Below, one piece after another: positions 1-42,393 of a stretch of DNA of 42,393 bases. The position numbers and the translations under genes were made by a program. This stretch comes from Candidatus Fervidifonticultor quintus. Its GTDB lineage: Bacteria > Sysuimicrobiota > Sysuimicrobiia > Sysuimicrobiales > Humicultoraceae. The stretch spans positions 1-42,393 of the forward strand of contig JAVKIJ010000018.1 of assembly GCA_031459535.1 (NCBI GenBank). Direction: 5' to 3'. Below the pieces are notes generated by a model, which had not been told where the DNA came from, ran no database searches, and saw only the letters and a list, made by a program, of their open reading frames with translations. Position 1 is the first letter of the stretch; each line of letters begins with the position of its first letter.

Positions 1-1
1 C

Positions 2-94
2 TACCAGGCCCAAGTCCAGGTGATCCGCGCCGGCGGGACCTCGACGTTCCACTCAGAGATCTTCCGCTTCCAGATCATGCGCGGGGTGCCCTGA
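2..94 (+). CDS. 3' end of an upstream tail-region gene (partial; YQAQVQVIRAGGTSTFHSEIFRFQIMRGVP*)
   Basis: Open frame from the window edge to TGA at 92-94, immediately before the tail fibre gene. Confidence 0.55.
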   Translation, partial: YQAQVQVIRAGGTSTFHSEIFRFQIMRGVP

Positions 95-102
95 GGTAGA
101 CC

Positions 103-1428
103 GTGGAAGTCTGGCACCAGTTCGCGTCCGCGAAAGCCGACAGCACCGACACCTCGCTCGTCCTAGCCTCGGACTGGAACCGGGTTGCGCTCGCAGGGGT
201 TCGGGCCACGAACGCCAGCGGCGCCACCCTCAACCCAGGCGACGTAGTCGCCTTCACCGTCTCGGGCGGTGCGCTGGCGGTCACGCTCTCAACCGCGACC
301 GGCGCGTCCTACGGGGTGTGCCTCGGCAACCCGCCCAGCTCAAGCTCCAAAACGGTCGGGGGCGCGGTCGCCAACGGGGCTCAGGGCTTGTTTGGGTTGA
401 TGGGTGTCCACAACACCCTCGTTCAGGCCCCAGTCACGGCTGGCGGTACCCTCCGCAAGAGCCCGACCGTATCGGCAGCGCTCAGCGCACGTACCGACAA
501 CGCGGTCGAGGCGCTCGCCATCGCACTCCAGAGCGTGAGCACCGGGACGGCCGTCATCCCATGCCTGTGGCTGGGGCACACAGACTGGGCCGTCCCACGC
601 GACCGCACCGTCTCCGCTGGAACCGGACTCACCGGCGGTGGGGCGCTCAGTCAGAACATTACCCTCGCCCTCAGCACGCCTGTCGCGATCTCACTCGGTG
701 GGACAGGAGCCGGGACTGCCGCCGGCGCCCGGGCGAATCTCCTCGCGGAAGGAAACCTCCGGGCGGTCCGGGTCTTCACGTCCAGCGGCACCTGGAACAA
801 GCCCGCGGACGTGGTGCGGGTCCTGATCGAGGCCGTGGGCGGCGGTGGAGCCGGCGGGGGCGCCGGCACCACTAACATTCAATCCGTGTTAAGTGGTGGT
901 GGAGGGGGTGGATCCGGCGGCTACGCCCGCGCATGGGTCGACGTCACGTCCATCAGCAGCCTATCCATCACGGTTGGGGCAGGCGGCAGTGGTGTGGCGG
1001 CAGGGAACGGTGGGAACGGTGGAGCCACCACCGTGTCGTCAGGGACGGCCGTCTCGATCACCTGCAACGGTGGGACTGGTGGAGCCTACGGGGGGGCCAA
1101 CGAGACCATTGCCGGGGCAGGTGGCCAAGGTGGAACAGCCAGCGTGAGCGGGAGCGCCGTGCTGGCGTCTGTGGCCTCCCAAGGTGACGCTGGGGTCCCA
1201 GTCACTGCCTTAAGCAATTTCGGTACCTGCTACCCGGCTGGCGCGGGCGGTCGGCTTGGTGGGTGGGTCGTGCGCTACTACCCACCCTCCGGCACGCCTG
1301 GCCCAGGTGTGAACGGCACCCCCTACGGGGGCGGCGGGAGCGGCGCGCTCAACAACACGGGCACCCCATACACGGCGGCGGGCGGAAACGGCGCCCCGGG
1401 CGTGGTCATCATCTACGAGTACGGCTAG
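103..1428 (+). CDS. Tail fibre / receptor-binding protein with Gly-rich C-terminal domain
   Basis: Motifs VRVFTSSGTWNKP, IEAVGGGGAGG, GGGGGSGGY, ITVGAGG, GGNGAPGVVIIYEY and SLGGTGAGTAAGARANL, all typical of phage Gly-rich tail fibres. Confidence 0.85.
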   Translation: MEVWHQFASAKADSTDTSLVLASDWNRVALAGVRATNASGATLNPGDVVAFTVSGGALAVTLSTATGASYGVCLGNPPSSSSKTVGGAVANGAQGLFGLMGVHNTLVQAPVTAGGTLRKSPTVSAALSARTDNAVEALAIALQSVSTGTAVIPCLWLGHTDWAVPRDRTVSAGTGLTGGGALSQNITLALSTPVAISLGGTGAGTAAGARANLLAEGNLRAVRVFTSSGTWNKPADVVRVLIEAVGGGGAGGGAGTTNIQSVLSGGGGGGSGGYARAWVDVTSISSLSITVGAGGSGVAAGNGGNGGATTVSSGTAVSITCNGGTGGAYGGANETIAGAGGQGGTASVSGSAVLASVASQGDAGVPVTALSNFGTCYPAGAGGRLGGWVVRYYPPSGTPGPGVNGTPYGGGGSGALNNTGTPYTAAGGNGAPGVVIIYEYG

Positions 1429-1439
1429 AGGTGTCAACC

Positions 1440-1745
1440 GTGCCCCGCTACGCGATCATCGACCCAAGCACCCGCCAGGTGCTCAACGTCATCGTCGCAG
1501 ACGACGCCTTCGCCTCCGAGCTGGCGGCCGCGACCGGCCAGCTCCTGGTCAAGCACGACACAGCCAGCCCGGGCTGGACGCTCGCGCCGGACGGGACCGC
1601 CCTGCCGCCACCGACCCCACCGGCCGTGAACCCAGTTCTCGCCGCCCGTCAGGCGGCTCTTCGAGCGGTGGCCGACGCGGTCGATACAGCGACCACGCTA
1701 GACGGGCTCAAGGCCGCCGTCAAAGCCCTCGCCCAGCTCCTCTAA
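1440..1745 (+). CDS. Small tail-fibre-associated protein (assembly chaperone-like)
   Basis: GTG start at 1440 after GAGGTG; RYAIID...VLNVIVAD...PGWT pattern seen in genes that follow Gly-rich fibres. Confidence 0.6.
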   Translation: MPRYAIIDPSTRQVLNVIVADDAFASELAAATGQLLVKHDTASPGWTLAPDGTALPPPTPPAVNPVLAARQAALRAVADAVDTATTLDGLKAAVKALAQLL

Positions 1746-1758
1746 GTCGGAGATCACT

Positions 1759-2466
1759 ATGAAACGCTGGCTTGCCGCGCTCCTGACACTGCTGGTCGCT
1801 GCTGTCGCCTTCGCCGCCCCCTACACCACTGGGGACACAGCGCTCGCCAGGCTCTGGTTCGACACGCCTGAGGGCCGGCAGCCGGCGTGCACGGCCTTCT
1901 GGATCGACCCGGGCGGGCCGCTCGGCCGGCAGACGCAGCCACGGGAAGCGGAAAGCCTCGTCTCCTGGCTGGTCTCGGCCGGGCATTGCCGGGCGGCGAC
2001 ACTCGTGAGCGACGCGACCGACTCGACGGTCTTCGGCTGGGTCGACTGGCGTGTGGCGGTCGAAGGGCAGGGCTACGCGACCGCGTGGGACCTGGCGATC
2101 GGGACCGCGCCGGACGTCCGCGGGCCGGACAAGCGCTGGTTCACGCTCGCAGAGGCCGACCCCGCACAGGGCCAGCTCGTCTACGTCCACGGCTTCCCGC
2201 TCGGGGTCGAGCACGTCGCCGCGGGGGTCGTCGAGGGGCCTTCCACGAAGTTCCCCGGCTCCCTGGTCGTTGTGGCTCAGACGAGCATGATCGCCCCCGG
2301 CGCCTCCGGGAGCCCCGTGATGGATCACTACGGGAACGTGGTGGGGGTCCTCTGGGGGCTCGACCAGGACGAATCCGCCCCGAACCGCCAGCGCCTCTAC
2401 GTCACGCCCGTCAGCGCGCTCCGACGGGCCCTTGACCTCATCACCCCCAAGGAGGTAGCCTCGTGA
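1759..2466 (+). CDS. Secreted trypsin-like (S1) serine protease
   Basis: Signal peptide MKRWLAALLTLLVAAVAFA; catalytic triad motifs SAGHC, WDLAI and PGASGSPV. Confidence 0.85.
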   Translation: MKRWLAALLTLLVAAVAFAAPYTTGDTALARLWFDTPEGRQPACTAFWIDPGGPLGRQTQPREAESLVSWLVSAGHCRAATLVSDATDSTVFGWVDWRVAVEGQGYATAWDLAIGTAPDVRGPDKRWFTLAEADPAQGQLVYVHGFPLGVEHVAAGVVEGPSTKFPGSLVVVAQTSMIAPGASGSPVMDHYGNVVGVLWGLDQDESAPNRQRLYVTPVSALRRALDLITPKEVAS

Positions 2467-2627
2467 GCAAGGATCTCGCCACCACTGTGATGGGCCTTGT
2501 CGTCGCTATCGCCACCGCCCTCATGACCTTCAACGCCCCGCCGGAGACCCCGCTCTGGCTCTCCGTGGTCGGCTACCTGGCCGCCGCCGCGAGCGCCGTC
2601 TGGGGCTACTTCACGAACAAGCGGTGA
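2463..2627 (+). CDS. Holin-like protein with two transmembrane segments (54 aa, not in ORF track)
   Basis: VSKDLATTVMGLVVAIATALMTFNAPPETPLWLSVVGYLAAAASAVWGYFTNKR; RBS AGGAGG; GTGA overlaps with both neighbours; basic C-terminus. Confidence 0.7.
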   Translation: MSKDLATTVMGLVVAIATALMTFNAPPETPLWLSVVGYLAAAASAVWGYFTNKR

Positions 2628-2878
2628 CCCAGCTCGTCGCGGAGCTCCTGGCTCGGCTCGCGGTCCAGCTCCTCCGGGAGCTGCTCCAGCACCGGGCCGT
2701 CCGCGACCAGGTCCGCTATGAACTGGCTCAAGAATTGGCGCGGCTGGGTGAGCAAGCCACGGCTTGGCGCCGTGCTGCTGAGTCTCGCGGTGTGGGCGGG
2801 GAGCTCCGGGTGCGCCCTGACGCTCCGCCCCTGGAGCTACCGGGTCCAGATCCCGGAGCTCCGGGCAGCCCCGGTTGA
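2624..2878 (+). CDS. Putative inner-spanin (Rz-like) protein
   Basis: Follows the holin; amphipathic N-terminus, helical middle, Pro-rich tail; overlapped by a lipoprotein-like ORF in the +1 frame. No clear classical TM segment. Confidence 0.4.
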   Translation: MTQLVAELLARLAVQLLRELLQHRAVRDQVRYELAQELARLGEQATAWRRAAESRGVGGELRVRPDAPPLELPGPDPGAPGSPG

Positions 2879-3014
2879 GCTCGGCTGCCGCGTCGGCGGC
2901 ACGCCCGACATCTGCCTCCTCGTCCTGCGCGAGGACTGGGAGGCCCTCGTGCGGGAGCTCAAGGCCGCCTGCCTGGCGCTGGGGGGCACCCCACGCGAGT
3001 GTCAGGCGGAGTAG
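2748..3014 (+). CDS. Putative outer-spanin (Rz1-like) lipoprotein
   Basis: Basic-hydrophobic signal KPRLGAVLLSLAVWAGSSG-C with an imperfect lipobox; extra Cys residues; starts inside the previous gene (alternative ATG at 2718). Confidence 0.5.
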   Translation: MSKPRLGAVLLSLAVWAGSSGCALTLRPWSYRVQIPELRAAPVELGCRVGGTPDICLLVLREDWEALVRELKAACLALGGTPRECQAE

Positions 3015-3023
3015 GCGCTGTGG

Positions 3024-3503
3024 TTGGCCACGCTCTGGGAACGGCTGGGGCTGGGGGCAGACGACCTCTACTGGTCTCGGGTCTACCTGGCGGCAGTCAG
3101 GGTCGGGGCCCCGCACTACCTCCTGGCCCCGCCGCGGTGGGCGGACGCCGTGGTCGAGCTCGACGTCCACTACCGCCAGGGCCGCACGGTGACCGGCCGG
3201 TCGCTGACCCGGGCTCAGGCGGACCGCGTCTTCCGGGAGCGGCTCACCGGGCCACTCCGGTGGGTCCTCTGGGCGTGGCTCCGGCTCACAGGATGGAGAA
3301 CTTGGCGACAGGCTCCGCCCCGTAGGACGACCGACACTGCGGACAGAGCCACCCGAACTCTCCTATGGTCAGCAGCGCGTCAGCGCCGCAGAAGGCACAG
3401 CTCGTCCCGCCCTGGCCGCACTGGGGACACTGCCAGACCATCCCACGTCGTAACAGGACCGCCCGACACGACGGGCACACCCCCGGGGCGCTCACGGGCG
3501 TAG
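3024..3503 (+). CDS. DUF1353-like phage protein
   Basis: AVVELDVHY...TRAQADRVFRERL...RWVLWAWLRLTGWRTW resembles the DUF1353 consensus; C-terminal extension overlaps a minus-strand gene. Confidence 0.5.
   Translation: MATLWERLGLGADDLYWSRVYLAAVRVGAPHYLLAPPRWADAVVELDVHYRQGRTVTGRSLTRAQADRVFRERLTGPLRWVLWAWLRLTGWRTWRQAPPRRTTDTADRATRTLLWSAARQRRRRHSSSRPGRTGDTARPSHVVTGPPDTTGTPPGRSRA
3286..3495 (-). CDS. Double zinc-ribbon protein
   Basis: Four CxxC pairs (CPSC, CPQC, CAFC, CPQC); GTG start overlaps the stop of the exonuclease gene. Confidence 0.65.
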   Translation of the reverse strand: MSAPGVCPSCRAVLLRRGMVWQCPQCGQGGTSCAFCGADALLTIGEFGWLCPQCRSSYGAEPVAKFSIL

Positions 3504-4052
3504 CGTCGCCACCCAGCGCCTGAGCCGCAGGTAGAGCGCCTCCAGCCCGCGCACGTCGCTCACGCACCGTCGTACCAGCGTCCGGAGCCCTCTCTCCGGG
3601 TCCCTGACGACCTCGTTCCAGGTATCCGGGGAGAGGGTCATTTTTTGTTCCGGGGCCTCAAGCCACCGGAGCACGTGGGCCTGGCTCCGCCGGCTCAGGG
3701 CCAGCCGGTGGCGGACGAGGTAGTAGAGATCGAGGTGGGGCCGGTGTCGGAGCGGGGGGAGCCCGTGGTGGAGCAACCTCGACTCCAGGAAGGGCACGTC
3801 GAACCGCCGCCCGTAGAACGTCACCCAGATGTAAGCCTGGCCCAGCCGCTCGGCCAGGGCCTCGGCCAGCTCCCGGTCATCCCCCGGGCGCTTGACCTGG
3901 AAGATCTCCACCGGCCGCCGGTAGGGCTTGACACAGCCCACGAGCACGCTGTCGTAGTCCGCGCCGGTCCCGGTTGTCTCGAGATCCCAAAACACGATCG
4001 CCCGGGCCTGCTCGGCGACCGCGAGGAGCTCCTGGACCTCCTCGCGGTTCAC
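3492..4052 (-). CDS. DEDD 3'-5' exonuclease, RNase H-like (YprB / PolB-exo-like)
   Basis: Exo I FWDLETTG, Exo II VTFYGRRFDVPFL, HLDLY, Exo III RCVSDV; GTG start at 4052 overlaps the endolysin stop. Confidence 0.85.
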   Translation of the reverse strand: MNREEVQELLAVAEQARAIVFWDLETTGTGADYDSVLVGCVKPYRRPVEIFQVKRPGDDRELAEALAERLGQAYIWVTFYGRRFDVPFLESRLLHHGLPPLRHRPHLDLYYLVRHRLALSRRSQAHVLRWLEAPEQKMTLSPDTWNEVVRDPERGLRTLVRRCVSDVRGLEALYLRLRRWVATLRP

Positions 4053-4375
4053 GTGACCGCCCTCGGCTGGCGGGGATCGTACTCGCAATGGATATGGTCC
4101 GTCTCCAGGAGGACGTCCCACTCCTCGTCCCCGAGCACCTCGCGGAGCCGGTCGACCAGCAACGTCCGCAGGGCCTGGGGAACGTTGTGGATGCGGAGGT
4201 CGAACGCCAGCCCACGGTAGTGGAAGCTGCCGGGTTTGTGGGCGCCCTCGGTGATCGAGGTCACCCACATCTCCCGGATACCCTGGCTGGCGTAGACCTG
4301 GTCAGCAAGCACGATCCCCAACACCGCCTCGGGGCGGATGCCTTCCCACCGCACCCCTGGCTTGATTCGGATCAC
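4049..4375 (-). CDS. Peptidase M15-type (Hedgehog/DD-peptidase fold) endolysin
   Basis: Zinc-ligand pattern VTSITEGAH, SFHYRGLAFDLR, DHIHCE. Confidence 0.8.
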   Translation of the reverse strand: MIRIKPGVRWEGIRPEAVLGIVLADQVYASQGIREMWVTSITEGAHKPGSFHYRGLAFDLRIHNVPQALRTLLVDRLREVLGDEEWDVLLETDHIHCEYDPRQPRAVT

Positions 4376-4410
4376 GCACACCTCCTCACGCCGGCGTGTT
4401 GGCTTTCACG

Positions 4411-4692
4411 TCACCTCCGTGTCATATGCTGCCGGAGGGTCGAGCTGATCAAGTCGACCACGTCGGCCATGGGCAGCCCGTAGACGATCACCTCGCGTGC
4501 CGCCTTGGCCGACATCACCCGCACAGTCACGGCCGTCGGCTCGCCGATCTGGATCACCTCGCCCAGCAGCCGCGGCCGGCGCTGACGAACCCCGTGGTAC
4601 CGCCGGCGGTGATCCGCCAGCGCTGAGTACTCCCCTCCGCACTCCGGGCACGGCTGCTTAGGCCGCACCGACGGACGTCCTACTTCAGACAT
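4411..4692 (-). CDS. C2H2 zinc-finger protein
   Basis: CPECGGEYSALADHRRRYH; ATG at 4692 preceded by AGGAGG. Confidence 0.7.
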   Translation of the reverse strand: MSEVGRPSVRPKQPCPECGGEYSALADHRRRYHGVRQRRPRLLGEVIQIGEPTAVTVRVMSAKAAREVIVYGLPMADVVDLISSTLRQHMTRR

Positions 4693-4723
4693 CTTCAACC
4701 CCTCCTTTGTGTTGCTGACTTCC

Positions 4724-4780
4724 CTAGTAGAGCGACTTCGGCTTCGGTCGCGTACGCGGCACCGGCTTCTTCTTGGCCAC
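4724..4780 (-). CDS. Possible 18-aa basic peptide (VAKKKPVPRTRPKPKSLY)
   Basis: GGAGGTG RBS upstream of GTG; fills an intergenic gap. Confidence 0.3.
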   Translation of the reverse strand: MAKKKPVPRTRPKPKSLY

Positions 4781-4798
4781 CTCATCACCTCCTCTCCC

Positions 4799-4969
4799 CT
4801 AGAGTTTGTACGGCCCCCGACGGAGGCCGCAGACGTCACACACGAACCACACCCGCGCGGTCACGTCTCGCGCGTCGTCGCCCTCGTACTGCCACCGCGT
4901 CTCTGCGGACTCGCACGCCGGGCAGTCGATGCCCGTCGGGCGGTCCACCGTCGCGCCCTCGTCCACCAT
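4799..4969 (-). CDS. Zinc-ribbon protein
   Basis: MVDEG...CPAC...WFVCDVCG; GAGGAG RBS. Confidence 0.6.
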   Translation of the reverse strand: MVDEGATVDRPTGIDCPACESAETRWQYEGDDARDVTARVWFVCDVCGLRRGPYKL

Positions 4970-5546
4970 CGCCGCTCCTCCTCTCGACCGACCAGCCAAC
5001 GCACCCACGCGCGGCCGTCGTCGCACAGCCACCCCCACGCCTCCGCCGAGCCCGCCCGTGCGTCGCGGCAGCCCTGCGCCACCACCGCCCAGAGCAGCGC
5101 GCACTCCCGGCGCGGCGGCGTCGCCCACCGGGGCTCGGGAGGGTCCGTCCCGCGGTGAGACACGCGACGACGGTCGCGTCGCGCGCGTGCTCGTCGACCG
5201 CCCGCCAGCCGCGCGGCAGCCCGAGCCGCTTGACGAGCGCCGGTGGGTAGAGCTTGACCTCGGCGACCCGACGCGCCACCGCCACCCCCCAGAGCACGCC
5301 CACGGTAATGGCCAGGCGAATCAGGCCGGTGCGGCGGCCGTGCCACTGGACGGTCTCCAGCCCCACACGTACCCCCTCGCCCAGCTCGTCCAACAACCGG
5401 TCCATGTAGCGCCCCAGCTCACGGCACCGGTCGACCCACGTGCGCGTCCTCGGACGCCACGTCCACGCTTGCCGGAGCCGCGTCCCGTCGACCACCGCGA
5501 ACCCGCAGTTCGCCCACCCCGGGTCGATCCCAAGGAACGTCGCCAC
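4836..5546 (-). CDS. RuvC-like Holliday junction resolvase
   Basis: FLGIDPGWANCGFAVV, VGLETV, YPPALVK and HARDA acidic catalytic pattern; the last ~100 aa are low-complexity and overlap other ORFs. Confidence 0.8.
   Translation of the reverse strand: MATFLGIDPGWANCGFAVVDGTRLRQAWTWRPRTRTWVDRCRELGRYMDRLLDELGEGVRVGLETVQWHGRRTGLIRLAITVGVLWGVAVARRVAEVKLYPPALVKRLGLPRGWRAVDEHARDATVVACLTAGRTLPSPGGRRRRAGSARCSGRWWRRAAATHGRARRRRGGGCATTAARGCVGWSVERRSGDGGRGRDGGPPDGHRLPGVRVRRDAVAVRGRRRARRDRAGVVRV
4861..5163 (-). CDS. Hypothetical phage protein
   Basis: ECALLWAVVAQGCRDA...AWGWL is protein-like and fills the space after the RuvC domain; overlaps the RuvC read-through tail. Confidence 0.35.
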   Translation of the reverse strand: MSHRGTDPPEPRWATPPRRECALLWAVVAQGCRDARAGSAEAWGWLCDDGRAWVRWLVGREEERRWWTRARRWTARRASTARRASPQRRGGSTRATTRET

Positions 5547-5572
5547 CGCCTACCCGTCCCCGTGCCAGACCA

Positions 5573-5905
5573 CTACATGTAGCCCCGCCGTACCGCCGGA
5601 TCGTCGTCACCCTCGCTCGGATCGTCGTCCTCCACCTCAGGCCACCCGGCCAACGCCACCTGCGCGGTCGGCACAAGCCGGTAGGTCTCGTCTGACGGGA
5701 ACTGACAGACGAGCTCACCGTCCGCGAGCCCGCGCCACGCCACGACCCCGGAGGCGGTCGTGACCGGCTCGACCGCGTCCACGTCGAACCCCAGGAGCCC
5801 CCAAATCCCCGGGATCACGAGGACGAAGCGCCGGTCCAGGCGCGGTGGCTCGACGCGAATCAGCTTCCCGTGACGCTCGGTTCGCTCACCGCCCAAAGTC
5901 CTCAT
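5573..5905 (-). CDS. Hypothetical protein with acidic C-terminus
   Basis: ATG at 5905 after GGAGG; MRTLGGERTERHGKLIRVEPP...EVEDDDPSEGDDD. Confidence 0.55.
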   Translation of the reverse strand: MRTLGGERTERHGKLIRVEPPRLDRRFVLVIPGIWGLLGFDVDAVEPVTTASGVVAWRGLADGELVCQFPSDETYRLVPTAQVALAGWPEVEDDDPSEGDDDPAVRRGYM

Positions 5906-7007
5906 CCTCCACAAGCTTGAACCCCCGTTCGCGCCGGAGCCGGCCCACCACGCCCCGCCACGCGCCGTGGCGGTTCTTGACGACGTGGACCGCCACCCGC
6001 CCGCCGGCGTCCGGGAGGAGCTGGAGCCCCAGGTCCGCCGCGTACTCGATCTCGCCCGACTCCTTGTAGGCCCCGACCCAGGCCTCGCTCCCGTACAGCG
6101 AGCGGGCGATCTCCGAGACCACGAGCACGTTGCAGTCTCGGCGCTTGAGCCCCTCGAGCCGGTGGACCCAGCGGTCAATGCCCGCCCGGCGGTGCTCGAC
6201 CGACGTCGGCAGCTTCTGGATCGAGTCCACGACCACGAACGCGGGCGCCCCCACCGCGAGCAGGTCCGTCTCAATCGTCGCGGCCGTGTCACGGTAGTAG
6301 AGCCGGGCCGTCGCTTGGCGGGCCGCCTCGACGTCCCCGTTGAACAGCGCGCGGAGTCTATCGCCGGTGGCATACCGGCCGTTCTCGAGATCGTAGTAGA
6401 GCACGGGCATCACCCGCGCGGCGTCGAGCGCGGCCTGGAGCGCGAGCGTCGACTTGCCGACCCCAGGCTCCCCGCTCAGCGCGGTGAAGCCGACCAGTCC
6501 GCCGCCGAGCCGCTGGGAGATCTCGGGGAGCGACGCGAGCGGAATCCGTGGGACCCGCGGCAGCCAGCCCTCCCCGAGGAGCTCGGCGAAGGTCGTGGGC
6601 CCCGGATCCGGCCGGAGCGACGCGATGGTCCGGAGCAGCGCGTCGACGTCGAGCGCCCCGGCGTCCATCTGCCGCGTGGCCTCGTTGATGAGATGCACCA
6701 GCGCGTAGCGGGAGCGCACGTACCGCCGTGCCGTACTCGCCGCGCCGGCCGCGCCGAGCGCGTGCCCCAGGGCCGTGGTGATCTGCGCGCACGTCGTCTG
6801 GTCCCAGCCGTAGCGTTCAGCGAGCAGGAGGGACAGCGCTTCCGGGGGGACTGGTGGCTTGGCGTCAGCGAGCACGGCGTAGACGCGCTGTCCCTCCACG
6901 CTCAGCTCTTCTGGTCTCACCTCCTCCCGCGGGAGCACGCCCGCCATAACCGCGGCCAGCAGGGCGCGCTCGAGATCCGGTGATACCCGCACGCTCCGCG
7001 TTGTCAC
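5886..7007 (-). CDS. DnaB-like (SF4) replicative helicase
   Basis: Walker A GEPGVGKST, Walker B VVVDSIQ, YKESGEIEYAAD, VVKNRHG. Confidence 0.9.
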   Translation of the reverse strand: MTTRSVRVSPDLERALLAAVMAGVLPREEVRPEELSVEGQRVYAVLADAKPPVPPEALSLLLAERYGWDQTTCAQITTALGHALGAAGAASTARRYVRSRYALVHLINEATRQMDAGALDVDALLRTIASLRPDPGPTTFAELLGEGWLPRVPRIPLASLPEISQRLGGGLVGFTALSGEPGVGKSTLALQAALDAARVMPVLYYDLENGRYATGDRLRALFNGDVEAARQATARLYYRDTAATIETDLLAVGAPAFVVVDSIQKLPTSVEHRRAGIDRWVHRLEGLKRRDCNVLVVSEIARSLYGSEAWVGAYKESGEIEYAADLGLQLLPDAGGRVAVHVVKNRHGAWRGVVGRLRRERGFKLVEDEDFGR

Positions 7008-7017
7008 GCCACGCTCC

Positions 7018-7710
7018 TCAGATCAGGGCCTCATAGCGCCCGGGCGGCTGGCAGTCATGCCACCAAGGACAGGTTTCGCACATCCAGTCCTCGCACAGAG
7101 GCAAGTCCGAGGGGTCACGGTCCTCGATAGCCCGTCGGAGGTGGTCGGCCATCTCGCGCATAGCCTGCCGGATGAGCGGGAGGGTCGAGGGCTCCACGTG
7201 GACGCTCCAGACCAGCGGGCGAGGGGTGGTTTTCCCATCTGTGTCCCGGAGCATGATGTACCAGACCACGAGGAGCCCCCGTGGCTGCTCCGTCAGCGCC
7301 ATGTACATCAGGAGCTGCCGGAGATAGAGTCCGAGCCCATCCGAGGCGTCCCGCGGCTGCCAGAGGGCGCGTGAGGTCTTGATCTCCACGGGCGTGCCAT
7401 CCTCGAGGCGGGCGTCGAGCGAGTACCAGACGCCTACCTCCTCGTGCCACGCCGGCTCGGGAACCGTCCAGCCGGCCAGGCGCGCCACCATCTCGTGGAG
7501 CTGGTGCCCGATGACGTAGAGCCCGACTTCCCGACTCGAGGGCTCTTTGGGGACCGTGATCCGCCAGTACGCCCTGAGGGGCGAGACCAGGTCGGTCACG
7601 TGGAGTCCCTCCGGGCGCGTCCGCTGCTGCTCGGCCAGCGAGGCCGCCGCCGCGGTGAGCAGGCGCCCCTCCCAGCGCTCCTCACGCACCAGACGGAAGT
7701 CCACGCTCAC
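7018..7710 (-). CDS. Cas4-like PD-(D/E)XK exonuclease
   Basis: LHVTDL, GHQLHE, SLDA...VEIKTS, RQLLMY and C-terminal Cys cluster C..WMCETCPWWHDC. Confidence 0.8.
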   Translation of the reverse strand: MSVDFRLVREERWEGRLLTAAAASLAEQQRTRPEGLHVTDLVSPLRAYWRITVPKEPSSREVGLYVIGHQLHEMVARLAGWTVPEPAWHEEVGVWYSLDARLEDGTPVEIKTSRALWQPRDASDGLGLYLRQLLMYMALTEQPRGLLVVWYIMLRDTDGKTTPRPLVWSVHVEPSTLPLIRQAMREMADHLRRAIEDRDPSDLPLCEDWMCETCPWWHDCQPPGRYEALI

Positions 7711-8132
7711 GTCTCAGGTGCCCCTCCGTCCCGCTCGAGCTCCGCCGCAAACGAGTCTTCCTCCTCAGGCTCGTCGTCCGGCTCCTCGACCCGCCGGACA
7801 GGACGTCCACGCGGTGGGGCGCCGTCTCCCCGTGGCTGCGATACAGCCACCGAGAGCCGGTAGGTCCACTCGCGCCCTTCCCCCGGCTCGGCCCGCCAGA
7901 GAAAGAGGCTCAGCTCCGCGCCATCCTCACGGCACTCAGCCAGTAGCCGGCTGAGCTGTCTGTAGGCGTCCGGCCAGATCCGGCCGGTCCAGAGCCCGCG
8001 CCTGCGCGTGGGCCAGAGCACACCCAGGGAGAGGAAGTTCCCCCCACCACCGCCGCCACGCCGCGGTCCGCCGCCGCTACGCGGGGGACCCGACGCACGC
8101 CTGCGCCACCGCTCACGACTCTCCCACACCAT
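7707..8132 (-). CDS. Putative single-stranded DNA-binding protein
   Basis: Small, aromatic/basic core with acidic tail EEPDDEPEEEDSF; lies between polymerase and nuclease. Confidence 0.45.
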   Translation of the reverse strand: MVWESRERWRRRASGPPRSGGGPRRGGGGGGNFLSLGVLWPTRRRGLWTGRIWPDAYRQLSRLLAECREDGAELSLFLWRAEPGEGREWTYRLSVAVSQPRGDGAPPRGRPVRRVEEPDDEPEEEDSFAAELERDGGAPET

Positions 8133-8146
8133 TTCCTACGCCTCCT

Positions 8147-10138
8147 TCAGCCGCCCCAGCAGGGCGACACGGTGACCTTCGCCCGAATCGGCAAGCTAGC
8201 CGTACTCGGGGCTAACTCCCGGAGCGGCCGCCGCTCCTCCACCGCGGCCTCGAGCAGCCCGCGGAGCCGCTCCACCCACGCCCCAGGACAGTCGACCAGC
8301 ACCGAGTCATGGACCTCGTTCACAATCGTCGGGACCTCCGGCCAGTCAGGCAGCTCGCCACGCTCGGCCCGCCGGGCCTCCTCGAGCAGCCGCGCGTGCC
8401 ACAGCCCCAGGCCCCAGCCCGCCTCGGCCAGGATCCGCTCCTCCAGGTCGATCAGGATCGCCGCCATCACATCCGCGGCCAGGGATTGGACCGGGTAGTT
8501 GATGGCCTGGTTCTCCACGTGCTTGCCGGTCCCCACCAGCCGACGGACACGCCCCGTGACCGAGACGACCCGCCCGAGCCGCTCCCGCTCGGCGGCCATC
8601 AGGCGCATGTAGCGCCGGAGCCGCGGGAAGGCCTCGAGGTAGGCGCGGTGCAAGCGCACGGTCTCGCGCTCGTGCGCCTCATAGGGATCGGCCAGCCGGA
8701 GCCCACGGGCCCAGAGCTGCTCGGCCATATGCTCGGGGCCCATGTTGTAGTGCACGCCGAGGATCACCCCCTTGACGTTCCGGTACTGTGGGTCATCCTC
8801 CGTGAGCTCCCGGCCGAGGAGCTGGCGGGCGACCTCGATGTAGCCGCCGCCGTCCGCGTAGACGCGCATGAGCTCCTCGTCCCCAGCCAGCCAGGCGACG
8901 ATCACCGCCTCCAGGCGGCGGAGGTCGGCTTCGACGATCTGCCCGCCAGGCCACCGCGAGACCACCAGGCCCCGGACCTGGCGGGGCCAGTTCTGGCTGT
9001 TCGGGGCGGCCGCAGAGCGCCGGCCAGTCCGGGCCCCGAGCGCGCGGAAGTGGAACTGCAACCAGAGCCGGCCGTCCGGGAGCGGGCGGAGATGCCGCTC
9101 GAGGCCAGCCGCGTAGGTTGAGTGCAGCTTCGCCGCCTGAGACCAGTCCAGGAGCGCGTCGATCACCTCTACTGCGGCGGGCTCCGCACTCTCCCGCAGG
9201 CGGCGGAGGGCGTCCCGCGTCACCTGGGGCTCGCCGCTCGCCGTGTAGCCGACCGGGACCAGCCCCAGCCGACCGAAGAGCAGATCCCGGACCTGCCGGC
9301 CGCGCGTAGGCGTGAAGTCGCTCGGGCCACCGGAGCGGACGGAAAGCTCGACCAGCCGCCGCTGAAGCCCTTCCACCCGGGCCGCGGTCTCGGCACGCAG
9401 CGCCTCGAAGGCCTTCCGGCTCACGATCACTCCGGCCAGCGTCGCCCGGTGGAGGACCATCGCGACCCGCTGCGTGTACTCGACCAGTCGGCGAGAGACC
9501 CGACGGGCCAGGAGACGACCAAGCTTCCAGGTGATCCAGGCATCCCACCGGCAGCGACGCTCGAGCTCCTCACGCGACCAGGTCCGTACGTAGCGAGCAC
9601 GGGTCTGAGCCTTCCAGGCCGGAACCGGGTCAGGCAGGAGCGAGGCCGCGACGCTCTCCAGATCGTACTTCGGCAGCCGCTCCTCGGCCATTCTTGCGAC
9701 GAGCATCACGTCGAGGATACCACGACCGGAGACGTAGCTGTCAAGCGGCGGGAGCCAGCCGTGCGCGATGAGCTGGTCGAGATCGCCGGGGATGTTGTAG
9801 CCGAGGAGGAGGGGGGTGGTCTCGGTCAGCCGGGCGAAGGTCTCACGGTCGACAACCGCGGCCTGCTCCCGAGCGACCGCAACAGCCAGGAGCTCCTGGC
9901 CGTCCCACTCGGTGTCCACCGCGAGGGCCGAGCCTGGGGAGGGGACGCCCTCCGGGCAGTCCAGGACCCGCCCCCCGTCCGCAAGCTCACGGGCCAGACG
10001 GAGATCCCGGATCACCAGCTCCCGGTAGAGGCTTCCGTCCCCCGCCCCACCGGCTCTGAGGACGGCCGCAGGGTGGAGGGTAGGGAGGACCAACTGGGCT
10101 CGGCCAAGCGGCTCGGCCTTCCGGCCTCGGGTAGCCAC
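8147..10138 (-). CDS. polA: Family A DNA polymerase with 3'-5' exonuclease; N-terminus is the C-terminal fragment of a family-4 UDG domain
   Basis: Exo motifs AVDTE, GYNIPGD; TGRRSAAAPNSQNWP; motif A EADLRRLE; motif B RNVKGVILGVHY; NYPVQSLAAD; motif C NEVHDS; N-terminal VLPTLHPAAVLR. Confidence 0.93.
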   Translation of the reverse strand: MATRGRKAEPLGRAQLVLPTLHPAAVLRAGGAGDGSLYRELVIRDLRLARELADGGRVLDCPEGVPSPGSALAVDTEWDGQELLAVAVAREQAAVVDRETFARLTETTPLLLGYNIPGDLDQLIAHGWLPPLDSYVSGRGILDVMLVARMAEERLPKYDLESVAASLLPDPVPAWKAQTRARYVRTWSREELERRCRWDAWITWKLGRLLARRVSRRLVEYTQRVAMVLHRATLAGVIVSRKAFEALRAETAARVEGLQRRLVELSVRSGGPSDFTPTRGRQVRDLLFGRLGLVPVGYTASGEPQVTRDALRRLRESAEPAAVEVIDALLDWSQAAKLHSTYAAGLERHLRPLPDGRLWLQFHFRALGARTGRRSAAAPNSQNWPRQVRGLVVSRWPGGQIVEADLRRLEAVIVAWLAGDEELMRVYADGGGYIEVARQLLGRELTEDDPQYRNVKGVILGVHYNMGPEHMAEQLWARGLRLADPYEAHERETVRLHRAYLEAFPRLRRYMRLMAAERERLGRVVSVTGRVRRLVGTGKHVENQAINYPVQSLAADVMAAILIDLEERILAEAGWGLGLWHARLLEEARRAERGELPDWPEVPTIVNEVHDSVLVDCPGAWVERLRGLLEAAVEERRPLRELAPSTASLPIRAKVTVSPCWGG

Positions 10139-10299
10139 TTTCTACACCTCCGAACGACGGGCGTGTTGGCCCTGCTGGCGCCACCCTACCCCACTGCCTG
10201 TGGGGCCGTCAAGCGTTGAGTCGCGCCCGGCCCACACGGGCGGCCCGCGGAGCCACCCCACGCCTACGGGGCCGTAAAGGGCCCTAGGAGCCCTGATCG

Positions 10300-10690
10300 T
10301 AGGGTGGCCAATAGGGTAATAGCGGCCCCCCCGCCGATCTTCGATCCTAGGTGCCTTAGCGGCCCTCTGGCGGCCTTCTGCCGGGCCGGTCGACCCTACA
10401 CCCCGGGCCGGACACACCACCGCCCGTGTGGTCTGCTGGTCAGACCGCACCCCCAAGTTGGGACACTGAACGGTTCTGCGGGGGAGAAGGTATAGGCGAG
10501 GCCTTTGAGGGCCTCGCCGTTGGTCACATACCCAGCCCTTCATAGAACACTGTACTACGTACTACACTGTACGTTACGCCCGGAGGGCGTAACTCGTACG
10601 GCAGTGTACTACGTACGGCACTGTACGTTGTGCCTGTAAGGCACAACCCCTACGGCAATGTGCGATGTGTGTGTACTACGTCTGTACGAC
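10300..10690. repeat. Non-coding palindrome-array element, copy L (inverted homologue of 23360-23820)
   Basis: Palindromes GTTACGCCC-GGA-GGGCGTAAC (10573-10593) and GTTGTGCCT-GTA-AGGCACAAC (10627-10647), GGCGAGGCC..GGCCTCGCC (10495-10518); several 15-31 nt blocks are reverse complements of copy R. Confidence 0.9.
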
Positions 10691-10879
10691 ATTGTACGCC
10701 AGACTGCGGATCTCTCCGCGGGATGACAGGAATACGTAAGACCACGTGGTCCGTAGGATCGGGTACAGTACGAGGTAAGAGCCGTCCTCTACGGCGTAAC
10801 CCCCTGTTCTGCTAGGGATCCACTTAACCCTCACGTACTCTACAGAAACTGTAATGGGCTCGGCCGTCAGTCTATCCAC
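10676..10879 (-). CDS. Hypothetical protein (start uncertain)
   Basis: Lower-GC open frame VDRLTAEPITVSVEYVRVKWIPS...YNVVQT. Confidence 0.3.
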   Translation of the reverse strand: MDRLTAEPITVSVEYVRVKWIPSRTGGYAVEDGSYLVLYPILRTTWSYVFLSSRGEIRSLAYNVVQT

Positions 10880-11076
10880 GTCCTGTACCCCCACTTGAAC
10901 CACCAGTATAGATCTAAGCTTGGGCGACGTGCATGACTTGCTGGGGCTATGACCTTGCCAATCAGGGGCTTCGCCCCCCGCTCGGTGTCGAACAGCACTA
11001 CCAGGGGTCTGTCGTGAAAGACGAAATACAGGCACGTCACATCAAGACAGACGTCCACTGTCGGCCGATCACTCAT
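10867..11076 (-). CDS. Hypothetical protein, possibly a degenerate micro-paralogue
   Basis: MSDRPTVDVCLDVTCLYFVFHDRPLVVLFD...; beta-strand-rich like the array genes but lacks the H/H/C signature. Confidence 0.35.
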   Translation of the reverse strand: MSDRPTVDVCLDVTCLYFVFHDRPLVVLFDTERGAKPLIGKVIAPASHARRPSLDLYWWFKWGYRTWID

Positions 11077-11104
11077 GAGGCTCTCCCTGGCTGGTACACA
11101 CCTG

Positions 11105-11133
11105 TTGACAGGCCCAAGATCTTGTGGTAGTCT
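11105..11133 (+). promoter_or_regulatory. Sigma70-type promoter for the rightward cassette
   Basis: TTGACA (11105-11110), 17-bp spacer, TGg-TAGTCT (-10 at 11128-11133); ATG 7 nt downstream at 11140. Confidence 0.75.
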
Positions 11134-11139
11134 GTGCTC

Positions 11140-11958
11140 ATGGACCAACCTGTATGCGGCAAGTGTGGGTCGGAGCTCCTGTTAGACGCAGACTCTCCTG
11201 CGGCTCGCAGGAACCAGCCACGTCTTTGGCGTTGGTACTGCTGGAAGTGTGGGTGGGATACCTACACGGCCGTGCAGCTTGAGCGGTGGCACTGCTGGAA
11301 GTGCGGGTGGGATACCGACAGGGGGGCCAGCAAGGAGGTAGGCCAGGGTGAGGAGTCTCGCTGCAGCGATCATGAGTTGGGCGTTCGTCGCGGTCGTCGC
11401 AGACAACGAAAGCGCGCCGCAGTACCACACCGCGCCGACACGCGAGGCGTGCGAGGAGGCGCGACGGCTTCTCGAGGAAGCCACGCAGCCGGCCCGCGCC
11501 GCGTACGACTTCCCCTACGGGCAGGTCTACACGTCGGCGTGCTACCCGACGCGGGAGTAGGCCATGCGCGTCTACATCGCGGGAGTCTACGAGGACCGCA
11601 ACGAGTTGCGAAGGGAGCTCGAGGAGGCGGTGCGGCTGCTCGGGCTGCACGGACGGCTCGAGATCGTCAGCCGCTGGCTCCACCGCGACGGGGAACCGCC
11701 GCCGGAGGCGTGGATCGACCGCGAGTTCGTCGACCTCGACGCACGGGAGCATCGGATCGCCGTAGAGGACGTCCAGGACATCCAGAGCGCGGACGTGCTG
11801 GTGCTCGACACGCGAAGCCGAGCGCTGCGGGGCGGACGCGAGGTCGAGTACGGCTTGGCGCTCGCGCACAAGCTCCCCGTCGTTCGGGTCGGTCCGGCTC
11901 GGAACATCTTTCACGGGCTGGCCTCCTACGCCTGCGAGGACCTCATCGGGGCGCTTGA
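11140..11958 (+). CDS. Zinc-ribbon protein with duplicated RW[YH]CWKCGWDT motif (only the first ~70 codons look like a real domain)
   Basis: CGKC plus two CWKC; the rest of the frame is low-complexity and overlaps two better ORFs. Confidence 0.5.
   Translation: MDQPVCGKCGSELLLDADSPAARRNQPRLWRWYCWKCGWDTYTAVQLERWHCWKCGWDTDRGASKEVGQGEESRCSDHELGVRRGRRRQRKRAAVPHRADTRGVRGGATASRGSHAAGPRRVRLPLRAGLHVGVLPDAGVGHARLHRGSLRGPQRVAKGARGGGAAARAARTARDRQPLAPPRRGTAAGGVDRPRVRRPRRTGASDRRRGRPGHPERGRAGARHAKPSAAGRTRGRVRLGARAQAPRRSGRSGSEHLSRAGLLRLRGPHRGA
11348..11560 (+). CDS. Small, possibly exported protein
   Basis: AGGAGG RBS; hydrophobic N-terminus; TREACEEAR...SAC two-Cys pattern. Confidence 0.55.
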   Translation: MRSLAAAIMSWAFVAVVADNESAPQYHTAPTREACEEARRLLEEATQPARAAYDFPYGQVYTSACYPTRE

Positions 11959-11983
11959 GTGGATAAGCCAGCGTCTACCGTGA
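11564..11983 (+). CDS. Nucleoside 2-deoxyribosyltransferase-like / nucleotide N-glycosidase
   Basis: MRVYIAG, EDVQDIQSADVLVL, GGREVEYGLALA, NIFH. Confidence 0.8.
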   Translation: MRVYIAGVYEDRNELRRELEEAVRLLGLHGRLEIVSRWLHRDGEPPPEAWIDREFVDLDAREHRIAVEDVQDIQSADVLVLDTRSRALRGGREVEYGLALAHKLPVVRVGPARNIFHGLASYACEDLIGALEWISQRLP

Positions 11984-12453
11984 GGCAGCGTGATCCTATC
12001 ACGGGCGGCGAGAAGGATGTCAAGCTGGCCCGCTACGATCTCCTGCCCGACAGTGTCACGACGCTCCTCACCGCGGGGTTCAGCGATCTCTGGGCGTCGC
12101 TGGACGTGTTTTGGAACCATGGTGGTGGGCGCCCGGAGCTGGTACGGGTGGGGTTAATCCTGGCCTTCGCGCTGGGGCCTGGGTGGCCGACGCGACTGGC
12201 CGAGGTCTTCGGCTGGGGCGCGGGGAAGTACGCCCCGCGGAACTGGGAGCGCGGGTACCCGTGGAGCTGGGCCTACGCCGCGCTCCGACGGCATATCGCC
12301 GCCTGGCTGGCGGGAGAACCCGACGACCCGGAGAGCGGGCTGCCGCACCTGGCGCACGCGCTCTGGCACGTCGTGGTCCTCATGCACTTCCTGGGTCGCT
12401 ACCGGGAGGGGGATGACCGGCCGCAACCGAACCTCACGACGGCGCCGTCGTAG
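11980..12453 (+). CDS. dATP/dGTP diphosphohydrolase domain protein (DUF5664-like)
   Basis: TGGEKDVKLARYDLLP, GAGKYAPRNWERG, AALRRH, DPESGLPHLAHA; GTGA overlap at 11980 (alternative start 11959). Confidence 0.85.
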   Translation: MRQRDPITGGEKDVKLARYDLLPDSVTTLLTAGFSDLWASLDVFWNHGGGRPELVRVGLILAFALGPGWPTRLAEVFGWGAGKYAPRNWERGYPWSWAYAALRRHIAAWLAGEPDDPESGLPHLAHALWHVVVLMHFLGRYREGDDRPQPNLTTAPS

Positions 12454-12676
12454 CATCCTCGCCCAGCTCCGGCGGGCCTTTCGCCACCAGCAGACCGACC
12501 CCGCGCCTGCGCGGTTATGGATCGCCGCCTCCGATGAGCACTTCTCTACCCCGCCGGCCCACCAGCACCACGACGTGCTGCCCCCGGTCCAGGACGGCGG
12601 TCCGCTCGCCCCGAACCTCATCGTGTGTAGCGGCCAGGCCCACCGCCTGGCCCTCGACCTCAAGGACGACACGTGA
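12413..12676 (+). CDS. Hypothetical protein
   Basis: ORF in the operon; stop overlaps the next GTG start. Confidence 0.5.
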   Translation: MTGRNRTSRRRRRSILAQLRRAFRHQQTDPAPARLWIAASDEHFSTPPAHQHHDVLPPVQDGGPLAPNLIVCSGQAHRLALDLKDDT

Positions 12677-12960
12677 GGATCCGCCCCTTCCGGTTGCGTA
12701 GGCTCTATATCCTGCCTGGCGTCCTGGTCTACGTGCGGGTGGTCCCGCGGGAAGACCTCGAGGGCGACAGCGGGTGGTGGGAGTACGACGACACGGCCTC
12801 GGCGGGCGTGATCTCCATTGCCCGGGACCTCTCGCTGGCCGAGCGACGCTACGTCCTGCTGCACGAGCTCCAACACGCCCTCGTGGACATCCTCGACCAG
12901 GCTATTCTCCAGAACGTGTGCCGGCCTATTGTCGAGGTCCGACGGCGACGGCGGCGGTAG
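12673..12960 (+). CDS. Minimal HExxH zincin-like protein (ImmA/IrrE-like)
   Basis: GVISIARDLSLAERRYVLLHELQH. Confidence 0.7.
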   Translation: MRIRPFRLRRLYILPGVLVYVRVVPREDLEGDSGWWEYDDTASAGVISIARDLSLAERRYVLLHELQHALVDILDQAILQNVCRPIVEVRRRRRR

Positions 12961-13141
12961 AGAGACCAACCAGCAAGCAGTCCCGCAGCATGAGTACGAC
13001 CTTGGTGTTACGAGGGACCTCAGGCGGTGGTGGTGTGGCCTCTAGGACGCCGTGACCGTGTAAATAGACGCGCCACCGGGTGCTGCCGGACTCAAGCCGG
13101 ATGAGGAGGTGGATGTAGCGTCGCGGTCCATCGTAGCTCAC
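12926..13141 (-). CDS. H-H-C micro-paralogue 1
   Basis: HLLIRL...RVYLHGHG...VVLMLRDC; GTGA-coupled to the upstream gene. Confidence 0.75.
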   Translation of the reverse strand: MSYDGPRRYIHLLIRLESGSTRWRVYLHGHGVLEATPPPPEVPRNTKVVLMLRDCLLVGLSTAAVAVGPRQ

Positions 13142-13323
13142 TGTGTACAGTCCCCCAGCGTGAGCATGACCCTGGCGTCGCTGGGGACCCGTGGCGGCGA
13201 TGTAGCCTCGAGGCAGAAGTCGTTCTCTAAGCTGCCGTTACAGTGTAACCAGACGCACCACCAGTCGTGACTGGACAAGACCGTGATGAGGAGGTGGTGG
13301 CGTGGCTGTCCGTAGTAGCTCAT
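13138..13323 (-). CDS. H-H-C micro-paralogue 2
   Basis: HLLITV...CVWLHCNG...VMLTLGDC; ATGA overlap. Confidence 0.75.
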   Translation of the reverse strand: MSYYGQPRHHLLITVLSSHDWWCVWLHCNGSLENDFCLEATSPPRVPSDARVMLTLGDCTQ

Positions 13324-13487
13324 AGCGTACAACCATCCTCCAGTGTCAGCGTGATCTCCGCGTGGTCGAGGATCCCCGGTGGTGGCGGGGCCCACTGGCT
13401 CGGCTCGACGCGGCCGTTGCGGTGAAGCCAAAGACGCCACCAGCCCACGTCGGACACGATGTAGACGTCCAGGTGCTGCCCCTTCAC
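13320..13487 (-). CDS. H-H-C micro-paralogue 3
   Basis: HLDVYIV...RLWLHRNG...ITLTLEDGC; GTGA overlap. Confidence 0.75.
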   Translation of the reverse strand: MKGQHLDVYIVSDVGWWRLWLHRNGRVEPSQWAPPPPGILDHAEITLTLEDGCTL

Positions 13488-13714
13488 GATCGACGCTCTT
13501 TGCACCGACAGACCCGTAACGTCAGGTGGATTTCTGCGTTGTCGAGGAGCTGTGGTGGCGCCTGCCACCTGGTTCCTACACCACCGCCCAGCGGGCCGCC
13601 GGAGTGGAGCCAGAGGAAGCTCCGGCGACCGTTGTGGTAGATGGTCGCGAAGAGGTAGCTCTCCACGTGCGGCCCGGGTGGCGGCTCGATCTCAACGGTC
13701 GTGGGCGGCTTCAT
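13484..13714 (-). CDS. H-H-C micro-paralogue 4 (first His replaced by Tyr)
   Basis: YLFATIY...FLWLHSGG...IHLTLRVC; ATGA overlap. Confidence 0.7.
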   Translation of the reverse strand: MKPPTTVEIEPPPGPHVESYLFATIYHNGRRSFLWLHSGGPLGGGVGTRWQAPPQLLDNAEIHLTLRVCRCKERRS

Positions 13715-13866
13715 CGGCTGTGGGCCCGTCGACAGGCTTCCAGGAAGCACGTGACGACCGCGTCTGGCGGGATGACCCGTTGCCGCGACGGCCAGATGAA
13801 ACTCGGGCCGACACATAGCACACCCACCCACCACCCGTCGACCTCTATGACCAGATGTGGTGTCAC
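13711..13866 (-). CDS. H-H-C micro-paralogue 5 (not in ORF track)
   Basis: VTPHLVIEVDGWWVGVLCVGPSFIWPSRQRVIPPDAVVTCFLEACRRAHSR; GTGA overlap. Confidence 0.7.
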   Translation of the reverse strand: MTPHLVIEVDGWWVGVLCVGPSFIWPSRQRVIPPDAVVTCFLEACRRAHSR

Positions 13867-14033
13867 CGCGCCAACCTCCGGTCGAACGCGCAGCTCTCTA
13901 GCGCGACGATCACAGCCCCACCCGCGTTGAGCTTCTCGAGGTTGGTCCAGACGCTACTGTCCCGGTGGAGCAGGACGTAGCCATCGTCCGACATGATATA
14001 GAGGTGCTGCGGCTCTTGAGATACGCCCGTCAT
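13863..14033 (-). CDS. H-H-C micro-paralogue 6
   Basis: HLYIM...VLLHRD...VIVALESC; ATGA overlap. Confidence 0.75.
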   Translation of the reverse strand: MTGVSQEPQHLYIMSDDGYVLLHRDSSVWTNLEKLNAGGAVIVALESCAFDRRLAR

Positions 14034-14215
14034 GGGCTGCGCTTCAGGTAGCACGGCCCCAAGAGGCACTCGTCGACGTAGACGAGGAAGGTCGCGTCAT
14101 GCAGGTCCGTCGGGCGCGGCCGCGTACATTCGATCATGGCGGTCGCGTGGAGCGCCGCGTAGACCTCTGTGGCGCGGCCCGAGTGGCTCCGTTTTATGAT
14201 GAGGTGTGTGCTCAC
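14030..14215 (-). CDS. H-H-C micro-paralogue 7
   Basis: HLIIK...AALHAT...FLVYVDEC; GTGA overlap. Confidence 0.75.
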   Translation of the reverse strand: MSTHLIIKRSHSGRATEVYAALHATAMIECTRPRPTDLHDATFLVYVDECLLGPCYLKRSP

Positions 14216-14457
14216 TTCTGGCAAGGATGCCATAGGATCACCCTCGTAGCCCCCGACGCGATCCTGTCACGTGGGGGCAGGCCGAGCAGGCACCGCTCCA
14301 GGTAGATGTCGACGCGCGTGTCCTCGCACACGTGCGCAAGGGTGGACCGGCCGATCTCCCACCGGCTCTCGGCCCCGTGCGCCACGCGGTGGATCGTCAC
14401 ACAGCCGTGGCCGTCGATGATCATGGAGAGATGGTTCCGTCCCTGTTGACTCGGCAT
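14212..14457 (-). CDS. H-H-C micro-paralogue 8
   Basis: HLSMII...VTIHRV...VDIYLERC. Confidence 0.7.
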   Translation of the reverse strand: MPSQQGRNHLSMIIDGHGCVTIHRVAHGAESRWEIGRSTLAHVCEDTRVDIYLERCLLGLPPRDRIASGATRVILWHPCQK

Positions 14458-14663
14458 GGTCCCTCGCAAGACACGATGACGCTGTAGCCGGGTTGTATGC
14501 GTCGGTGGGCAATGAGCGGCGCCTGAACGTGCGCGTGCGTGTGCAGCGCGACGCACAAGTAGAAGCCGTCTGCCTGGACGATCAGGTGAAGGTGTTTGGG
14601 CATAGATACGGTGACTCTGGAGCCTGGTCGGATGTGGCGGTGAAGGCGCTGGGCTTTGGTCAT
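14421..14663 (-). CDS. H-H-C micro-paralogue 9
   Basis: HLHLIV...VALHTH...VIVSCEGPC; ATGA overlap; N-terminal RHIRPGSRVTVS echoes its own RRIQPGYSVIVS. Confidence 0.7.
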   Translation of the reverse strand: MTKAQRLHRHIRPGSRVTVSMPKHLHLIVQADGFYLCVALHTHAHVQAPLIAHRRIQPGYSVIVSCEGPCRVNRDGTISP

Positions 14664-14806
14664 AGGGTGCATGTCCCGAGGATCACGTTGATGCGCATGC
14701 CCTTGTAGATCCTGGTGACCGCCGGCGGCCAGCCAAGACGCCCACCGATGTGGAGCGAGAAGGTGTACCCCGCAACGATCCCGAAGTAGATATGTTTGTG
14801 CCTCAT
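14660..14806 (-). CDS. H-H-C micro-paralogue 10 (not in ORF track)
   Basis: MRHKHIYFGIVAGYTFSLHIGGRLGWPPAVTRIYKGMRINVILGTCTL. Confidence 0.75.
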   Translation of the reverse strand: MRHKHIYFGIVAGYTFSLHIGGRLGWPPAVTRIYKGMRINVILGTCTL

Positions 14807-14854
14807 GGCTTAGGGGTGTAGGTGCAAGCCCCGAGGTGTACGACGAGGCGTATC

Positions 14855-15004
14855 CTAGGCGACAAGCAGTTTCCCGTCGTCGGTCGCCAGCACCACGAGC
14901 ACGTGCCAGTCGGCCCAGACAACCAGCCCGCCGGGCACCAGTTTCGGTTCTATGACCGCGCCCCGTCGAAGTGGCGTGCGCACGTTCCCCCACACTCGGC
15001 TCAT
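14855..15004 (-). CDS. Small hypothetical protein within the array (not in ORF track)
   Basis: MSRVWGNVRTPLRRGAVIEPKLVPGGLVVWADWHVLVVLATDDGKLLVA; ATGA overlap; lacks the family signature. Confidence 0.5.
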   Translation of the reverse strand: MSRVWGNVRTPLRRGAVIEPKLVPGGLVVWADWHVLVVLATDDGKLLVA

Positions 15005-15165
15005 AGCCTGCGGCGAGGGTTCAGCCTCACGGCGATCACGTCGCCCTCTAGGACCCGGCCGTTGGTGACGGTGATGACGGCGTCCGAGTTAAGCCAGACC
15101 ACACTGGCGCGGTACTCCGCCCGCTCGATCCAGAAGAATAGGTGCTGCTTCAGGGCTCTAGACAC
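15001..15165 (-). CDS. H-H-C micro-paralogue 11, degenerate (not in ORF track)
   Basis: VSRALKQHLFFWIERAEYRASVVWLNSDAVITVTNGRVLEGDVIAVRLNPRRRL. Confidence 0.65.
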   Translation of the reverse strand: MSRALKQHLFFWIERAEYRASVVWLNSDAVITVTNGRVLEGDVIAVRLNPRRRL

Positions 15166-15311
15166 GTGTACAGGTAGATCACAACCGCTGAGTTCTGGGC
15201 TGGATCTGCCGTGACGTGCATACCGACCCGCGCGTTAGCGTGGAGCACCAGGGCGTCCCCCCGCCTGTCTGGATCGACTGCGATGTAGAGGTGCTGGTTG
15301 TACTTCTTCAT
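15150..15311 (-). CDS. H-H-C micro-paralogue 12 (not in ORF track)
   Basis: MKKYNQHLYIAVDPDRRGDALVLHANARVGMHVTADPAQNSAVVIYLYTCLEP; GGAGG RBS. Confidence 0.75.
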   Translation of the reverse strand: MKKYNQHLYIAVDPDRRGDALVLHANARVGMHVTADPAQNSAVVIYLYTCLEP

Positions 15312-15334
15312 CCCCTCCCTCCAAATATGTCACT

Positions 15335-15469
15335 CTACCTCCCGCCAGTTATGTAAATGCGGATCTCGGCTCGTCGCCGCAGCCTGTAGGCCTTGCGGAC
15401 GGTCCCGTCCGACTCCAAGACCGCGAAGAACCGGTCGGCGATAAAGGCCAGGCACATCGGTGCACTCAT
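15335..15469 (-). CDS. Array subfamily B copy 1 (not in ORF track)
   Basis: MSAPMCLAFIADRFFAVLESDGTVRKAYRLRRRAEIRIYITGGR; ATGA overlap. Confidence 0.7.
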   Translation of the reverse strand: MSAPMCLAFIADRFFAVLESDGTVRKAYRLRRRAEIRIYITGGR

Positions 15470-15618
15470 TTCGGTGCGATCCCTCCAATCAGGTAGACGC
15501 GGATTGTGGCTAGTCGCCGCGGCCTGTAGGCCTTACGGACGACCCCGTCAGCGTACAGGCTTGCGAAGAACCGGCCGGCTGTAAAGTCCAAGGCCGGCAG
15601 TACGTTTATCCCACTCAC
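15466..15618 (-). CDS. Array subfamily B copy 2 (not in ORF track)
   Basis: VSGINVLPALDFTAGRFFASLYADGVVRKAYRPRRLATIRVYLIGGIAPK. Confidence 0.7.
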   Translation of the reverse strand: MSGINVLPALDFTAGRFFASLYADGVVRKAYRPRRLATIRVYLIGGIAPK

Positions 15619-15742
15619 CGTCGGTCAGGTAGACGTGGACCACGGCCCGTCGCCGTGGCTGGTAGTACTTGACGACGACCCCGTCAGCGTGCAGGCGCAC
15701 GGTAAAACCGCCTGCGACAAAGCCCAGGGCAGGCAGGCTCAT
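15548..15742 (-). CDS. Array subfamily B copy 3
   Basis: MSLPALGFVAGGFTVRLHADGVVVKYYQPRRRAVVHVYLTDG...; ATG overlaps the stop of the UDG fragment. Confidence 0.7.
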   Translation of the reverse strand: MSLPALGFVAGGFTVRLHADGVVVKYYQPRRRAVVHVYLTDGEWDKRTAGLGLYSRPVLRKPVR

Positions 15743-16182
15743 TCTAGTCTCAGCGCACGCCCGCGGGCACGGAGGATGTGGACGTCCCCCGCACCGACCA
15801 GGGCCTTGAGAGCCGTCCCGCCCAGCGCGACCACGACCTTGGGCTGGAGCGTGCGAATGCACTCCAGCAGGAGTCCCCGGCAGCAGTGGACCTCGTGCAT
15901 GGTCGGCGTGCGGTTCTGCGGGGCCGCGCACTGAACCGCGTTGGCCAGCGCCACGTCGGTTTCTGTAAACCCGGCTCGTCGTAGAAGCTCCCGAAGCAGT
16001 TGACCGGCCGGGCCCGTGAACGGACGCCCGCTCCTGCGGTCTTCGTCCTGGCCCGGCCGCTCCCCGACAACGAGCGCGAGCCCGGTCCACCCGTCGGGGA
16101 TCTCCGGCCCCATGAACGGGCGCTGGCAACGCCGCCAGGCCCCGCATTCCTGGCACTCGGGGCGGTGTTCGGCTCCCCGCAT
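15739..16182 (-). CDS. Family-4 uracil-DNA glycosylase, N-terminal fragment (lacks the HPA motif)
   Basis: CQEC...C Fe-S ligands, VVGERPGQDEDRRSGRPFTGPAGQLL, NAVQC, PKVVVALGGTA; ends at RARGRALRLE*. Confidence 0.88.
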   Translation of the reverse strand: MRGAEHRPECQECGAWRRCQRPFMGPEIPDGWTGLALVVGERPGQDEDRRSGRPFTGPAGQLLRELLRRAGFTETDVALANAVQCAAPQNRTPTMHEVHCCRGLLLECIRTLQPKVVVALGGTALKALVGAGDVHILRARGRALRLE

Positions 16183-16186
16183 GGGC

Positions 16187-16339
16187 TTATGATACCTCAG
16201 CCCGCTTCGGGGAGTAGAGCACCACCGCGGCGCGGTGGCCTCGGTGGTTCTCCAGCAGCTTGAGTCCAACGGCCAGGCTAGCCGCCCGGGCGTCCAGGCG
16301 GCACGTCCTACAGACGAGACGGACGCGCTTCTTCAGCAT
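16187..16339 (-). CDS. Small CxxC...HxxH zinc-binding protein (not in ORF track)
   Basis: MLKKRVRLVCRTCRLDARAASLAVGLKLLENHRGHRAAVVLYSPKRAEVS; AGGAGG RBS. Confidence 0.65.
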   Translation of the reverse strand: MLKKRVRLVCRTCRLDARAASLAVGLKLLENHRGHRAAVVLYSPKRAEVS

Positions 16340-16349
16340 CGCACCCTCC

Positions 16350-16529
16350 TCACAACTCGCACCCGCCGAGACTCACGGCGACCGTGGCCGCGTCGGGTGG
16401 AACCTCGAACGCTGCGACGATGACACGGCGCTCCGGGGTCACGTGGAGTGTGGCGTCAATGTGGCCGAGCTGGTAGAGCGTGCCTATGCGCTTGTACCAT
16501 TCGAAGACCACGTGGCCTCCGGCGGTCAT
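16350..16529 (-). CDS. H-H-C micro-paralogue 13
   Basis: HVVFEW...ATLHVT...VAVSLGGC; ATGA overlap and GGAGGTG RBS. Confidence 0.7.
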   Translation of the reverse strand: MTAGGHVVFEWYKRIGTLYQLGHIDATLHVTPERRVIVAAFEVPPDAATVAVSLGGCEL

Positions 16530-16708
16530 CGTATACACCTCCGGCCCTGTATGATCAGTTGAATGAGGCGCACGTCGCCCGGTAGAAAGGCTGGAGCCGA
16601 CACCACGAGCCGGCGCGGGGACGGGCTGTGAAGGTGCACCTCGACACCCGGCCTCTCGGTCACGAAGCCTAGGTGCATCGGATGCATCGTCTGTGCCTTC
16701 GGTTTCAC
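16526..16708 (-). CDS. H-H-C micro-paralogue 14
   Basis: HLGFV...VHLHSP...IQLIIQGRRC. Confidence 0.7.
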   Translation of the reverse strand: MKPKAQTMHPMHLGFVTERPGVEVHLHSPSPRRLVVSAPAFLPGDVRLIQLIIQGRRCIR

Positions 16709-16723
16709 GGTTCTGTCACCTCC

Positions 16724-16912
16724 TCACACCCACCAGTTAGTGCACGGCGCCACTATGACCTCGACGAGCGCGTCGTCGGCCGGCAGCAGCGGCGGGCTGG
16801 CCGCAGTGATCTTCAGGTGCAGGCCAGGCGCGGTGTGGAGCGTCGGGTCCACCAGCCACGCGAGGGCGCTGAACACCAGGTGCTTAGCTGACAGACGATC
16901 AACGCCCGCCAT
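16724..16912 (-). CDS. H-H-C micro-paralogue 15
   Basis: HLVFS...PTLHTA...VEVIVAPC. Confidence 0.7.
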   Translation of the reverse strand: MAGVDRLSAKHLVFSALAWLVDPTLHTAPGLHLKITAASPPLLPADDALVEVIVAPCTNWWV

Positions 16913-17066
16913 AGGTATGGCACCATCCGATGTAGACAACGATAGGTTGAGGCGCGTCCCGCCCGGCATTCCTGCTCCACACCCACACCCTGTCGTGTGT
17001 GTAGTGGAGTGACGCAAACAGCCCTGGGTGCTCGAAGCAGAGGTGTCGGTAGCGTGTCCTACTCAT
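16899..17066 (-). CDS. H-H-C micro-paralogue 16 (not in ORF track)
   Basis: MSRTRYRHLCFEHPGLFASLHYTHDRVWVWSRNAGRDAPQPIVVYIGWCHTYGGR. Confidence 0.75.
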   Translation of the reverse strand: MSRTRYRHLCFEHPGLFASLHYTHDRVWVWSRNAGRDAPQPIVVYIGWCHTYGGR

Positions 17067-17069
17067 GAG

Positions 17070-17222
17070 TCACCAGGCGCACCGCCCGACCACCACGGCG
17101 ATGCGCGCGCCGCGGGCGAATCGGCGCGCGGACTTCTCCACATGCAGCCCGCCCCCGGGGCAGTGGAGCGACACCCCCCGGGTTCCCTGGCTTGCGTCAA
17201 CGAAGTAGATATGGAGGCTCAT
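17070..17222 (-). CDS. H-H-C micro-paralogue 17
   Basis: HIYFV...VSLHCP...IAVVVGRC; ATGA overlap. Confidence 0.75.
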   Translation of the reverse strand: MSLHIYFVDASQGTRGVSLHCPGGGLHVEKSARRFARGARIAVVVGRCAW

Positions 17223-17413
17223 ACCTCGACGAGGCCTGCCACGCACGGTTCCACGTAGACGCGGATCTCCTGCTGTGGCCGCCACCGGTGAACGCCGTTC
17301 CACACGCGCAGGCGCTCAGGGAAGCAGTGGAGCGACGCGCTTTGCACGTCGTCCTCGAAGTAGAGATGCCGGTTACGCCAGCGTGAGTTCGACCGCGACG
17401 ACCTGGCCACCAC
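17219..17413 (-). CDS. H-H-C micro-paralogue 18 (start uncertain)
   Basis: HLYFE...ASLHCF...IRVYVEPC. Confidence 0.75.
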   Translation of the reverse strand: MVARSSRSNSRWRNRHLYFEDDVQSASLHCFPERLRVWNGVHRWRPQQEIRVYVEPCVAGLVEV

Positions 17414-17744
17414 GTTCCCACCCTCCCGCGAGGAACCGGCCCTGGTCTGTCCGACCCAGCCAGCCCTCCACGGCTCCGTGGACCTGGAGCCCGCTGACGA
17501 ACAGCGGGCAGTTCTCCGCCGCGTGGAAGAGGTGGGCGTTGGCGTGGTTCAGCTCTGCCGACGCCCACAACCCGTGTCGGAGCGGGACCCGGAACTCCCC
17601 CGGCCGCGTCTTCCAGGTCTTCGTGGCCCCGGCTCGCCGCCAGGCCTCGATCTGGTGCTGGGCCCCGCCGCGCGGGCCGACGTCCACGCGGCACCGCCCG
17701 TAGTGGAACGTGTGGGCGCGGAGCGCCTCCTCCAGCGTCACCAT
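17373..17744 (-). CDS. Hypothetical phage protein
   Basis: WRRAGATKTWKTRPGEFRVPLRHGL motif; RBS supplied by the 42-bp repeat. Confidence 0.7.
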   Translation of the reverse strand: MVTLEEALRAHTFHYGRCRVDVGPRGGAQHQIEAWRRAGATKTWKTRPGEFRVPLRHGLWASAELNHANAHLFHAAENCPLFVSGLQVHGAVEGWLGRTDQGRFLAGGWERGGQVVAVELTLA

Positions 17745-17830
17745 CGCCTACACCTCCGGCTGATAGGAGTCGGGTGTGTAGGTCATCGTCTACACCTCCG
17801 GCTGATCTGAGTCGGGTGTGTAGATCATCG
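17742..17830 (-). repeat. Two tandem copies of a 42-bp unit, each encoding a 12-aa mini-ORF
   Basis: 17742-17783 and 17784-17825; minus-strand ORFs MIYTPDSDQPEV* (17790-17828) and MTYTPDSYQPEV* (17748-17786). Confidence 0.9.
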
Positions 17831-17832
17831 TG

Positions 17833-18036
17833 TCACCCTACCCACAAGCTGTCACCCACAGGCCGGAGCCCCCGAAGGAGCTCGTGGAGCCGCTCTGTCG
17901 GTACGACGCGGGTGACGTGGGTGGTGCCACGCTCCCCAGGCTCGCGCCGCCACAGCGTGACGGCGCGGAGATCCGACCGGCCCGGCACCGGCCGGATCCA
18001 CACAGCACGTTGCAGGCATGGCGTGGTAAGCTTCAT
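17833..18036 (-). CDS. Hypothetical protein
   Basis: MKLTTPCLQRAVWIRPV...; ATGA overlap with the upstream stop. Confidence 0.6.
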   Translation of the reverse strand: MKLTTPCLQRAVWIRPVPGRSDLRAVTLWRREPGERGTTHVTRVVPTERLHELLRGLRPVGDSLWVG

Positions 18037-18356
18037 TGACGGTCTTCCTCCTTCCACGCCTCGAGGAGCGCCTCGAGGCTGACGGTTGGGTGATGGGCCG
18101 CGAAATGTGACCAGGCGTAGAGCGGGCCGTACGCCCGCACGTACGCCCGGTACGTAGCGACGAGCTCACGACGGTTCATCGGTACCTCCTTTCCCCGGCG
18201 CGGCGGCGTCGGGCTGTGGGGCGGGAAGCCTAAGCACGCCCCGTCTACACTGAACCTCACGCGGACGGCCCGACCACACTTCGGGCAGACCGCGAACTCC
18301 CCGGGGTCGACCCCGTAAGGGATCCCACCGCGGCCTGGCGCGCACCGTCTAGCCAT
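18033..18356 (-). CDS. Hypothetical protein (CPKC in N-half; internal RBS plus ATG at 18179)
   Basis: Single frame containing a second AGGAGG-ATG start (MNRRELVATY...). Confidence 0.55.
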   Translation of the reverse strand: MARRCAPGRGGIPYGVDPGEFAVCPKCGRAVRVRFSVDGACLGFPPHSPTPPRRGKEVPMNRRELVATYRAYVRAYGPLYAWSHFAAHHPTVSLEALLEAWKEEDRQ

Positions 18357-18669
18357 CGCCTTCTCCTCGCAAGAGCCGCTGGGCCCGACAGGCCCAGCAG
18401 GTCACTTCCTTCCCCACGCACAGGCACGGCGTGCCGGCGAGCTCGCGGACGAAGCGCCGGAACGCCCGAAGCTGCCGGCTGCCCTGCCCCGTGAAGAAGG
18501 CACGGACGTGTTGCCACTGCTCGCCCTCCACCACAGGCATCGGTGCCCCGTCCACGTCGTGGAGCTCGCTGGCGGCAACCTCCAGCACCTCGAGCAGGTA
18601 GTGCTCGAGGTCCATCCCACGGCGGTGGGCGTCAGCCCACAGGCGGCGGATCACGGGCGGGATCTTCAT
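18349..18669 (-). CDS. Hypothetical protein with C-terminal Cys cluster
   Basis: CLC...CWAC; RBS supplied by the third 42-bp repeat. Confidence 0.65.
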   Translation of the reverse strand: MKIPPVIRRLWADAHRRGMDLEHYLLEVLEVAASELHDVDGAPMPVVEGEQWQHVRAFFTGQGSRQLRAFRRFVRELAGTPCLCVGKEVTCWACRAQRLLRGEGDG

Positions 18670-18713
18670 CGCCTACACCTCCGGCTGATAGGAGTCGGGT
18701 GTGTAGATCATCG
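18667..18713 (-). repeat. Third copy of the 42-bp mini-ORF unit
   Basis: catcgcctacacctccggctgataggagtcgggtgtgtagatcatcg; ORF MIYTPDSYQPEV* at 18673-18711. Confidence 0.9.
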
Positions 18714-18908
18714 CGGAGCCCCCGCTCTGAGGACCGTCAGCGCCGCACGCAGCTCACGCCGGGCGTCGCGCAGCCTCACAGAGACGTCGCTCAGTGGACC
18801 GCGCGGTAAACGGGCTTGTTGCCGCATCTGCTCGACTTCCTCGCTGATCCGCTGCGCCAGCTCAGCGACGTCCGCTGTGGTGTTGATAAGCTCCTCAACA
18901 AGATTCAT
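18708..18908 (-). CDS. Small coiled-coil protein
   Basis: Heptad-like VAELAQRISEEVEQMRQQ; GGAGGTG RBS. Confidence 0.65.
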   Translation of the reverse strand: MNLVEELINTTADVAELAQRISEEVEQMRQQARLPRGPLSDVSVRLRDARRELRAALTVLRAGAPR

Positions 18909-19488
18909 CCAGCCACCTCCCTAGCAGCCGCGCCCGGACATCCACCGGGACCGCGGCCAGGTCTTTGTAGGGGTACACGGTCACCAGCCGGGCCAGCGGC
19001 AGCGCGTGGAGCACGGACCGCGCCAGCTCGGCGGTGTCCGTGTCCACGACCACTACGACCCGGCCCACCGCCCGCGCGCGCAGCGCGGTCAGCGCCTCCC
19101 GGTTGACGGCCGTCCCCATGGTCGCGATGCCTAGGGCGCCGGCCATCGCCGCAGCCAGCGCGTCCAGCGGCCCTTCCACCACGCACGTTAGCCGGATCGG
19201 CGTGGTGGGGGCGACTACGACCAGGGCCGGTCCGCGCTCGGTGGCCGCGCTGACGTACCGAGGCTCCTGGCCGGCCAACGCCCGGGCCTGCCAGTAGCCC
19301 GGGACCGTGGTCGGGATCACGAGCCGCAGCCCGTCCCGGCACTGGGCCGCGTACCAGCCGTGATCCCGGGCCAGCTCCGGATCGAGACCGCGCTTGCGGA
19401 GGTAGGCTCGGGCCTCCTCCCAAGCGGCCGGGTCGCGCCGCGGGGTCGCACGACGACGCTCAATGGGCGGGTAAGGCCGCACCATCAC
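18895..19488 (-). CDS. DnaG-like primase (Toprim), without N-terminal Zn finger
   Basis: AYLRKRGL, RLVIP, YWQAR, PRY, VVEGPLDALA, ATMGT, VVVVDTD, YKDL. Confidence 0.8.
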   Translation of the reverse strand: MMVRPYPPIERRRATPRRDPAAWEEARAYLRKRGLDPELARDHGWYAAQCRDGLRLVIPTTVPGYWQARALAGQEPRYVSAATERGPALVVVAPTTPIRLTCVVEGPLDALAAAMAGALGIATMGTAVNREALTALRARAVGRVVVVVDTDTAELARSVLHALPLARLVTVYPYKDLAAVPVDVRARLLGRWLDESC

Positions 19489-20627
19489 GACCGATACACG
19501 AACCGAAGGTTCTTCTTCTGGAGATCTGTGTAGATCTCCTGAGCCTTTTGGCGGAGACGCTCCAACGTCTCCGCGTTGAACTCTGGAGCGTCAACGAAGT
19601 CCTGTAGCTCGGCCCCCAGCATCAGCACGGCTAGGACCGCCAACGTCTTCTCGTTCGTGGGGTCCTCCCGCATCATGGTGTAGAGGCGCTCCGGCAGCGC
19701 GGCACGGAGCGCTTCATCACGCTGCCAGAGCAGGCGAGGCAGCAGGTCCAGTAACTGCCCAGCCGAGGCAACGCGGAGCGCCGCCTCCCAAACGTCACTC
19801 GTGGTGACCGAGCTCTGCAGCCGCTTCACCACCTCGGCGACCACGTTGTCCGGGAAGAGAGCCCGGACTAACACCTCTTGGTGCCACTTCGAGAAGACGA
19901 GGTCCGGCCGGCGCTGGATCCACCGGCCGAGGTAGGCGAAGGTGCGCTTCGAGACCACCCGGGCCGGCCGCCGAGCCGGGCGGCTCCCGACGAGCCCCTC
20001 TGCCAACCACTTGAGCGTGGGGAGAGACTCCTCGACGTCCGCCTGCTCCCGCCCTGGCTCCGGGTAGTTGAACCAGAGCATGCGGTTGACGACGAAGTCC
20101 GGCAGGGGCCGGACAAACTCGTTGGCTAGGGCGAGCATTCGGACGCCCGGTTGGAGCCGGTGCCCGTGACATTCCCTTGACGTACACAGGGAGGCGATGG
20201 GTGTGATCACCTCCCCCTCGGCCTTGTCGAACTCATCCAAGACCCACAAGACCGGATCGTCTTGGTTGTCCGACCAAGGCCAGCCCGGCGGGCGCGAGTA
20301 GGAGGTAACGAGCGCTTCACGGCGGCGGCGGTCCTGTTGCCGCCAGGGCGGGACCAGGACCCCGCCCAGCTCCCACCAGGGCAGGGATTCGAGGATCGTC
20401 ACCTGGAGCCGCCAGCCCAGCTCGTGAGCGAGCTCCTCGGCCAGGTGGTTCTTGCCCACCCCGACATCCCCCAGGAGCAGGGGGATGCCAAGATCCTGGC
20501 CCGGCCCGCCGTCGATCAAGGCTGCCCGGACCAGGTCCTTGATCACCTGACGGTAGGGCGGCCGGGGCTCTTCCGGCGCCGCGGCCGCCTCGGTGGGCTT
20601 CTCGCTCTCAGCTTTCTTCTTACCCAT
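19485..20627 (-). CDS. MoxR-like AAA+ ATPase
   Basis: Walker A GDVGVGKN, Walker B VLDEFDKA, LALAN, NRM arginine finger; adjacent to a VWA gene. Confidence 0.85.
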   Translation of the reverse strand: MGKKKAESEKPTEAAAAPEEPRPPYRQVIKDLVRAALIDGGPGQDLGIPLLLGDVGVGKNHLAEELAHELGWRLQVTILESLPWWELGGVLVPPWRQQDRRRREALVTSYSRPPGWPWSDNQDDPVLWVLDEFDKAEGEVITPIASLCTSRECHGHRLQPGVRMLALANEFVRPLPDFVVNRMLWFNYPEPGREQADVEESLPTLKWLAEGLVGSRPARRPARVVSKRTFAYLGRWIQRRPDLVFSKWHQEVLVRALFPDNVVAEVVKRLQSSVTTSDVWEAALRVASAGQLLDLLPRLLWQRDEALRAALPERLYTMMREDPTNEKTLAVLAVLMLGAELQDFVDAPEFNAETLERLRQKAQEIYTDLQKKNLRFVYRS

Positions 20628-21819
20628 CTTCCCCCTCCTTCTCGTTCTTCGCCGCCTTCCAGACAACCACCCCGGCGCTGGGCGGCGGCGTCTGCCCGTC
20701 CGGGTCGACAATCACCCACCAGTCCCCGCCCGGGTGCTCCTTAGGCCACCCGTCACCTGGGTAGCCATCGGTCACCCACACAGCGGGGACGCCCGCGCGC
20801 CGCTGCGTCGCCGGCGGCAGGAAGCACGTCCCGCCGCCGCCGATTCGTGCGATGACCTCCCGGACGGTCGAGACGTCCGAGCGGTCGACCACGACCGTGT
20901 CGGTGCTGAAGACCAGCACCCGCACACGGCGCAGCGGCTTTTCGTCCAGGGCCGCCACGGCCGCGGCGACCGCCTCGTCCGTGATCGACCCGGAGACGTC
21001 CAGGATCAGGTCGAGATCGAGGCTCTTTCTCTCGGCCCCGATCCCAAAGCAGTCGGGCAGCGCGGCGTGTTCTCGCCAGACGACCGGACGCGGCTCCCAC
21101 GCTGCGTGCCCGCGCAGCAGCCGCACCAGCACCCACACCCAGGGCGGCGGCGGGGCCTGGTCGACACCGCGGCCCCAGCCTGGATCGACCCAGGCTTGCT
21201 GTGTGAAGTGCTCGTGGGGGTAATCCCCGGCGGTGCTGGCCCGGGCGATGGCTTCGGCGAGCGCAATCACCCCGCCGGGCGAGATGTCGGGCTGCGCCCC
21301 GCAGGGGTGCGCCCCCGCGTCGCACTGGCCGAGTCCGCCACACCGCTGTGCGGCGTCGTCGTCGTTCTGCCCCGCGCCGGCACCGCAGAGTTGCGGCGGG
21401 CGGTTTCGCAGGGCGTGGTAAGCGGGGACCACGCCCATCGGCGGGAGCCCGAGCCGCTCGAAGGTGACCGACCCGGGGACGAGCTCGGGCAGGTGTGGGA
21501 GGTGGTGGTGGATCACCGCGTCGCTGGCCAGGTTGAGTGTCAGCGGATCCACCGGGCCGTCCCGGCGGAGCTTCCGGGCCAGCAGCGGGTAGCCCATGAG
21601 CCAGTGGTTGACCTCATGCTCAAGTATCCCCGCCCGGACGCGGTCGTCCCGGGCGTCCCACGACGAGCGGGGGATCCAGATCGTCTTGCTGTCGAAGTCG
21701 GTCGCGGCGGCGAAGCCGTCGACCGGCTCCGGTGTGTACTTGATCTCGAAGCCTTCTAGCGCCCGCCGGACGTACTCCGGCAAGGCGCTGGTGGGGACGA
21801 ACGGCCTTTCGACACTCAC
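20620..21819 (-). CDS. HExxH metallopeptidase plus VWA domain protein (DUF2201-like)
   Basis: AAATD, ILEHEVNH, NLASDAVI; MIDAS motif ILDVSGSI, GGGGT, VWVTDG. Confidence 0.85.
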   Translation of the reverse strand: MSVERPFVPTSALPEYVRRALEGFEIKYTPEPVDGFAAATDFDSKTIWIPRSSWDARDDRVRAGILEHEVNHWLMGYPLLARKLRRDGPVDPLTLNLASDAVIHHHLPHLPELVPGSVTFERLGLPPMGVVPAYHALRNRPPQLCGAGAGQNDDDAAQRCGGLGQCDAGAHPCGAQPDISPGGVIALAEAIARASTAGDYPHEHFTQQAWVDPGWGRGVDQAPPPPWVWVLVRLLRGHAAWEPRPVVWREHAALPDCFGIGAERKSLDLDLILDVSGSITDEAVAAAVAALDEKPLRRVRVLVFSTDTVVVDRSDVSTVREVIARIGGGGTCFLPPATQRRAGVPAVWVTDGYPGDGWPKEHPGGDWWVIVDPDGQTPPPSAGVVVWKAAKNEKEGEDG

Positions 21820-21926
21820 AATCTCACCTCCTGGTGGGGACGAGGCAATCCTCCAGCAGGACTGCAACACGGTCGGCGGGGAGGACATTCACACGGAGCT
21901 AGTCTTTCTAGTAGGAGCGGTGGTTG

Positions 21927-22160
21927 TCAAGAGGGAATTTCTCCCGGCGGCGCCTGGGCTAGGAGCTCGCCGCGGAGCGGGTCGAGCTCCGCGTCAAGCG
22001 CCGCCGTCAGCTGGGCGGCTTCTTGCAGCATCTGCTGGTAACCGCCACGGTCGCCCGTGGCGGCGGCCAGCGCCGTCGCGTAGAGCGCCGTGGACAGCGC
22101 TTGGGCGACCACGGCAGCCCTGGAAGCGGCACGGACGAGCTCTGACTCGTTCGCCGTCAT
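21927..22160 (-). CDS. Hypothetical helical protein
   Basis: Clean 77-aa ORF in the early operon. Confidence 0.6.
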   Translation of the reverse strand: MTANESELVRAASRAAVVAQALSTALYATALAAATGDRGGYQQMLQEAAQLTAALDAELDPLRGELLAQAPPGEIPS

Positions 22161-22221
22161 AGGTCACACCCCCCGTCCTTTCTGGCGGCGCCGGCCTTTC
22201 TGGCGGCGCCGGTGTCTGGAC

Positions 22222-22259
22222 AAAAAAAAAGGGGCCGTGCGCGTTTGACGCACGGCCCC
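22222..22259 (-). terminator. Rho-independent terminator
   Basis: Minus strand GGGGCCGTGCG-tcaaacg-CGCACGGCCCC followed by T9, just after the stop at 22267. Confidence 0.9.
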
Positions 22260-22266
22260 CACCGCG

Positions 22267-22725
22267 TTAGGCTACGGCCGTGGCGGCCGTAGCCGTCTCG
22301 CGGATTCGGACAAGTGCTCGAATCCTGGCCGTGGTACGGGCGTCGAGCCCCGCCCGCTTGGCGAGCGAGGCTATCGCCGCCTCAATGCGCTCCTCCGCCG
22401 ACTTGGGCGGAGGGATCAGGCCCAATGCTTCCCGGGCCTGTTTTACCACGGCCGCCCACTGGGCGCGCTCGTCCAGGCTCACGCCCCGGGCCAGGGCGTG
22501 GGCAACTACACACGCCTGCCCCCAGTTGGGGCAGGGCGTGCTGACGCCCTTCGGGACGAGTCCCAAGTCCCTAAGGGCACGGACGAGGGCCCTAGAGAAC
22601 GCCCCGCCGGGATTGACCCCGGCTAGGTCGTTCTCCGCCGCGTACGTCGACAGCGCCCGCGCCAGGCGCTCGGGCGCCCGCCGGGCGGCGGCGAGCGCCG
22701 CCCGCAGTTCCGACCTGTGATCCAT
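22267..22725 (-). CDS. First gene of the leftward arm, hypothetical
   Basis: 152-aa ORF with AAAGGGGG RBS and its own terminator. Confidence 0.7.
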   Translation of the reverse strand: MDHRSELRAALAAARRAPERLARALSTYAAENDLAGVNPGGAFSRALVRALRDLGLVPKGVSTPCPNWGQACVVAHALARGVSLDERAQWAAVVKQAREALGLIPPPKSAEERIEAAIASLAKRAGLDARTTARIRALVRIRETATAATAVA

Positions 22726-22944
22726 ACAGGAACCCCCTTTCTTTAGCGCCTAAGCATACTGCCCTCCCTATCCGGGTTGCGTTCCAGCGTCCGCGCCTAT
22801 CACCTATCCCCATCACCGGGGCAGCGCGTTCGCTGTGCCCCAACTGTCGCCTGCACCCTATGGGGAGTACTGGGGCCGGAATATCCCTAGCTAAGTCCGC
22901 GAAAAATAAGGCGAAAATAAGACTTAGCAGGTGTCGAGTACCGT

Positions 22945-23013
22945 TTGCTGAAACACGGGTTTCAGCGTGTTGCTGAAAGTGGGGTTTCAGCGAGTTGCTG
23001 AAACGCTGAAAGT
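22945..23013. repeat. 25-bp-period operator-like repeats GCTGAAA-N6-TTTCAGC
   Basis: TTGCTGAAA at 22945, 22970 and 22995; the first two are completed by TTTCAGC. Confidence 0.75.
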
Positions 23014-23271
23014 CCGGGCGTGCCACCCCAGGTACCGTGGTGTGGTCTGACCAGCAGACCAGCAGACCAGGAGAGAGGGACCGGGGGCCTGGGACACGGG
23101 GCCCCGGTTAGGTGACGGGCTGTGGCGCCGAACGACGCCGCAGGGGGGGACAAGAGGGGGGGTGACCTTCGCACCAACAGTACCAGCCGTACCAACCGTA
23201 CCAACCTCATCGACCGCACCAGACACGAGTCTGCTCCTATCCGGGCCTCACTACCGACCCGGGGGGGTCAC

Positions 23272-23300
23272 ATTATAGCCTAAAACGCTAATAAAATCAA
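23272..23300 (-). promoter_or_regulatory. Sigma70-type leftward promoter
   Basis: Minus strand TTGATT (23300-23295), 17-bp spacer, TATAAT (23277-23272) in an AT-rich patch. Confidence 0.7.
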
Positions 23301-23359
23301 CGACTTACACCCCGGGGGCTACGATGTCGGTTACACTTGGGGGTTACAACGTACAACAC

Positions 23360-23820
23360 CGTACTACGTAGTACAGTGTAGTAGGGTTGTGCCTGAAAGG
23401 CACAACGTACATAGCAGCTCTCCGTACACCACCGTAGGAGTTGTGCCCAAAGGGCACAACGTACAGTGTAGCTCGTAGTACATAGCCGGGGGGTTACGCC
23501 CGAAGGGCGTAACGTACAGTGTAGTACGTAGTACACTACCGTAGGGGTTGTGCCTATAAGGCACAACGTACAGTGTAGTACTAGGGGGCGAGGCCAAAAA
23601 GCCTCGCCCCTAACCACCGCCCCCGCAAAACCGTTCAGTGTCCAGGGTGGGGGGTGCTTGTGAAACTTTTCACGTATGTGAACTGCTACACAAGCATGAG
23701 GAGCGTGGCGTGTGGGGTCCTCTAGACCGGTACGCCCCTGTCGTAGATCCCGCTTCTAAGGCCCCTAGGAGCCTCTAGGATCGAAGATCTGGGGGTGGGC
23801 CGCTATCTACATAGCGACCC
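23360..23820. repeat. Non-coding palindrome-array element, copy R
   Basis: Four 21-nt palindromes at 23386, 23440, 23493 and 23547 (consensus GTTRYGCCY-NNA-RGGCRYAAC), each followed by GTACA; GGGGCGAGGC..GCCTCGCCCC hairpin at 23585-23610. Confidence 0.92.
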
Positions 23821-24000
23821 CCTCCAAAAAGTCCTCTCTGAGAGCCTCTGGAGCGTTCGGCGCGTGGGTCTGCACGTAAAAGGCCTGTAATTTCGGCAAT
23901 TTACGGCAGTACCGGACGTCGTTGTCAAGTCTTTCGGATCTTGCAACCGCCTGATTTTGCTGAATTATACGCCAAAGAGCGTCTTCCAGACACCACCACG

Positions 24001-24009
24001 TGGTATAAT
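24001..24009 (+). promoter_or_regulatory. Extended -10 promoter for the rightward arm
   Basis: TGgTATAAT upstream of the first rightward gene; no convincing -35. Confidence 0.55.
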
Positions 24010-24031
24010 AGCGACAGAAACGCTTCCGCTC

Positions 24032-24658
24032 GTGCCAGAGACACGTCCCCCGGAACGGCTACGTAAACTCGAGGAGCTTGCTCGGCGGATGCCTGGACCA
24101 GTCGGGCGTCTGCTGATCCGACAGCTTCGCGCTGAACGCAACCGGCGCGTCGCCGAATGGCGGCGGCTCTACCCTGGCTGCCGGTGTGGCTACCCCGTCC
24201 GCGGGACCTGGTGGACGGATAGCCTCCACCGCCCTGTCCACACCGCCTGGCTCGTGTACCTGGCCCGGTCGGCCAGGACCCGCAGGCAACGCAACCGCAA
24301 ATCCGTGGAGCAGTGGGCGCACCGGGCGCTGCCCGTCAAGCGGGAGCGCGCAGCCACCTACTGGATCCAGGTCCTCAGTGCCCACCGCCCGGACCTCCTT
24401 GCGGCGGCGGGTGGCCCTGAAGGCCTCCGAGCGCTGGTCCTCCAGTACGGCGCCCGGCACGGGACCGGCCACAAGCTCATCGAGCGCATCAAGACGGCTA
24501 TCGACGACCTTGCCGACCGGGGTGTGATCCCCAAGCGGCGGCAGCTCCGCCACCCGCCGAGGTGGTGGCTGAGAACGCTCCGGCCGCCGACATGGAAGAC
24601 CACCAAGCAGCTCCTGGCCGAGCAAGCGACCGGAGACCAAACCGGTGGAACTCCGTAG
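24032..24658 (+). CDS. Hypothetical basic protein (start uncertain; ORF track uses 23957)
   Basis: Arg/Trp-rich ORF with CRCG; first gene after the promoter. Confidence 0.6.
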   Translation: MPETRPPERLRKLEELARRMPGPVGRLLIRQLRAERNRRVAEWRRLYPGCRCGYPVRGTWWTDSLHRPVHTAWLVYLARSARTRRQRNRKSVEQWAHRALPVKRERAATYWIQVLSAHRPDLLAAAGGPEGLRALVLQYGARHGTGHKLIERIKTAIDDLADRGVIPKRRQLRHPPRWWLRTLRPPTWKTTKQLLAEQATGDQTGGTP

Positions 24659-26462
24659 CCCTGTCCAGCTCTCCCTACCGTTCATCCTGGACGCCATCCG
24701 GCGGGTGGCGCCGGGCCCCATCCCCTACACGCCCGAACTCTTGCGGAGCGCGGCCGCCCAGAGTGGGGGGCGGGCCGGAGATCTCCTCCGCGCGCTCTGG
24801 GAAGTCAGCCAACGCCACCAGGCCTGGCTCAACCCGGCGCTCCTCCGCTACCAGCCCAGTCGGCTGGGAGAGTTCCTGCCCGCGCTGCTGCGTGGCCAGC
24901 TCCCCCCGCTCGGGCGGGGCGAGCAATGGTACCGAACGTTCAGCGGGATCCACCCCCAGACACTCGAACCTGTCAGGCTCCTCTCCCCAGCGGCTGTCCA
25001 GAAGTTCCCGCAGACGGTCGCCGAGGTCCTGGAGCGCTCCCCCTACCTTCGACCAGTGGCTCAGGCGGCCCGCGAGGCCCGGCCCGACTTCGAAGAGGCG
25101 ATCCTGGCCGGCCGTCCGCTGGATATCCTCCGCCCAGGCGCGCTCCTGAGCGCGCCCGAGACCCTGCTGACCTGGCTGCAGGCCGCGCGCGGAAAGCTCC
25201 GGCAGTCGCTAAGCCCCCTTGCGGCCGGGGCTCCGATCACGCCGAAACGGCTGGACGAGCTGGCTAGGCGTCTCGCACCCATCGCCCAGAGCCGGCTCGG
25301 CCAGGCTGTCCCGCAGGCCTACCTCTTCGAGGGGCTCGAGCCGTTCGTGCCGGACGTCCGGAAACGTGTGGAGCTGGCCGGGCTGCTTCAGCGGGCGCTC
25401 CGTGCCTCAGCGCCGGTCGGCCCTGGGGGGCAACTGACCATAGCCATGCAGCGGCAGATGGGGACCGCCCCGGCCTTCTTCGGCGCGCTCTGGGGGCTGA
25501 TCCCGCAGCCGATCTCGCGCCTGGCGCGGCTGCTCACGCGGCTCACCGGTGAGAAGCCCCGTGGGGCCTCCGCAGAGGAGCACGTCCAGCGCCTGCTCAA
25601 GATGCCATTCGAAGGGCCGCCTTCCCGTGTGACCCCGCGCGACGTCTGGGAGTGGATCCAGCGGGCGCGCCCGGATCTGTTCGAGCGGCTGCTCCAGGCG
25701 CGGCCGAGTCATCTCCGTGCGTTTCAGCCGCCGTTAGGGATTGTCAGCGCCGAGGAGCTGCTCAAGAACCCGGAGCGCCGAGCCGCACTGGCTCGGGCGG
25801 CGCGCGCCGGCGCGGAGTGGGAGACGCTGCGACTTGGGGTCCCGCGCACGCCGACGCCTAGGATCGCGACCTTGCTTCAGCAGGTTCTCCAGCGGCACCC
25901 ACAGGTGACGTTGCAGGAGGCGCTCCGGATCATCGGGGAACAACACGGGCGGCCGCGGTACCGTTCGTACGCGACCGGCGCACTCCCGATCCCGAAGAGC
26001 TACCAGGAGATCTGGCAGACCCTCCAGGCTCGACGCCAACGGTCACCCGTGGTGAGCCTTGAAGGGCTTCGCCGGCGGGTGCCGACCTTCGAGACGCCAG
26101 AGACCGTCCTGGGCCGGAAGATGGAGGGTACCACCGAGCGGCCACCGGACCGGCTCGGTCACGAGCTGCTGGCGATCCTGCGGCGGTCCGTCAACCAGGC
26201 CTTCCCGGGTCGGGATGAGCTGGTCCCGGAGGTCCTCCGTATGCTGCAGGGGAAGGCCCCCGGACGGTACGTACGGAAGCTCGTCCCCGGGAATCGGGCG
26301 GCCCTCGACCAGCTGATGGCGGCCTACCGCCGGGGCGTGCAGAAGTACATCCCGGATCCCCGGCGGGCCACCGAGGAGGCGCTCGCGCAGCTCCGGGACT
26401 ACATGGAGCGGCGTGTCCGCGGGCTCCGGGTGACGCGGCGCGGCCGCCCGCCGGGCGCGTGA
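24645..26462 (+). CDS. Large hypothetical protein (605 aa)
   Basis: Long ORF with typical codon usage; no motif recognised. Confidence 0.7.
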   Translation: MELRSPVQLSLPFILDAIRRVAPGPIPYTPELLRSAAAQSGGRAGDLLRALWEVSQRHQAWLNPALLRYQPSRLGEFLPALLRGQLPPLGRGEQWYRTFSGIHPQTLEPVRLLSPAAVQKFPQTVAEVLERSPYLRPVAQAAREARPDFEEAILAGRPLDILRPGALLSAPETLLTWLQAARGKLRQSLSPLAAGAPITPKRLDELARRLAPIAQSRLGQAVPQAYLFEGLEPFVPDVRKRVELAGLLQRALRASAPVGPGGQLTIAMQRQMGTAPAFFGALWGLIPQPISRLARLLTRLTGEKPRGASAEEHVQRLLKMPFEGPPSRVTPRDVWEWIQRARPDLFERLLQARPSHLRAFQPPLGIVSAEELLKNPERRAALARAARAGAEWETLRLGVPRTPTPRIATLLQQVLQRHPQVTLQEALRIIGEQHGRPRYRSYATGALPIPKSYQEIWQTLQARRQRSPVVSLEGLRRRVPTFETPETVLGRKMEGTTERPPDRLGHELLAILRRSVNQAFPGRDELVPEVLRMLQGKAPGRYVRKLVPGNRAALDQLMAAYRRGVQKYIPDPRRATEEALAQLRDYMERRVRGLRVTRRGRPPGA

Positions 26463-26701
26463 TCGAGCTCGTCGCGCTGGCTGCGGGTCTGGCCCTGGGG
26501 CTCTGGCTCCTGACGGTCGCGGCGGTAGCCTACGCGCTCTGGCGGTACGTCTGGAACCCCTGGCGGGTGATCCGCCGGGACCACGAAGCCGTGAGGCAAG
26601 AACTTGAGGCATTCCGAGCTGAGCGCCGAGAAGCCCTCCTCCGCACGGAGGAAGACGAAGCCCGCATCGAACGGCTCCTCCGGGCTCGCGCGCGCCTCTG
26701 A
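26459..26701 (+). CDS. Small membrane protein with coiled coil
   Basis: N-terminal TM segment LVALAAGLALGLWLLTVAAVAYALW; GTGA overlap. Confidence 0.7.
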   Translation: MIELVALAAGLALGLWLLTVAAVAYALWRYVWNPWRVIRRDHEAVRQELEAFRAERREALLRTEEDEARIERLLRARARL

Positions 26702-27059
26702 GGGACGGCGCGGGCTCCCCGAGGCGCTCCAGACCGCCTTCCAGGCGCTCCCGGAGATCTTCGCGACCCGCGGCCGGGTGGCCGGGCTCGAGGCGCTCCG
26801 GGATCTGCTCTTTACCTGCCACGAGGCCCTGCCGCTGGACCGGCTGGTGCGGCTGATCTTGGACGTCGACCGGCAGTGCCTGGCCGCCGAGATCGCGCAA
26901 GGCCGGGAAGGGCGGCTCCGGGCCGAGGTCACCGCCTGGAACGACTTCCGCGAGTGGCTGGCGGCGGGAGATGCCGCGCTCGGCGCCGGTGAAGGAGGGA
27001 TCGATGGACAGGGATCAGGAAGCGAAGAGGCCGAGCTGGTGGAAGATGTCCCGGCATGA
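26604..27059 (+). CDS. Hypothetical protein (start uncertain; possible terminase small subunit)
   Basis: Helical ORF just upstream of terL; the TerS idea rests on position only. Confidence 0.45.
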   Translation: MRHSELSAEKPSSARRKTKPASNGSSGLARASEGRRGLPEALQTAFQALPEIFATRGRVAGLEALRDLLFTCHEALPLDRLVRLILDVDRQCLAAEIAQGREGRLRAEVTAWNDFREWLAAGDAALGAGEGGIDGQGSGSEEAELVEDVPA

Positions 27060-27198
27060 GGCCGGGCTCGAGCACTGGGTCGGGCCGCAGTTCGACGGCC
27101 AGCCCCACGGGATGATGCGGACGCCGCCCTCGCCGAACGACGAGGGCCGTGGGTTGGTCATCCACCTGCTGGGCCTGCACCTGCGAGGGTCGGCGTGA
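27046..27198 (+). CDS. Small hypothetical protein
   Basis: MSRHEAGLEHWVGPQFDGQPHGMMRTPP...; stop overlaps the next GTG. Confidence 0.4.
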   Translation: MSRHEAGLEHWVGPQFDGQPHGMMRTPPSPNDEGRGLVIHLLGLHLRGSA

Positions 27199-27332
27199 TC
27201 AAGTCGGTTGGTGGGGGGAAGTACGTCGTGGTCTCCGAGAAGACCGGGCGCCGGCTCAGCCGGCCCCTGAGCCGCCGTGGCGCCCAGCGACGCCTGCGCC
27301 AGATTGAGTACTTCAAGCACCGCGGGCGCTGA
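27195..27332 (+). CDS. Small basic phage protein (not in ORF track)
   Basis: VIKSVGGGKYVVVSEKTGRRLSRPLSRRGAQRRLRQIEYFKHRGR; resembles small head-module proteins ending RLRQIEYFKH. Confidence 0.7.
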   Translation: MIKSVGGGKYVVVSEKTGRRLSRPLSRRGAQRRLRQIEYFKHRGR

Positions 27333-29001
27333 GACCCGCTCGCAGCGCTACCGCCGGCTGATCGAGCGGCTCCTCATCCGCGACGAGCTGCAGGACGTCC
27401 GGCCGCTCCGGCTGTCCGCCTCGCAGGAGCTCATGTGGGCCGCGGTCGCCCCGCTGCTGGACGAGGGTCGGCCGATAGACGTGATCGTGCTCAAGGGCCG
27501 GCAGGTCTACTCGACCACGTTTTGGCAGGCCCTGAGCTTTGTCCGGACGCTCGAGCGCGCCGGGACGCTCTCGCTGATCGTCGCCCACGAGCGGCTCACG
27601 GCCAACGAGATCCTGGCCAAGGCCAGGCTCTTCGCCCAGAGCCTGCCGCTGCCCTCGAGCCTGCTCCGGCTCGTCCGGGACACGGTGAGCTTCGAGCTCC
27701 CCGACGGGACCTCCTCGATCCGGGTCACCTCGGCCCGGCGGCTGGGGAAGGGCCGCGGGCTCACGCTCACGGTCATGCACGGCTCCGAGGTCGCCTACTG
27801 GGAGAACCCGGAGTCGCTCTTGGCCCTGCGCCAAGCGATGCCGCCCCACGGGGAGACCATCTGGGTGCTGGAGAGCACCGCCAACGGTGTGGCCGGGGTC
27901 GGGCAGCCGTTCTACGACGAGTGGCGGGCCGCGGTGGACGGGCGGAGCCAGGCACTGCCGATCTTCATTCCCTGGTATGTGATGCCGAAGTACCAGCGAA
28001 CCCCGGGGGTCCCGGAGAGCGAGTGGACGGACGAGGAGCGGGCGGTGGCGGAGCTCGCGCCCGAGCACATGACCCCCGAGCGGGTGGCCTGGTGGCGGTG
28101 GGCGGTCGAGAACCGCTGTCACGGCTCCAGAGAGCTCTTCAACCAGGAGTACCCGGCCACGCCGGAGCGGGCGTTCATCGCCTCCGGACTGCCCGCCTTC
28201 GACGAGACCGCGCTCCTCAAGCTCCGGGCGGGTGTCCGGCCGCCGTCGCTGACCGGGGATTTCGCGCACGGTCGCTTTGTCCGTGATGCGCGCGGCCCGG
28301 TCCTGGTCTGGCGCGAGCCGGAGGACGGTCACCGCTACGTGATCGGCGTCGATACGGCGGAGGGCCTCCGGGGCGGGGACTACTCCTGCGCGCAAGTCAT
28401 CGACGTCGACCGGTTAGAGCAGGTCGCGATGTGTCACGGGCTCCTGGGCCCGTGGGAGACTGCGGAGCGCGTGGCGGCCCTAGGACGCTGGTACAACCGA
28501 GCGCTCGTGATTGTCGAGTTGCAAGGCGCGGGGATCTCGGTGCAGGATTACCTCATCCGGGTTCACGAGTACCCGCATCTGCACCCGTGGCGAGGCCGCC
28601 AGGATAGCATCCGGCCGTCGCAGCCGCGCCTCTATGGTTGGGTCACGACGGTCGCCACGCGCCCCCTCCTCCTCGAGGCGGGTCGGCGGGTCATCAACGA
28701 GGGCCTCCTCATGCTCCACGACGCGGGGACGCTCGAGGAGCTCTCCCACTTCAGCCGGGTCGACTCCGGCAAGTACGAGGCGACGGTCGGGCACGACGAC
28801 CGAGTCATGGCCCTGCTGCTCGCGCTCAGGAGCCGCGAGGAGAACTTCACCGCCGCCGCGGTGCTCCAGAGCCCGCAGCTCGAGGAGCCCTGGATGCCGG
28901 TGCGGGTCATCGAGGCATGGACCGGCGAGCGGCGCATCGCCCGCCACCAGGAGCTCATCCGGCGGGCCCGCCGCGCGGCGCGAGGGTGGCTCGACCTGTG
29001 A
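27277..29001 (+). CDS. terL: Terminase large subunit
   Basis: VLKGRQVYSTT (Walker A), MHGSEVAYW (Walker B), ESTANG, FNQEYP, IGVDTAEG..GDYS, HDDRVMA nuclease motifs. Confidence 0.93.
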   Translation: MAPSDACARLSTSSTAGAETRSQRYRRLIERLLIRDELQDVRPLRLSASQELMWAAVAPLLDEGRPIDVIVLKGRQVYSTTFWQALSFVRTLERAGTLSLIVAHERLTANEILAKARLFAQSLPLPSSLLRLVRDTVSFELPDGTSSIRVTSARRLGKGRGLTLTVMHGSEVAYWENPESLLALRQAMPPHGETIWVLESTANGVAGVGQPFYDEWRAAVDGRSQALPIFIPWYVMPKYQRTPGVPESEWTDEERAVAELAPEHMTPERVAWWRWAVENRCHGSRELFNQEYPATPERAFIASGLPAFDETALLKLRAGVRPPSLTGDFAHGRFVRDARGPVLVWREPEDGHRYVIGVDTAEGLRGGDYSCAQVIDVDRLEQVAMCHGLLGPWETAERVAALGRWYNRALVIVELQGAGISVQDYLIRVHEYPHLHPWRGRQDSIRPSQPRLYGWVTTVATRPLLLEAGRRVINEGLLMLHDAGTLEELSHFSRVDSGKYEATVGHDDRVMALLLALRSREENFTAAAVLQSPQLEEPWMPVRVIEAWTGERRIARHQELIRRARRAARGWLDL

Positions 29002-29198
29002 AGTACGAACCCCCGACCTGCGTGGCGCTCACCCCGGACGACCGGCCGTGCAACCATCCCATGACGCCGCTGGGGGAGCGCGACCCCGCCTTTGGGCCGA
29101 ACTGGCGGCCGGGGTGCTGGGTCTTCCGCTGCACCTACTGCGGCGCCTTCCGCGCCATTGAGAAGACACGACTCGACCAGTACTTGAGGAGGCGGTGA
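28998..29198 (+). CDS. Zinc-ribbon protein
   Basis: VKYEPPTC...CNHPM...WVFRCTYCG; GTGA overlap with terL. Confidence 0.65.
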   Translation: MKYEPPTCVALTPDDRPCNHPMTPLGERDPAFGPNWRPGCWVFRCTYCGAFRAIEKTRLDQYLRRR

Positions 29199-29199
29199 G

Positions 29200-29520
29200 G
29201 TGGGACTTGACCATGACGGGCGATGGACGTGTGACTGGGAAGGGTGCCGGGGTGGCGGCCCCATCGGCCGGGGGCTCCCGCCCTACATCCACTACTGCCG
29301 AGGGCACGGGGAGGACCGGGGTCGGCTCCCGCTCAGAACGTACGTCTACTGCCTCGGGCACGCTCGAGCGTTCATCAACGAGCACGGCGGCGCCGCCTCG
29401 GCCGAACCCGCTCTGGTCCACCCCGGTGGCGCAATTCCTCGAGCTGACGCCTCCGCAGCTGAGCGGGGACGATCTCTGGGTCCTGGGGCTGGCGGAGCGC
29501 CAGCGGCTGAGCGAGGTTAG
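29200..29520 (+). CDS. Possible Cys/His-rich hypothetical protein
   Basis: CDWEGC...YC..H...YCLGH; GGAGG RBS. Confidence 0.4.
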   Translation: MGLDHDGRWTCDWEGCRGGGPIGRGLPPYIHYCRGHGEDRGRLPLRTYVYCLGHARAFINEHGGAASAEPALVHPGGAIPRADASAAERGRSLGPGAGGAPAAERG

Positions 29521-29668
29521 CCAGGGGTTGGGGTTGGATCCTACGCTGGCTATCGACCGGCTGCTGCGGCGGCTGGTCTACACCATGCCGGCGTGGGCGA
29601 GCCGGCCGACCTACGAGGCCGTGAGCTTCTACCTCCAGCAGCTCGTCCTCCCGGTCGACCGTGGCTGA
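29426..29668 (+). CDS. Hypothetical protein
   Basis: VAQFLELTPPQLSGDDLWVLGL...; protein-like C-terminal half of ORF 29195-29668. Confidence 0.5.
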   Translation: MAQFLELTPPQLSGDDLWVLGLAERQRLSEVSQGLGLDPTLAIDRLLRRLVYTMPAWASRPTYEAVSFYLQQLVLPVDRG

Positions 29669-31385
29669 GCAGCGGCCGGATACCTCCCCGGCGGAGGCGC
29701 GCCTGTGGGAATGGCTCGAGGAGGCTGTCGCCCAGAGCCGACGGGCCAGGCGCGAGGCGGCGCACTTCGACCGGTTCGACGAGTGGCTGCGGCTGTTCGC
29801 GGGCGAGCACTACCCGCACGTGATGCCCCAGCACAAACCGCCGGTCGTGATCAACGAGCTCCGCTCCTTGATCCTGGCCGAGGCAAGCGATCTCGCCGAC
29901 GCGGTCCCGCGGGTCTACATCACGCGAGACACCCGGCGCGGGGGGCGGGATGAGGATCTCGAACGGGCGTTCCGGGCGATCTGGGTTCGCCAGGCGGTCG
30001 ACCTCAAGCTGGCCGAGGCGGTCGTCTGGGCACTGGTGGCCGGGACCGGCTTTCTCCGGGTGGGCTGGGATCCGGCCGCAGCCGACGGTCTTGGGGACGT
30101 GGTGGTGGACGTGGTCGATCCCAGGAGCGTCTACCCGGACCCGGCGGCGACGAGCGACCTCGACTGGACCTGGGTGGTCACGGAAACCTTCATGTCCTAC
30201 CCGGAGCTGGCCCGGGTGTTCCCCTCGAAGGTCCACCGCCTGCCACCACCTGGCGGGACAAGCCTCACCCGCGACACCCAGCCGGTGAATGTCGGGGGCC
30301 TCCCGTACACGGGCCCGCTCTCTGGTTCGCCCTCGCTCCTCCTCAGCCCGGCTCAGGCCGCCCCGCGGTGGCGGGTGCTGGATGCCTACGTGGTCGACGA
30401 CACGCTCGAGCTGGAGGTGATCGAGCCGACCGAGCCCGAGGGCGGGGCGAAGCTCCTCGATGACGAGGATCGACCCGTGCTCCACAGTCGGTGGGTCATG
30501 AAGTACCCGAACGGCCGTCGGATCGTCGGCGTGGAGGGCGTGATCCTCTACGACGGCCCCAACACGTTGCCGACGGCGCGCGCGGTCCCACCGGACTGGG
30601 GACTTGTGCGGGTCGTGCTGGAGCCCACGCTCGGCTCGTTTTGGGGTCTGGGCTTCCCGCAGCAGACAGGGCAGTTGCAGCTCGCGGCGAACAAGCTCTC
30701 CAGTCTGGTCGTCGAGAACGCCATCCGGCTCAACAACGGCCTGGTCGTGGCGACCGGCAATACCGGCATTGACTGGGAGTCCTTCGCGGGGCTCCCAGGG
30801 CAGATCGTCCAGATCAACCCGGGCTCGCAGCTCCAGATCGTCTACCCGAACCCGATGCCGCCGGACATGGTCCAGGCCCCGATCCAGGCGCTCGACCTCC
30901 AGCGGCGGATCCTCGGTTTCCCACCCTCCCGGGTCGGTGGACCGGCCGGCGCCTCCCCGGAGCTCTCGGAGCTCGAGATCAGCCAGGGCCAGGGCGTCAC
31001 GCGGCTCCGAGCCCGCGCCCTCACGCGCGTGGTCCAGCGGCTGGCTGAGCTCATCTTCGCCCGGCTCGCCTACGGCTACGCCGTCCCGCGGGAGATCCCG
31101 GCCGTGGAAGGCGAGCGGTTCGTCCCGACCGTGTGGACGCCCCTGGACAACCCGGAGAGCTACGCGGTCTACGTCGACCCGGCCTCGTTCCAGGTGTTGA
31201 GCAAGACGATGGTCCGACGGCTCGCGGTCGCCCTCTACCGGATGAACGCGATTGACCGCCGCGCGCTCCTCGAGCACATCGGCTGGCCGGAATGGGAGGA
31301 GGTCGCCCGCCGGATTGACGAGGCCGAGCGGCTCGCCGCCGAGGCGAAGCTCCGGGCGCGGAGCACGAGGAAGAGCCGTGCGTGA
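29661..31385 (+). CDS. Portal protein (podovirus/P22-like)
   Basis: 574 aa after terL; PPVVINEL, ALVAGTGFLRVGWD, VVDPRSVYPDP, FWGLG....QLQLAANK, PGQIVQIN. Confidence 0.88.
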   Translation: MAEQRPDTSPAEARLWEWLEEAVAQSRRARREAAHFDRFDEWLRLFAGEHYPHVMPQHKPPVVINELRSLILAEASDLADAVPRVYITRDTRRGGRDEDLERAFRAIWVRQAVDLKLAEAVVWALVAGTGFLRVGWDPAAADGLGDVVVDVVDPRSVYPDPAATSDLDWTWVVTETFMSYPELARVFPSKVHRLPPPGGTSLTRDTQPVNVGGLPYTGPLSGSPSLLLSPAQAAPRWRVLDAYVVDDTLELEVIEPTEPEGGAKLLDDEDRPVLHSRWVMKYPNGRRIVGVEGVILYDGPNTLPTARAVPPDWGLVRVVLEPTLGSFWGLGFPQQTGQLQLAANKLSSLVVENAIRLNNGLVVATGNTGIDWESFAGLPGQIVQINPGSQLQIVYPNPMPPDMVQAPIQALDLQRRILGFPPSRVGGPAGASPELSELEISQGQGVTRLRARALTRVVQRLAELIFARLAYGYAVPREIPAVEGERFVPTVWTPLDNPESYAVYVDPASFQVLSKTMVRRLAVALYRMNAIDRRALLEHIGWPEWEEVARRIDEAERLAAEAKLRARSTRKSRA

Positions 31386-32004
31386 GCGTCAGGGGCCGAC
31401 GGGGGTCGCTTGGGTCGATGCGCTGCTCGGGGCCCTGCCCCTGGCGGCGGCTGTGGTCACCCCCAGCGCGGTCTCCGCGCGGCTGCTGCGCTTTGCGCTC
31501 CCGCGCCTCTACCAGGCGCTCGAGCGTAGCCCAACCCGAACGAGCTTCGTGGACCTCATCCCGCCCACGTGGTACTCAGCCGTGTCCCTGGGTCGGATCA
31601 ACCCCAGGGCGCTGGCCGTCACGCGCGCCCCGTGGGGCTCGGAGCCTGGCACGGCGGCCATCGTGACGACGCCCCTGCTCTGGTCGGCGTCGCCGTGGGT
31701 GCAAGCGCTCGGGTTGGCCCACGAGGGGCTGCACGCGATTGGGGCGAGGAAGTGGCCGAACCTCCTCATCCCGGAGCGGGCGGCGGTGCCGATGCTGGAG
31801 CGCCTGCGGCGTCTGAGGACGCGCTACGTGAACGCGGACCCCACACCCGGCCACCGAGCCCTCCATCTCCTGGCGTACAGCCTGCTGCGGCGGCAGTGGG
31901 GGCATCCGCAGAGCTTCCTGGGGGCGTACCGCCGGCTCCCCGACTACCCCATCAGACCTATCTGGATGGAGGCATGGCCCAAACGAGTGAGCTTTACTGG
32001 GTAA
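31378..32004 (+). CDS. Hypothetical protein with HExxH motif
   Basis: LGLAHEGLHAIG; overlaps the portal stop. Confidence 0.55.
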   Translation: MRERQGPTGVAWVDALLGALPLAAAVVTPSAVSARLLRFALPRLYQALERSPTRTSFVDLIPPTWYSAVSLGRINPRALAVTRAPWGSEPGTAAIVTTPLLWSASPWVQALGLAHEGLHAIGARKWPNLLIPERAAVPMLERLRRLRTRYVNADPTPGHRALHLLAYSLLRRQWGHPQSFLGAYRRLPDYPIRPIWMEAWPKRVSFTG

Positions 32005-32363
32005 CGTTGAATTGTGCGCGCTGCGGGGAGATCTACCGCTCGATCCGGCCGCTCTCGCCAACCGACCGCCTCGAGCCCTCGCTCTTCCAGGGCAACGGCG
32101 GGCCGCCCACAGACGAGCGGCCGACCTGCCCCACCTGCCGCCGGGATCTCGTGCTCACGACGATCCCGCTCGAGGCGCCGGATGAGCCTGCCAAGGCCGC
32201 CGCAGGCCAGCAGAAGCCCCCGCGGCCGCCCCGGGCCTCTGGACTCCGGGTCCTCTTCGAGGCCACCGACGACGAGCAGCTCCTGACGCTGCTGCCGACC
32301 GCCGAGGGGTTGCTGATCGTCACGACGCGCCGGCTGGCGCTCCTTGGTCTGGAGTCGACGTGA
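31974..32363 (+). CDS. Zinc-ribbon protein
   Basis: MAQTSELYWVTLNCARCG...CPTC; GGAGG RBS. Confidence 0.7.
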   Translation: MAQTSELYWVTLNCARCGEIYRSIRPLSPTDRLEPSLFQGNGGPPTDERPTCPTCRRDLVLTTIPLEAPDEPAKAAAGQQKPPRPPRASGLRVLFEATDDEQLLTLLPTAEGLLIVTTRRLALLGLEST

Positions 32364-32548
32364 GCCGCCCCGAGACTGAGCTCATTGCGGTCCAGCAGCG
32401 CGGGGAGTGGTACTGGGTGCGCGGACGCTACCGGGACCGCGTCCTGGAAGTCATGGTCCCGGTCGCCCGGGAGCGGCAGGAGGGCGAGCGGGCTTTTCAT
32501 CGCGCGCTCGCGACCTTCGGGCGCGCCCGGGAAGCCGGAGTGTGCTAG
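32360..32548 (+). CDS. Hypothetical protein
   Basis: GTGA overlap; 62 aa. Confidence 0.6.
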   Translation: MSRPETELIAVQQRGEWYWVRGRYRDRVLEVMVPVARERQEGERAFHRALATFGRAREAGVC

Positions 32549-32550
32549 CC

Positions 32551-32730
32551 ATGCCGAAGGTTCCCCGTCCGATCCTCGCCTGGCGGCGTCGCCAGGCCCC
32601 CGGGGCCATCATGCGGCCCTCAACCTTCCGCCACATCGTGCGCCGGGCGGCGGCCCGCGGCTACCGGAACCCGCAGGCGGTAGCCGGGCGCGCCTACTGG
32701 AACACGGTGCGGGCGAAGGCGCGCCGCTAG
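32551..32730 (+). CDS. Small basic protein
   Basis: MPKVPRP...GAIMRPSTF...AVAGRAYWNTVRAK. Confidence 0.6.
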   Translation: MPKVPRPILAWRRRQAPGAIMRPSTFRHIVRRAAARGYRNPQAVAGRAYWNTVRAKARR

Positions 32731-32799
32731 CCGCCCCCGCCTCGGCCCCACCGGGCACGGCTCGAGGCGCCTGACTCCCTGCCCGGAGGAGGTCTATCC

Positions 32800-32937
32800 A
32801 TGGCCAAGAAGTCGACTGAGCTCTACGGCCCGCTCCGCACGCCGCCGGGTGATAGCCTCGGTGGCGAGTCGGTGAGCGGCCTGCCGGACGCCAAGAGCGT
32901 GCCGGACCCGCTCGGGTACGTCAAGACCAAGAAGTAG
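32800..32937 (+). CDS. Small hypothetical protein (not in ORF track)
   Basis: MAKKSTELYGPLRTPPGDSLGGESVSGLPDAKSVPDPLGYVKTKK; strong GGAGGAGG RBS. Confidence 0.7.
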   Translation: MAKKSTELYGPLRTPPGDSLGGESVSGLPDAKSVPDPLGYVKTKK

Positions 32938-32951
32938 CTGGAGAGTCGACC

Positions 32952-33398
32952 ATGCCGACACCCCAGGAGCTCCTCGCGGCCCTGGCTCTCCTTGGCCAGG
33001 CCCCAGGTGGAGGTCCGGCCCAGCCGGCCCCGGGTCCCGCGGGGCCTGGACCGGCTGCCCCGGCCGCGCCGCCTCCTGGGCTCTTGGGCCTGCCTGCGGG
33101 AGGCCCGCCCCTCAGCCGGCTGTCGCTGGCGGCGCTCGGGCAGCTCGCCCCCGCCCAGCCGGCCGGCCAGATGGGCTTGCAGCGTGTCAAGCAGGCGCTT
33201 GAGTTCGCCCAACGCCTGATTGCGCTCACGATGCCTTACGTGCAGACGGCGAACCCTCAGGTGGCCAAGGATCTGCACGTGATCGGCCGCCAGATCGCCG
33301 ACGCCCGGCTCAACCTCTTCAAGGAGGGCGAGGAGGAAGCCGGGCCGCCGCCCCAGAATCTCCTGTCCCCCGAGACAGGCGTGCCTGGGGTGGTCTAA
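32952..33398 (+). CDS. Pro/Gly-rich hypothetical head-module protein
   Basis: GGAGAG RBS; low-complexity N-terminus and helical C-terminus. Confidence 0.7.
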   Translation: MPTPQELLAALALLGQAPGGGPAQPAPGPAGPGPAAPAAPPPGLLGLPAGGPPLSRLSLAALGQLAPAQPAGQMGLQRVKQALEFAQRLIALTMPYVQTANPQVAKDLHVIGRQIADARLNLFKEGEEEAGPPPQNLLSPETGVPGVV

Positions 33399-33479
33399 GC
33401 TCGCCCTCACACTCACCGCCCCTAGAACGCACCGCGAACGCATCCGGCGTCAACGCGGTGGTCCTGTCAGGAGTGCGTC

Positions 33480-34259
33480 ATGCCCCGTTTCGATGACATT
33501 GTCGCTAACCGAGAGCAGTACCCAGACGAGACCCAGATCACGTTGCCGGACGGCACCCAGGTCACGCTGGGGGATATCCGCGCGGGTTACATGAAAGACG
33601 CTGATTACCGCCGGAAGACCTCCGAGCTGGCCCAGCAGCGGCGCGAGCTTGAGCAGTTCGCGGCGCTCCGGGCCCAGGAGCTCCAGGCGGCCGAGCAGCG
33701 TCTGGTGGAGCTCGCGGCCCAGGTCGTGGCCGGGCAGCGCCCGCCCGAGGCTAACGCCGCAGCGCCATCCGAGGAGATGGAGGAGGAAGAGACCGACCCC
33801 CGGATCAAGCGGCTGCGGGACGAGCTCGGTACGATCAAGCAGGTCCTCGATCCCCTGGCCCAGGCCGTGATTGGCATGGACCAGCGGATGCGGCAAAGCG
33901 CCCTCGCGTACCTCGCGCAGCAGCATCGCCAGGTCCTCCAGCGCCTCAAGCAGGAGGATCCGGACCTCAACGAGCAAGAGCTCATCGCGTTCGCGCGGCA
34001 GCGCATGATCCCGCGGCTCGACGACGCCTACCGGCTCTACCGCTTCGACAAGCTGGTGGAGAAGCGCGCCGCGGAAGCCAAGGAGCTCGGGCTGAAGGAA
34101 GGCTACCAGAAGGCCAAGACGGAGTCTCCGCTCTTGCCGCTTCGGCGTGGGATGACCCCGCCGGCGGAGAAGCCGAAGAGCCTCGAGGAGGCCTTCCAGC
34201 AAGCGGCTCGAGACCCCGAGGTGGTTGGGCCTCTCCTGGGGATGCCACCGAAAACCTAA
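33480..34259 (+). CDS. Capsid scaffolding protein
   Basis: VTLGDIRAGYMKDADYRRKTSELAQQRRE, coiled-coil, directly upstream of the capsid gene. Confidence 0.85.
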   Translation: MPRFDDIVANREQYPDETQITLPDGTQVTLGDIRAGYMKDADYRRKTSELAQQRRELEQFAALRAQELQAAEQRLVELAAQVVAGQRPPEANAAAPSEEMEEEETDPRIKRLRDELGTIKQVLDPLAQAVIGMDQRMRQSALAYLAQQHRQVLQRLKQEDPDLNEQELIAFARQRMIPRLDDAYRLYRFDKLVEKRAAEAKELGLKEGYQKAKTESPLLPLRRGMTPPAEKPKSLEEAFQQAARDPEVVGPLLGMPPKT

Positions 34260-34279
34260 ACCGCTGAGGAGGAATCTCC

Positions 34280-35254
34280 ATGCCTCTAGGTGCTGGGCAC
34301 AACCAGCCTCCTGTGGCACTCCTGCAGACGGCCGACGCCATCACCCAGAAGTACTTCGCCCCCGTCCTGGTGGACGCGGTGTTCAAGCCGTCCCCCTCGT
34401 GGTGGCGGATCACGCGGCGGGGCCGCCGGATCCAAGGCGGCGCCATCGTGGTGCCCGTGGTCTACCAGGAAGAGACGGCGGGTGGGGCGTATTGGGGCGC
34501 GCAGCTCCTGGATACGACCCCGTACGACTCGGTGCGGCCGGCCCAGTGGGAGTGGAAGTTCTACTACCAGCCCATCGTCGTTCCCTACACCGACGTGCTG
34601 CTGAACTCGGGGCCGACCCAGGTCCTCGACCTCATCAAGGTCAAGGAGGAGGTCGCCATGGGCTCGCTGCTCCAGAAGCTCTCGCGAGCCCTCTACGATG
34701 TGGCCCCGCAGAATACCGCCCTCGACCTCGATAGCCTGGTGGACGCGGTGGCGACGACCAACAACGTCTACGCGGGCATCGACCGGTCGCAGCCGGCCAA
34801 TGCGTTCTGGCAGCCCGTGGTGATCAACAACCCTTCGGGTGGTATCACCATGGCGAACCTCCAGGACCTCTATGGCCGGGTCACGTTCGGGAACGAGGAG
34901 CCGGATACGATCCTCACCACGCAGGCGGGGTTCAACGCGCTGTGGAACCTCATGCAGGTGAACATCCGGTACCCCGATCCGGACGAGGAGACCGTCCGCG
35001 CCGGCTTCCGGCGCCACCTGGTGTTCAACAACGCCGTGGTGCTCCATGACCAGTTCGTCCCCGCGGGGCAGCTCTACATGCTCAACACTAAGTACACGGA
35101 GGCCTGCTTCCACGAGGACGACTACTTCACGGTGGACCCCTTCACGAAGCCGAGTGGTCAGCGTGTGCTCCTGAGCGGGATCTACGTCGCCTTGAACCTC
35201 AAGGTGTTCAACCCGCGCATGGAAGCCGCCTACACCGGCCTCACCAACGCCTAA
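34280..35254 (+). CDS. Major capsid protein (HK97 fold)
   Basis: 324 aa after the scaffold; GAGGAGG RBS; GGAIVVPVVY, YAGIDRS....WQP, PDTILTT, GQLYMLNTKY. Confidence 0.88.
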   Translation: MPLGAGHNQPPVALLQTADAITQKYFAPVLVDAVFKPSPSWWRITRRGRRIQGGAIVVPVVYQEETAGGAYWGAQLLDTTPYDSVRPAQWEWKFYYQPIVVPYTDVLLNSGPTQVLDLIKVKEEVAMGSLLQKLSRALYDVAPQNTALDLDSLVDAVATTNNVYAGIDRSQPANAFWQPVVINNPSGGITMANLQDLYGRVTFGNEEPDTILTTQAGFNALWNLMQVNIRYPDPDEETVRAGFRRHLVFNNAVVLHDQFVPAGQLYMLNTKYTEACFHEDDYFTVDPFTKPSGQRVLLSGIYVALNLKVFNPRMEAAYTGLTNA

Positions 35255-35266
35255 GGAGGGCTCGGG

Positions 35267-35668
35267 ATGCCGTTTGCGATCACGAACACCCGCACCCACG
35301 CCCTCGATCCGCAGTTTCGCGAGCTGCCGGCCGCCCGCGTGACGCTGGCCGATCAGACAGGTCTCACCGCCGTGCAGAACATGGGGGTGGCGAACCTCCA
35401 GGCGGTGCGCGTCCGCATCCGCGCCAAGTCGCTCGGGGGCACGAACCCGACTGTGAAGTTCGCGGTCGAGGTCGACGACGCCGCGGCCATGGGCTCCCCC
35501 GAGGTCGTTGCGATGTCGGGTGTCTTCGAGCAGGTCACCGGCGCGGTGAGCTGGCAGTGCGACCTCGTCGGGTGGTCGGACACCGGGTTCCAGTACGTGC
35601 GGATCCGACCGATCCTCACCGGGACCTCGCCGACCGTCACCTACGACGCGATTATCGAGGCTGTCTAG
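35267..35668 (+). CDS. Probable capsid decoration/cement protein
   Basis: Beta-rich 133-aa ORF directly after the capsid gene and before a strong hairpin. Confidence 0.55.
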   Translation: MPFAITNTRTHALDPQFRELPAARVTLADQTGLTAVQNMGVANLQAVRVRIRAKSLGGTNPTVKFAVEVDDAAAMGSPEVVAMSGVFEQVTGAVSWQCDLVGWSDTGFQYVRIRPILTGTSPTVTYDAIIEAV

Positions 35669-35678
35669 CGTTCTACCG

Positions 35679-35704
35679 GGGGCGGGGGCTTCGGCCCCCG
35701 CCCC
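35679..35704 (+). terminator. GC-rich cUUCGg hairpin after the capsid genes (terminator or attenuator)
   Basis: GGGGCGGGGGC-TTCG-GCCCCCGCCCC; no U-tract. Confidence 0.6.
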
Positions 35705-35719
35705 TCCTGAGGGGGGCCT

Positions 35720-36616
35720 GTGCCGACCGCGGGCGATCTCATCCTCTCGATCCGGGCGCAGATCCCGGACCCCTCGCCGTCCAGCGACCCAAACCTCGAC
35801 GGCCGGACGTTCAGCGCTGAGACGCTGCTCCGGTGGATCAATGACGCGGCCAAGATCCTCTGCTCGGTGGCGCCGCTCATTCAGGACTGGACAGGACTGG
35901 CTACGACCGAAGGGCAGGACGTCTACCCGCTGCCCGACGTCGTCACCGGGGTCGATCAGGCGTGGTATGACCTCTACCCGCTGCTGCGCTCGCGCGAGCT
36001 CGATCACATCTACATCTCGCGGCCCAGCGGCCGCGCGTTCTACTTCGCCCCGCACGCGGTCCACTCCATTCCCCGGCTCCATATCTACCCCGCACCCACC
36101 CGCTCTGGTGGCACGGGGACGTTGAGCGCCGGCGTGACAGCCACCGAGACCAGCCTGCCCTGCACCCAAACGGGCTGGAGCACAGCCTACGGCTACGCGG
36201 AGATCACCGACGGCTCCGCAGTCGAGGTCGTCCGCTACGCCCGCCGGACCAGCACGGAGCTCCAGAACGTCCTCCGAGGCCAGTGGCTCACCGACGCGCG
36301 CGCCTGGAACCAGGGCGCCACCGTCAGGGAGCTCAACCTCATGTACAAGGCGACCCGCCTGCCCCGACCGCTCACGTCCGCGGACACGCCGATGGAGGTC
36401 CCGATGATCCTCTGGCCGGTGCTGGAGGTCTACGTGATGGCGCGGGTGCGTGAAGCCGAGCAGGACCATGGGACCGCGCTCCAGTTCCACCAGGCCTTCC
36501 TCCAGGCCGCCAACGAGCTCGGGCAGCGGTATGCGACGCGCGGGCTCCGGCACGGGCTCCAGATTCGGGCCGGCGGGTCGTTGGACCTGCTCCGCGGGAG
36601 GACGATCGTGCCGTGA
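35720..36616 (+). CDS. Head-tail adaptor (tail tubular A-like)
   Basis: FSAETLLRWINDA, GQDVYPLP, LHIYPAP and a C-terminal helical segment typical of podovirus adaptors. Confidence 0.7.
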   Translation: MPTAGDLILSIRAQIPDPSPSSDPNLDGRTFSAETLLRWINDAAKILCSVAPLIQDWTGLATTEGQDVYPLPDVVTGVDQAWYDLYPLLRSRELDHIYISRPSGRAFYFAPHAVHSIPRLHIYPAPTRSGGTGTLSAGVTATETSLPCTQTGWSTAYGYAEITDGSAVEVVRYARRTSTELQNVLRGQWLTDARAWNQGATVRELNLMYKATRLPRPLTSADTPMEVPMILWPVLEVYVMARVREAEQDHGTALQFHQAFLQAANELGQRYATRGLRHGLQIRAGGSLDLLRGRTIVP

Positions 36617-36819
36617 CACTCTCGGACATCCTGTTCTGGCTGGTGGTCGGTTCCTACCTCTTCACGGCGGCTGTCACAGCCGGTGGGATCCAGGGCTTCC
36701 TCTACCTCTACCGCATGATCACCAACCACATGACCAGCCGCCTCCGGAGCCTCGAGCTCCGGGTCGACGCGCTCGAACGTGCCGCGCAATCTCCGTCCGA
36801 TCCTACAGATGGATTTTAG
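36613..36819 (+). CDS. Small membrane protein
   Basis: Hydrophobic N-terminal half and short coiled coil; GTGA overlap. Confidence 0.6.
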   Translation: MTLSDILFWLVVGSYLFTAAVTAGGIQGFLYLYRMITNHMTSRLRSLELRVDALERAAQSPSDPTDGF

Positions 36820-38308
36820 CGGCGGGGTCAACGTCGTCACGAGCCCCTACCTCGTGAGCGACAAGCAGACCTTGGTCGCGGACAACATGGTGCTGGACGA
36901 GCACGGAGCACTCCGCACCAGAGACGGCCTGGCCATCGTCCAGGCGCTGGCGACGCGGCCGATCCGGGCGCACGCAGCCTACGTCCCGACCAACGCGGCG
37001 ACCGTGCCGGTCGCGGTCCAGCGCGGCGCCGGGGGGACGAACGAGCTCATTCGCCTCGACACCCAGGCGGTCGTGGGGACGATGACCCAGGACGAGCCTC
37101 TCCCGGATCTCCTGCAGGCCGCCAACCGGCTCGTGGTCATCAATGGCTACGAGACGCCGTGGACCTGGGACGGTACGACGTTCACCCAACTGACCGCGCA
37201 GGCTGGGCAGACGGTTCCCCCGGGGGCGAAGCACGCCGCCTTCCACCTCGGCGCGCTCTGGCTCTGGAACACGGCGGCCACAAGCACCGCCCTGGACGGG
37301 CCTTCGAGCCTGCGCTCGACGCTCGGGACCAACCTGAACGACTGGCCGAACGCCAACCAGATCTTTGTCGGGCAGGACGACGGGCAGGTGGGCATGGGGA
37401 TGACGACCTTCACGATTGTGGAGACCGGCATCTCCCCGACGGCCACCCTTGTGCTCTTCAAGAACTACTCCGCCTACCAGGTCATCGGGGCGTTCGGGAG
37501 CCAGAACTTCGCGCTCCAACGCATCAAGAGCGACATGGGGTGTATCGCCCCGCGGACGATTCAGTTCGTCTCGGGCCACGGGGCCATCCGCCTCACCCAC
37601 AAAGGCTTCGCGCTCTACAACGGCGTGGAGGACCGCCTGATCAGCGAGGAGGTACGGCCGGCCATCTTCGGCGGGGTCACGCGGAAGTTCAGCTTCACCG
37701 AGCTGGACTTCGACGCGGTCCGCACCGCCGCCTGGGCGGTACAAGCCCAGGACCCGCCGCTCTACATCGCGGTCTGCCCCGTCATGGGCGGCGGCCAGCG
37801 GGTCTTCTGCTACGACCTCACCCGACGGGCCTGGACGCTGCTCCAACTGCCGGCCGGGGTGACCGTGACCGCCCTGACGCTCTACACCACACCCGGGCAG
37901 AACCCGGAGCCCCGGATCGGGACGGCCGACGGCCGGATCCTCCGGTGGTGGACGGGGGTGGAGGACGATTACAGCGGGCCGGTGCCGTTCAAGATCCTCA
38001 CCCGCCCCTACGTCGGCCACTCCCCGTTCGAGCCGACGTACTACCGCCGGGCACGTGTGCTGCTCGAGGGGCGCGCGGGGCAGAGCGTGACGGTCCGGCC
38101 GCTCCTGGATGACGTCCCCGAGTCGGCGGTCACCGAGACGCTGGCGGGCCTCGTTGGGGTCCGTGAGGAGGCGATCCTCGATATCCCGCTTCACCGGACC
38201 GCCCGGCACCTCGCGCTTGAAATCACCGGTCAAGGCCTCGTGCGCCTCCGTGGCATTGAGATCCACGCCGCCGCCAAGCCGCTCCGACCCTCGCCGAAGG
38301 AGTTCTAG
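36779..38308 (+). CDS. Tail nozzle / stabilisation protein (tubular B / P22 gp10-like beta-propeller)
   Basis: DFSGGVN, NMVLDEHGALRTRDG, LVLFKN, DMGCIAPRTI, ISEEV, VFCYDL...W. Confidence 0.8.
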   Translation: MPRNLRPILQMDFSGGVNVVTSPYLVSDKQTLVADNMVLDEHGALRTRDGLAIVQALATRPIRAHAAYVPTNAATVPVAVQRGAGGTNELIRLDTQAVVGTMTQDEPLPDLLQAANRLVVINGYETPWTWDGTTFTQLTAQAGQTVPPGAKHAAFHLGALWLWNTAATSTALDGPSSLRSTLGTNLNDWPNANQIFVGQDDGQVGMGMTTFTIVETGISPTATLVLFKNYSAYQVIGAFGSQNFALQRIKSDMGCIAPRTIQFVSGHGAIRLTHKGFALYNGVEDRLISEEVRPAIFGGVTRKFSFTELDFDAVRTAAWAVQAQDPPLYIAVCPVMGGGQRVFCYDLTRRAWTLLQLPAGVTVTALTLYTTPGQNPEPRIGTADGRILRWWTGVEDDYSGPVPFKILTRPYVGHSPFEPTYYRRARVLLEGRAGQSVTVRPLLDDVPESAVTETLAGLVGVREEAILDIPLHRTARHLALEITGQGLVRLRGIEIHAAAKPLRPSPKEF

Positions 38309-38311
38309 CCC

Positions 38312-41300
38312 GTGCTGATCACACCGCCGCGCCGCCTCTGGCCCTGGCTGCCCTCGCTCCTGGGGATGCCGCCGACCTCCATGGCCGGCCTGGCGCCTGC
38401 CTCGCTCTCCTGGCCCGGCGGACCGCTCTGGGCCCCAGGCCAGCCGGCCGGGACGGAGTCGGCCTCCTGGACGCTGCCGACCGCACGCCCACCGGCCGGG
38501 GGGCCGGCCTCGCCCGTGCCTGGTGGCGCGGGGGTCGTCGAGAGCCCGAACATCGTCTGGCTCAACCCGCAGCTCCAAGAGCCGCTGCTCCCGGCCGCTG
38601 TCAAGGCGACCGCAGCCAGTCAGCTACCCACACCGCCAGCGGGCGGCCCAGGGCTGATCCCGCCTATCTGGACCCCGCCGGTCCAGGACATCTTCGGTCA
38701 GGCGCTAGCCAACACGCTGGGCGGGTTAGCCCAGGCGGTCCTCTCGGGGCTTCGGCTCCCGGAGCCCCCGCTGACGAGCGCGGGTCCACCTTCGGAGAGC
38801 TGGGATGCCTGGTTTGGGACCAATGAGGGCTTCAGCGGCGGGCCGCTCAGCCAGGGCCCACCACCGGAGAGCTGGCCTGCCTGGTTTGGGATTGAGCCCG
38901 AGGCTCCACCGTCTCCACCGGTCGATTGGACCCAGTGGTGGGAGCCGCGTGGGCCTGAGACCCCCATCACTGCGCCAGGTCGAACTGAGGACTGGTGGCG
39001 CGCCTGGTTCGGGGTCGACGAGGGCTTCAGCGGCGGCCCGTTGAGCGCCGGACCACCACCGGAGAGCTGGTCTGCCTGGTTTGGCCTCGAGCCTGAGCCC
39101 ACACCACCGCCCGCTGTCACGGCGGCGCAAGTATTAGCGCCCAGCGGTACAGAGCCCCCGCTGGCTGGTCCAAGCCCTGAGGGCCGTTGGCAGGCCTGGT
39201 ATGGGGTCGGGGGAGGCTTCAGCGGTGGCCCGTTGAGCGCCGGGCCGCCACCGGAGAGCTGGGAGGCGTGGTTCAGCCCGGCTGAGATCCTGCCGCCTTT
39301 ACCCGAGGCGCCTCCGCCGCCACCGATGGATTGGAGCCAGTGGACGCCAACCCAGACGGGTCTTGAGACGACGCTCACGACGGAGCTCGGGCCCCCAGCA
39401 CCAGAGGGCCCGCTGGCGGAAGCGTTGGCTTCCCTCCCGGCACCAGAGCTCGTCTCAGCGACCGCTCCTCTGCCGGAGCGTCCCACGATCTTCGAGGTTT
39501 GGCAACGGCCTGAGCCAACGGTTACAGCGCCGACAGAGCCAGCCGTCCCCGCACCCGAGCCAACCACGGCCGGGCTCAGCCCAGCCGAGGTGAGCCAGGC
39601 CATCGCGGCCGAGCTGGGCCTCCCAGAGATCCCCGCCCTGCCTCAAGCCACAGTGGCCGAGCCGGCTCTGGTCTCGGCCCTGGAGGTCCCTGAGTTCCGA
39701 CCGGTCTTCGAGACCTGGCATCCGCCTGAGCCTGCGGCGCTCCAGTCCCCACTCGGTGCCTTTGGGTGGGAGACCGCGCTGGCCCAGGCGCTGGGCACCG
39801 TCCCGCTGGTGTTCATGCCGCCCGTGGAGGAGCTGAGCGGTCTGCTCCTGGGCCGCGAGCCAATTGACCCGTTCCAGGAGATGGTCCGTGAGGCGTGGGC
39901 CGGCGCCCAGGCGCTCGGGGCCGCTGAGCCGCCCATTGAGAGCGCGATCCGCCAGGCCTGGCAGGAAGCCTTCCCGGATCTGGCGACACTCGGCGCCGAG
40001 GCCACGGGACTCCCCGCAGGCCCCGGTCAGTTGCTCGAGACCGTCGTGCCTGGACTGCCCGAGACCTACGGCTCGCTCTGGCAGCCGTTCGAGGTCCCGA
40101 GCACACAGCTCTGGCCCGAGGCGACGGCGACGCCGACAGGCGAGCCGCCCATGGCTCTCTGGCAGCCCGCCGTGGCCGCCCCGGACTTCTCGCAGTTCGG
40201 GTGGGAGACACCGCTGGCCGAGTTCCTCACCGCTCAGCCCGCCGCGCTCGAGGCCGGCGCGAACCTCGCCTCGTTCGGCTGGGAAACCCCGTTGGCGGAG
40301 TTCCTCTCCGCCCAACCCGCGGTCGATCTGGGCTCGGCCCTGGCTGGGTTCGGCTGGGAGACCGCACTGACTGACCTCGCGGTACCCAGGATTCCGGACA
40401 TCCCGTCACCCCTCGAGCTCGGGACTGCCCTGGCCGGGTTCGGCGACGTGATCAGTGGCCTGTCCCCGGGCGATATTGAGCTGGCCACCACCGCTGAGTT
40501 CGGACCCACCGGGGCCGAGTGGTCCATCAGCCCGGCTGCCCTAGGCTCGCTTGCCGCGGGCGCTGTCTCCCCACTCCTCCAGCAGCTCGGCGTCGACCCA
40601 CTCACGGCCAGCCTGGCCGGCGCGGCCACGCAGGTGGCTGTCCAGACGCTCGCAGGCGGTGTGCCGCTTGGGACCGCACTGACCGGCAGTGTCGGCGCCC
40701 TGGTGGGACCGGTCCTGCAAGCCCTTGGCGCGGACCAGACGACGGTTCAGGTGGCCAGCACCATCGCGAGCATGGTCACCGCGGCTCTGATGAGCAACCC
40801 CTACACCTTCATGCTGGCGCCGGTCATGCTCGCGATCAGCGACATGTTCAAGCCCGGTCCGTACGAGCGGCATCGCGCCGAGGCGGCCGCGTGGATGCCG
40901 AAGCTGGTTCCCTACCAGATCTCCCGGATCATGGGCGCCCAGACCCCGGCTGAGCTCGAGGCCGCCCTCCAGCCGTGGGATATCCACCGCGTGACCTGGA
41001 CCGGCACCGGCTTTGGCGGCGGCTACGAGCTCGGTGAGCAGCTCTGGCAGCAGACCAACCCGCAGGTGGCCCAGCTCCTCGAGACCAAGCGCCAGCTCCT
41101 TGACCTCCTGGCGCTCCCGGAGGAGCGGTGGGCGGAGGTCGGTCTCACCGCGGAGACGCGGGCGATGCTCGAGGAGCAGAACCGACAGCTCCGCGCCCAG
41201 GCCGAGGATCTGCTCCGGCAGACGATCCCTGAAGCCTACGGCGGCGGTGAGGCCCCAGTCATAACCTGGAACCCTCCACCGATCTACGAAGGCACGCCCA

Positions 41301-41626
41301 TGGGGGAGGGCAGCTGGGGTCAAATAGGCTCGAGGCCCATCGATTACGCCTACTGGACTCGTGTGACACCAGACCCGTGGCTACGCGCCGCGCAGTGGTT
41401 GGCCCTTGCACCGCACACGGCTGCGTACTACACCTCCCTCCCGACGGAAGCCACCGGGTGGTCGCCCAGGACTGTACCAGGGTACGGGCTGTTCCTGGTA
41501 GACACCGTGTACCCGCTCGGGACGTGGCCGTTCAGCGGCTCTCCGTCGGCTCCGCTGTCACCTGAAGAATACGCCGCCGCTCAAGCGGCCCGCGAGGCCT
41601 GGTACGGCGGGTACTACTCCATCTAG
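38312..41626 (+). CDS. Large acidic, Pro/Trp-rich repetitive protein; probable internal virion/ejection protein
   Basis: 1104 aa after the nozzle gene; internal repeats and a Gly/Ala hydrophobic segment near aa 740-845. Confidence 0.65.
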   Translation: MLITPPRRLWPWLPSLLGMPPTSMAGLAPASLSWPGGPLWAPGQPAGTESASWTLPTARPPAGGPASPVPGGAGVVESPNIVWLNPQLQEPLLPAAVKATAASQLPTPPAGGPGLIPPIWTPPVQDIFGQALANTLGGLAQAVLSGLRLPEPPLTSAGPPSESWDAWFGTNEGFSGGPLSQGPPPESWPAWFGIEPEAPPSPPVDWTQWWEPRGPETPITAPGRTEDWWRAWFGVDEGFSGGPLSAGPPPESWSAWFGLEPEPTPPPAVTAAQVLAPSGTEPPLAGPSPEGRWQAWYGVGGGFSGGPLSAGPPPESWEAWFSPAEILPPLPEAPPPPPMDWSQWTPTQTGLETTLTTELGPPAPEGPLAEALASLPAPELVSATAPLPERPTIFEVWQRPEPTVTAPTEPAVPAPEPTTAGLSPAEVSQAIAAELGLPEIPALPQATVAEPALVSALEVPEFRPVFETWHPPEPAALQSPLGAFGWETALAQALGTVPLVFMPPVEELSGLLLGREPIDPFQEMVREAWAGAQALGAAEPPIESAIRQAWQEAFPDLATLGAEATGLPAGPGQLLETVVPGLPETYGSLWQPFEVPSTQLWPEATATPTGEPPMALWQPAVAAPDFSQFGWETPLAEFLTAQPAALEAGANLASFGWETPLAEFLSAQPAVDLGSALAGFGWETALTDLAVPRIPDIPSPLELGTALAGFGDVISGLSPGDIELATTAEFGPTGAEWSISPAALGSLAAGAVSPLLQQLGVDPLTASLAGAATQVAVQTLAGGVPLGTALTGSVGALVGPVLQALGADQTTVQVASTIASMVTAALMSNPYTFMLAPVMLAISDMFKPGPYERHRAEAAAWMPKLVPYQISRIMGAQTPAELEAALQPWDIHRVTWTGTGFGGGYELGEQLWQQTNPQVAQLLETKRQLLDLLALPEERWAEVGLTAETRAMLEEQNRQLRAQAEDLLRQTIPEAYGGGEAPVITWNPPPIYEGTPMGEGSWGQIGSRPIDYAYWTRVTPDPWLRAAQWLALAPHTAAYYTSLPTEATGWSPRTVPGYGLFLVDTVYPLGTWPFSGSPSAPLSPEEYAAAQAAREAWYGGYYSI

Positions 41627-41638
41627 GAGGGCGAGCCG

Positions 41639-41863
41639 ATCGCATTCTACGGTGAACCAGACGCCTACGAGGATCTTGAGCCCTGGATTCTGACAGACGC
41701 GCTTGGGCTCGACCTCGTCGACCTCCACCTCAAGTCGCTCGAGCGGCTGGGCTCGGTGGACGACCTCGTCCAGCAGCTCCTAGAGGCGCTCTGGCTGCCG
41801 CCGCCCAAGCAGATCACCCCGGCGCTCCGCCGAGCGCCGCGACCTGATCGACTGAGGTACTGA
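41639..41863 (+). CDS. Small protein with apparent non-canonical ATC start (not in ORF track)
   Basis: AGGAGG 8 nt upstream of ATC; 74 sense codons (x)AFYGEPDAYEDLEPWILTDALGLDL...RLRY* filling the gap. Confidence 0.55.
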   Translation: MAFYGEPDAYEDLEPWILTDALGLDLVDLHLKSLERLGSVDDLVQQLLEALWLPPPKQITPALRRAPRPDRLRY

Positions 41864-41866
41864 GCC

Positions 41867-42393
41867 ATGTGGGACTACCTCTCGGGACTGGCGAATACCG
41901 CCTACGACTTCCTCGGCGACGCGGCCTCCTGGCTGAGCGGAACCGCCTGGCCCGCGGTGCGTGGCTGGGTCCAGCAGAACCCCTGGCTGGCGCTCCAGGC
42001 CGGGATGGGCGTCGCCGGGCTCGTCAACGCCTACCAGGCCCAGCAGGCGCTCAATCAGTGGGCCCACCGCGCGGAGCAAGAACGCCGGGCCGGCCAGGCC
42101 GCGGTCCGAGACGTGATGGCCAACCCCACCTCGCCCGAGGCGTTCCTGCCACCACCCGACGTCCAGCGCCAGCTCATCATGCCCTACATCCAGGAACGGT
42201 ACGGCACGACCGCGGGCGGGGCGCCGCTGGCGGATCTCCTCCGTGAGCAGCAGCGTCAGTTCTGGGGGCCGGCCGCGGAACTCGCCCTCGCCCGGGACCG
42301 GGAGCGCCTGGCCGCGACACAACAGGCCTACGGGCAGCCTGTCCCACCGCAGTTTGCCCAGAACTGGGTCAATCTGGCCGCGCCGTTCCAGGG
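41867..42393 (+). CDS. Probable ejection/pilot protein (partial, runs off the window)
   Basis: MWDYLSGLANTAYDFLGDAASW...ALQAGMGVAGLVNAYQAQQA: Gly/Ala hydrophobic segment followed by Gln-rich helix; GAGGT RBS. Confidence 0.65.
   Translation, partial: MWDYLSGLANTAYDFLGDAASWLSGTAWPAVRGWVQQNPWLALQAGMGVAGLVNAYQAQQALNQWAHRAEQERRAGQAAVRDVMANPTSPEAFLPPPDVQRQLIMPYIQERYGTTAGGAPLADLLREQQRQFWGPAAELALARDRERLAATQQAYGQPVPPQFAQNWVNLAAPFQ

Follow-up and report, generated by a model that had tools for sequence, protein, structure and literature searches.

Paired mirror-image non-coding elements with short palindromic sites in an uncultured hot-spring phage

What do two similar non-coding elements do when they face each other across the early region of a phage genome? 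An uncultured hot-spring phage carries such a pair. In the window (the whole stretch of 42,393 nucleotides that was analyzed), copy L occupies 10319-10709 on the plus strand and copy R 23806-23350 on the minus strand, inverted and collinear. All reverse-complement blocks listed in an earlier note, made from the sequence alone, were present upon re-checking:

10551-10581 and 23505-23535, reverse complement, exact block (31/31)
10619-10655 and 23539-23575, reverse complement, 34/37, the 3 differences forming the hairpin loop
10461-10484 and 23620-23643, reverse complement, 23/24
10336-10350 and 23775-23789, reverse complement, 15/15
10319-10328 and 23797-23806, reverse complement

Layout of the two copies

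A global alignment of L (plus strand) with R (minus strand) bears out the view of the earlier note that the blocks are largely collinear. Identity extends over 255 of 392 columns and includes exact runs of 31 and 16 nt, the run of 31 being the longest. The match exceeds chance, and conservation is far patchier than uniform divergence predicts; a run of 31 was reached in 2 of 20,000 column shuffles of the alignment and the sum of the four longest runs in none of 20,000. Outside its own contig, the element had no match in the rest of the 3.1-Mb assembly.

Two earlier descriptions need correction. The copies align over ~390 bp, but the surrounding intergenic regions exceed 400 bp and span about 10139-11130 or beyond around L and about 22726-24030 or beyond around R. 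Likewise, the elements are associated with major operons, with PolA-nuclease-helicase genes running leftward from L and packaging/virion genes rightward from R, but both copies lie between divergent operons, so each heads two and not one. Furthermore, the block 10619-10655/23539-23575 pairs nonequivalent units because the core of the element is a 54-bp tandem array with 2.1 versus 4.1 copies.

Parts of each copy and their palindromes

Each copy contains a box A, a box B, a GC hairpin (the hairpin that the earlier note had described as common to both), and tandem 54-bp units (2.1 in L and 4.1 in R):

10319..10350, plus strand, box A of copy L, ATAGCGGCCC...GATCTTCGATCCTAG, inverted repeat I7 with 23775-23806 (32 nt, 91%)
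23775..23806, minus strand, box A of copy R, inverted repeat I7 with 10319-10350
10429..10451, no strand, short palindromic block TGGTCTGCTGGTCAGACC, inverted repeat I11 with 23039-23061 (23 nt, 96%)
10447..10491, plus strand, box B of copy L, core 10461-10484 = GGACACTGAACGGTTCTGCGGGGG, inverted repeat I6 (45 nt, 80%; core 23/24)
23613..23657, minus strand, box B of copy R, core 23620-23643
10495..10518, no strand, GC hairpin of copy L, 9-bp stem and 6-nt loop
23585..23610, no strand, GC hairpin of copy R, 10-bp stem and 6-nt loop
10548..10709, plus strand, tandem units of copy L: L_u1 (10548-10601), L_u2 (10602-10655), and a degenerate third unit
23378..23592, minus strand, tandem units R_u1 to R_u4 of copy R, from TRF and unit alignment (model R1, 62-77 bits)
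23361..23374, no strand, perfect 14-bp palindrome GTACTACGTAGTAC at the inner end of copy R

The 19-mer GATCCTAGAGGCTCCTAGG (23764-23782, minus strand) overlaps the inner edge of box A in copy R and is also present in the relative G001 and in other viral contigs. The 21-nt core pattern of box B had no other occurrence in the viral or genome contigs searched. The stem of the GC hairpin is shifted in R relative to L with pairing retained, and in L no T-run follows it on either strand. The TGGTCTGCTGGTCAGACC block, common to 10429-10451 and 23039-23061, does not follow the collinear order of the other parts.

TRF reports a period of 54 in both arrays, a spacing of about five helical turns, and counts 2.1 copies at 10551-10661 in L and 4.1 at 23361-23581 in R. 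Every full unit in L combines GTACTAC heptads, the invariant TGTACGTT, and a perfect 21-nt palindrome (10573-10593 and 10627-10647); model R1 scores there are 72.7 and 76.3 bits, against 11.2 bits (E, 0.36) for the third unit. Copy R, the units of which also contain the heptads, has perfect 21-nt palindromes at 23547-23567, 23493-23513, 23440-23460, and 23386-23406. Across all six, 54 of 54 stem cells pair, always in Watson-Crick fashion (G-U, 0/54), and 3 of the 9 stem positions have changed on both sides in a compensatory manner; the stems are kept while the loops differ.

The heptads form the 14-bp palindrome GTACTACGTAGTAC, for which, at up to 3 mismatches, all nine matches in the window fall inside the two elements (expected, 0.38). 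The same holds for ACTGTACGTT at up to 1 mismatch (5/5; expected, 0.59) and for GTACTACG (7/7; expected, 0.43), and none of these counts was reached in 100 shuffles (0/100). We found no evidence for a coding role of the elements. A CRISPR-like array or repeat mimic finds no support: the sequence between the palindromes is conserved, and the assembly's 36-nt CRISPR repeat, on contig C106, is, by eye, unlike the units. None of 42 CRISPR spacers matched the window beyond 18 nt.

Each of the two regions has promoter-like sequences at both of its edges, all four being consensus matches only:

10183..10212, minus strand, sigma70-like promoter TTGACG-18-TAGGGT, ~45 bp upstream of the PolA start
11105..11133, plus strand, sigma70-like promoter TTGACA-17-(TGg)TAGTCT (custom scan), predicted to read into the plus-strand genes at 11.3-13.0 kb
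23300-23272, minus strand, sigma70-like promoter TTGATT-17-TATAAT, predicted to read into the minus-strand operon with VWA, AAA, and primase genes
24001..24009, plus strand, extended -10 element TGGTATAAT, predicted to read into the packaging/structural operon

The third of these lies within 23270..23309 (minus strand), the 40-mer with the highest AT content anywhere in the window (70%), which abuts copy R; copy L has no marked AT island. Arrays of sites exist in this genome and are confined to two control regions, where they lie between host-type promoter-like sequences. Their distance from the predicted sigma70-type promoters is 100 to 600 bp, which is unlike classical operators, and the sole close site is the perfect palindrome, 61 bp from the -35 of the promoter at 23300-23272. 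Weak outward promoter-like sites are found on the inner side of both arrays.

Layout in other phages

The search of related phages that the earlier note had recommended recovered the same heptad motif and twin layout in G001, which is 35% identical to this phage in PolA, 47% in TerL, and 53% in the portal protein. Its two inverted clusters of the GTACTAC heptad are 14.4 kb apart, one in a 2.4-kb non-coding region heading the virion operon and the other directly 5' of a Zn-ribbon-primase-UDG-PolA operon. Hence, the assignment of L to the polymerase/replication operon and of R to the packaging/structural operon recurs in G001. Here and in G001 alike, the heptads face away from the replication and virion operons; as read from the sequence, array polarity relative to these operons is kept in this distant relative. 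Within a cluster, the motif occurs in both orientations; in G001, the spacing is 9 to 10 bp, and the GTACTACGTAGTAC 14-mer occurs three times, within the two clusters. The G001 array on the replication side is preceded, at a distance of ~35 bp, by a predicted consensus promoter (TTGACA/TATAAT) that reads across the array into the replication operon. The cluster adjoining the replication genes (copy 1) also has, in its middle, the 40-mer with the highest AT content of the 56-kb contig.

Clusters likewise precede the primase-UDG-PolA operon of L196. The polarity rule is not universal, because G002 carries two clusters in direct orientation, 6 to 8 kb from its primase gene; the PolA relatives G003 and G004 showed no cluster. 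Provirus G100 and a related contig, G099, have a predicted TTGACA...TACTAT promoter ~1 kb upstream of terS, with 20-bp palindromes made up of this heptad on its two sides. These two were retrieved by the motif search itself and are not relatives, so the resemblance may be coincidental. The position of arrays or palindromes by predicted promoters in G001, G100, and G099 suggests an operator-like geometry.

The 54-bp units are confined to this phage, G001 having units of its own that are common to its two clusters, and copies within one genome are more alike than copies across phages. This likeness implies exchange between the copies over evolutionary time and bears on the possibility that they are recombination arms, through which the 13-kb early region would be flipped either as a programmed switch or by occasional homologous exchange. 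The exact runs of 31 and 16 nt within inverted repeats and the fact that the primase-UDG and MazZ-M78 gene modules lie on different sides of the elements here and in G001 would fit such a role. However, the longest exact run is only 31 bp although the alignment spans roughly 390 bp, G001 has the same layout, and the scanned ORFs yielded no recombinase of the serine or tyrosine type. Moreover, the assemblies of the window and G051:C10 share the arrangement across L. No junction of the flipped form was reported, but the k=31 contigs break exactly at the 31-nt repeat, so that such a junction would be invisible in them. We consider inversion through these arms improbable, and a programmed inversion finds no support in either the ORFs scanned or the L junction.

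The proposal that the motifs are under selection has fared better, in view of the patchy conservation, the compensatory stems with differing loops, and the persistence of the heptad and twin inverted layout at 35% PolA identity. Alternatively, the pair could be a neutral remnant: a promoter region would have been duplicated in inverted orientation long ago, and gene conversion would have maintained patches of likeness. This would account for patches of identity and for the different unit numbers of the copies. Conversion does not explain kept stems with differing loops, however; the motif is strongly confined to the elements; and the heptad, the box A 19-mer, and the twin layout persist at a distance at which neutral DNA would be unrecognizable. 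This is the least credible of the explanations considered here.

Candidate functions

We tentatively favor the view that the elements are DNA-level operator or enhancer arrays through which a candidate phage protein times two non-early operons. That they are docking arrays for a candidate phage DNA-binding protein is probable and is drawn from the same layout in the distant relative. A phage-encoded, sequence-specific, and probably dimeric protein would bind the heptads, the 21-bp palindromes, and boxes A and B, and the occupied arrays might assemble into a higher-order complex acting as an operator, roadblock, or enhancer. Such a complex would time the two large non-early operons against the early genes, which are transcribed the opposite way. 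We propose that the copies are inverted because a single type of polar module stands at the head of two divergent operons, and homogenization between the copies within a genome would keep them alike. The dyad-symmetric and tandem sites expected of an operator array are present in the 14-bp and 21-bp perfect palindromes.

The signal could instead reside in RNA. Lambda nutL/nutR and HK022 putL/putR act as RNA downstream of early promoters, and, as in those phages, two inverted box-plus-hairpin copies each lead into a major operon. A structured leader of this kind would be transcribed into both outward operons and modify RNA polymerase or RNA stability. Compensatory changes in the hairpins and the weak outward promoter-like sites on the inner side of both arrays are compatible with this, as is the G001 array, which follows a predicted consensus promoter and precedes the first gene, so that it is probably transcribed. 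Nevertheless, the two strands fold equally well (z, -4.43 and -4.14), no G-U pair marks a strand, and the loops are not conserved. The motif shared across phages is a spacer-less 14-bp palindrome, found in both orientations within a cluster, which is unable to fold into an RNA hairpin. Rfam gives no family at or above threshold, and there are no U-tract terminators (0 terminator-like sites with a GC stem and T-run in either region). Unlike nut and put sites, the signal here is palindromic and symmetric on both strands. It is best read as acting at the DNA level; a leader RNA is unlikely, and the antitermination RNA suggested earlier is, on the same grounds, not supported.

A close competitor, possible but doubtful, is a pair of origin-type sites. 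An origin-binding or replisome-organizing protein would bind the repeats, adjacent low-GC DNA and extrudable palindromes would melt with the aid of divergent transcription, and one copy would initiate replication while the other either also initiates or stalls a fork, switching replication from theta to concatemer mode. The repeated-site array expected of an iteron-type phage origin is present (54-bp units in 2.1 plus 4.1 copies and heptad clusters), repeat arrays adjoin the lowest-GC DNA (at copy R in the window and at the replication-side cluster in G001), the window, G001, and L196 each have a cluster beside replication genes, and the phage encodes RuvC-like and PD-(D/E)XK nucleases that could process stalled forks. 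Strict symmetry maintained by compensatory change suggests selection for a hairpin or cruciform, which fits origins better than operators. On the other hand, copy L lacks a marked AT island, the AT islands are explained as well by promoters, and in an unrelated provirus the same palindrome flanks a predicted promoter that lies upstream of terS. Pfam and PHROGs recognized neither an initiator nor a helicase loader among the ORFs scanned, many of which have no family. The GC-skew check suggested earlier gave a 1-kb profile without a clear turning point at either L or R.

Published accounts describe a precedent in SPP1, a 44-kb lytic siphovirus with two origins about 13 kb apart (PMC6316719; PMC3485210). 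There, oriL, which lies among the replication genes, and oriR, which belongs to the late region, both combine direct repeats with an AT-rich unwinding element and bind gp38, and fork stalling at gp38-bound oriR is proposed to trigger the concatemer switch (PMC6316719). The two phages share a pair of similar non-coding repeat elements about 13 kb apart, here with marked AT-rich DNA at copy R; one element accompanies the replication genes and the other falls in the late/virion region. A single protein would serve both sites (gp38 in SPP1, a candidate here). They differ in that SPP1 has direct repeats in place of palindromic heptads and perfect 21-nt palindromes. This phage also encodes a PolA of its own, while replication of SPP1 relies on host polymerases, and neither a gp38-like initiator nor a gp39-like loader was recognized in it; the likeness is one of layout, with no sequence similarity. 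Still more speculatively, a conserved polar origin/fork-control pair equivalent to oriL/oriR may exist in this uncultured high-GC hot-spring phage lineage. One candidate protein, for example the conserved small Zn-ribbon protein described below, would bind the heptads at both sites, start replication, and arrest the fork at the second site to yield concatemers, with the same complexes gating the divergent promoters. In that case, phages with their own PolA replisome would have evolved a two-site replication switch independently.

Returning to operator or enhancer arrays, two known systems are instructive. In phi29, arrays of p4 and p6 sites, at or near promoters and genome ends, lie between divergent early and late genes, and p6 complexes function in transcription control as well as in starting replication. 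The candidate arrays described here are likewise placed between divergently transcribed early and late genes, but at 100 to 600 bp from predicted promoters, and no p4- or p6-like protein was found. The omega protein of pSM19035, a small dimeric RHH repressor, binds contiguous 7-bp operator units in direct and inverted orientation upstream of several operons. Arrays of 7-bp units in both orientations are common to the two systems, whereas the heptad sequence differs and the spacing in G001 is 9 to 10 bp rather than contiguous.

Among about 60 ORFs of the window searched with Pfam and PHROGs, no HTH, RHH, or sigma protein was recognizable. A small Zn-ribbon protein (4799-4969, minus strand) matches generic zinc-ribbon families only. 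It is 41% identical (tblastn, 51 aa) to a G001 counterpart, which is encoded just downstream of the array in that phage.

Layout and conservation of the twin elements

The contig C49 (42,393 bp, ~69% GC), which makes up the whole window, belongs to a 3.1-Mb metagenome assembly and, judged by its predicted genes, is a tailed-phage genome. It is not a complete one, since the phage contig of a second assembly (G051:C10, 26,930 bp) adds 3,424 bp leftward of window position 1; no terminal overlap was found in the window. Its genes fall into four blocks.

Gene blocks of the phage
~24.0 kb to right end, again 1-3.2 kb, + strand: virion genes (TerL 27277-29001, portal 29661-31385)
10138 down to ~3.5 kb, - strand: replication operon (PolA, PD-(D/E)XK nuclease, DnaB-like helicase, RuvC-like, RNase H-like)
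11.3-13.0 kb, + strand: short gene block (dATP/dGTP diphosphohydrolase-family domain, M78-like domain)
~22.7 down to 13.1 kb, - strand: long gene block (VWA, AAA, Toprim primase, UDG, many small ORFs)

The two elements, L and R, each lie between divergent operons. All the repeat blocks listed in the earlier note are present, and the copies are, as it described, collinear and inverted, with L on the plus strand and R on the minus strand running in the same order.

Components of the elements, in order
10319-10350 (L, +) / 23806-23775 (R, -): box A
10461-10484 (L, +) / 23643-23620 (R, -): box B core
10495-10518 (L) / 23610-23585 (R): GC hairpin
2.1 copies in L, 4.1 in R: tandem array of a 54-bp unit

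The description of both copies as non-coding also looks sound. Between 10140 and ~11130 the GC frame plot stays flat, and a codon-usage caller placed no gene at 10094-11371 or 22726-24304. A coding reading of L was rejected, as the 133-aa ORF running through boxes A and B lacks codon-position GC bias and is broken by two in-frame stops in its R counterpart. When L and R were aligned, 255 of 392 columns were identical, and identity was concentrated in runs of 31, 16, 15 and 15; the longest run was matched in 2 of 20000 shuffles and the sum of the top four in none of 20000. That the pair is a neutral remnant seems to us extremely improbable.

The rest of the assembly held no further occurrence of the element. 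Box B was absent from the viral and genome contig collections and is unique to this phage, and searches of the phage collection with the DNA of either intergenic region gave no match. A 16-mer from the unit found scattered single matches only (27 viral loci and at least 120 genome loci), which we took as chance. The box A 19-mer GATCCTAGRGGCTCCTAGG (23764-23782), which does not recur in the rest of the window's assembly, is exact in seven viral loci representing five distinct sequences, one of them the 56-kb contig G001, and in one Solirubrobacterales contig; the sites are mostly intergenic. Plausibly, the TAGGAT within it, read outward, is an actinobacterial -10.

Promoter-like sequences, all of them consensus matches only, occur at the four edges of the elements, and the distance from array to predicted promoter ranges from 61 to 600 bp.

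Promoter-like sequences
~45 bp before PolA: TTGACG-18-TAGGGT
11105-11133: TTGACA-17-TGgTAGTCT
23300-23272: TTGATT-17-TATAAT, within the window's most AT-rich 40-mer
24001-24009: extended -10 TGGTATAAT

Between the promoter at 23300-23272 and the first well-supported minus-strand gene (ATG 22725) lie ~540 nt of weak coding signal, and 22726-23226 holds three more repeat families.

Additional repeats
22945-23004: four overlapping CTGAAAC/GTTTCAG hairpins
23049-23074: GACCAGCA, 3.2 copies
23173-23206: ACCAACCGT, 3.8 copies

In the same stretch, contigs of the public sequencing runs X1 and X2 fold back around the small palindrome TGGTCTGACCAGCAGACCA, with 23029 on one strand joined to 23069 on the other, at a depth comparable to that of the phage; either an artefact or a genuine snap-back form may explain them.

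Palindromic units and the DNA-level signal

Every unit closes with a 21-nt palindrome that is perfect over its 9-bp stem and has 3 nt at its centre. Pairing is complete in the six units (54 of 54 stem cells), and three of the nine stem positions have changed on both sides (GT/AC to AC/GT, T-A to C-G). These changes amount to no more than two or three independent events, and the three bases at the centre vary freely; the pairing or covariation score of the stems was matched in none of 500 shuffles. All six units share an invariant TGTACGTT ahead of the palindrome, and five of them retain a TGTAC located 17 nt before it.

The units are made of the heptad GTACTAC. The 8-mer GTACTACG occurs seven times in the window (0.43 expected) and the 14-bp palindrome GTACTACGTAGTAC, allowing up to three mismatches, nine times (0.38 expected), in each case exclusively within the two elements; the copy of GTACTACGTAGTAC at 23361-23374 is perfect. 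Genome-wide, GTAC shows no avoidance (146 observed against 98 expected), and it is densest at 10-11 kb and 23-24 kb. A literature search for the 8-mer returned primer matches only. We did not adopt the unit as a sigma70 promoter (TTGTGC-17-TACGGY) because neither L unit has the final T of the -10, and the R unit R_u2 has no -10 at all.

Several properties bear on whether these repeats work as DNA or as RNA. The L core (281 nt) folds equally on either strand (z of -4.43 and -4.14), none of the stem pairs of the 21-nt palindromes is G-U, both heptad orientations are present within one cluster, and the spacer-less palindrome GTACTACGTAGTAC cannot form an RNA hairpin. No Rfam family reached its gathering score in the window, and an E-value search of the two regions returned a single sRNA family at E 0.73; there are no tRNAs in the window and no terminator-like sites in the two regions. 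On these sequence grounds we conclude that the arrays act at the DNA level, and we regard an RNA leader as very unlikely.

The motif in distant relatives

There is no close relative of the phage in the collections. One PolA homologue, P0002 on an 8.4-kb contig, is 73% identical, and the others are at most 42% identical; PolA as a single query in the viral contigs gave no match, and against the phage collection all 1003 records fell below 60% identity, the matches listed being Gordonia phages at 23-24%. A covariance model of the unit matched only this phage, the second assembly (G051) included. Self-comparison of 25 + 5 relatives' loci found no twin repeats within +/-10 kb of PolA except at locus L196, where clusters lie upstream of a primase-UDG-PolA operon.

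The element that the earlier note described recurs in related phages only in part: the heptad, the twin layout and the box A 19-mer are found in G001, but box B and the 54-bp unit were not found elsewhere. G001 is an IMG/VR contig (identities of 35% for PolA, 47% for TerL, 53% for portal and 63% for the major capsid protein) with two inverted clusters of GTACTACG 14.4 kb apart, 11 copies at 37.02-37.23 kb and 5 at 22.29-22.68 kb, as well as three perfect copies of GTACTACGTAGTAC. Read in reverse, its order is that of the window: a leftward replication operon, a right-pointing heptad cluster, ~14 kb of other genes, a left-pointing cluster and a rightward virion operon. A consensus TTGACA/TATAAT promoter ~35 bp ahead of its replication-side array reads through that array, and the most AT-rich 40-mer of G001 sits between the array's halves.

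Counter to this pattern, the two clusters of the relative G002 are directly oriented and lie 6-8 kb from its primase, and G003 and G004 carry no cluster. Locus L232 (PolA 41%) has other repeats ahead of PolA, CTAGG-rich and 60 bp long; within them ~100 bases (7419-7518) are N in the collection, and several small CGHLC...C..C ORFs lie on either side (6800-8150). Exact matches to GTACTACGTAGTAC were found at 49 viral loci, and chance probably accounts for most of these. In the provirus G100 and a related contig, G099, which are not relatives of the phage, 20-bp heptad palindromes flank a TTGACA...TACTAT promoter ~1 kb upstream of the small-terminase gene. This geometry resembles that of an operator at the head of a late operon, which we treat as a lead rather than proof because both contigs were found through the motif itself.

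The pair is thereby shown to consist of polar arrays of palindromic sites that are under selection and keep their position and polarity ahead of the replication and virion gene modules.

One candidate for the protein that binds the arrays is a 56-aa Zn-ribbon protein (4799-4969, -), which matches generic zinc-ribbon families only. It shares 41% identity (tblastn, 51 aa) with a protein whose gene directly follows the array in G001. Its supposed link to provirus G100 was dropped, as the two proteins weakly match phrog_5602 (E ~0.005) and lack pairwise similarity. A phage sigma factor was likewise rejected: an ORF of G002 has a weak Sigma70_r4 match (E 0.0025, below cutoff), with nothing similar in the window or G001. 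By eye, the ORF directly upstream of primase looks sigma-like in G002 (L249 4627-5175, -) and L196 (7572-8288, +), only the former having a Pfam match.

Possible roles of the pair and the phage population

We infer that one phage-encoded dimeric protein binds both arrays and forms a higher-order complex; phi29 p4/p6, the omega repressor, lambda nut, HK022 put and the N4 hairpin promoters are systems with which the pair can be compared. We tentatively favour a role in the control of operon timing, as operator, roadblock or enhancer. A pair of origin-type sites is a somewhat unlikely reading that ranks close behind, and the two roles are not mutually exclusive. That the 21-mers are strictly self-complementary fits extrusion at an origin better than protein recognition, and an origin pair has a striking precedent in SPP1. 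That phage has two repeat-plus-AT-rich origins ~13 kb apart, at the replication genes and in the late region, with gp38 bound at both, and fork stalling at the second origin has been proposed to lead to concatemer synthesis (PMC6316719, PMC3485210). Like SPP1 with its ~13 kb spacing, the window has paired repeat elements on a replication side and a late or virion side. Two other features, the lack of a recognisable initiator and the promoter-flanking geometry in G001 and G100, fit regulation better. GC skew at 1-kb resolution gave no clear turning point.

That the copies serve as inversion arms is highly unlikely. Copies within a genome are more alike than between genomes, which implies exchange between them over evolutionary time; against inversion, the two assemblies agree on orientation at L, and the ORFs scanned included no recombinase. 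The k=31 contigs of the public runs end at the 31-nt repeat and would not reveal a flipped junction.

Characterised control regions are very rare among uncultured phages. Here the element is clearly bounded, has a simple motif (GTACTAC/GTACTACGTAGTAC), keeps its layout across phages whose polymerases are only 35% identical, and stands in front of both the replication and the virion module. Through it one could look directly for the protein responsible for timing, or starting, replication and late expression in a lineage without a cultured member, and it allows a test of how general the two-origin logic of SPP1 is. The motif can also be used for locating control regions in related metagenomic contigs.

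Public runs containing the window are labelled hot-spring metagenomes, with no RNA run among those listed: four from one study, which may be the source, and a small share in a second, whose run X5 had no contig over 10001-11002 or 23027-23527. In Logan contigs over 9500-24500, mean k-mer depth is lower inside the bracketed region than outside. In X2 it is 147 left of L, then 135, 132, 131, 124 and 103 (just left of R), and 153 right of R; the trend recurs in X1 and X4, with one figure per contig and all runs from one study. This is a weak hint of a one-way DNA process from R (packaging or replication) or of strain variation in the early region.

The same phage was also binned in G051, a species-representative genome of a different family in the same order, so host assignment by binning is unsafe. 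None of 42 spacers of the CRISPR array in the window's assembly (G000:C106:60594-63641; 43 repeats of 36 nt, repeat end GAAAC) matches the phage. Over window 1-23151, G051:C10 is identical at 1-14154 and 99% identical at 14056-20000, is ~230 bases longer across the small-paralogue region and has its end within the intergenic region on the R side.

A related second phage is present in X1, X2 and X4, deeper in X1, and the 73% PolA homologue may come from it; this second phage matches short patches (window 12211-12905, 16213-20341) at 80-95% identity and differs in gene order, with many joints and with substitutions clustered at 12243-12859. Two length polymorphisms occur in the population: the main X2 and X4 contigs omit a 69-nt stretch (16540-16610), and X1 lacks one 18-nt unit of a tandem repeat (at 22177). 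The ORF at 11959-12453 (+) matches the N-terminal domain of dATP/dGTP diphosphohydrolase (PF18909, E 4e-27; phrog_801), a family linked to phages with 2-aminoadenine in place of adenine. Small paralogous ORF or repeat arrays lie at 11140-11323, 13040-13297, 15340-15726, and 17742-17831 and 18667-18713, and include a duplicated Cys-rich motif, RW[YH]CWKCGWDT, with copies 54 bp apart.

Follow-up and report, generated by a model that had tools for sequence, protein, structure and literature searches.

A tandem array of small, diverged genes with a His/His/Cys signature in a podovirus-like phage contig binned with a hot-spring MAG

A podovirus-like phage contig, binned with a hot-spring MAG, carries on its minus strand at 12926-17413 an array of 18 small genes of one family (family A, 48-81 aa) and three genes of a subfamily (subfamily B). 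The window, i.e., the whole stretch of DNA that was analysed, has a length of 42,393 nucleotides. The family is new, lineage-restricted and tandemly expanding, and its members are gained, lost and recombined among otherwise almost identical genomes. The array was first described in an initial annotation; this observation is confirmed, and all 18 minus-strand ORFs were found in the sequence. The explanation favoured here, tentatively, is a repertoire of metal-pinned mini-binders directed against host proteins and renewed by unequal recombination.

About one tenth of the known phage genome is taken up by approximately 20 back-to-back tiny genes. The genome comprises at least 45.8 kb (the window plus 3.4 kb from the sister contig G047:C10). 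The array sits within a leftward block of replication genes, on the same strand as these, with primase, AAA and VWA genes on one side and PolA on the other, and thus lies in the middle of these genes and not at an obvious early end. No terminator-like site with a stem of more than 5 pairs was found on the array-coding strand within the array. The host of the phage is uncertain. The same phage contig was binned with MAGs of two different families, and the 42 CRISPR spacers of the window's MAG gave no match to it. The DNA evidence on the array comes from the samples of one single study.

The genes are listed below; (-) is the minus strand, H/H/C are the two His and the C-terminal Cys of the signature, and bits are leave-one-out profile scores. 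Start codons were picked beside the upstream stop, which gives the family A lengths.

18895-19488: primase, replication neighbour of the array
17373..17744 (-): 123-aa gene directly upstream of the array, outside the family
17219..17413 (-): family A, 64 aa; H/H/C complete; 21.5 bits; SD-like GGGAGG upstream; AlphaFold2 model
17070..17222 (-): family A, 50 aa; H/H/C complete; 25.0 bits; ATGA overlap with the upstream stop
16899..17066 (-): family A, 55 aa; H/H/C complete; 20.3 bits
16724..16912 (-): family A, 62 aa; H/H/C complete; 19.2 bits
16526..16708 (-): family A, 60 aa, weak member; 5.3 bits, reached by 3 of 200 shuffles
16350..16529 (-): family A, 59 aa; H/H/C complete; 13.3 bits; ATGA overlap; GGAGGTG upstream
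16187..16339 (-): interspersed 50-aa ORF, not a member, no family match; good SD (AGGAGG)
15739..16182 (-): family-4 uracil-DNA-glycosylase-like (UDG-like) gene, 147 aa, without the C-terminal quarter of the domain
15548..15742 (-): subfamily B, 64 aa; keeps ..RLHADG.., with ..YLTDG followed by a tail; ATGA overlap with the UDG stop
15466..15618 (-): subfamily B, 50 aa; without His/His/Cys; C-terminal ..YLIGGIAPK
15335..15469 (-): subfamily B, 44 aa; C-terminal ..YITGGR; ATGA overlap
15150..15311 (-): family A, 53 aa; H/H/C complete; 14.4 bits; strong SD (GGAGGGAGG)
15001..15165 (-): family A, 54 aa, degenerate; 6.6 bits against a shuffle maximum of 6.4; E 3.2e-5 in the family profile search
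14855..15004 (-): interspersed 49-aa ORF, not a member; ATGA overlap
14660..14806 (-): family A, 48 aa, the shortest; H/H/C complete; 21.6 bits
14421..14663 (-): family A, 80 aa, N-terminal extension; H/H/C complete; 5.0 bits, reached by 4 of 200 shuffles; E 9.9e-12 with the full model, whose training set included this gene
14212..14457 (-): family A, 81 aa, C-terminal tail; H/H/C complete (I-H replaces L-H); 16.6 bits
14030..14233 (-): family A, 67 aa, chimera; 6.8 bits, reached by 1 of 200 shuffles
13863..14033 (-): family A, 56 aa; H/H/C complete; 20.6 bits; ATGA overlap
13711..13866 (-): family A, 51 aa; second His replaced (..VGVLC..); 13.0 bits; GTGA overlap; GGAGG upstream
13484..13714 (-): family A, 76 aa; first His replaced by Tyr; 18.7 bits; ATGA overlap
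13320..13487 (-): family A, 55 aa; H/H/C complete; 41.1 bits; GTGA overlap
13138..13323 (-): family A, 61 aa; H/H/C complete; 35.6 bits; ATGA overlap; AlphaFold2 model
12926..13141 (-): family A, 71 aa, last gene of the array; H/H/C complete; 31.2 bits; GTGA overlap; 3' end overlaps the convergent plus-strand ORF 12673-12960
8147-10138: PolA, replication neighbour of the array

Leave-one-out HMMs were compared with 200 shuffles of each left-out member, a control proposed with the initial annotation. Fourteen of the 18 members, at 13.0-41.1 bits, stand above the shuffle maximum of 9.7. The remaining four score 5.0-6.8 bits, and for three of them 1-4 of the 200 shuffles reach the real score. In phmmer comparisons of single members no more than 15 of the 306 ordered pairs have E<0.01, so that the family is visible mainly at the profile level. 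Of the 18 members in the profile alignment, 17 have the first His (Tyr in 13484-13714), 16 the second (Asn in 15001-15165, Leu in 13711-13866) and 17 the C-terminal Cys (missing from 15001-15165); all three residues are kept in 15, the number first reported. Conservation is confined to a few elements: strand 1 opens with His-Leu, strand 2 closes with Leu-His, and strand 4 has hydrophobic residues in alternation, with the Cys just behind it. Per-column pairwise identity is 0.89 (H), 0.69 (L), 0.78 (L), 0.78 (H) and 1.00 (C); within strand 4 it is 0.37-0.42 at positions 52, 54 and 56 and 0.05-0.11 at 53 and 55. Most other columns lie at 0.05-0.22, in agreement with the description of residues barely conserved outside the signature and diversified on a fixed scaffold. 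Array neighbours are more alike than distant members, as had been noted (Spearman -0.29, permutation p about 0.001); this signal comes mostly from the 12926-13714 block.

Codon use follows the called genes. GC3 is the highest of the three codon positions in 17 of 18 genes and GC2 the lowest in all 18, and the GC3 frame plot changes frame gene by gene along the array. Conserved residues are encoded by varied synonymous codons (His CAC 12, CAT 5; Cys TGC 11, TGT 6; Leu by 4-5 codons), so that selection acts on the protein, not the DNA. SD-like motifs precede several starts, and the starts adjoin upstream stops. Of the 24 junctions between 17744 and 12926, 12 are overlaps of 4 nt (ATGA or GTGA; 13 with ATG 14424), i.e., half of them, whereas most had been stated; at the other junctions the genes are 3-48 nt apart or overlap by 14-71 nt. 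The overlaps had been taken as an argument for real genes. They do exist, but an overlapping start arises by chance at three in four TGA stops, so that on their own they are weak evidence.

The three subfamily B genes (15335-15742) share 49-59% mutual identity, and DNA repeat D1 is found at all three. Their alignment with the main family keeps the register but is weak (hhalign probability 50%, E 1.6e-4). Subfamily B is probably a derived one, and its proposed relationship is borne out to this extent. The product of the UDG-like gene matches PF03167 with E 4.6e-23 (profile 11-101 of 141) and TIGR00758 with 97.8 bits, below the cut-off of 125.3 (profile 23-129 of 173).

The family has no significant match in Pfam, PHROGs, NCBIfam or PDB sequences, nor in three fold searches, and the initial annotation had likewise not recognised it. 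The 16899..17066 product has a weak PHROG match (phrog_24265, unknown function, E 0.0045). When 1.84 billion representatives were searched with the profile, the matches were confined to this phage's own proteins, near-identical strain variants and one repeat-protein artefact. The other 137 contigs of the MAG contain no match, and the array is held by two of 94 genomes of the phylum. The gene directly upstream of the array has relatives at 37-56% identity in eight IMG/VR contigs, none of which has a family-type array after it.

Two members were modelled with AlphaFold2. The 13138-13323 model (pLDDT 80.9) has strands at 9-16, 21-26, 32-35 and 51-58, and the 17219-17413 model (pLDDT 79.2) has four strands in the same pattern. 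Both are predicted to form the same antiparallel four-stranded sheet of about 50 residues, as expected from the earlier proposal of small beta-rich proteins with a common fold. From the strand limits, a four-residue turn would set the first His opposite the second (residue 10 with 27; 16 with 29). The strand register suggests that all three putative ligands are close together, the His pair facing each other across the first hairpin and the Cys lying at that end of the sheet as well. Four ligands are usual for a Zn site, whereas the putative site has just three conserved residues. Family members may bind a metal, probably Zn, which would pin a fold too small to be stable alone at high temperature. 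The conserved hydrophobic face would be buried by dimerisation or contact with a partner.

The array differs between near-identical genomes. G047:C10 is the same phage, with six base differences and one 1-nt indel over approximately 23 kb, a comparison that leaves out three indel regions. Its array has 19 family matches as compared to 18 in the window; the extra one is a 65-aa member with H/H/C. The gene 14030-14233 is a deletion chimera, composed of the body of one copy and the tail (GPCYLKRSP) of the extra copy next to it, which the sister contig has retained. In part of the population the 16526-16708 product is cut to 37 aa by an in-frame deletion of 69 nt (16541-16609); this deletion is in the main contig of two of four runs, all from one study, and both forms occur in the other two. 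The C-terminus of this product is non-canonical (..QGRRCIR); variants P0006, P0018 and P0019 carry the canonical ..VYVNTC or ..VYVHTC. Variants P0015 and P0025 of 16724..16912 differ in about 10 of 62 residues and retain H/H/C, and in P0028 a 13138-like body is fused with the 12926 tail. H/H/C is retained in all 15 aligned strain variants, while loop residues change. Together with the similarity of neighbours, the member gained or lost and the chimera uphold expansion by tandem duplication.

The same data might also be read as a real but largely redundant family, in which a few copies function and the rest are drifting duplicates of a recombination-prone locus; the array would then have arisen incidentally, through replication slippage or unequal crossing-over, and would not be a selected repertoire. 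This is unlikely, though worth serious consideration. The dN/dS of the closest paralogue pairs (0.46-0.85, NG86), the lower GC content (GC3 0.79 in the array vs 0.87 in core genes; GC1 also lower) and the three of 18 members that lack one or more signature residues are equally expected under relaxed constraint on redundant copies. The same holds for the one decaying member, 16526-16708 with its non-canonical C-terminus and deletion, and for the easy loss of a copy from a genome otherwise unchanged. However, 15 of 18 members retain the signature trio and hydrophobic pattern amid near-random sequence, and for this many copies must have been under purifying selection for a long time. None of the members is interrupted by a stop or frameshift within the unit, and packaging limits on a genome of at least 45.8 kb should make the phage shed 4.5 kb of junk.

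Less probable are small, metal-stabilised, nucleic-acid-binding proteins that would work on DNA or RNA of the phage or its host in replication or transcription, similar to four-stranded, Zn-chelating DNA-binding domains like WRKY-GCM1. The position among replication genes (primase, PolA) with a UDG-like gene inside, the predicted four-stranded sheet with putative ligands at strand ends and the net positive charge of 11 of 18 members would fit. In WRKY, as described in PMC1702500, Zn at the strand ends holds a four-stranded core whose first two strands contact DNA. The ligand pattern differs, H..H..C in the array family versus C,C..H,H in WRKY. Moreover, five members are net negative and two neutral (pI 5.3 to 11.6), surface columns are near random with no conserved basic or polar surface, Pfam gives no match, the 50 matches listed by the wide fold search include neither a WRKY nor a GCM chain, and the need for 18 different versions is unaccounted for.

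Somewhat more doubtful still is one hetero-oligomer, with the members as subunits, e.g., four-stranded 'blades' of a propeller-like or stacked-sheet structure, kept near-equimolar by translational coupling. Start/stop overlaps link many of the genes, and the conserved hydrophobic face implies that the sheet must pack against something. The best-ranked neighbours listed in the wide fold search include Kelch propeller blades (Z 3.7-3.9), besides clamp-like subdomains, but these matches are at chance level, and by the tool's own caution a Z below 8 may reflect merely a common arrangement. A defined assembly would not easily tolerate 18 versus 19 copies in near-identical genomes, a chimera and a truncation in part of the population. 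Of the initial interpretation, the family, beta-rich fold, duplication, scaffold and novelty stand, and a hetero-oligomer of fixed composition is disfavoured.

It is very improbable that the array is what frameshifts have left of a single long repeat-protein gene, or a set of never-translated ORFs. Spurious ORFs are common in high-GC DNA, the units lie head-to-tail on a single strand, and the case for genes is built on DNA. Nevertheless, all 18 units hold the whole motif, from strand 1 to Cys, inside a single ORF; the frame changes where one unit gives way to the next and a start codon adjoins the preceding stop, and not at random; GC3 tracks each called frame; synonymous codons vary at conserved residues; and strain variants alter amino acids yet retain H/H/C and open frames. 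Tandem RiPP precursor genes with the Cys as modified residue are hardly credible: the many small tandem genes and the Cys near the C-terminus of 17 of 18 members would suit them, but conservation follows a beta-strand pattern over the full length and not a conserved leader with a variable core, the models are folded sheets, and a Pfam scan found no modifying enzyme (radical SAM, lanthionine synthetase, cyclodehydratase, protease/transporter) in the 32 larger contig ORFs.

The mini-binder repertoire is preferred, with reserve. A lone four-stranded sheet needs a partner surface, which counts against this reading. No known anti-defence gene adjoins the array, and its setting amid replication genes gives no hint of defence. 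A role in anti-defence or host takeover might be considered by analogy with AcrID1, of which PMC11065993 describes clustered and duplicated homologues in a few hot-spring rudiviruses. Should the variable face serve for binding, together with the long loop that joins strands 3 and 4, the array would be a repertoire of mini-binders. These would be individually dispensable and made together in early to middle infection, each directed at a host protein that differs from member to member or is itself variable, whether a defence or a takeover target, and unequal recombination among neighbouring copies would renew the repertoire.

Contig C49, which makes up the whole window, is 42,393 nt long with a G+C content of 69%, and is assigned to a MAG of 3.1 Mb in 138 contigs (68.7% GC). 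Judged by its gene content, the contig is phage DNA. Its principal features are given below.

Features of contig C49 (coordinates, strand, description)
Left end of C49, plus strand: tail-fibre-like gene
8147-10138, minus strand: family A DNA polymerase (PolA), replication block
Within 11564-12960, plus strand: nucleoside 2-deoxyribosyltransferase-like ORF (weak, E 2e-4)
Within 11564-12960, plus strand: dATP/dGTP pyrophosphohydrolase-type domain (PF18909, E 4e-27)
Within 11564-12960, plus strand: M78/IrrE-like peptidase ORF, 3' end overlapping the last array gene
12926-17413, minus strand: array of small ORFs
15739-16182, minus strand: family-4 uracil-DNA-glycosylase-like (UDG-like) gene, mid-array
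18895-19488, minus strand: primase, replication block
19485-21888, minus strand: VWA/AAA pair, replication block
Minus strand: PD-(D/E)XK nuclease, DnaB-like helicase and RuvC-like gene, replication block
27277-29001, plus strand: large terminase
29661-31385, plus strand: P22-like portal
Plus strand: scaffold gene
34280-35254, plus strand: HK97-type major head protein
35720-36616, plus strand: SU10-type adaptor

The array is co-oriented with the replication genes and embedded among them. The two ends of C49 do not overlap. A sister contig of the same phage, G047:C10, runs 3,424 nt past the left end of the window and encodes a 500-aa protein matching phrog_14065. Because this contig continues 3.4 kb beyond the left end, the window does not cover the entire phage genome, which comprises at least 45.8 kb; the array, at about 4.5 kb, accounts for about one tenth of the known phage sequence. 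In a tblastn search of phages the best match of PolA reached about 24% identity (Gordonia phages), so that no close sequenced relative was available for comparison of the array. The terminase query returned 27 IMG/VR loci, all at 31% identity or less. Since one and the same phage contig falls in MAGs of two families within one order (G000, to which C49 is assigned, and G047), binning does not fix the host. The sole CRISPR array detected in the MAG of C49 (G000:C106:60594-63727, at a contig end) holds 43 copies of a 36-nt repeat, and none of its 42 spacers (35-38 nt) matches the phage contig. Among named genomes, an RpoB fragment gave matches that were all distant (67-78% identity), mostly Bacillota and some Chloroflexota MAGs. 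Four DNA runs, labelled hot springs metagenome, contain the stretch; they belong to one study, possibly the source of the contig itself, and all DNA evidence comes from the samples of that study. No RNA run containing the stretch was found in the search of sequencing runs.

The overlapping gene pair upstream of the array (19485-21888, minus strand) encodes an AAA_5 (MoxR/CobS-like) ATPase and a VWA/DUF2201 protein. Elsewhere, AAA/VWA pairs are metal-insertion or remodelling chaperones; a link between this pair and the putative metal-binding mini-proteins of the array would be pure speculation. A small plus-strand block at 11564-12960 is convergent with the array, and its gene content hints at functions in the nucleotide pool or in DNA modification; a scan of the 32 larger ORFs showed no PurZ-like gene. 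The region's best sigma-70-like promoter match lies at 23300-23272 on the minus strand and is followed by one 152-aa ORF, after which a strong terminator-like hairpin (22260-22230, minus strand; 13 pairs and a T run) is located. The G+C content falls to 58% at 23001-24000, between the leftward and the rightward gene blocks. No known anti-defence gene was found next to the array, and the array locus is not obviously early.

From 17413 to 12926 the minus strand carries an unbroken series of small ORFs. With start codons placed next to the upstream stop, these are 44-81 aa long, except for the embedded UDG-like gene of 147 aa. Eighteen of them belong to a family with a His/His/Cys (H/H/C) signature and are termed family A; three at 15335-15742 are termed subfamily B. 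In a GC3 frame plot the frame shifts gene by gene, exactly matching the called ORFs. Among the 18 members of family A, GC3 is the highest of the three codon positions in 17 and GC2 the lowest in all. Pooled values for GC1/GC2/GC3 are 0.64/0.47/0.79, as compared with 0.75/0.50/0.87 for six replication genes; the codon signal of family A is thus coding-like, but less extreme than that of the core genes. The initial annotation had based its case for real genes on 4-nt start/stop overlaps at most junctions. These were counted at 12 of 24 junctions, which is not most, and 4-nt overlaps at TGA stops commonly arise by chance.

The signature layout described in the initial annotation was recovered in the alignment: a His-Leu opens a hydrophobic strand, a Leu-His follows 12-20 residues on, and the last hydrophobic strand terminates in Cys. 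Counted in the profile alignment, the first His occurs in 17 of the 18 members, the second in 16 and the Cys in 17, and all three together in 15, as had been stated. The alignment also withstood comparison with shuffled controls: left-out members scored 13.0-41.1 bits in 14 of 18 cases, whereas the maximum among 200 shuffles of each was 9.7 bits. The remaining four members (16526-16708, 15001-15165, 14421-14663 and 14030-14233) are weak, with leave-one-out scores of 5.0-6.8 bits, and for three of these between 1 and 4 shuffles score as high as the real sequence. The family is too diverged for most pairwise tests, phmmer giving E<0.01 in just 15 of 306 ordered pairs. As the conserved residues use different synonymous codons across the copies (His, CAC 12 and CAT 5; Cys, TGC 11 and TGT 6; Leu, 4-5 codons), conservation is at the protein level. 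Family A is almost certainly a real family.

The three subfamily B genes share 49-59% identity as proteins and 65-77% as DNA. They align with family A weakly and in the same register (hhalign probability 50%); the first His and the Cys are gone, and the C-terminal ends are Gly-Gly or Asp-Gly. The stop codon of the UDG-like gene overlaps the start of the first subfamily B gene. The UDG-like gene matches TIGR00758 at 97.8 bits, below the cut-off of 125.3, over profile positions 23-129 of 173, and Pfam UDG over positions 11-101 of 141; it is without the C-terminal quarter of the domain and is not a full-length family-4 match.

Two distant members of family A were modelled with AlphaFold2, using the paralogue alignment. 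The model of 13138-13323 (pLDDT 80.9) has strands at residues 9-16, 21-26, 32-35 and 51-58, and that of 17219-17413 (pLDDT 79.2) at residues 15-20, 25-30, 35-39 and 51-56. Both are thus predicted to have the common fold anticipated from the sequence, a sheet of four strands, the last of which is preceded by a long loop. Going by the strand limits, a four-residue turn between strands 1 and 2 would bring the two His face to face (10 with 27 and 16 with 29, respectively), and the Cys would come after the last strand, at the same end of the sheet as the start of strand 1. Pairwise identity per alignment column is 0.89, 0.69, 0.78, 0.78 and 1.00 for the H, L, L, H and C of the signature. In the last strand it alternates between 0.37-0.42 at positions 52, 54 and 56 and 0.05-0.11 at positions 53 and 55, and most of the remaining columns range from 0.05 to 0.22. 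Such values are consistent with a scaffold whose surface is unconstrained. One face is conserved and hydrophobic, and must therefore be shielded in some way; variation is tolerated on the opposite face and in the loops, and the net charge of the members ranges from -3 to +7 and the pI from 5.3 to 11.6. Three putative ligands are conserved, and no fourth was found in the alignment of family A. For two copies of 13138-13323 together with two Zn, complex prediction gave 'no answer' (score 0.02, a mark of 0.42), which counts neither way.

No relative was found outside the phage's own lineage. That the family is not recognised, as first reported, was borne out by the curated collections, Pfam-A, PHROGs v4 and NCBIfam 20.0, apart from sub-threshold or weak matches. 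Among the 18 ORFs of family A, the sole Pfam match was Toprim on 15150-15311 (E 0.051, below the cut-off) and the sole PHROG match phrog_24265, of unknown function, on 16899-17066 (E 0.0045); subfamily B had no match in Pfam or PHROGs, and NCBIfam had none for any of the 21 ORFs. A profile search of 1.84 billion representative proteins yielded 17 proteins, 16 of which are the phage's own or close strain variants in Logan assemblies. The other, P0016 (1577 aa), is repetitive, has sub-threshold matches to seven unrelated Pfam families and was rejected as an artefact. A second profile search for homologous proteins yielded 10, all of them the phage's own or strain variants. In the six-frame translation of the MAG only the 18 training ORFs on C49 score (next best E 0.38), and among 94 genomes of the phylum the array occurs in G000 and G047 only. 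Single matches in two other genomes of the phylum, G022 (E 0.0086) and G060 (E 0.0049, containing a TGA), fall within long open frames and were taken as chance. A blastn search of 12900-17800 against 50,697 phage records gave no match. Eight loci in IMG/VR share the upstream gene 17373-17744, and family members were found in none of them; seven of these viral contigs were checked and have no comparable array downstream, just a small duplication in one of them (L005). The JGI metagenome scan with 13138-13323 returned one locus (L127), a chance Pro-rich match and not a member. In the ESM Atlas the best score was 0.80 (recognition 1770), below the level that the tool calls meaningful. A literature search of the main texts of articles found no description of such a family. 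Judged by these searches, the protein family is undescribed.

Structure searches gave weak or no matches, which is not proof of a new fold. The family profile reached E 0.62 at best against PDB sequences, and Foldseek E 0.55 against PDB, with no match at E<=0.001 in PDB or BFVD. The best neighbour in BFVD, and the sole fold lead standing apart from its list, is A0A1S5YCK5, a 105-aa viral protein (E 0.075, not significant; probability 1.00, TM 0.55 on the query, rmsd 3.2 over 55 columns, 20% identity). The highest Z from VIA-align over 48,161 chains was 3.9, a value at chance level according to the note supplied with the tool; the top neighbours are Kelch blades and clamp subdomains.

The array gains, loses and recombines members within a very short time. 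Over about 23 kb, three indel regions apart, G047:C10 and the window differ by 6 bases and a single 1-nt indel, and the MAG of G047 belongs to a different family of the same order. The sister contig has 19 family matches, as compared with 18 in the window; its extra member (65 aa, H/H/C complete) lies between the counterparts of 13863-14033 and 14030-14233. The latter is a deletion chimera of the body of one copy and the last nine residues of the extra copy. A second recombinant, strain variant P0028, combines a body like that of the member starting at 13138 with the tail of that starting at 12926. An in-frame deletion of 69 nt (16541-16609) shortens 16526-16708 to 37 aa; it is carried by the main contig in two of the four runs, and both forms are present in the other two. 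The C-terminus of 16526-16708 is non-canonical in the window, while strain variants end with the canonical strand and Cys. All 15 strain variants that were aligned keep H/H/C while other residues change; variants of 16724-16912 differ at about 10 of 62 residues. Similarity between members does indeed fall with their distance from one another in the array (Spearman -0.29, p about 0.001). For the closest paralogue pairs dN/dS is 0.46-0.85, below one but high.

Length variation was also noted outside the array. A 42-nt direct repeat at 17739-17800 spans the ribosome-binding site and the start of gene 17373-17744, and the copy number of the 42-nt unit seems variable, since the contigs of two runs show a joint there that 'goes back 42'. 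Relative to the window, the sister contig is longer by a 42-nt insertion at 18701 and by about 93 nt at 21892, and is otherwise almost identical.

Family A is thus a new family, confined to one phage lineage and tandemly expanded, with one small beta fold (as modelled) and a three-residue signature. To account for it, we propose that H/H/C forms a metal site that would pin the small sheet, that the variable face and the loop would bind other proteins, and that the array would serve as a repertoire of individually dispensable binders aimed at variable targets in the host, for example proteins of defence or takeover. As a whole, this mechanism is tentative, somewhat more doubtful than probable. 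In a bolder form, the array would be a library that occurs in nature and renews itself, with mini-binders pinned by metal and built on a single-sheet scaffold; it would be the phage counterpart of an immune repertoire. Unequal recombination between neighbours would create, shuffle and discard members, and each member would neutralise a different variant of a host defence or other host protein. We consider this stronger form unlikely.

Against the proposed repertoire, drifting redundant copies would also show the high dN/dS, the lower GC3, the three members without at least one signature residue, the one decaying member and the ease of loss. A hetero-oligomer of fixed composition, in which each member would be a subunit as the initial annotation had also considered, is argued against by the differences in copy number. 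A single repeat-protein gene broken by frameshifts would account for adjoining related units, but every frame change falls at a unit border, which argues against it. RiPP precursors would likewise be small, and the spread of conservation along the chain (from residue 10 to 59 of the reference member), instead of a conserved leader and a hypervariable core, argues against them, as does the lack of any match to a modifying-enzyme family among the 32 larger ORFs of a contig beyond which the phage genome extends.

The closest parallels to the proposed repertoire of binders are the clustered, duplicated AcrID1 homologues of hot-spring rudiviruses (PMC11065993) and, as a mechanism for changes in copy number, the poxvirus 'genomic accordion' with its adjacent paralogous genes (PMC9415595). 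Within the AcrID1 anti-CRISPR family (SIRV gp02/gp03) of the Sulfolobus rudiviruses SIRV1/2/3, identity falls to 7.3% (PMC11065993). AcrID1 and the array both consist of small accessory proteins of hot-spring viruses, with many clustered and extremely diverged paralogues in one lineage. The array belongs to a bacterial tailed phage, whereas AcrID1 is from an archaeal virus; the array has 18-19 copies in one co-oriented block within replication genes, whereas the AcrID1 genes, as described there, lie at genome termini under their own early promoters. AcrID1 was compared by description, and family A is without a significant PHROG match; the H/H/C signature and the single-sheet model are not known as features of AcrID1. 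In the accordion, represented by K3L arrays (PMC9415595), small host-interaction genes are likewise amplified in tandem by recombination, expanding and collapsing, in a different type of virus and for a different host domain. Its copies are described as near-identical, transient and homogenised (PMC9415595), whereas those of the array are ancient, at about 20% identity, and keep the scaffold, and the array is therefore better read as a standing repertoire than as a dosage response.

Small sheets stabilised by metal are known from the eukaryotic DNA-binding WRKY-GCM1 modules, which share with family A a length of roughly 60 residues and a four-stranded sheet core (PMC1702500). In the WRKY core, Zn is chelated by Cys and His at strand ends (PMC1702500), so a small sheet can be a stable metal-pinned module. 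WRKY has four ligands, one Cys where strand 2 ends, another where strand 3 starts, and two His at the end of strand 4, and its strand 1 carries WRKYGQK (PMC1702500). Family A conserves three residues in another order, a His opening strand 1, a His closing strand 2 and a Cys beyond strand 4; the pattern of its strand 1 is H-L-x-[IFVM], and the four-ligand arrangement of WRKY-GCM1 was not found in it. Pfam WRKY, GCM and FLYWCH gave no match for family A. Kelch blades are also four-stranded antiparallel sheets, of 40-50 residues, but are repeats within one chain, whereas the units of family A are separate ORFs with their own start and stop. The VIA-align matches to 6hrl_B (Z 3.9, rmsd 6.2 over 50 residues) and 2vpj_A (Z 3.7, rmsd 2.7 over 41) are at chance level, and no Pfam motif of Kelch or other propellers was found in family A. 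The host-takeover module of Bacillus phage SPO1 resembles the array in comprising about two dozen very small phage genes in runs. The SPO1 genes deal with the host, are mostly unrelated to one another and have their own early promoters, whereas the array genes are paralogues of one fold.

To our knowledge, large paralogue families are rare in small tailed phages, and here about 4.5 kb are given to about 21 versions of one tiny protein. Tandemly expanded families of small virus-encoded accessory proteins have precedents; the array is unusual in its size relative to the genome, in the depth of divergence on a fixed three-residue scaffold and in its visible, ongoing turnover. If the members are mostly drifting duplicates, the array would be a clean case of gene birth, chimera formation and decay between near-identical genomes. 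If they bind host proteins, they would form a new family of inhibitors and would show how a phage repertoire for counter-defence or takeover is built and renewed by tandem duplication, in parallel to poxviruses and archaeal rudiviruses; they would also provide a tiny scaffold of hot-spring phage origin, perhaps stabilised by metal, whose surface is randomised by nature. Should the self-renewing library prove true, it would be the largest paralogue-based counter-defence arsenal known from small tailed phages, would supply a thermostable binder scaffold, previously unseen, that is ready for use, and could allow one phage lineage to match the diverse host population of a spring.
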